Below are positions 1 to 64,000 of a stretch of 64,000 bases of DNA, piece after piece. The first letter of the stretch is position 1, and every line of letters starts with the position of its first letter. The stretch comes from Euprymna scolopes (Eukaryota). Both the position numbers and the translations under genes were made by a program. The notes below the pieces were generated by a model, which was given only the letters and a program-made list of their open reading frames with translations, did no database searches and was not told the origin of the DNA. The DNA lies in the NCBI GenBank assembly GCA_053919585.1, contig CM132795.1. One strand, given 5' to 3'.

Positions 1-265
1 TTTCTTGCTTATTTATTTTCTTCGTATATGTCTACGTTTCTCTACAAAATGCTTTGGTTGTTGGTCCATCATACTTCAACTTAGCATTTTTTTGGTCTGT
101 AACGCTTATATTTGAAATATTATTTTGTTACTCTGTCTCTCGATCTGTAACGATTATGTTTGAAATAGCATTTTGTTACTGCGTCCCTCCGTCTGTCACA
201 GTTAACTTTGAAATCTGATTCTCATCCCTAAACATACACTGTATGAATACATCTTAAGCTTATCC

Positions 266-990
266 ATTTTTGGTCCCCAACAAAAGGAGAGTAGACCTGT
301 AAATTCACCCTTGTCCGTTCGTCCATCCGTACTTTTCTCAGTAACTACGTCTTGGAATTTTTTGAAATTTTGCACAAACATTAAACATGATATAAGTAAA
401 AAAAGTAATAAATTTCGGGAAAAATTCCGGTTGCCCCCGTAGAGGTGCCTTTCGGAGTAAAATGGCTAAAATTGACACTTTTGTGATATTTATTTTAAAA
501 AATTTATGCCTTGGATTTTTATAAAACTTTTTGAAAAGTTGTAACTAACTGATTTCTATATAATTTTGTTTGTCTATAATTCGCAATAATTCTTGGATAT
601 GCCCCAGGGGCTCATTTAGGGCTAATAAAAATACATTTTTGGAACTATTTTACCATATTTATCCAAAATTTTCTGTGTATGTCTATTTAGCAGTTTTGCA
701 TGGTGTTGAACTCAAATTTAAATATGTTAAAGCCTTGGGGACTTTTGAGGCTAAATGGTGGAGGGCGCAAATGATGGACTTAGTCATTTCTTTTTTTGCA
801 TGATGCAGCACTCAAATTTACATATGTTAAGGCCTAAAACTGCACCGTTTGTTCATTTTCGCCAGGATTTGACGTCCCCAGGGGACTTTTGGGCTAAATG
901 GGGAGAGGCAAATGCTGAACTTGGTTATTTTTTTTTTTTATGCCTCGTTCACTCTGCACATGGGTGACCATACATGCTTCACTTGTTATT
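266..990 (+). mobile_element. Non-autonomous HINE/DINE-1-like (Helentron-associated) interspersed element, copy 1
   Basis: T-run start, a short subterminal inverted repeat (ggtcccca near 271 / tgggtgacc near 961), a GTCC-type microsatellite near the 5' end and an internal ~130-bp duplication. Matches 44012-44742 in reverse complement. Family assignment is inferred from architecture. Confidence 0.6.
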
Positions 991-1599
991 TTTTTTTAAA
1001 TTAAGAGAAAGATAGCATTGTCATTTTTTTTTTTATCATATCCAGTTTATCATCTTTATTTCTCTTGTTCAGAGGTTCGCAATCCTAGTTTCCAAACTAA
1101 ATGGTCTTAAAGATCGATTCTATTTAAATTCAGTTATCGGAGAAGATCCTTATTAATGACTTACATTCACATTTTCTTGTGTCATTTTACTTTCCCCCAT
1201 TCTTCCACCTCAAGATATCTGCATTTCCTTATCTAAGAATTACCGATTCCAACGTGTGGCCAAACCAACTTAGCTGACTGACCATCAAGAGCTCATCAAG
1301 CTTTGATATATTCAGTTTGATATCAGAGCTATATATGAAGGGTCTGATAGAGGCTACCTTGGTAGTCACGGTTTGATCAACCCAACGTTGCATGTATATC
1401 TGATCATTGCTCTAAAAATAAAAAAATTGCCAAAGTTTATTTCTAAAATCCAAATTTTGTCTCTACTCTCAAGATATAAATATCTCGTATTTAGAAACCT
1501 TTAAAGACTTTGCATAGATATTGTGTGTGAACCCAGGAATTATGGTTCAGTGTGCTATCATTTTTCTTTTTATTTATTGGTGAATATTATGAGGATGAC

Positions 1600-1790
1600 G
1601 ATGACTGCGGTTGGTTTGGTCAGATTGAAAAGAAAAGGTTGAGTTATTGGTTTAGTAGATGTAGAACAGTTGAGATAGCAGAGTTTGTTGGAAGGAGGAA
1701 GCCTAACAAAAAACGGGAAGAACATGCAAAAAAAAAAGACAAAAAAAAAGACAAAACAAAAAGACGTTAAACCGAATATGATGCTGATCT
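1600..1790 (+). mobile_element. RTE-clade LINE 3' end fragment
   Basis: Degenerate 'LRWFGxxE...CRTV...GRRKPxKxxEE' C-terminal motif. Homologous to 35550-35790 and 61300-61580. Confidence 0.65.
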
Positions 1791-2004
1791 TTGTGACATG
1801 TCTTTAGTTGTTGAAGAGCGTGTCACTTTTGAGGTGTGTGTGTGGGGGGGGGGCTTGTCTCTAATCGAAACGAGCCTGTGTTACCGAGTTAAATCGTAAG
1901 ATGTTGAAAACCCAGAAACAAGTGATGTATTTTTTGATCTATTAAAAATCCCTTTTATAAATGTTTATTACTTCCCCACCCCCATCTTTCACGACACGCG
2001 CATA

Positions 2005-2645
2005 TTTTTTTTTTTTTTTTTTTTTACATGGGAGTCACCATTTATCAAGGCTCGGAAGCCACTTGGGGATGAGGGTTATTGCGTGTACAGTAGTCAAAGG
2101 GATAATATGGTAGTAATCGCTAGTAATGGAGATTTGATAAAGTGTCTTACTTAAGGGGGCGATTTATCAGAAATTTGTTTGTTAGATTTGAAGACATCCA
2201 AGTTGTAGTCAGGTGGGAAATAGGCAAACGGAAGAGAGCTCCACAGGCGTGCAGTTCTAAGAAATGAGCTTTGTTCATGGAATCTACATTTTGATGTAGG
2301 CACAGATAAAGAATGGGGGAAAATTATTGACAGTGGTTTCAGCTAGACGGGTGTTTTTCACGAAAGATTGGTGAGGGGGACCAGAGATTGGAGCTCGGAC
2401 GAGCACTTGCCATGGAAATAATAAGACAAAGACAGGCTCGCAACGTCCCTTCTATGGGAGAGAGGTTGCAGGGAAGAGAAAAGGGCATCCCCCACTAGGC
2501 CACAAAGTCTATTTTTTACTCTGTTAAGGCAGGATAGGCTGTTTTTAGCAGCTCCTTCCCAAATGTCGAAGTAGTACTTCATCCTTGGACGTACTTGGCT
2601 TTTATATAGATAGAAAATTGCATCAGTAGTGAGATATTTTCCATC
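2005..2645 (-). mobile_element. CR1-group (CR1/Zenon-like) LINE, 5'-truncated 3' fragment with poly(A) tail
   Basis: Minus-strand translation 'YKAQVRPRMKYYFDIWEGAAKNSLSCLNRV...LQPLSHRRDVASLSL..YFHGKCS' is the typical post-RT C-terminus. A poly(T) run at 2005-2025 is the tail. Confidence 0.85.
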
Positions 2646-2699
2646 TTTTTTTTTCTCATGTGGTTAAAACTACACTACGTCCTGTATATGACCTTAAAC

Positions 2700-2955
2700 T
2701 ATATCCGATGGTGAGGCCCCAGCTTGCGGGCTTTGAGGAGTGTGGAGCCACCCTTTAATTGCTATTGCTCCCAGGTCCAGTCTGACCTGGAGTGGTAGTA
2801 CCTGTTAGGGTCCCAACTATGGGTTAAATAGAAACCTACTTGAAAAAAAAAACAAATATATTCTATTAAAAAATTTTCTTTAAAATAACTGGATTTGGCA
2901 TTAAATAACCTGAAAAGGTTTAATATGCCGTAAAACAAAATTAACCAACCAATAA
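2700..2955 (+). repeat. Short interspersed repeat of unassigned class
   Basis: The block 'gatggtga...ggagtgtggag...gtggtagtacctgt...gggttaaatagaa' recurs at 22150-22260. The block 'ttaaataacc...gatatgccgtaaa' recurs at ~23150-23190 and ~34020-34075. Confidence 0.6.
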
Positions 2956-3240
2956 AACCACTAGCTTGCTCCCTCCTTTCAACACACAATCTCAACAGAT
3001 GTTTTCTCTACTACGATTTTTTTTTCTCATTTATATTGGTTTTATTTAATAACACTGAATTCCTCTTAAGGTGGGATTAAACTTTTTTTTCCTTCTTAAT
3101 CGAATTTTCCTTTGAAGCCACTGGAAAAATACAACTTTAATATTTGGAAATTACTACCAGGTTTGTTGCACTCAAGTTCGGCTTCAGTAGTTCGGGATTT
3201 AATTTCATCAAAATAAGTTTATCAAGTATATATGAAAGCT

Positions 3241-3274
<34 letters not shown>

Positions 3275-3447
3275 AAAATAAAACATTTGTTTCGTAAATT
3301 GATAGGGAGAATTTATTAAAGCAGCAACTCTTCTTCCTTTTTATTTTACTTCAAAAAAAAAAAAAGAGGCTATCACTTAAGGCCAAAACAACTACGGAAG
3401 GCAGTAATTCCAGTGAATGCAGATTCAGAGTTCCTCTCCGTTGTGGT

Positions 3448-3495
3448 TACCACCTGACAAAGGCCAGAGGAATAGTTGGCCAAAACGTCGTGAAA
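3448..3495 (+). ncRNA. Degenerate minimal hammerhead motif of a Penelope-like-element-derived repeat
   Basis: cac-CTGACAA-aggcc...ggcc-AAAA-cgtc-gtga. Same layout as the copies at 4268, 45055, 58533 and 62950; the core is mutated here. Confidence 0.45.
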
Positions 3496-4267
3496 CAACT
3501 AAGAAAAAGATGAGGATAATAGTCCGCAATAAATAGAAATTAATAAATAATACTCATCTCAATAATGAATTCCAATTAAAATAATAGAAACATTTTTCTG
3601 TCTACACGGAATTATTTTTTCAGGCTAGAAACTTACTAAATTATTTGGTAAAGAGTTTTTGTTTGTTTCGAAGTTTACAAAGGAAATAACTCTACATTTC
3701 TATTAAAAAGATCGATGTTGGAAATAATAATGCCAAATAAATTAAATTAAATATATTATCAATTGTTATTTAAAGTTGATTAAATAACAATCTTGAATAG
3801 AAATTTAATAGAACATTTAAAACAATGCTCTCGCTAGAAACAGTAACTAACATACAGCTATTTAGTAAAATCGATTTTCCTTACTGTAATATGTAAAGGA
3901 GATGACCTCTTAATTGTATATTTGGCAAGAATCATACTATATATAGAAATAAATGAAATAATAAAGTAATGTATCTTTTGTATATATTAATCAAATTGTG
4001 AATAAACAAAGACAGACAGGAATACGAATTTATATATATAGATATGAGGGAGTGAGGGGTGAATTTCTGCTTCACTGACTGAGGACAGAACAGATACTAC
4101 ATTTTGCTCTTAGCTAAAAAAAAAGTTGAACCCGTCCATTTTTCATAAAAGTTTTATAATTAATTAAGTGTATCTTTCATAATTTTTTCAAAAATGAGGA
4201 TTGATCATTTGTACAATTTGGATTGTTCAGATTACTTTCGACATCTTGTAGGTAGTTTTTTTTTATT

Positions 4268-4315
4268 TTTACAACATTTCGGCCAATGTAACTTCCGAAC
4301 TTCATCAGGTGCATT
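4268..4315 (-). ncRNA. Minimal hammerhead motif (Penelope-type)
   Basis: Minus strand reads tgcac-CTGATGA-agttcggaagttacattggcc-GAAA-tgtt-gtaa. Both core boxes are intact; the stems are degenerate. Confidence 0.5.
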
Positions 4316-4507
4316 TTGTTGAACTTGGGAATCCCTACGAATTTATTTAATCAATAGAAGCAGCTTGCTCTCATTCCATTAACCATGACCTGGTAGAAGT
4401 AAGTAGTAAGTGTATTAGTATCGCACACAATGTTCTTAGTGTAGTAGGTATGTTCCACATGGAACTTCATGTCGACCCGGACGACGCCGGGTACCCATTA
4501 TAGTGTG

Positions 4508-4564
<57 letters not shown>

Positions 4565-6007
4565 GGATGTACTGATTAGCAAATTGGCCGATTAATAGGT
4601 TTTCTAATGCCGATTTATCAGCAAATTTTGTGTTCATAAATGATACTGATATTAATTCAATTATATTTTTAATGAAGACAAGTTAATTTTCTTTTTTGTT
4701 TGCCAGTGAAAATTAATCAAAGAGACATGCCTGCTCAGTTCCATCGATATTTCCTGGTAGGGGTGCCTCAGGCAGTAAGCAATAAACTTTTTCTACCCGA
4801 AAGACAGAAGGCAACTGTCTAGGGAGGGTGGACCTTTTAGGACTACCCAAAACCATACATCAGCCCGACAAATACAAGATTATTCCTAACTAAAAAATGG
4901 CTATGACTTAGTCAGCCTGTGTTGAGGCTGTATCTTTGACTGGCATGAATGCAACATGCTCAAGCTGTGCTAAATGAATGTTATCTTGCTATATGACGCT
5001 TAATTTTGCAATGGCATTTTTGTTAGTCCGTCGCTTTAATTTTTTTTCCTCTGCGTTTTCTTGTCTCTTCACTCTTCACTTTCGTGGGTGCTTCTGCAAC
5101 GTTGTGTACTTATGAAATATTTTTGTTTGGAATTTTAAAGTAACTTAAAAAGGGAGAGTGATTCTAACTTTTTTGAGGTGTGATGAAAGAGGGAGATAAA
5201 TACGTAAGGAAAAAAAATTGTCAAATCTTATTTCTCCAAATATGGACATAAACGATAATGCAAAACTTTTCGAATGTTTCGTTTAGTTAAAGTTTACTTC
5301 GTTTCAAATACCTTTTCTATTTATTTTTTTTAATTTAGATTAAAACTGGTTTATTAATTATTGAATGTTTAATTTATTTCAATAAATCTATTTTTAATGT
5401 ATACTCTGAAGTTTTATTTGATTTTGTATTTATCTTTCCCTTTCACCCCACCCCCAAAGTTAGAATTATCTCGCCATTTTATGTTGCTCTTTTAAATGAA
5501 AGACGAAAACATTTCATATGTACACAATTATGCAAGAGCACTTTTTCGTCGTTGTCTGTTATGTATGATAAAATAATACTTTTCACTCATTTTTGATGAA
5601 GTCTTAAGATACAAGATAATAATAATAAAAAAAATCACCGTTTAATTGGATTGACTTTGTCTATCAACTGTTAATATCAGTGAAAACGTTTTCTTGGTAT
5701 TTTTTTAATTTAAAAACGTTGCTTCATTTTTTGTTTTTCATTCTATGTGTATAAAAGCATTTCACTATTTTCACCATTTAAAAAAATAAACTAGGTTAGC
5801 ACTTTGCCTTTAGTCGCCGACTACAGTAACACTTCTATTCCCATATCAGGCTGACCACCACTGTTTGTTCTACTCGTAAATAAATCTGTTACTGTAATAC
5901 AGGAAATGGGCACATGTTGTCTACTTGCGTTCATAAAAAATATTTCTCAACACTTTGCCTGTTCTCTGCATCATGTTTTTATATGCTCACAATGTCGGTT
6001 AGCTTCG

Positions 6008-6046
<39 letters not shown>

Positions 6047-6049
<3 letters not shown>

Positions 6050-6147
6050 CATAATTCACGTTGACACACCGGATCACTGAAGTTAAGCAACGTTGAGCTC
6101 TGGCAGTACTAAAAAAATGGGTGACTATTTGGAAATTCCAGGTGCTG
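6047..6147 (+). mobile_element. 5S rRNA-derived SINE head (internally deleted)
   Basis: cacgttgacacaccggatcactgaagttaagcaacgttgag...agtact...atgggtgac...ggaaattccaggtgctg aligns with metazoan 5S rRNA, including boxes A and C. Confidence 0.8.
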
Positions 6148-8189
6148 AATCGGAATCGTATTGTTAAAAAAAATACCTTAGATTTACAATTCTTTCATTA
6201 CGATTCTCTTATGTTTTTAAGTTGAACTGTTTGTTTGAAGTGAGAAAATGCTGTCAAAAAAATTATGATAAAAACGTCATAGAACTTTGCATAACATATT
6301 TAATGATATACAAGAATTTTATTAACTACTTTAAAGGTAATTTTTATTTATCTTAATGAGTTTTTTATTGCGTCACATACATAGGCGCTGTCTGTTTCGA
6401 AACTTCGAGGCTCATGATTAGTTATGTTTGCACTGTTGCGAAACTTTAGGGGCCGCGAGGTAACATTGTCTCATTTGTGAGCGAAGTTTATTTATATATA
6501 AAACAGCCTAACTACGTCAAGTCCATGAAAAGGTTGATGAATACTTAACCTTTGGAGAAAAAAGATTTTACAGTGCTCTCATTGTGAGTAAATTATGTTA
6601 AATCAGTGGTTTTTCCAACTGGTGACTAAAAAAGGGGGGGCTTAACTTTTGGCAAGTTTTTTTTTTTTTTTTTTTTTAACGACACTTCCATTAGTAAATG
6701 AATAAAAAATCTCATTAGTAAATGAAAAATGTCTTGTCAACCTTTATATTTAAAAAAAATAAAACAAGCAAAGTCAAATTATTTAAACAATGAGAGGTTT
6801 AACAGAACAATATATGTACTTTCTATTTTCTGAACGAAGGCTGTTTCAGGAAATAGTTCTAAAACTAAAGTGAAATTGATCACGTGGTATCACTTCGCAA
6901 AACTTTGATAGTCAGTCGGCCTTTTTAAAGTATCCAAAAACAAAAGTGTCAGAACTATATATTATGCTGACTGACGGTTCCACTTACAGTCTTTCGAAAA
7001 CTACAAAAGAAAACAATCATTTTGTTATCTGTTAAATAAATACGGTAACTGAATTTAATTTTTTTTTCTTTTAAAATATTCTGCGAATGAAGCAATTAAA
7101 CATTTCTTTTAGAACTTCTTTGCACAACAAAAACAAAAAAAAAATGTGAAAAAGTTATTAAAAAAGGAAAAAAGTTCAACCTTTTTTTTTTTTTTAATCC
7201 TTTGAACCCTAACATTGCAAACTAACTAATCACTCAGAGCCTAAAGGACTGTAGAGGTTTAGTCGACATTCACCGATGCGTGGTATCATAGTCGTGATGT
7301 GAGCATAGGTAAATGTTTCCCAACCCCTAACAAAAAATAAAAAGGTTGTCAGAAACAGCATTAATAACCTTTATTTAACAATAGAAATAAACAATTACCA
7401 AAAATTTAGTTTTTATATAGAAATAAAGATGTAAATTAAGACATTAAATAAGAATAAACATTAAACGACGATAAGTATATAATTATATGATAAAAATAAA
7501 TATAGAAATAAACCAATTTAGATTAAAAAAATAACGTTATTATTGTTAAAAATATTTATAAAAAAGTCAAATAAATAGGAATAATTTAAAACGATTGAAT
7601 ATAAAAGGCTAAAAATTTAATCAAAGATTTAGTTATTTTTAAATTTCATTTTGAAATAAGAATATTCTAGAAAGTGGAATAAAAATCAGTTAGCGATTGA
7701 AGCTGCAAAAAAAAAAGTTAAATTTTAAAGAGTTATCGAAGATAAAGAGAAAATAAAACAAAAAAAATGAATATCAAAAGATAAACAAAACATGTTATTC
7801 CCCTTGAAATTTGATGTTATTGTATTTTTATTGAATTAATCATGACTTACTTTTTCTTTATATTTTTTAATATATAAAATAACTCTTTTAATTGATTGTT
7901 ATTAATTTCATGGTGCATGTTTAATTCATGGTTAAAATATTTGTTTTTTACCTTTATCTTCAATGAAATAAATTTTACGAAAAAAAAAAATCAAACCGTT
8001 TTCGAAATTCCCTTAATTGTATTTCCACTTTTTTGCTGTACAAATTTTTTTCGCTACACAAAAACGTTCGGTTATATAATGGTATATTTCAAAACAACAA
8101 TTCCACGGGAATCGGAATCGTACTTGGTATCGGAATCGTTAATCAACATTTTCCTGGAATCGGAATCGGAAAAAATTAGGAATCGTTCC

Positions 8190-8249
<60 letters not shown>

Positions 8250-8255
<6 letters not shown>

Positions 8256-8982
8256 AGCTGAATGTGTGTGTGGTCACGAATAGGCTCCTATATGGTTGAC
8301 TATTTTAAAAAACTGATTACATATAATAATAGAAGATGTATCGAGACACAGGAATGGGTATGTTTGATCTAGCAGAACGGTGGCTCATTAAAATTATGGG
8401 GTCTGTGTTCGCGCCTGGTCCACAAAGTATGGAAATAAAAAATTAAAAAAAAAAAAACGTTTACAAGTGTTTTTGATATAGATGTACATAAGAATACTTT
8501 GATAAGTATGTTTTAACTTAAATAGGAATGGTATAATAAAATTGTGGGGTCTGTGCTCGCGCCTAGCCTCCATAGAATGGGAATAGGCACAAACTTTAAT
8601 AAAGACTTTTCATATCTATCTGCATAAGTATACTTTGATAATTGTTTCAGTTTGAAGAAATATGGTATAATAAACTATGGGGTGTTCTTTCGCACCCGAC
8701 CTCCATAGAATGGAAATATGTCACAAAGTTTAACAAGGTTTTTTTAATATAGATCCACAGAATATTGTGATAAGTGTTTCAGTGTGAACAGGTATGGTAT
8801 AATAAATTATGGGGTTTATCTATTTTATCTTCACTTTCATCATATTTTGCTTTGGTTTTGATACCCCCAAATTCGAAGCTATCTCTTTATAACCCTTCCT
8901 TTTCATAACCTATCATACTTTCATAAGAGTCCATTTTCTGTAGGCTGTTTTTGAACCCAGTCAAGGACGTGTACTTTTGCTA

Positions 8983-8984
<2 letters not shown>
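8250..8984 (+). mobile_element. Non-autonomous Helitron-like element, family B copy 1
   Basis: Inserted in a (CA)n/(TA)n context, with ~140-bp internal tandem units and a 3' end ...acttttgCTAGt. A near-identical reverse-complement copy lies at 61983-62727. Confidence 0.7.
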
Positions 8985-9039
<55 letters not shown>

Positions 9040-10639
9040 CATTGTATGGAGTCTAAGGGTTGATCAAGGTTTCAACATTTTAATGTCTCCTGAAGTCTTC
9101 AAGGTAATCTCAGTCAAAATAATTTTTTCCCCCCAGAATGCCACCATAAACACAAAAAGGATGACCCCTCCCTTTTTCTACTTTCGATCCTTTGGTAGAC
9201 ACTAATCTTCTCCCTCGTAGGTCGTCTATGTCAACCACATATACTTAATTAACTTAGTGGCCTTGTTCCTTGGACCACAGAGGGCCTGCAAAGCTGGCCG
9301 GTGGAAGAGTAATTTAATCGCACATTATTTGGTGCTAACGACTAAACAAATAGCAAAAATAAAACATAAAAAAAGATCTATGCGGTCTGGTCAGAAGTGT
9401 TTTATTATGGTAAGACTAGTTTACATATCATATCTATGCTAGATCTATTTTTTAAAACTAGTGAAGCTAAACATCACTATTTACCTTACACTGATTTGTT
9501 AATTCAGTTAAATGAATTTATCGGCATTTGCCCCTAAACTAAACTCTTCATCTTGACTAATAATAGATATTCTCTTCATTATTCGCGTCTGTTCCCATTT
9601 TATTCTGCAATGTCTTCCGGTTGCATGTTTATACGCAAAACAAAATCCCAGATGTAGTAAAGTACACCTTTAAAACAATGTTTTGTTGAAGTTCATTATT
9701 TCTGTCTGTCTCTTTGCTGTTGCTTCCCACATGCACATCCCCAATTCCTTGATGTACGTTATTTTAATTTGATGCTTTTCTTCGCTCATTATCTCCCCCC
9801 CCCTTATTATTGTATGACATTTTGGTTTTCCCCTTATATTTACATTTCCTCTTTATTTCTCTCGTCTTTCTCCACTCGTCACTCCTCATTTCTCTTTATC
9901 TTTTTTCATCCATGCTTCTTCTCATATTTCTTCATCTCTCTTCGTTTTCTCCAGCCCTTACTTAGTTTCTTTTCATCTCTCATCTCCATTTCTTTTCATC
10001 TCTTCCTTTCTTTTCATCCCTCACCTTCGCGTCTCTTCATCCCTCACCTTCGCGTCTCTTCATCCCTCTTTCTCTTCAGCCCTCTTTCTCTTCAGCCCTC
10101 TTTTTCCTTATCTTCACCCTCTACCTTCTCTTCTCACACATCCTCCTTTTTTTTTCGTTTCTCCCTCCTCTCACTAAAATTAAATATTGGCTTTCTTTCA
10201 AAAGTTACCTTTTGTTTATTTATGCTTTGATTTTGTGCACCTACAAAAACATCGAAGGAGTTACTGATTTGCTAACAGCTTCGTTTTCATTTTAAAACTT
10301 CCTTTGACTGCGACATTAGTTTCGCTTTTGTTTCTATCCTTCCACCCCACCACTAAAAGTCGAAAAGATAAAAGATCTAAAATCTTAATAAAAGAAAACA
10401 TTTTCCATTTCAATTAAATCTTTTTCTTAGTTTTCTTCTTCCATTAATGCTGATTACATTTCTATTCCAAATAGATTGGATATTGGTTACTGTGAGTCTT
10501 AGATTCTCAAAACCAACCCAACAACCCCTCTCTTATCTCGATTACTTCTTGCCATCTCCTTATCAGCTTTATATGACCTTCCTCCTGAATTAATGTCATG
10601 TTACAAAGTATTTAGATATGATTTTCCTCTATCTCCACA

Positions 10640-10676
<37 letters not shown>

Positions 10677-12567
10677 GTCTCGACATGTCCCTCTCTTTCT
10701 CTGTCTCGACATGTCCCTCCCTCTCTCTCTCTCTTTGTCTCGACATGTCCCTCTCTCTCTCTGTCTCGACATGTCCCTCTCTCTCTCTGTCTCGACATGT
10801 CCCTCCCTCTCTCTCTCTCTTTGTCTCGACATGTCCCTCTCTCTCTCTGTCTCGACATGTCCCTCTCTCTCTCTGTCTCGACATGTCCCTCCCTCTCTCT
10901 CTCTCTTTGTCTCGACATGTCCCTCTCTCGACATGTCCCTCTCTCTCTCTCTGTCTCGACATGTCCCTCTCTCTCTCTGTCTCGATATGTCCCTCTCTCT
11001 CTCTGTCTCGACATGTCCCCCTCTCTCTCTGTCTCGACATGTCCCCCTCTCTCTCTCTGTCTCGACATGTCCCCCTCTCTCTCTCTCTNNNNNNNNNNNN
11101 NNNNNNNNNNNNNNNNNNNNNNNNNNNNNNNNNNNNNNNNNNNNNNNNNNNNNNNNNNNNNNNNNNNNNNNNNNNNNNNNNNNNNNNNNNNNNNNNNNNN
11201 NNNNNNNNNNNNNNNNNNNNNNNNNNNNNNNNNNNNNTCTCTCTCTGTCTCGACATGTCCCCCTCTCTCTCTCTCTNNNNNNNNNNNNNNNNNNNNNNNN
11301 NNNNNNNNNNNNNNNNNNNNNNNNNNNNNNNNNNNNNNNNNNNNNNNNNNNNNNNNNNNNNNNNNNNNNNNNNNNNNNNNNNNNNNNNNNNNNNNNNNNN
11401 NNNNNNNNNNNNNNNNNNNNNNNNNNNNNNNNNNNNNNNNNNNNNNNNNNNNNNNNNNNNNNNNNNNNNNNNNNNNNNNNNNNNNNNNNNNNNNNNNNNN
11501 NNNNNNNNNNNNNNNNNNNNNNNNNNNNNNNNNNNNNNNNNNNNNNNNNNNNNNNNNNNNNNNNNNNNNNNNNNNNNNNNNNNNNNNNNNNNNNNNNNNN
11601 NNNNNNNNNNNNNNNNNNNNNNNNNNNNNNNNNNNNNNNNNNNNNNNNNNCCGTCTCTCTCTCTCTGTCTCGACATGTCCCCCTCTCTCTCTCTCTGTCT
11701 TTCTCTCTCTGTCGCTCCACGTGTCTCTCTCTCTCTGTCGCTCCACGTGTCTCTCTCTCTCTGTCGCTCCACGTGTCTCTCTCTCTCTGTCGCTCCACGT
11801 GTCTCTCTCTCTCTGTCGCTCCACGTGTCTCTCTCTCTCTGTCGCTCCACGTGTCTCTCTCTCTCTCTGTCGCTCCTCGTGTCTCTCTCTGTCGCTCCAC
11901 GTGTCTCTCTCTCTCTCTGTCGCTCCTCGTGTCTCTCTCTCTCTCTCTGTCGCTCCACGTCTCTCTCTCTCTCTCTGTCGCTCCACGTGTCTCTCTCTCT
12001 CTCTGTCGCTCCACGTGTCTCTCTCTCTCTGTCGCTCCACGTATCTCTCTCTCTCTCTGTCGCTCCACGTGTCTCTCTCTCTCTCTGTCGCTCCACGTGT
12101 CTCTCTCTCTTTCTGTCGCTCCAAGTCTCTCTCTCTCTCTCTGTCGCTCCACGTGTCTCTCTCNNNNNNNNNNNNNNNNNNNNNNNNNNNNNNNNNNNNN
12201 NNNNNNNNNNNNNNNNNNNNNNNNNNNNNNNNNNNNNNNNNNNNNNNNNNNNNNNNNNNNNNNNNNNNNNNNNNNNNNNNNNNNNNNNNNNNNNNNNNNN
12301 NNNNNNNNNNNNNNNNNNNNNNNNNNNNNNNNNNNNNNNNNNNNNNNNNNNNNNNNNNNNNNNNNNNNNNNNNNNNNNNNNNNNNNNNNNNNNNNNNNNN
12401 NNNNNNNNNNNNNNNNNNNNNNNNNNNNNNNNNNNNNNNNNNNNNNNNNNNNNNNNNNNNNNNNCTCTCTGTCGCTCCACGTGTCTCTCTCTCTCTCTCT
12501 GTCGCTCCACGTGTCTCTCTCTCTGTCGCTCCACGTGTCTCTCTCTCTCTCTCTGTCGCTCCACGTG

Positions 12568-12599
<32 letters not shown>

Positions 12600-12710
12600 C
12601 ACGTGTCTCTCTCTCTCTCTGTCGCTCCACGCGTCTCTCTCTCTCTCTCTCTGTCGCTCCACGCGTCTCTCTGTCGCTCCACGCGTCTCACTCTCTCTCT
12701 CTCTCTCTCC
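10640..12710. repeat. Compound (CT)n-interspersed minisatellite with two spacer domains; contains assembly gaps
   Basis: (CT)n-GTCTCGACATGTCC units run to ~11690, then (CT)n-GTCGCTCCACGTGT units. This explains all six ~700-aa low-complexity ORFs. Confidence 0.95.
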
Positions 12711-13049
12711 ATCTTTTTCTGTCTCCACCGTTTCTTTCTACTCGTCTTTCTCTCTGCCTCTCTTTCTCCTACTCTCACACAAAAGGCCTAAAAGAAATTC
12801 ACGTTTGGTATGTTTAATACATTTAATATTTCCATTGGGGGTAAAAAAATAAAAAAAGATACAAGGAAATTTGTCATGAAATCTTTTCCAGCGAACATTT
12901 TGTTAGTCAAGATTTGACATTTCGTATTAACGTCTCCACCAGTAAAAAGAAATGATTTCATTATTTTATTATTGTTCCTAATTTCCTTTCTTTGATACAT
13001 TCAGCGAGTAAAAAATACGAATCCGATGTTAGTTTTTTCTTTCTTTGCT

Positions 13050-13470
13050 TTTTACTATATTATAAAGGCAAAAGGGCACGTGAGGGTAAGGGTTAATGGG
13101 ATAGAATAATTATCAGTTGGGAGATCAAAACCTTTATGAGAGGATTGATGGGAGGAGGGTTAAAAAACTTGGGGAGAGTGATTTATGACAGGAATCTGTC
13201 GACATTTGATTTGAAGACAACTATGTTGTAATCTGCAAGAAATCAGTCCCATGGTAATGTGCTCTCTAGACAAGAGGCTCTTGTTAAGAAGCTCTATTTT
13301 GGAAAATTCAGCCTAATGCTAGACATACAGAGAAAAAGTTTTCTGGGTTTTTTGGGGGTTTTTTTTCACTGTAGCAGGAAAATTAATTTTTGCTGTGTAT
13401 ATTTTACAAGGATAAATCAGATTGGATCTCAGTTAAGCACCTTCCATGGAAATAACAAAAAACTAAACGG
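13050..13470 (-). mobile_element. Degenerate CR1-group LINE 3' fragment
   Basis: Homologous to 2030-2450 (gagggtaagggtt; gacatttgatttgaagac; ccttccatggaaataac). Confidence 0.65.
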
Positions 13471-13479
13471 AGTGACATT

Positions 13480-13686
13480 CACCCTATGTGGGTTAAGTCG
13501 ACTTCTTCCAATAGGAGGCAGTTTCTAGGGAATATTAAATTTGCAAGTTATCCCCAGTCGCATTATATCACGATCAGAACGATGTTAGGTTTTACAGTTC
13601 TTGCAAAGATGTGGATGTCACCAATCTGATTGTTTAACTTCAGTGATCTAATGAGAACCAGTTTGTTAACATGGTTATGTCATACG
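13480..13686 (-). mobile_element. 5S-derived SINE (partial head plus body)
   Basis: ttaacttcagtgatctaatgagaaccag is the 5S 5' half. The body motif cagttcttgcaaaga and ccccagtcg are shared with 49930-50065 and 32303-32450. Confidence 0.7.
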
Positions 13687-13935
13687 TAGAAATAATCATA
13701 GAGGGAGACTAGCAACATCTCTTCTGTAAAAGGGGATTTGTAAGGAGCAGTAAAGATCATTCCCCACTAAATGTTGAATTCGATTTTAAACTTTTTTTAA
13801 ACAAGAATGTTCTGCATGGCACTTCTTCAGATATGGCAAACATTCTTTGTTGTGACCGTTTTTCTAATTTATTTTTCAAATTTGTAAATCAATAACTGTT
13901 TTCATTTTAATAAAGACCACATTCTCAATAGATTG

Positions 13936-13971
<36 letters not shown>

Positions 13972-14201
13972 GAGAGGGGGGTAAATGGAGCATTTTAATT
14001 GGCCGAAAGGAACTGAAATTCTTATATTTAAAAAGTTATTTCTTTATCTATTGAACTATGATTTAATTTCGGTATACAAAGCTACCAAAACGTCATTTCA
14101 AGTTGGTTTAGCTTGAGCCGATATGATGTGAACGTACCTGAAATCATCAATGGAGCAGACACTTCACTGAAAATCAGGCTTGAATCATTAAACACACAAA
14201 A

Positions 14202-14236
<35 letters not shown>

Positions 14237-14504
14237 ATTAAAATAAGTATTGTTCTGGAAATCCAAGAGTGAAGTTATACCAGGAATTTGGGTGTGGCTT
14301 TCTCTGGGCTGTTTCTCTATTCTCTGTGGATGACGTCTTCATGTTGGAGTTCCTCTGGCTGGAACCGCTGCAGTCACCGTTTCGACGTTTAAGGCAGATC
14401 AAACAACGCAACACAAGTCGTATGTATAGAAAATCTTAAATATTTACTTTTACAAAAATATGATACAATATCTTACAATTTGAAACAACGACAATTAACT
14501 TCGA

Positions 14505-14718
14505 AATTTCGTCGATATCATAATAGATTATATCTATACTCCGATGAATTATTTTTTTTTTATGTATTGATATTCATATTAAAAACCCATGTATAAGAAA
14601 GTTGTATTTTCTTTTTAAATAAATAGGAAAAAGGGTTTTTAATATGAATATCAATACAAACAAAAAACAATTTATAGGAGTATAGATGTAATCCCTATTA
14701 TAATATCGACGAAATTGT
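14505..14718. repeat. Inverted repeat, ~85-bp arms
   Basis: aatttcgtcgatat...tattgatattcatattaaaaaccc (14505-14588) pairs with gggtttttaatatgaatatcaata...atatcgacgaaatt (14633-14718). Confidence 0.85.
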
Positions 14719-15039
14719 TTCAAATAACAAGTTCAATGAAGATGTTTCCGGCTTCAGAGCAAATATACTGGTTAATTGCATTCTATTGACCAAAGGAAAT
14801 AATGAATCCATGTGGGCATTTGCCGGGATAAAAAGTATTTTAAAAAAACTTATGAGTGTAGACTGTTTTTTATCCTCTTGATACGCCATTGCAAATATTA
14901 ATTCAACTTGCAATTATCAGCTAGTTCGTTGCATAATACATTTTTGGGAGCTTTAATATCGTTTTTATTTTGTCAGCGGGAATTTTTTTTGTTTTTTACT
15001 TGTTGTTTCACTACTTATCAACACCCAGAGTCCACTCAC

Positions 15040-15310
15040 AGAAAAAGGTAGATGGTGATACAAGATCAGACACATTGGAACTCTGGTAGTGTTGAACGAC
15101 TCGATAGGGATTTATTATTCACATTAGACTTGAAGACGACGATGTTATAGTCAGCCAGCAAGCAGACAAATAGTATTGCGTTCCACAGATGGGCAATTCT
15201 CAGAAACTCTGCTCATGGAATTTTCGTTTAGTTTTGAGCACAGATAGGAGTGAGGAAAAATGTTTTTTGGTTGCTGTAGCTGGGCAAGTATTTGCCTGCA
15301 TCTTATCAGC
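15040..15310 (-). mobile_element. CR1-group LINE 3' fragment
   Basis: ttagacttgaagacgacgatgttatagtcagc...ttccacagat...tcatggaatttt...gcacagatag is homologous to 2185-2350 and 60790-60960. Confidence 0.75.
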
Positions 15311-15655
15311 TTTTTGAAATGTCCGGTTTTCTTAAAATATCTAGATTCATTTAATTCATGCCAAAATGTAGGGTTTTTTTGGGTTTTTTTTATCATATAC
15401 ACAGTTTTGAACATCTAGTCTCAACTTGAGGTAGCTGCTGAAGCCAATATAATGCAAAGTGTCAGAAATCGTTAATGAACACTTATACATAGTTAAAGAT
15501 CAGCTTTGATGCATTGAAGAATATATAGGATCTGTCGTATGTATGTATACATACATACACACAAAATACATTTTGAATCCTAGAACAGTCAAGCTATGCC
15601 GACGAGCTGTAGTACAGAAAAACACGTGTTCGTAGATTGCTGCTCTGTGTGTATG

Positions 15656-15725
<70 letters not shown>

Positions 15726-17203
15726 CCTTTCATGTTACATCATGATTCCAGTAAACGGAGCAGCAACCGGACTTATGGAAAAGAATTTCAAAAACTACCT
15801 GGCAAATATACATAGTTAATCAAATGCTAGAGACGAACAATTTCCTCTAAAGAGAAGGTTAGAATCTTAAAACGATTTCTCAGTTGGAATGTTTGAGATA
15901 GCAGGTGAATATCTAGCATTTGGTAGGATGCCCCATCCTCAGCTTGAACAAAAAAAAAAAAAATAAGAAAAATAAAATAAAAATAGTCACTTATGGTGAA
16001 GTCTGTATCTTAGGATTTTATTTTTTTAAATCTTTCTCTAAAGCGACATCTCTTTTATTCACTTCTCACGTTAGTTGTGAGTTGCACGTGGTGTTTACTT
16101 CATACTCTCTTTATTAAATCGAACCATTAAACGTGCCTTTGATTGTGGCATACAAAATGAGGGCGGCTTTGATCCGTGTCTGCCTCTTTCAGAGCAAAGG
16201 TCAAATGCTAATGGGTTTTCTGTGCATTTGAGAGAACAGATACGGAAAGTGAGAATAAAAAATACTCCTTTTCTCCCCGGGCAGTTAAAGGATAACATAA
16301 GCATTCATCTTGAGTTTAGAAGCCTGAAGGAAATTGCAGTCAGAAAATTCCAACAAAATAGGCACAGGTGATGTACTTGCTGCTTCTCTACTTTCCTTTC
16401 GTTTCGCCTCAGGTAGTTCATATTAGTTTTCATTTTAAATGAGCTTTCTCTCTATTTCTCATCATCTATCTCTTGTTCACTCTCTCCCTTCCTACCTCTC
16501 TTTCCCGCTATCTCTTTCTTTCCCCTCTTACTCCCCCCACCCACTTTCTCTCTCCCTTTTATATAGTTTCCTTTTTTCTCTGCAACCTTTCTCTCTCTCC
16601 TCTTTCCATATCACCCCTTTCTATATCGCACCCTTTCCTCTCTATCTCCCTCTCTCTCTATCTTTTTATCTCCCTCCCTCTATCTCTCCATCCTCTCTCC
16701 CTGTATCTCTCCCTCCCTCGTCTCTCTTTTTCTTCCCCCCCTCTCTCTCTCCGCCCTCTCCCTCACCTCTCCCTTCTCTTCCTCTCTCTCCCCCTTCACC
16801 TCTCCCTTCCCTTTCTTTCTCTCTCTATCCATTTCTCCCTCTCCCCTTCTCTCTATATATATTTCTTTCCATTTCTCCCTTCCTTTTCTCTCTCCCTCGT
16901 TAACTGATTGTGAATCAATAACTTCAGCATCCAGCTTGGAAACATCTTTTCAGTTGAAACATTCTTGGCATTCTTCTACTGATTTGACTCTAAGAAAAAG
17001 GAATGCGTTCATCTACAGATATTTGGTTTTCACACACACAAAAAAAATGCATCAATAATACGGTTTCGGAAATTAACATTCTTTAAAATTAGGAAAAAAA
17101 TATTGGCTTAAACTAATTTCTATTTATCAGAAGTCTGCATGTTGTGATGATTGTGTGAAATTGCAAATTATCGGGGAGTCTTGGGTTGACTTTTTACGTC
17201 TAA

Positions 17204-17282
<79 letters not shown>

Positions 17283-18329
17283 AACTAATTAGCAATGTGA
17301 CAGTTCTTCTAATGTGTCTCCTCATTCTTTCTTGGCTTGTGTGTGTGTATTTATACATACATATATATGNNNNNNNNNNNNNNNNNNNNNNNNNNNNNNN
17401 NNNNNNNNNNNNNNNNNNNNNNNNNNNNNNNNNNNNNNNNNNNNNNNNNNNNNNNNNNNNNNNNNNNNNNNNNNNNNNNNNNNNNNNNNNNNNNNNNNNN
17501 NNNNNNNNNNNNNNNNNNNNNNNNNNNNNNNNNNNNNNNNNNNNNNNNNNNNNNNNNNNNNNNNNNNNNNNNNNNNNNNNNNNNNNNNNNNNNNNNNNNN
17601 NNNNNNNNNNNNNNNNNNNNNNNNNNNTAGATTATTTCTCGAACAGTACAGTTTTGCATCACTTATGTTCCCTTACCAAGATTAAAAGCAACAATGATAC
17701 TAAACCTTATGCTTTAAATCCTTATTTCAGTTTTTATCAAAATCAAGAACACGATTTTGATTCCGGAAAATGTCTAACATTTAAGCTTAACAGAAAAAAA
17801 AGAAATAAAATAAATTGAATTCAGACAATGGAGCTTAGTGTCTACTTTGCATTAAATTTAATGCAAATCTGAAATATCATTTCTGAAAGGGAAGGTTATA
17901 CTCATATCATGCCATTAAAGACCATTTAAAATGTTCCAAAAATAAAAGTTTGGGTAATATTTATGATTTCTAATACCTATCGTTCATATTTCATTAAATT
18001 TTTTAAATTTTCACGGAATTTTCACTAAAGGCTTTCACCGTCCTTTCTTTCTTACCTCTTTTGCATAGTACCGAAATAAACTAACTACATTAGGATAACT
18101 TACATCAAGAAGCTGTGAAGCTAAATTCATAATGATTAGTTAATTACTTTAGAAGTGAATCCTGTATATACCAATATAAAAACATAACGAACTCTTGTCA
18201 CCAATAATCTCTCAAGTCTGTTTTTTCGCTTTCTCTTATCCTCTTAGCTGGGCTTTCATCTCTCTCTCTCTCTCCTTTCATTTCGGCTTCTCTCTCCCTT
18301 CTTTCAACTGAACTTTCACATCTCTCTCT

Positions 18330-20500
18330 CCCTTCTTTTATCTGGGCTTTCGTATCTTTCTCTCCCTCCTTTCATCTGGGCTTTCGTATCTTTCTCTCCC
18401 TCCTTTCATCTGGGCTTTCGTATCTTTCTCTCCCTCCTTTCATCTGGGCTTTCGTATCTTTCTCTCCCTCCTTTCATCTGCGCTTTCGGATCTTTCTCTC
18501 CCTCCTTTCATCTGGGCTTTCGTATCTTTCTCTCCCTCCTTTCATCTGGGCTTTCGTATCTTTCTCTCCCTCCTTTCATCTGGGCTTTCGTATCTTTCTC
18601 TCCCTCCTTTCATCTGGGCTTTCGTATCTTTCTCTCCCTCCTTTCATCTGAGCTTTCACATCTCTCTCTCCCTTCTTTTATCTGGGCTTTCGTATCTTTC
18701 TCTCCCTCCTTTCATCTGGGCTTTCGTATCTTTCTCTCCCTCCTTTCATCTGGGCTTTCGTATCTTTCTCTCCCTCCTTTCATCTGAGCTTTCACATCTC
18801 TCTCTCCCTTCTTTTATCTGGGCTTTCGTATCTTTCTCTCCCTCCTTTCATCTGGGCTTTCGTATCTTTCTCTCCCTCCTTTCATCTGAGCTTTCACATC
18901 TCTCTCTCCCTTCTTTTATCTGGGCTTTCGTATCTTTCTCTCCCTCCTTTCATCTGGGCTTTCGTATCTTTCTCTCCCTCCTTTCATCTGGGCTTTCGTA
19001 TCTTTCTCTCCCTCCTTTCATCTGGGCTTTCGTATCTTTCTCTCCCTCCTTTCATCTGGGCTTTCGTATCTTTCTCTCCCTCCTTTCATCTGGGCTTTCG
19101 TATCTTTCTCTCCCTCCTTTCATCTGGGCTTTCGTATCTTTCTCTCCCTCCTTTCATCTGAGCTTTCACATCTCTCTCTCCCTTCTTTTATCTGGGCTTT
19201 CGTATCTTTCTCTCCCTCCTTTCATCTGGGCTTTCGTATCTTTCTCTCCCTCCTTTCATCTGGGCTTTCGTATCTTTCTCTCCCTCCTTTCATCTGAGCT
19301 TTCACATCTCTCTCTCCCTTCTTTTATCTGGGCTTTCGTATCTTTCTCTCCCTCCTTTCATCTGGGCTTTCGTATCTTTCTCTCCCTCCTTTCATCTGGG
19401 CTGTCGTATCTTTCTCTCCCTCCTTTCATCTGAGCTTTCACATCTCTCTCTCCCTTCTTTTATCTGGGCTTTCGTATCTTTCTCTCCCTCCTTTCATCTG
19501 GGCTTTCTTATCTTTCTCTCCCTCCTTTCATCTGAGCTTTCACATCTCTCTCTCCCTTCTTTTATCTGGGCTTTCGTATCTTTCTCTCCCTCCTTTCATC
19601 TGGGCTTTCGTATCTTTCTCTCCCTCCTTTCATCTGGGCTTTCGTATCTTTCTCTCCCTCCTTTCATCTGGGCTTTCGTATCTTTCTCTCCCTCCTTTCA
19701 TCTGGGCTTTCGTATCTTTCTCTCCCTCCTTTCATCTGGGCTTTCGTATCTTTCTCTCCCTCCTTTCATCTGGGCTTTCGTATCTTTCTCTCCCTCCTTT
19801 CATCTGGGCTTTCGTATCTTTCTCTCCCTCCTTTCATCTGGGCTTTCGTATCTTTCTCTCCCTCCTTTCATCTGGGCTTTCGTATCTTTCTCTCCCTCCT
19901 TTCATCTGGGCTTTCGTATCTTTCTCTCCCTCCTTTCATCTGGGCTTTCGTATCTTTCTCTCCCTCCTTTCATCTGGGCTTTCGTATCTTTCTCTCCCTC
20001 CTTTCATCTGGGCATTCGTATCTTTCTCTCCCTTCTTTCATCTGGGCTTTCGTATCTTTCTCTCCCTCCTTTCATCTGGGCTGTCGTATCTTTCTCTCCC
20101 TTCTTTCATCTGGGCTTTCGTATCTTTCTCTCCCTCCTTTCATCTGAGCTTTCGTATCTTTCTCTCCCTCCTTTCATCTGAGCTTTCGTATCTTTCTCTC
20201 CCTCCTTTCATCTGAGCTTTCGTATCTTTCTCTCCCTCCTTTCATCTGGGCTTTCGTATCTTTCTCTCCCTCCTTTCATCTGGGCTTTCGTATCTTTCTC
20301 TCCCTCCTTTCATCTGGGCTTTCGTATCTTTCTCTCCCTCCTTTCATCTGGGCATTCGTATCTTTCTCTCCCTTCTTTCATCTGGGCTTTCGTATCTTTC
20401 TCTCCCTCCTTTCATCTGGGCTGTCGTATCTTTCTCTCCCTTCTTTCATCTGGGCTTTCGTATCTTTCTCTCCCTCCTTTCATCTGGGCTTTCATATCTC
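18330..20500. repeat. 34-bp minisatellite array (~63 units)
   Basis: The unit CTGGGCTTTCGTATCTTTCTCTCCCTCCTTTCAT has period 34 (18376 to 18410). A variant unit CTGAGCTTTCACATCTCTCTCTCCCTTCTTTTAT is interspersed. Confidence 0.97.
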
Positions 20501-20574
20501 TCTCTCCTATCATTTAGATTTTCCTCTCTCTCTCTCTCCTATCATCTAGATTTCCGTCTGTCTCTCTCCTATCA

Positions 20575-20890
20575 TCTAGATATTCGTCTGTCTCTCCCTT
20601 TCTCTTATTTCGATATTCGTCTGTCGCTCCCTTTCTCTTATTTCGATATTCGTCTGTCTCTCCCTTTCTCTTATTTCGATATTCGTCTGTCTCTCCCTTT
20701 CTCTTATTTCGATATTCGTCTCTCTGTCCCTTTCTCTTATTTCGATATTCGTCTCTCTCTTCCTTTCTCTTATTTCGATATTCGTCTCTCTCTCCCTTTC
20801 TCTTATTTAGATATTCGTCTCTCTCTCCCTTTCTCTTATTTCGATATTCGTCTCTCTCTCCCTTTCTCTTATTTCGATATTCGTCTCTCT
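20575..20890. repeat. 33-bp minisatellite (~9 units)
   Basis: The unit TTTCTCTTATTTCGATATTCGTCTGTCTCTCCC has period 33. Confidence 0.95.
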
Positions 20891-22716
20891 CTCGTTACTC
20901 TCTCTCTCTCTCCTTTCTTTCATGTAGGGTTTTGTCTTTCTCACTCCCCCTCTTTTTCTTATCTAGGTTTGTGTGTGTGTCCTCTTTTATACTCTTTATC
21001 TAGGCACACACGCTTTTTTCAAATATTTAATCTTTATATCCGTTTATATCTTTTGTCCTTCCATAAACACAGCTATTCTAAACTATTTAGCAAATATTTT
21101 CTTATTACTTTCTTTTCATCTTTTTAATATTTCCACTTGGAATTTTACATTTTCCAGTCTCTCATCTCTGGAAATATCAAACTTTTCTTTTGCGTTTTCT
21201 ATCCTTGGAATCCTTTAAAGTGGAGACATACAGGCTGGCCTGTTCCAGGCTAAAGAAAGATTAAAACAAATTTCATTGATTTTGGTTATTGCCCATCCTC
21301 TGACCCCTACTTCTTACCACAATTGGCTTCAGACTCCAAATCTTACAGCTGACTACATGTTCCTCCCTAATCAGATCAGTCACATGGGCAGAGAAATGTT
21401 GGCGACAATGAAATGTTTGAGTTTGTTTGGAAGATGGGGGTGAGGAATTTTTGTAATGATAGCAATATTAATGTTAGCCTTGTTGTCTGAGAACTGGCAT
21501 GTTTCGGCTTCAGAAAACTTTCATAACATAACTGCAGCAGCCGTACAGACTGACTCGCTGAAACCTCTTGAAGGATTACAAGATACTGTCCGCTTTGTTA
21601 TTTTGATGTTTGTCTAAATTAGTTCGTGATCATTATTTTTTATGTGGACATCTCTTAATGCTCTAATTAAGGTAATTAAGCTACTCGTTATCTTAATTTT
21701 TATTTGTTTATTTACTATCTCCTTTCACGAGAAAGGGAGATAATCACACTTTTTATTTTTTTGTTTTGTTTTTGCACTCCTTTTTTTATTTTCGATAATT
21801 TAAAAAGCTTTGGCTTTATTTAGAATTCGTTAAATGACGATTGATTTATTTTTCAATGAATTTTCGATATCATCATACTACCACAATTGCAAAGAACTTT
21901 CCTTTTAGCCATTGTGTGTAGTATCAAACCGAACTTCTTTCTAAGAACCAAGAAATTGCTTCCTTGCAAACTACAACATGGTCATTTTCAAAGCCAATGT
22001 CAACATAGACTTGTCATAAACAGAAATGTTAAAATTCTGTGCGTTCCATTCATAATTCTCATAATATTCTTTATCATTTTAACTGACAATTCAACCATCT
22101 CATTAACTCTTCTGCTCTGTTAGCTTTTGGCTTTGATAAGCATGTATTTGATGGTGAAACCTTTATTTTGAAAACATTTTGGAGTGTGGAGTTACTTCTT
22201 AGTCACATTCTGAAGTGGTAGTACCTGTCGGGATTCCATCTAGGGGTTAAATAGAATATCTTAAATACTGAAGATAAAATTAAGCGTAATGCTTACCACG
22301 TTATGTCAAACAGAGCTTATATATTTTAATTCAGTAGAATGCAAACTTTACAACATGATTAATATTTTGTAATCATGCCCTAAAAATCAACACTTAACAA
22401 TATTTCTTCATATGTACATGTGTCAGAACTTTATTATTACAAAAGAGTAAAATGATTTTCCTCTTCAATATCAATGGCAATTCAGATAATTTCCAATGAA
22501 AATATTCACAATCAATTCAAAAACAAAAAGTCTAAATGGATGGACCAGGCTCTACACTTTTTTCTATAAGATGACAGACTTGACATGAAGTCAAGGAATA
22601 TTTCCGGATCGGATCGATTTAAAGAGCAGCCATTAACATTAACTTCAAGATAGTTTGTAATCGATTTTTTTTTTCAAAAGATTCGTTTGGAGAGATTAAA
22701 CCTTATGTAATAAAAG

Positions 22717-22773
<57 letters not shown>

Positions 22774-22936
22774 CGCCCTTAGTCGTTGTGTTCTGTCAGT
22801 TTTGCCGTTCGGGTTGGCTATTTCATAACGATAATGATCTGATATAAAACAACGTGTCATCTGGGTCGTAACTCTAACGCTTGACATTTTTCATTTCCAT
22901 TTTTTTAATACGTTACGAGAATGTGGGGAGATACTG

Positions 22937-22978
<42 letters not shown>

Positions 22979-23609
22979 GTGTGTTCTAAGGGTATGTTGA
23001 AAAATCAAAATACTATATCATAATCATAAAAATGTGAGAGCCAAAAAAAATTATTTTAAACGAATCTGTGATGTATAGTAATATACAAATAATTCATTAA
23101 TATTAAGAATTTGAAAAATAAAATCTTTTACCAAAATAATTGAATTCGATATTAAATCAACCTAAAAGGGTTGATATGCCGTAAAGAAAAAAAAAACTCC
23201 GTTCTTTCTTTGAGTTTCAATGTGTATAATTTCCGAAATGTGGTATTGTTCTTTGCATGTCTTAAACTATTTTTTCAATTTTGGTCGCTGTCATTTTAAC
23301 AATGCTTCAACCATTGTCTTCTCTCGCCTTCTTCATGCGCTTTTGTTATAGTGGATTAAATAAATGTTACTAATTATGACAAAATATGACCAAAGATGGC
23401 TGAAACGTAAAAATGGTGGCAACCAATACAAAGAAACCCGTTCAAAAAATGTAAATATTGTTTTTCTTTAAGTACCAATGATATATACTTTTTACTTTTT
23501 TTTTCTTGCTTTCCGGACTTCAGTATACAACCCCCCCTCTCTCTTGTTTTCTCTCTGTGTACTCTCTCCCTCTTTTTCTTTGTGTTTTAGGTTTCTGCCT
23601 CTTTCTCTT

Positions 23610-23965
23610 CTCTTCTTCCTCTTCTCTACCACGGTTCGCTTTTACTCTCTCTCTCCTGAGGTTTCTGTCTCTTTCTCTTCCCTCCTCTTTACCAAGGTTC
23701 TCTTGCTTCCCCCACCCCCACCACTCTCTCTCATGATTAAACCTCTTCCTCTTCCCTTCTTCCCCTTCTCTACCACGGTTCGCTTTTACTCTCTCTCTCT
23801 CTCTCTCTTCTGAGGTTTCTGTCTCTTTCTCTTCCCTCCTCTTTACCAAGGTTCTCTTGCTTCCCCAACCCCCACCACTCTCTCTCATGATTAAACCTCT
23901 TCCTCTTCCCTTCTTCCCTTTCTCTACCAGGGTTCGCTTTTACTCTCTCTCTCTTCTGAGGTTTC
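23610..23965. repeat. Pyrimidine-rich ~150-bp tandem duplication (about 2.5 copies)
   Basis: ctctaccacggttcgcttttactctc...tgaggtttctgtctc...accaaggttctcttgcttcccc...catgattaaacctc is repeated. Confidence 0.9.
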
Positions 23966-25591
23966 TATCTCTTTCCTTCTCTCACTTCAGGTTTCTATCT
24001 GTTTCTCTCTCTCCTTCTTCTCATCTGCATTTTCTTTCTCTCTCTCTCTCAAGTTTCTCTCTGTCCCTCTCTTCGATCAGACCGTTGTCTGTCTCTCTTT
24101 CTCCTTTGGTTCGAACTTCTACAGTTTTCTTACTCTCCATTTTCTTTAAGCAGATTTTGTCATATTTTATATGTTTGTTTTCTGTTTAAAATTTCCCAAC
24201 GTTCAATAAGCAGATATGATGAGATGAAACTAAAATAGAAAAGTTTTTTCTCAACTGCTTGCCTCCAACTGTACATCTTGTTGAGTGCAACTGTCGACAG
24301 CATGTCTTTGAGACATTCCCATCTTAAATGGTTATCTCCTTAATGAAATCGTGGTTTTTTTTTTTTTTGCCTTTGTTTTCATGGCATTTAAGAAAAAATG
24401 CTTCCTCTCAGTTCTATAGTTTTAGCTTTAACATGCAAACATTTATTTGAACATCATTATCAAACTATTTTATGAGTGTGACTTTAATATTAATTTGGTA
24501 AAGCTTTTAAATAGGATTGTGGAGTCAGGAGATATAAGCTCTAGCACTGACTCCTAAAATTAAAAACAAAAATTCAGACTCTAACTCCTAAAATTCCCCC
24601 AAAATTCAGTCTCCGACTCTTAGAATTTCAAAAAACTTTCGATATGTTCAATCCCGAGCAACGCTGTGTCTTTCTGATAATTATTGATAAACTTTAATTT
24701 TTATTTGAAAGTGTTTTTGTTTTGTTTTTTAGGAGAGGGGGATAAATTATACATACACGAAAAACGGATAGACGAAAAGTACAAATGAAATCAAATAAAT
24801 TTATTGCATTGTTTTTTTTTATTATTTCTAGAGGATAGTGTATTACATAATCATAATTCAGCCATTAGTGCATCTTAGATTTATCCAACAGATAGTTGAA
24901 TTGTTATGTTATACTCATGTTGCCATAATATCATTGAATGTTTCAGACCTCCATCATTTTCGATGAATAAAGTTATTATCTGAAAATAGTATCGGCCTAC
25001 TTATCTATCAGTGAATTATTCTTAAATTATTATTTTAATTATTTACTATTAATCGAAATAAAATAATTTGTCTCATAATTAGATGAGTATAGAGATAGAA
25101 ATGAAGGTGTTGCTTAGTTGTCCAAAGCATTATGCGTGAAAAATTGATAAATTGTTCGGTCATTTTGTAATTTCTCATCCCAAATGGTGAACAACTCTGA
25201 CGTCAATTAATCGACTTCTATCATGTTATATTTTGGATCCATTTTATAAAATAACAATTTATTATTCGAAAATATTTTTTTCTTCAATTTTATTATGAAA
25301 ATAATTAATTTTATAAATTTATGAATGGATTTAAAATATAACAGAATATGACCCTTTAAAATAGCAGCCGATTAAGTGTGTAACAGTTGTCTGTCTGCCA
25401 TCTTGGATGGGAAGCTACAAAATATTTAAATCTGAAAATTTCCGAAACCTAAGATTGTCGTATTTTTTTTTCTTCATCGATTACAGCCAATTAACTGCAG
25501 TTTAAACTTTTATGTGTCTCTAAACACCGTATTTAAATGTATTTATTTTAAATTATTAACCTTTTTTTTTTTTTTTTCCTCTATTTTTCAG

Positions 25592-25761
25592 TGAAGTGCA
25601 GAAAGCAGTTCAAACAGCTCAGGGTTTGTACATGAGATGGTGTGAACTGCAAGATGACCCCGGATCTATTACCAAGGAGGAACTTGATTGGACCACTAAT
25701 GAACTACGCAATAGTCTCCGTAGTATCGAGTGGGACCTGGAGGACTTGGAAGAAACAATAA
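25592..25761 (+). CDS. STX6: Syntaxin-6/10 family t-SNARE, internal coding exon (N-terminal Habc domain; equivalent to vertebrate exon 2)
   Basis: Polypyrimidine tract plus CAG acceptor (AG at 25590-25591). Translates (1 nt)+[56 protein letters not shown]+(1 nt), closely matching the syntaxin-6 N-terminal motif [24 protein letters not shown]. Similarity stops exactly at a U12 donor. Confidence 0.95.
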
Positions 25762-25771
25762 ATATCCTTTT
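25762..25771 (+). promoter_or_regulatory. U12-type (minor spliceosome) AT-AC 5' splice site
   Basis: ATATCCTTTT is a perfect match to the U12 donor consensus RTATCCTTT, in phase 1 directly after the ETI codons. Confidence 0.92.
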
Positions 25772-26028
25772 CTTCATCTTTTGTTTTTCGATTCCATTAC
25801 GTTGTATGCTTATTATTTCATCGTTATGGAAATCAATTGGAATTCCTTTTATCTTTAAAACGAGTAAGTTCATCTTTTTATTATAATTATTATCCATTCA
25901 TCAATTTATGCTTCATATATTAATAAATTAACCAATATAGTTGTATCAATTGCTTTATTTATAGATGAGAATGCTCGATATCCTGGAAGAGCTTATATAA
26001 AGTTTTGACATAGAGATAACTCTGTCTT

Positions 26029-26067
<39 letters not shown>

Positions 26068-26896
26068 AGAAAGATATACGGTAAAGTTACATAGGAACTT
26101 TATTAAATTATCAAGTTTTAACTTTTATTTTATTGTTTTTTTTTTCTGGCTCCTGTCTCTTTTATCCACATTATATTACTCTCCCCACCTCATTCCACTT
26201 AATATAATTTTTTTTTTTTTTTCAATTCTAATCTGAATGTTTTTAGAGTCGATGTCTTTTTTATCCTTTTCTCCTCTTCTGACGACAAGCATTTAGCTTT
26301 TAAATGCCATGACCTAAAGAGGTTTCTCCATTATTCCCCTGTCTGTAACCCTAATTGACTTTATAAAGTTGTTTTGTAACTCTACTCTTTATCTTTTTAA
26401 ATTAAAGAACTTTTTTTACCCAAGTAGGTTTGGCTTATCATTGAAAATTTATTCTTCAACTTAATTTTATTATATATATATATATTGTCTGATTGCATAA
26501 TGATTTAATGATTGGTAAGTGAGTATCAAATCATTATTTACTGTGCATATAAGCCCAACATGAGAATGAGCAAGAATCTTGAAATGTTTTTCACCTGGTA
26601 TTTCATAATAAATTCATCAATTTTAATTTGTTGTACCATCATGTAACTAAAGCTGATTTGTGCAAGTTGAAAATGTTAGTGATTATGGTCAATTTCTACA
26701 TGCATTGAAATAAAGCAGGAGATCGCTGGTTTTCCAGTGAAAAAAAAAAAAAATGAAATAATACTCGTCTACAGATACTTCTGTTGAAAGATGTTATTGT
26801 AAGAAATAAATAGTACTGCAACTCCTCGTTTTATTTATGAAATCGTCCACTATTTGGGGGCTTTTTTCTTTTCTTTTTTATTTCGAAATATGGTTA

Positions 26897-52671: not shown

Positions 52672-53580
52672 AACGGAGTTGCACAACCATCACCCCGTGT
52701 GTAATTTGTATACTGATAGTATTTTAAAAAATATTTTCACTCGATTATTATTGATTGGACACTAATTAACCAGATTATGAAAATAAATTTGAAAAAAAAA
52801 CAATTTTGACATTTGAAAACGGGTGCTCACTTTTTAGTTATGCCGTTCTGGTAAATCAGTAACCCATTTATTTTTTTTTTTCTATTTTCTAAACATGGAA
52901 GTGAATTACTGTCCAAACACAGAAGTTAATAATTTTCATTAAAAATTGACAACGGCATGAAAAATTACGAAACATTTCTCCAGCATGTTAGCGAAATTTA
53001 TAATACTTAAATTTAAAAAAAAAAAGTTTGGAAAAAAATAAAAACCTCACCTTTCATAAACACAGAGAAATTATTGTAAAGAAACACCCACAAACTCACC
53101 TTTTCATAAAAACAAATAAATTATTTTTAAAAACGAACCCACAATCTCACTTTTCATTGACCAAAAACTAAGTAAAAAAAAAACAAACAAAAAAACTCGA
53201 AACTTTATTTTCATAAAACAAACATTTTTTTTAAAAAAGTAAAAAAAAAAATCATTTTCATTCTATTTTTTTTTCTTTTTCTTTGAGAAACAAAATAAAT
53301 ATTTCTGACTTACAATTGCGGTAGGTTCATGTCATTTTTACTTTCTAATGTTTTGATATTCCTGCATTTTTATTGGTTACAAAATGGGTGACCGATTTAC
53401 CAGAACGTTGTTACTAAAAAGTGAGCATCACTTTCAAATGTCGAAATAATGATTTTTTTTTTTCAATTTTTTTCATAATCTGGTTAATTAGTGTCCAATC
53501 AATAATAATCTAGTTAAAACATTTCAAAAAACCTATCAGTATACAAATTACACACGGGGTGATGGTTGTACAACTCTGCT
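52672..53580. mobile_element. Non-autonomous DNA transposon with ~200-bp TIRs and an 8-bp TSD
   Basis: TIR aacggagttgcacaaccatcaccccgtgtgtaatttgtatactgatag... / ...ctatcagtatacaaattacacacggggtgatggttgtacaactctgct. TSD GTTGTTTC at 52664-52671 and 53581-53588. Confidence 0.88.
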
Positions 53581-53791
53581 GTTGTTTCTACTATTGAGGA
53601 GACAAGATTCAAGTCTATATAAAAATAGCATTGGTTATTAAAAGTATTAGAAAAAAGTTTTAAATGGGTGAAAAGAACGTGAATTCTAACTTACATGGAA
53701 GAAAATAGTATTCTTTAATAAAGAATATATTAAGATAGGCGGAAATGTGTTGGGGAAAATGACTAACTATAGGAAGGATCGAGAGAGATAG

Positions 53792-53876
53792 TACAGTGAC
53801 CAAGAAGTCAATAAGGGGTTATGAAAGGATTTTTAACTTGAATAAATTCTTTATTTTTGATTAATATTATAGAATA

Positions 53877-53912
<36 letters not shown>

Positions 53913-54397
53913 TATTATTATAATATATTAATTAATATTAATAGAAGTTTGACATAATATGATGAACACAATGGAGATTTGTTTGCAAAAAAGAAAGAGT
54001 ACAAATTAAAAAGAATTTATGAAAATAACATCTTTTAAATGGTTTCACAAATTCGTGCCCTTTCCAAAACATTATCCATGACAGATTGCAAGATCATTCG
54101 ATTAGAATTTAATGCTCCAACTTCATTACTAATGTTCTCCTCAAATTCCTGTAGAGTTTCAAATGTGTTAATGTAAACTTTTTTTTTTTTGAGATACCAT
54201 CACAAGAAAACGTTGTTAACAGACTGAAAATGGAAATCATTTAAAAGATGTTTTTCATAAATAAATTCTTTTTTATCTTTCTCTTTTTTGCAAACAAATC
54301 TCCATTGTCTTTGTCATTATGTTAAAATTCCAGTAACTTATCATCGAAAATAAAGAATTTATTAAAATTAAAAATGACTTCTTTGCTATACCCTGTA
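53792..54397 (-). mobile_element. Internally deleted Tc1/mariner element with long inverted repeats
   Basis: TA-CAG...CTG-TA ends; arms ~53830-54045 and ~54235-54375. The core encodes, on the minus strand, a degenerate 'FLWxYLK.KVYIN..ETLQEFEENISNEV...LQSVMDNVLERARICE' transposase C-terminus. Confidence 0.78.
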
Positions 54398-54469
54398 TAA
54401 AATCCAATGCAAGATATGAGTCAGCCGATCTTTTTAGTTTTTTAGTGAAGGAGGAAAATTGTTGGGTTT

Positions 54470-55215
54470 TTTAGTATTATTCAGGAAAAAGGGGTCAATG
54501 CTTATGAAGGCCCAAAGGCCACTCAAGTATAAGAGTTAATGAGTGTCAGCTAGATGATGAGACAACACTGTGATCAGTAATGGTGGAACGTCAGTAGGGT
54601 TTCATTATTTAAGAGTATACCTCAGCAAGAACAGTTTTACATTATATTTGAAAACGGTCATATTATAGTCAGCTGAGAAACAACCCCATGGTATCGTGTT
54701 CCACAGATCGGTAGTTCTAAGAAAGAAATTTGCTAGTGGAATTTTCGTTTAGTTTTAGGCACAGATAGAGAATAGGGAAATTGTTGATAGTTGTAGTAGT
54801 TAGACGAGTGTCTGCTGTGAATTTTCTATGAGGAGGGACACAGATAGAAACTCAGTTAAGCACCTACCGTAAAAATAATGACAGAGCAGAGACATGCTTG
54901 CAACGATACTTCTGTGAAAAAAAGGAAGCAGGGAAGCGAATAGGGCTTCACCCACTAGATTTTGAAGTCGCTTTTGTATCCTGTCAAAACAGAAGAGTAC
55001 TCTTAACAGTTCTTTCCTAGTACTCCATCTTAAAACAGTTTTTGGCTCTTATACAGGTAGAGGGTAGCGTTAAAAGTGAGATACTTTGGAGCAGTAGAAT
55101 GATCCGACCATTTTTTTTTTTTTTTTTTTTCAACCATTTTTTTTTTTTAATGGATTTGATAGAAATCTTCCATTTCAGATCAGGGGTGAAGGACAATTTG
55201 GCAAAAGATAAACGA
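54470..55215 (-). mobile_element. CR1-group LINE 3' fragment
   Basis: Homologous to 2030-2645 (aaggccactcaag; tatagtcagctgagaaac; gcacctaccgtaaaaataatg; tactccatct...ttttggctcttataca). Confidence 0.8.
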
Positions 55216-56086
55216 TACACAAAATACATTTGACAACAGTTTGCTTACTTCTGACGAAAATAAAGAGACAAAAAGTTATCATGGCCTTTCTGAAAACGTT
55301 ATCATTTTCTGACAGGTACACAAGGTTAGAAAATCATGCCTACCATGGACTATAGGAGTCACTCACATAGCTTGTTGCTCTTGTGATATTGACATATGTC
55401 GAAACAAGAAATAAGTTTACACAGACATGAACTTTGTTTTATAGAAGAAACGATGCATTCAATTTTATATTTCTATGATGTACTTATTTCAATTTATTGA
55501 TATTTTTATGGCTTTGCTTTGACTATGAACAGAACAGAATTGTTTTTGTTTTTTTTTATATATGATTGTTGTACACAAACCAGAAAGAAAGACATTAAAT
55601 AAATGATACAAAAAATGTCATGATACATCATGCAGATGAAACATTTTTTGTTTTTAAATTCGTTGTATCATTTCTTTCTTTATTTTCCAGTCGAGCAAAG
55701 ATCTGATTGGATGAATAATTCACCAATAGGAAACGATTTCAGGATCTTTGGGAGAAAGAACCGAGCAATCATTTGATAGGCTTGTACGCTTGACTTAAAG
55801 TGCTTAAAAGAAAAAAAAAAAAGTTTAAAAAATAAAAACCGAAGTTAAATATCTTAACTGTCTGAGAAAAAAATTTTTTTTTTAATGCAAATAAAATAGA
55901 TATAAAATGTAGAAACCAGACAGTGAAAGACAAACCAGAAAGAATATATGCAAGATTTATTCATTCAATTTGTGCTATTTCAAATTTAATCAAAACTAAT
56001 GGACAGAGCATCATATAAAGATACACTGTTTCATTTAATAATATTGTTTCATATATTATTTAAAAATAAAGCTTTAGGGGGGGGGG

Positions 56087-56192
56087 CAATGAAAATGCTA
56101 TTTCAAAATCAAGCTTGGGGGACCAATGAAAATGCTATTTCAAAATCAAGCTTGACAAAGCAATGAAAATGCTATTTCAAAATAAAGCTTGA
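56087..56192. repeat. ~37-bp tandem repeat x3
   Basis: caatgaaaatgctatttcaaaatcaagcttg repeated three times. Confidence 0.9.
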
Positions 56193-56837
56193 CAAATAAA
56201 AATGCTTTAACAGTTAAACTTGAAAGACTAATGAATCGAGAGAGACTCCTATAGACTTACTACCATTAAAACTGAAGAGTAGAAAGAGAACCTCTCAGCA
56301 ACCTCATATCCTTAGCTTTCCCTGAGCTTGTCCTTTGATTTTCACATTCGATAATCAATGTTTTACAATAGGGGAAGAATTGCTGTTTTCTAAGTCTGTT
56401 ATTATGAGTAGGTGGTATGTATAGACGTTCAACCCTTTCATCATTCTAATGGCAGTCTATCCATCTCATTAATATTGGCTAAGTTTCAAGGCTCTACAAT
56501 AAACAGAACTAAAGTTATCACTAAAACTGTGATTCTCATCATTTTTATGACCTTGACTTGTGACCTATACATACATAAATTGTCAGTTTAAAGTTAGACC
56601 ATAACTGATCTTTGGACCAAGTTTAGTGACGGTTGGTCAAGCTATGTAGATACTAGGCTGTATGCAAACAAATAAACCAGCTCTATTGAAAACTCAACCT
56701 TCACCTTGGTAGAAATAATGTCAACACCCCTTTCTGACATTCATCGTTTATAGTCGCTCTCCAGATTATGATAGGCAGCTTTATTCAGGGATACCCATTA
56801 AACATTCAATTCTAATTCTGCTGAATAAAGTTTAAAC

Positions 56838-57515
56838 CTCTATCTCTATATAAAAGGAACCTTGTCTCTGTATGTCTGTGTGTTCTTTCACTATGGTTTC
56901 GAAAACGGCTGAGCCGATTTTTATGAAATTTCACACAAAGATAATTTATGTGCTTGGCAGTGTTCTTAAATAGGTTTTGTATCAGAATGTTTTCGATAAG
57001 TATCGATAATCGAAATAATCCGATAAAAAAGGAACAGGCGATTTTAACGAAAGTTAAGACCTTACACAGCCTATCATCAGAAGTGCATTTGAGAAGTTTT
57101 ATTTTCACACAAGCCGAAAGGCCCAATATATGAAATTAACAATAGGTTCTTTGATATGACAGAGTTGCGTTAAAAATGAATATTTTTGTTTATAGCACAA
57201 TTAAAGCTTTTAAAACCTTTTGCATTTTAAACTTTAATTCAAACCATTATACATAAAAAAATACTTTTATAAAATCAACAGTAGGTTTTCTACAATTCAA
57301 TGTAGACTACAATGTATTGTGGACTAAGTCACTGCGAGGAGGCATGCAAAGTTTCCGCTCAGTGCACTGTAATGGATCCCCAACTAGAGAGGGCAATTAA
57401 TCGATTTGATTGAAAAATGGGCGATTTCACGGATTTCGATGACAATAAAACATGGGAGTGTGAAGCAGTCATTGATCATCATTCAGTCCCGAAAAACATT
57501 GGGTCTCCCTGCTAG
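56838..57515 (+). mobile_element. Non-autonomous Helitron-like element, family C copy 2
   Basis: 5' TC start and 3' end gggtctccctgCTAGt; inverted homolog of 31167-31820. Confidence 0.75.
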
Positions 57516-58532
57516 TTAACTTATAAGTCTTAAGCTTTTTTCTTTACTGGCCTCTGATATCTTAGAAACAGTGTTATGTTATGTAAAGAAAAGGGCCTTA
57601 TTGTAAATAAGACATAACATCCCTTTACAACATCCGTATCTGCTTGTAACCCGTTCTATGGATTGCAGCAGTCAGCCATATTCAGATATACCTATCACAT
57701 GTGCAGTTCTGATCTTGTTTGTATTTTGTTGAATGAAGCTTGCATAAACTTCCAAATCTTTATTCTTGAGGATTTATTTGGTAAAATACAAGTGTGTGTG
57801 ATAAGTTTAAAAAAAGACACCAAAGAGCATAACTTCTATTCGTCAACCAAGAAAATTCTTATCAACACAGCCAAAACACTAACACAGTGATGTGCAAAGA
57901 TCTGTTGATGCCTAGTGTCAACTCCTTGATTGTATGCCCCAAAGACTCAAGTATAAGTCCTAGTACTGAAAGATTATTATGATAAAAGGAAATAGTTTGA
58001 ATAAGATTGGACGCCTGCCAATTTGGTTGCTCCAACCTCTGCATGCTACAGCTGGCAAACACATCTAGAGTTCTATGTTAAAGTAGGTATGATTGGTACC
58101 ATTATCATTATTGGTTGAACGTCCATTTTACATACTGTCATGCATTGGACAGTTTTGATAAATTGACTTCCAAAGTGGCCTATTTCTGACCAAGTCTTTA
58201 TTTATCCCTCTTTCAGTCATTCATTTTTTTATCACTAAAAAGAAAATTTACGAATTTATTAGGTGAAAATTGATAATTTGGACTATTTGGACCTGTGGAA
58301 TACCGGATAAAGTTCTAGTTAAAAAAAATTTGGTTCTAAGTGACAGTCTTTTGGAGGTTGAAGGTTCAATTCTCAATACAAATTATACTAAGAATACAAT
58401 TGTGAATTACTTAAGATTTCTACCTGGTTATGACTGATGAAACAAGAGCAATCTACCGCTGGAGATTAAATAAAGGGTTCCATGAGAAATTCTGTACAGG
58501 TTTGACGGAAAGATTCTCAAATTTGACACGAT

Positions 58533-58577
58533 GCACCTGGAGAAAATCAGAGGTCACATCGGTTGAAACGTTGTGAG
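58533..58577 (+). ncRNA. Minimal hammerhead motif (Penelope-type), degenerate
   Basis: gcac-CTGGAGA-aaatcagaggtcacatcggtt-GAAA-cgtt-gtga. Confidence 0.45.
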
Positions 58578-59259
58578 AATAACACTAAAGATAAGAGTAG
58601 TCTGAATAATCCAAATAATAGAAAATATACTTTCTAATATTTTTTTCGACTTCTTTTGAACTGCTTCTCTGTCGTTATCGTTTAATTGGATGAATGACCA
58701 ATTTGGGATGCAGATGCTCTATATAAAACATGGTCCTACTGAATTTGCAAGCTGAAGATTTGTATTATGAAGATAAGAATCCTGGACCGTTTGTTGTAAT
58801 CTACACCAACTAGACACTGGCTGGTGATGAAAAATCTAATTCAGAAAATGTACTAAAAGGAGGAAGCGTAAAACAAAGAACAATGGATCTTTCCATTATA
58901 TTACAAAGAGAAAAATAAAATGTATTCAATTTAAATTAGTGGAGAACATGATGTATATTACCTGTATGGACAAAGTAAAAGTGTTAAGCTATGTAAATAT
59001 TTATTTTATTCTTATAATCGCCTGTAATGAGGATTAAAGTGTCAATCTTAGGACTTATCATATGCAATGCCTTTATATGTTTTACCATGTGGGAGTTAAA
59101 GGTACAATCCCAACAATAACTAAGAATAAATAAAAAATTTATATTGTTTAGCACTTCTATCCAATCATGGTTAACAGATTAAAAAATCTATCATCATGGA
59201 TTAAATAAAAGCTTCAGTTTAAAATTTTGTGTCGGTTCTCGAGTTTGAAAAGATGCTTT

Positions 59260-59850
59260 CTTTTTTGTTTTTGTTTTTTTAACTAAGGATCACCACATAT
59301 CAAAATTTTTTGTTTTTGTTTTGTTTTTAAACTAAGGATCACCACATATCAAAATTTTTTGTTTTTGTTTTTTTTAAACTAAGGATCACCACATATCAAA
59401 ATTTTTTGTTTTTTTTTTAACTAAGGATCACCACATATCAAAATTTTTTGTTTTTTTTTAACTAAGGATCACCACATATCAAAATTTTTTGTTTTTGTTT
59501 TTTTTTAAACTAAAGATCACCACATATCAAAACCCAAGGTTAATGAGTATTTAGTAGACTGAGACAACATGATCGATAATGATAGAACTTGTGCAGAGTT
59601 TGATTATTTAAGAGGACGGTTAAACAGGAACTTGTTTGTATTAGATTTTAAAACGACCATGTTATAGTCAGCTGGGAAACAGGCCTGTGGTATTGTGTTC
59701 CACTGATCGACAGTCCTATGAAAGAAACTTTGCTCTTGGGAGTTTTTGCTTTGTTTTAGGCACTAGTAGAGAGTAAGGGAAATTATTGACAGTTGTTGTG
59801 GCTAGTAGATTATTTGTTGCAAATGTTTTGCAGGGAGGCCATAGGTTGAA
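59260..59850 (-). mobile_element. CR1-group LINE 3' fragment whose terminus and tail are tandemly repeated six times (59260-59535)
   Basis: The unit (T-rich)aactaaggatcaccacatatcaaaa resembles the family 3' end (T)n-ggtatcaccacattatcaagg at 60630. The LINE body continues at 59535-59850. Confidence 0.75.
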
Positions 59851-60567
59851 GCTCAGTCGAGCTTATTTAAAGTTGAAGATTACATTGGGCAAAATGCTGT
59901 GAAAATAGCATCCAAGATAATAATAACAATCAAAACAATGGAAATTATCAAAAAAAAAAAAAAAATCTGCAAATTCAGTTATATTCTGTAAAATGATTAA
60001 AAAATAACTTTTGTTGCAACTCTCTAGAAGAAGAAACATTTATAGCACAACTCTGCATCCCTACTGTGATAAAAATCAGAAGTGCAGAGTTTATGAATTA
60101 TGTTCAGCTATTTACGATCGGCACATGATATATGACGGTACTTATTCATTTGAATTGCTTATAACTATCTAGGGGAGGCTATATATTAATAAGTGTATGA
60201 ATTATTGTGCATTCGTTTCCACATTGCAAGTTTTCATAGCAACAACACTCATTATAGTGCTTTGTATCGTCTAACAGCAGATTATGACAGAGAAAAAGAA
60301 GAGTTAACTCGGATGGATAGAAAAAAAAAGGAAAGTAATTCATTATTAAAAGTTAACACTAAATCAGTTTTCTTATAAAATTTTATATACAACTTATTAT
60401 ATATACTAGCAGGACCTGTGGAAATTCCATAGCGGCATCTTTCATCTATTATATAAGTCTTACCTGTCTATTAAAATGCATGTATGTATGTATGTATGTA
60501 TGTATGTATGTCTGCCTTTTTTTGGGGTGAGGGTGCTGGGCCCCACACCCAACCTTCCCAGAAGGTA

Positions 60568-61167
60568 CATACAGCACCTAGTTTCCCAAATGGTCACCCA
60601 TCTGGTACTGGCCAGGCTCAATGTTTTTGTTTTTTTTGGTATCACCACATTATCAAGGCCAAGAGGCCACTCAAGGATAAGGGTTAAAGAGTGTACAGTA
60701 GAAATTGGACAATATAGTAATCAATAGTAATGAAAATTCAGTAAATTTGATAACTTATATGGAACGGCTCATCAAGAACTTATTTACATTAGACTTGAAC
60801 ACAACCATATTGTAGTCAGCCGGAAAGCAGGAAAACGGAAGACAATTCCGCAGGCATGCAGTTCTAAGAAAGAAGCTTTGTTCATGGAATCTATGTTTAG
60901 GTTTAGGCACAGATAAAGAGTGGGGGGAATTATTGATAGTGTTTTCAGCTAGACGAGTGTTTCTTGCAAAAGTTAGGCGAGGGAGGGCCATAGACAGAAG
61001 CTCAGTCGAACACTTTCCATGAAAATAACGATACATCAGAGACAAACTCGCAACATTTCTTCTGTGAGATAGAGGTTGCAGGGAAGAGAACAGGACATCT
61101 CCTATGATGTTGTTTAACTTCGATGATCTGGTGAGAACCGGTGTGTGCCAACATGATTGTGCCATAT
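60568..61167 (-). mobile_element. 5S-derived SINE head split by a CR1-group LINE fragment (LINE at 60626-61106)
   Basis: The 5S 3' half is at 60568-60625 and the 5' half at 61107-61167, with ATGTT on both sides of the insert. The insert encodes GDVLFSSLQPLSHRRNVASLSLMYRYFHGKCS...FKSNVNKFL. Confidence 0.9.
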
Positions 61168-61199
61168 TAACTAGAAAATACTATATATAAAAAAAATAG

Positions 61200-61580
61200 C
61201 ACGGTAACATAGATGCATAAGCACAAAAAGATTTCGGGTTAGTATGTGAGTCTGAAAGATCAGCTTAGATCTGTAGACCTCCAAGGAAGATAAAATGTGG
61301 ATAGTATATGGAAATATGTGCAGAAATGTTGATTTCGATGGTGCAGCCATATTGAAAGATTAGATGAGAGTTCTTGAGTTGGTAGAACAGTTGAATCATC
61401 AGGTTTGATTCACGGGCAAAAGCCAAGGAAAACATGGGAGGAAGTGATAAGAATGGACTTGAGAGAAAGAGGGATAAACAAATACCTGGTCAGAAATAGG
61501 CTAATTTGGAAATTATTTTCTTAAAGCCGTCCAACCCATGCCAGTATGTTAAACGTACATTAAACTAAATATGGTGATAT
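61200..61580 (+). mobile_element. RTE-clade LINE 3' fragment
   Basis: 'GQKPRKTWEEVIRMDL' motif and the family 3' end cgtccaacccatgc...gttaaac. Confidence 0.75.
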
Positions 61581-61941
61581 AATTACATGTGTAAAATATC
61601 CATTTTCTAAAGTTGAATATATCTATTTTCAAAACATTTCATTTAATTAAACTTGTCTGATGATATAATTATCTTAAAATATAATGTAAAACTCGTTAGA
61701 ACAAAAATTGTAATGCCTCAGCGCATCATCTCATTTATCCGACCACTCCATAGCACTGATTCCGTTTCCACTCTTTCTAATCAATATTATGTTACTAAGA
61801 ACGCATTAACCAGAAAAACGTTTATAATATCACTGTTGGCATTCTCAAAAAACCTGATTTCAGAAAATTCTTTTACAAGATGCAATTATCAATTATAATG
61901 TATCCCACAGTACACCATTGCCTTATTTTATGTGACATGTT

Positions 61942-61982
<41 letters not shown>

Positions 61983-61984
<2 letters not shown>

Positions 61985-62727
61985 AGCAAAAGTACCCGTC
62001 ATTGACTGGGTTCAAAAACAGCCTACAGAAAATGGACTCTGATTTATAAAAGCATGATAGGTTATGAAAAGAAAGGGTTGTAAATTTGGGTTGAATTTGG
62101 GGGTTTCAAAACCAAAGCAAAATATGATGAAAGTAAAAATAAAATAGATAAACCCCATAATTTATTATACCGTACCTGTTCACACTGAAACACTTATCAC
62201 AATATTCTGTGGGTCTATATTAAAAAAACTTGTTAAACTTTGTGACATATTTTCATTTCATGGAGGTCAGGTGCGAACGAACGCCCCATACTTTTATTAT
62301 ACCATATTTCTTCAAACTGAAACATAATTATCAAAGTATACTTACGCAGATAGATATGAAAAGTCTTTATTAAAGTTTGTGCCTATTTCCATTCTTTGGA
62401 GGCCAGACGCGGATGCAGACCCCACAATTTTATTTACCATCCCTATTTAAGTTAAAACATACTTATCAAAGTATTCTTATGTACATCTATATCAAAAACA
62501 CTTGTAAACGTTTTTTTTTTAATTTTAAAATTTTTTATTTCTATACTTTGTGGACCAGGCGCGAACACAGACCCCACTATTTTAATGAACCACCGTTCTG
62601 CCAGATCAAAAATACCCATTCTTGTGTCTCGATACATCTTCTATCATTATATGTAATCAGTTTTTTTAAATAGTCAACCATATAGGAGCCTATTCGTGAC
62701 ATACATACACACACACACACACAGCTT
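61983..62727 (-). mobile_element. Non-autonomous Helitron-like element, family B copy 2
   Basis: Highly similar reverse complement of 8250-8984. Confidence 0.75.
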
Positions 62728-63058
62728 TATATTTTATATATATATATCATATTATTTGAATTTATCGGACTACTGTTCTCATCTTGAGTGTCATTTTCAT
62801 AACGTTTCAGTCGTTGTAACCTCCGATCTTCTTCAAATGTATCTTGTTGAACTATCCAGTCATGACTGACGGAACGAGAGCATACTACCCCCATGAAGTA
62901 TCTAAAGGGTTCCATTTGAAATTCTGTCCAAATTCCTGAGTTCACCAAGACACATATGAAGGTCAGAAGTTATATCTACCGAAATGTTGTGAAAATGACA
63001 GTCCAATGAATCCAAATGATATGAATAACCAATCCTCATCTCAAAAATTTAGAAACGT

Positions 63059-63107
<49 letters not shown>

Positions 63108-63659
63108 TAAAGATTCAAGCAAGCAAGGACGCCTAGACGGTCCACAGAGCTTTATAATAATATAAATTTTTTAAAAAGAGCTTACGATTAAATAAGGAGA
63201 TAAATTTCTCCACTTAGCCCAGCTCCAGTTCAGCGGTAGAAAGAAACTGAAGATGTCTTGAAACAATGCAGGGATAAGCAGAGGTATCAAGATTCGTAAC
63301 TGACAGCTTTGTTTGTAAAAGTGTAACAGAAAGGAGACGGAGGAAAACTAAGCTGTTGAGTTCAATGTAGTGATCAATGCCTGAAGAATGTCTACTTTAA
63401 TGGCTTCTTTACTCAATCTGTTTGACTTTGAATTTCTTCCTCCTGGCCATACTGGCATACAGAAATTTAAATACAATGTGAACAAACATCTTACTGCCCA
63501 GCTATCCACTCAGGTTGCCCTCATAAACCTGGGCCCTATCACAGTAGCCTCTTAGGCTTCTGTGGCAATATGCCTTGTTAGGGGCCGAACAAAAGTAAAG
63601 AAGTAAAAAAAAAAAATCTTTAATAAAAAAAAAATATGTTTGGATGCAGAGGTTATAAC

Positions 63660-64000
63660 TTTTCAAAAGTTTTGTTACCTTGGTGATACCATTGAAGCTC
63701 AAACGGGAATTGGTATTAGTGTGATTGCAAGAGTTAGGAATGGATGGAGTAAATTCATGGAATTTCTACCATTACTAACCAGCAGAGTGTTATCACTTTT
63801 TGACTAATGAAAGGTTTTATCAGGTATGTGTATGAGGTGGAATGATGTATAAATGTGAAACCTGGCCAGTGAATACATGTGTTGAATGGAAAGAAATGAT
63901 GGAGAATGGTATGATGGATGTGTACTGCGAGTCTTAAACACAGGCTTCGTGCTAATGACTTCAGAAGTAGATAAAATCTGGACAATATACGAAGATGTGT
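63660..64000 (+). mobile_element. RTE-clade LINE fragment (runs off the window end)
   Basis: 'FCYLGDTI...IARVRNGWSKFMEFLPLLT', homologous to 35220-35520. Confidence 0.8.

What the first reader, a model, noticed from the sequence alone, without database searches (positions are those of the whole stretch)
6047..61167. Abundant 5S rRNA-headed SINE family with a shared non-5S body
Seen: about ten 5S-like segments in 64 kb (6047, 13620, 32192, 36695, 44783, 45765, 49080, 49870, 50066, 60568/61107). They share diagnostic changes relative to 5S (CATAATCA; AGTACCAGATGGGTGACCATYTGG). At least three continue into the same ~150-bp body (caagaactgtaaaa...tgggg...ggttcaacct). The changed segment CCAGATGG-GTGA-CCATCTGG is a perfect hairpin, so the 5S helix was kept. 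Known: 5S-derived SINEs (SINE3 class) are much rarer than tRNA-derived SINEs. Inference: one master element, possibly an undescribed family in this lineage.
Basis: partly seen in the sequence, partly recalled or inferred. Interest (0 to 1): 0.7.

Follow-up and report, generated by a model that had tools for sequence, protein, structure and literature searches.

The report
Abundant 5S-headed SINE families
The window holds eleven decayed copies of short retrotransposed elements whose front end is a modified 5S ribosomal RNA gene. They belong to a very abundant, old and probably extinct group of at least four SINE families in a large cephalopod-type genome, a lineage that published annotations describe as almost free of SINEs.

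Summary
All ten or eleven listed places are real 5S-like segments (nhmmer E 1e-8 to 5e-77), and three pass Rfam's 5S gathering score.

They are not copies of the real 5S gene. That gene sits in a 270-bp tandem array on another contig. It differs from the element head at about 20 of 120 positions, and its spacer is unrelated to the element body. All 53 heads examined carry the same derived changes.

Family 1 is about 285 bp:
- a 118-nt head that still folds like 5S, with helix I changed on both strands and helix IV made perfect;
- a body of about 115 nt;
- a tail of about 50 nt with two hairpins, and no poly(A).

Full-length copies start at 5S position +1. 12 of 33 keep 9-15 bp target-site duplications, against 1.9% in controls. 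5'-truncated copies exist. This is a SINE3-type retroposon.

"One master element" is too simple. Family 1 has at least two subfamilies, and at least three further families join the same head to other 3' modules.

Rough abundance is 1e5 to 1e6 head-bearing copies. The best copies lie about 5% from consensus, so the family looks extinct. I found no partner LINE and could not check Repbase or Dfam.

The scan has already noted this family several times on other DNA of this genome.

The parts
6045..6149 (+). Head-only 5S-SINE copy (model 4-113, with an internal deletion). Its 5' end abuts a long (TA)n run. The 3' module is unclassifiable.
   Evidence: nhmmer E 1.3e-21; sequence read
13471..13685 (-). 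Family 1 copy with an internal deletion: head positions 3-83, then body and tail 126-280.
   Evidence: nhmmer E 2.8e-11 and 4.3e-25; body and tail profile hits
32192..32460 (+). Family 1 copy, essentially full length (model 2-278): head, body and two-hairpin tail.
   Evidence: Rfam 5S 42.7 bits; nhmmer E 4.9e-63
36619..36803 (-). Family 4 copy: the same derived 5S head (36696-36803), followed by a different 3' module (..CCAGGTTGG..GGGGACGTGTTTAA..) that is shared with L004:3109-3222 and L019:3135-3156.
   Evidence: nhmmer E 2.9e-24; module comparison z = 6.8
44779..44944 (+). Head (2-124) joined directly to the last ~43 nt of the family 1 tail (238-280). The body is missing, either as a deletion derivative or as a short variant.
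   Evidence: Rfam 5S 49.9 bits; nhmmer E 2.8e-30 and 8.7e-5
45753..45817 (-). Head fragment (model 9-76).
   Evidence: nhmmer E 1.1e-8
49096..49171 (+). Head fragment (model 51-120), followed by an A-rich stretch.
   Evidence: nhmmer E 2.2e-12
49858..49925 (+). Head fragment (model 42-105). It abuts the truncated 3' end of the 49936-50179 copy in the opposite orientation, so one copy is nested in or adjoining the other.
   Evidence: nhmmer E 8.2e-10; sequence
49936..50179 (-). Family 1 copy (model 2-263) with the best-kept head in the window. The tail is cut after GGTTCAACCTA.
   Evidence: Rfam 5S 75 bits with only two non-standard pairs; nhmmer E 5e-77
60516..60625 (-). 3' half of a family 2 copy: head 57-117 plus a ~50-nt module (CCTTCTGGGAAGGTTGG..CCCTCACCCC) ending in an A-run and then (ACAT)n. 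The module is shared with L070:2496-2557.
   Evidence: nhmmer E 1.2e-16; module comparison z = 20
61107..61167 (-). 5' half (model 3-61) of the same family 2 copy. A 481-bp insertion with an A-rich end (60626-61106) separates it from its 3' half.
   Evidence: nhmmer E 2.5e-10; sequence

Best explanation
These are old copies of SINE3-type retroposons: non-autonomous, RNA polymerase III-transcribed elements whose 5' module descends from a 5S rRNA gene.

Shown:
- One derived 5S head (83% identical to the genome's real 5S gene) is common to all copies.
- That head is joined to at least four different 3' modules.
- Full-length copies begin at the base that corresponds to 5S +1.
- Copies have 9-15 bp target-site duplications, some are 5'-truncated, and they are scattered over all chromosomes.

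Inferred mechanism:
- The 5S-type internal control region (box A, intermediate element, box C) recruits TFIIIA, TFIIIC and TFIIIB.
- Pol III starts at +1 and reads through the whole element, because the 5S terminator is gone and the consensus holds no TTTT. It stops in flanking DNA.
- The reverse transcriptase of a still unidentified 'stringent' LINE recognises the 3' stem-loops and copies the RNA into a staggered nick (target-primed reverse transcription).
- New families arose by swapping the 3' module behind the same head.
- The head kept the 5S fold through changes on both strands. This suggests selection on master copies for a 5S-like RNA shape (promoter factor or RNP binding, or stability).

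The family looks extinct. The best copies are ~5% from the subfamily consensus; typical copies are 10-16% away.
For: 5S homology
- Rfam RF00001 scores 75, 49.9 and 42.7 bits in the window and 64 bits in L004.

Not the real gene
- The true 5S scores 115 bits and lies in a 270-bp tandem array at C18:127.4-128.2 Mb.
- The head matches it at 100 of 120 positions, and the spacer is unrelated to the body.
- All 53 heads share the derived states, for example 50/50, 49/51 and 44/45.

Fold kept
- The head consensus folds into the three-way 5S shape at -44.1 kcal/mol, against -39.4 for the real 5S.
- Helix I changed on both sides (GCU..AGC to AUA..UGU), and helix IV became a perfect 8-bp stem.

Element limits and anatomy
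- Taken from an alignment of 30 genomic copies.

Retroposition marks
- 12 of 33 copies have TSDs scoring at least 9, against 1.9% when flanks are mismatched.
- L064 and L068 are 5'-truncated.

Tail hairpins
- 88% of cells are paired, against 38-63% when the partner is slid.
- One pair is A-U in 16 copies, C-G in 5 and U-G in 2.

Transcription and subfamilies
- The consensus has no TTTT.

Other families with the same head
-.

Abundance
- 11 copies lie in 62.8 kb of window, plus 8-9 untargeted copies in ~110 kb of flanks.
- The first-look search gave 6,255-7,937 DNA candidates and 277,239 rough 5S candidates.
- 9,700-26,000 contigs per run were laid on one copy at 85% likeness or more, some spanning the head-body junction, in runs of four organism labels.
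Against: - No partner LINE was found. The tail and body never occur without the head in the ~280 kb I could read.
- Pol III transcription and TFIIIA dependence are inferred from sequence only.
- The covariation in the tail rests on one or two subfamily-level events, not many independent ones.
- The copy-number estimate rests on a small sample. Part of it (the flanks of chosen copies) may be biased towards SINE-rich DNA.
- The 38 genomic family 1 copies were picked as best matches, so their divergence underestimates the family average.
Confidence: 0.9

Rival explanations
1. Dispersed 5S rRNA pseudogenes or orphons: copies of the real 5S gene and its spacer scattered by retroposition or unequal exchange.
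For: Strong 5S similarity. Several copies are head-only.
Against: None of 53 heads has the real gene's states at the diagnostic sites. The real gene's 151-bp spacer is AT-rich and unrelated to the body. Head-only copies also carry the derived SINE states. Defined non-5S modules follow the head in four families.
Confidence: 0.02
2. A non-autonomous LTR element (Cassandra/Ajax-like TRIM) or a MITE that carries a 5S-derived promoter.
For: Such 5S-bearing LTR elements exist in plants and nemerteans (PMC10886601). Some window copies lie close together (49096, 49858 and 50179; 60566 and 61107).
Against: The 33 full-length copies are single units with unique DNA on both sides and TSDs of variable length (9-15 bp) directly at their ends. 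There are no terminal inverted repeats and no paired direct LTRs. The close pairs in the window are explained by an insertion into a copy and by nested or adjacent copies.
Confidence: 0.02
3. The biology is the same, but the family is already catalogued (a Repbase SINE3 entry, or an automatic Dfam family for a cephalopod assembly), so nothing here is new.
For: Repbase and Dfam hold many unpublished SINE3 entries, and chromosome-scale cephalopod assemblies have been through RepeatModeler (PMC13218726). This scan itself has met the family repeatedly.
Against: No paper in the searchable library describes a cephalopod or mollusc 5S SINE or prints its motifs. Published annotations report almost no SINEs in Decapodiformes (PMC13218726, PMC8967140). 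That suggests the family sits among 'unclassified' repeats.
Confidence: 0.35

Closest known systems
SINE3 of zebrafish (Kapitonov & Jurka 2003), the founding 5S-derived SINE class
   Same: A full-length 5S-derived head with a type 1 internal promoter, then a non-5S body and a LINE-like 3' tail without poly(A). Dispersed and high in copy number, with TSDs.
   Different: The host phylum differs (mollusc, cephalopod-type), and the head derives from a mollusc-type 5S. The body and tail cannot be compared here because no Repbase sequences are available. Here one head serves at least four different 3' modules.
HaSE3 (Helicoverpa), CoeSINE5 (coelacanth) and SINE-1_Pmo (python): SINE3 families with RTE-derived 3' parts (PMC5786205, PMC3272025)
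   Same: A 5S head fused to LINE-derived 3' sequence. Families in one genome share tails or heads by module exchange.
   Different: An RTE origin for this body or tail could not be shown. The only RTE/Ceph strings quoted in PMC5786205 are absent, and no RTE 3' end could be fetched.
AmnSINE1, LmeSINE1 and SacSINE1 (5S head + tRNA remnant + Deu domain)
   Same: A 5S-derived promoter module at the 5' end of a composite SINE.
   Different: No tRNA-like remnant was detected (ARAGORN and Rfam found nothing beyond 5S). The Deu domain could not be tested.
Ceph-SINEs of squids and cuttlefish (SepiaSINE, Sepioth-SINE, OegopSINE, IdioSINE; Akasaki 2010, re-analysed in PMC5786205)
   Same: Probably the same host group. 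Composite SINEs with a conserved body.
   Different: Ceph-SINEs have tRNA heads and a CORE-like plus RTE-5'UTR domain. This family has a 5S head and lacks the quoted Ceph motifs.
Cassandra and Ajax (TRIMs with 5S promoters in their LTRs; PMC10886601)
   Same: A 5S-derived Pol III promoter co-opted by a non-autonomous retroelement.
   Different: This family has no LTR structure. It shows single units with variable TSDs and 5' truncation, the marks of LINE-type integration.

Membership tests
SINE (general) | Short, non-coding, dispersed, high copy number | tested here: met
   About 285 bp. Copies lie on all large contigs. 19 untargeted copies were found in ~173 kb. 10-26 thousand contigs per run matched one copy.
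SINE (general) | Head derived from a Pol III-transcribed small RNA, with its internal promoter | tested here: met
   Full-length 5S match. The box C core AGATGGGTGACC and the box A region AAGTTAAGCAAC are identical to the genome's own 5S. Promoter activity itself is not testable here.
SINE (general) | Target-site duplications and 5' truncation, the marks of target-primed reverse transcription | tested here: met
   12 of 33 copies have 9-15 bp TSDs, against 1.9% in controls. L064 and L068 start at model positions 176-182.
SINE (general) | 3' tail shared with a partner LINE | tested here: inconclusive
   The tail was not found apart from the head in ~280 kb. The metagenome scan gave one unrelated hit. 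LINE loci could not be cut out.
SINE3 (5S-derived SINE) | Head homologous to 5S rRNA rather than tRNA or 7SL | tested here: met
   RF00001 scores 43-75 bits over model positions 1-120. No tRNA was found by ARAGORN.
SINE3 (5S-derived SINE) | Distinct from the host's functional 5S gene and spacer | tested here: met
   83% identity to the array gene. The derived states are fixed in 53 heads. The spacer is unrelated.
Ceph-SINE superfamily | tRNA head plus Ceph domain (CCTTGGGAAAG core; RTE 5'-UTR-like part) | tested here: not met
   The head is 5S. The best match to the 11-mer has 4 mismatches, and the 23-mer is absent even at 5 mismatches or fewer. Only the strings quoted in PMC5786205 could be tested.
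Deu / CORE / V / Nin / Meta / Snail domain superfamilies | The named conserved central domain in the body | not testable with these tools
   No Repbase, SINEBase or Dfam sequences are available. Rfam finds nothing in the body or tail.
5S rDNA / 5S pseudogene | Sequence of the real gene, with or without its spacer | tested here: not met
Cassandra/Ajax-type TRIM | 5S-bearing LTR pair with an internal PBS and short fixed TSDs | tested here: not met
   Copies are single units with unique flanks and variable 9-15 bp TSDs.

The most novel reading that the evidence does not exclude
5S-headed SINEs (four or more families on one derived head) may be a major repeat class of decapodiform cephalopod genomes, overlooked until now. 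They would number some 1e5-1e6 copies, about 1-2% of the DNA. That would make the published 'near absence of SINEs' in squids and cuttlefish, and the idea that SINE expansion is octopus-specific, artefacts of automatic repeat classification. The head's retention of the 5S fold through changes on both strands would then point to selection for a 5S-like RNP in the retroposition cycle.
Probability: 0.4. Interest if true: 0.55.

Novelty: new member of a known kind. Interest (0 to 1): 0.4.

Why it matters
5S-derived SINEs are rare compared with tRNA-derived ones. As far as the searchable literature shows, none has been described from molluscs.

Here one derived 5S head serves several families with different 3' modules. 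That is a clear natural example of modular SINE evolution by tail exchange.

If the host is a squid or cuttlefish, as size, chromosome count and earlier notes suggest, the abundance contradicts published statements that Decapodiformes have almost no SINEs (PMC13218726, PMC8967140). Comparisons of repeat landscapes between octopus and decapodiform lineages would then need revisiting.

The family could also give many presence/absence markers for decapodiform phylogeny.

Tried and rejected
1. Partner LINE
- Tail-only and body-only profiles run over all held DNA found nothing outside head-bearing copies.
- The ten best tail matches in the genome were all SINE copies, two of them 5'-truncated.
I did not try to obtain those letters by another route.

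2. A metagenome scan for the 22-nt tail core returned one unrelated GC-rich contig.

3. Ceph-domain and RTE strings quoted in PMC5786205 are absent.

4. Rfam at E <= 1 finds nothing in the body or tail. ARAGORN finds no tRNA in the window.

5. In my sample, 3 of 46 intact 5' ends lie next to (TA)>=4, against a 2.6% background (p = 0.11). The claim is not supported.

6. Organism name
- Run and organism names are coded, so I could not confirm the species.
- Four runs with different organism labels all cover the unique flank of one copy with 0-3 differences per ~100 bp. They are therefore the same or sister species, and the cross-species range of the family remains open.

7. Average-linkage clustering did not separate the subfamilies. 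Diagnostic columns did.
Full report
**Setting**

The window is G000:C13:65,472,001-65,536,000 of a 5.9-Gb assembly of 925 contigs. Hits fall on contigs C1 to C46, many above 100 Mb, and G+C is about 32%. This fits a decapodiform cephalopod, whose haploid number is 46 (PMC13218726). Earlier notes of this scan call it a squid/cuttlefish-type genome (not checked by me). Run and organism names were coded, so the species stays unconfirmed.

Rfam's 5S model passes its gathering score at three places: 50064-50180(-) with 75 bits, 44778-44894(+) with 49.9 bits, and 32191-32308(+) with 42.7 bits.

Three copies continue into the same body and tail: 13471-13685(-), 32192-32460(+) and 49936-50179(-). A fourth, 44779-44944(+), has the head joined to the last ~43 nt of the tail.

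The N runs lie in or near CT-rich minisatellites and at least 1 kb from any copy. The finding is a set of separate insertions, so continuity across the gaps is irrelevant. I filled nothing in.

**Not the real 5S gene**

The genome's functional 5S genes score about 115 bits. They form a tandem array at C18:127.4-128.2 Mb, plus a single copy on C5. Each 270-bp unit holds the 119-bp gene and a 151-bp AT-rich spacer; I read 299 complete units.

- The element head matches the gene at 100 of 120 aligned positions.
- The spacer is unrelated to the element body: local score 14, shuffles 14.8 +/- 2.1.
- In 53 head-bearing copies from the window and 38 other loci, each derived state is nearly fixed (50/50, 49/51, 44/45, and so on). 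No copy looks like the real gene.

All copies descend from one already modified head, not from repeated retroposition of 5S rRNA.

**Anatomy of family 1**

An alignment of 30 copies with flanks gives sharp limits. The head covers positions 1-118, followed by a body of about 115 nt and a tail of about 50 nt. The tail holds two hairpins: CTTCCTCC-TTTG-GGAGGAAG, and TT[A/C]A(A)CCC-loop-GGGT[T/G]A[G/A]. The element then ends ..GTGCCGTTTCC. In subfamily A this is followed by one to three ATTCC-like units or a few variable bases. There is no poly(A).

Rfam finds nothing beyond 5S in the element, and the consensus holds no TTTT.

The head consensus folds into the canonical three-way 5S shape at -44.1 kcal/mol; the real gene folds at -39.4. 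Helix I differs from the real gene on both strands (GCU..AGC became AUA..UGU).

Across 31 tails, 88% of cells in the two named hairpins pair, against 38-63% when the partner is slid by one to three columns. One pair of the second stem is A-U in 16 copies, C-G in 5 and U-G in 2. This is covariation between subfamilies, so only one or two events. It is suggestive, not proof.

**Marks of retroposition**

- Full-length copies start within a base or two of the position that corresponds to 5S +1.
- 12 of 33 copies keep flanking direct repeats of 9-15 bp scoring at least 9, against 1.9% when 5' and 3' flanks of different copies are paired.
- L064 and L068 are 5'-truncated copies that start in the body.
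- Copies lie on all large contigs with unique flanks.

Together with the absence of LTRs and TIRs, this makes the element a SINE of the 5S-derived (SINE3) class.

**More than one master**

Diagnostic columns split family 1 into subfamily A and subfamily B.

| Subfamily | Copies | K2P to own consensus | K2P outside CpG |
|---|---|---|---|
| A | 18 | 0.10 | 0.078 |
| B | 11 | 0.156 | 0.136 |

The two consensus sequences are 7.6% apart, mostly in the body and tail, and there are some intermediates. About half of the consensus CpGs have decayed to TpG or CpA. The best genomic matches to a near-consensus copy are only 88-91% identical to it. The youngest copies therefore lie about 5% from consensus, and the family looks extinct.

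Most untargeted copies are 'head-only' with respect to family 1. Comparing what follows their heads shows at least three further families on the same derived head.

| Family | Copies seen | 3' module | Support |
|---|---|---|---|
| 2 | window 60516-60625 with 61107-61167; L070 | ~50-nt module ending in an A-run | z = 20 |
| 3 | L002; L065 | body of about 135 nt | z = 13 |
| 4 | window 36619-36803; L004:2999-3222; L019 | different module again | z = 6.8 |

'One master element' should therefore be replaced by 'one head, several 3' modules'.

**Abundance**

The window has 11 head-bearing copies in 62.8 kb. The flanks of 38 other loci (~110 kb) hold 8-9 more.

- That is about one copy per 9 kb, or some 1e5-1e6 copies genome-wide and roughly 1-2% of the DNA.
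- Family 1 alone has 5 untargeted copies in ~173 kb, which puts it on the order of 1e5.

These are rough figures. The sample is small, and the flank part may be biased.

Independent hints agree on the order of magnitude. The first-look search gave 6,255-7,937 DNA candidates and 277,239 rough 5S candidates. In four public runs, 9,700 to 26,000 assembled contigs lay on one copy at 85% likeness or more. They covered head, body and tail, and some contigs bridged the head-body junction.

Words of that copy occur in runs of eight coded organism labels from eight studies. However, the four runs I laid also cover the copy's unique flank with only 0-3 differences per ~100 bp. They are the same or sister species, and the wider taxonomic range is still open.

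**Mechanism (inferred)**

The box A region and the box C core are identical to the real gene. The likely cycle is:

1. TFIIIA-dependent Pol III transcription starts at +1.
2. Transcription reads through the terminator-less element into flanking DNA.
3. The reverse transcriptase of a stringent-type LINE recognises the 3' stem-loops.
4. The RNA is copied into a staggered nick by target-primed reverse transcription.

I could not identify the LINE. Tail and body never occur without the head in the DNA I could read. A metagenome scan gave one unrelated hit.

**Comparison with what is known**

The closest kinds are:
- zebrafish SINE3;
- the RTE-tailed SINE3 families HaSE3, CoeSINE5 and SINE-1_Pmo (PMC5786205, PMC3272025);
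- the 5S-headed Deu SINEs.

Ceph-SINEs of squids and cuttlefish have tRNA heads, and their quoted motifs are absent here. Cassandra/Ajax-type LTR elements are excluded by the single-unit structure and variable TSDs.

No paper in the searchable library describes a mollusc or cephalopod 5S SINE or prints this family's motifs. Repbase, Dfam and SINEBase could not be consulted. Two genome papers state that Decapodiformes have almost no SINEs (PMC13218726; PMC8967140, under 1% of repeats in Euprymna). If the host is a decapodiform, that statement reflects unclassified repeats rather than absence.

**Earlier notes of this scan**

The same family has been noted repeatedly elsewhere in this genome.
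- I agree with those notes that it is a real, old 5S-headed SINE with TSDs and twin 3' hairpins.
- One claim does not hold in my sample: that it lands mostly in (TA)n microsatellites. 3 of 46 intact 5' ends lie next to (TA)n, against a 2.6% background (p = 0.11).

**Verdict**

The SINE3 reading is supported, and 'one master' is not. I rate it a new member of a known kind, of moderate interest.

Noticed in passing
L031-L060 (G000:C18:127.4-128.2 Mb; one copy at C5:158595083-158595201): The functional 5S rDNA is a tandem array of 270-bp units (119-bp gene plus 151-bp AT-rich spacer). Among 299 units read there are 112 distinct gene sequences. One recurrent variant (GCCGTGTC for GCCTGGTC) occurs in 28 units.
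   Followed up: partly
window 60626-61106: A 481-bp insertion with an A-rich end on the minus strand splits a family 2 5S-SINE copy. It is probably another retroposon flanked by a short duplication of AACAT-like target. It is not classified.
   Followed up: no
window 30006-30470: A U2 snRNA-like 5' segment (..GGCCTTTTGGCCAAGATCAAAGT..) is interrupted by ~290 bp. The interruption is flanked by a repeat of CAAGATCAAAGT, and the U2-like sequence then resumes (GTAGTATCTGTT..).
   Followed up: partly
window 10657-12709 and 18291-20893: CT-rich minisatellites (28-86 bp units) hold three of the N runs. A 34-bp satellite is repeated 65 times at 94% identity (18291-20507). These explain the strong strand skews at 8-24 kb.
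   Followed up: partly
G000:C30:16748160-16789549 (L066, L067): The same family 1 insertion, with identical flanks and TSD, recurs at least five times within ~41 kb. This is a tandem or segmental duplication that post-dates the insertion.
   Followed up: partly
window 49858-50179: Two 5S-SINE copies lie tail to tail in opposite orientation. The family 1 copy is cut at model position 263 exactly where an inverted head fragment begins. This is either a nested insertion or a rearranged integration.
   Followed up: no
family 1 copies in L002-L030 and L062-L070: About half of the consensus CpG dinucleotides are now TpG or CpA, while only 7-12% of other sites changed. These interspersed copies therefore show methylation-type CpG decay.
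   Followed up: partly
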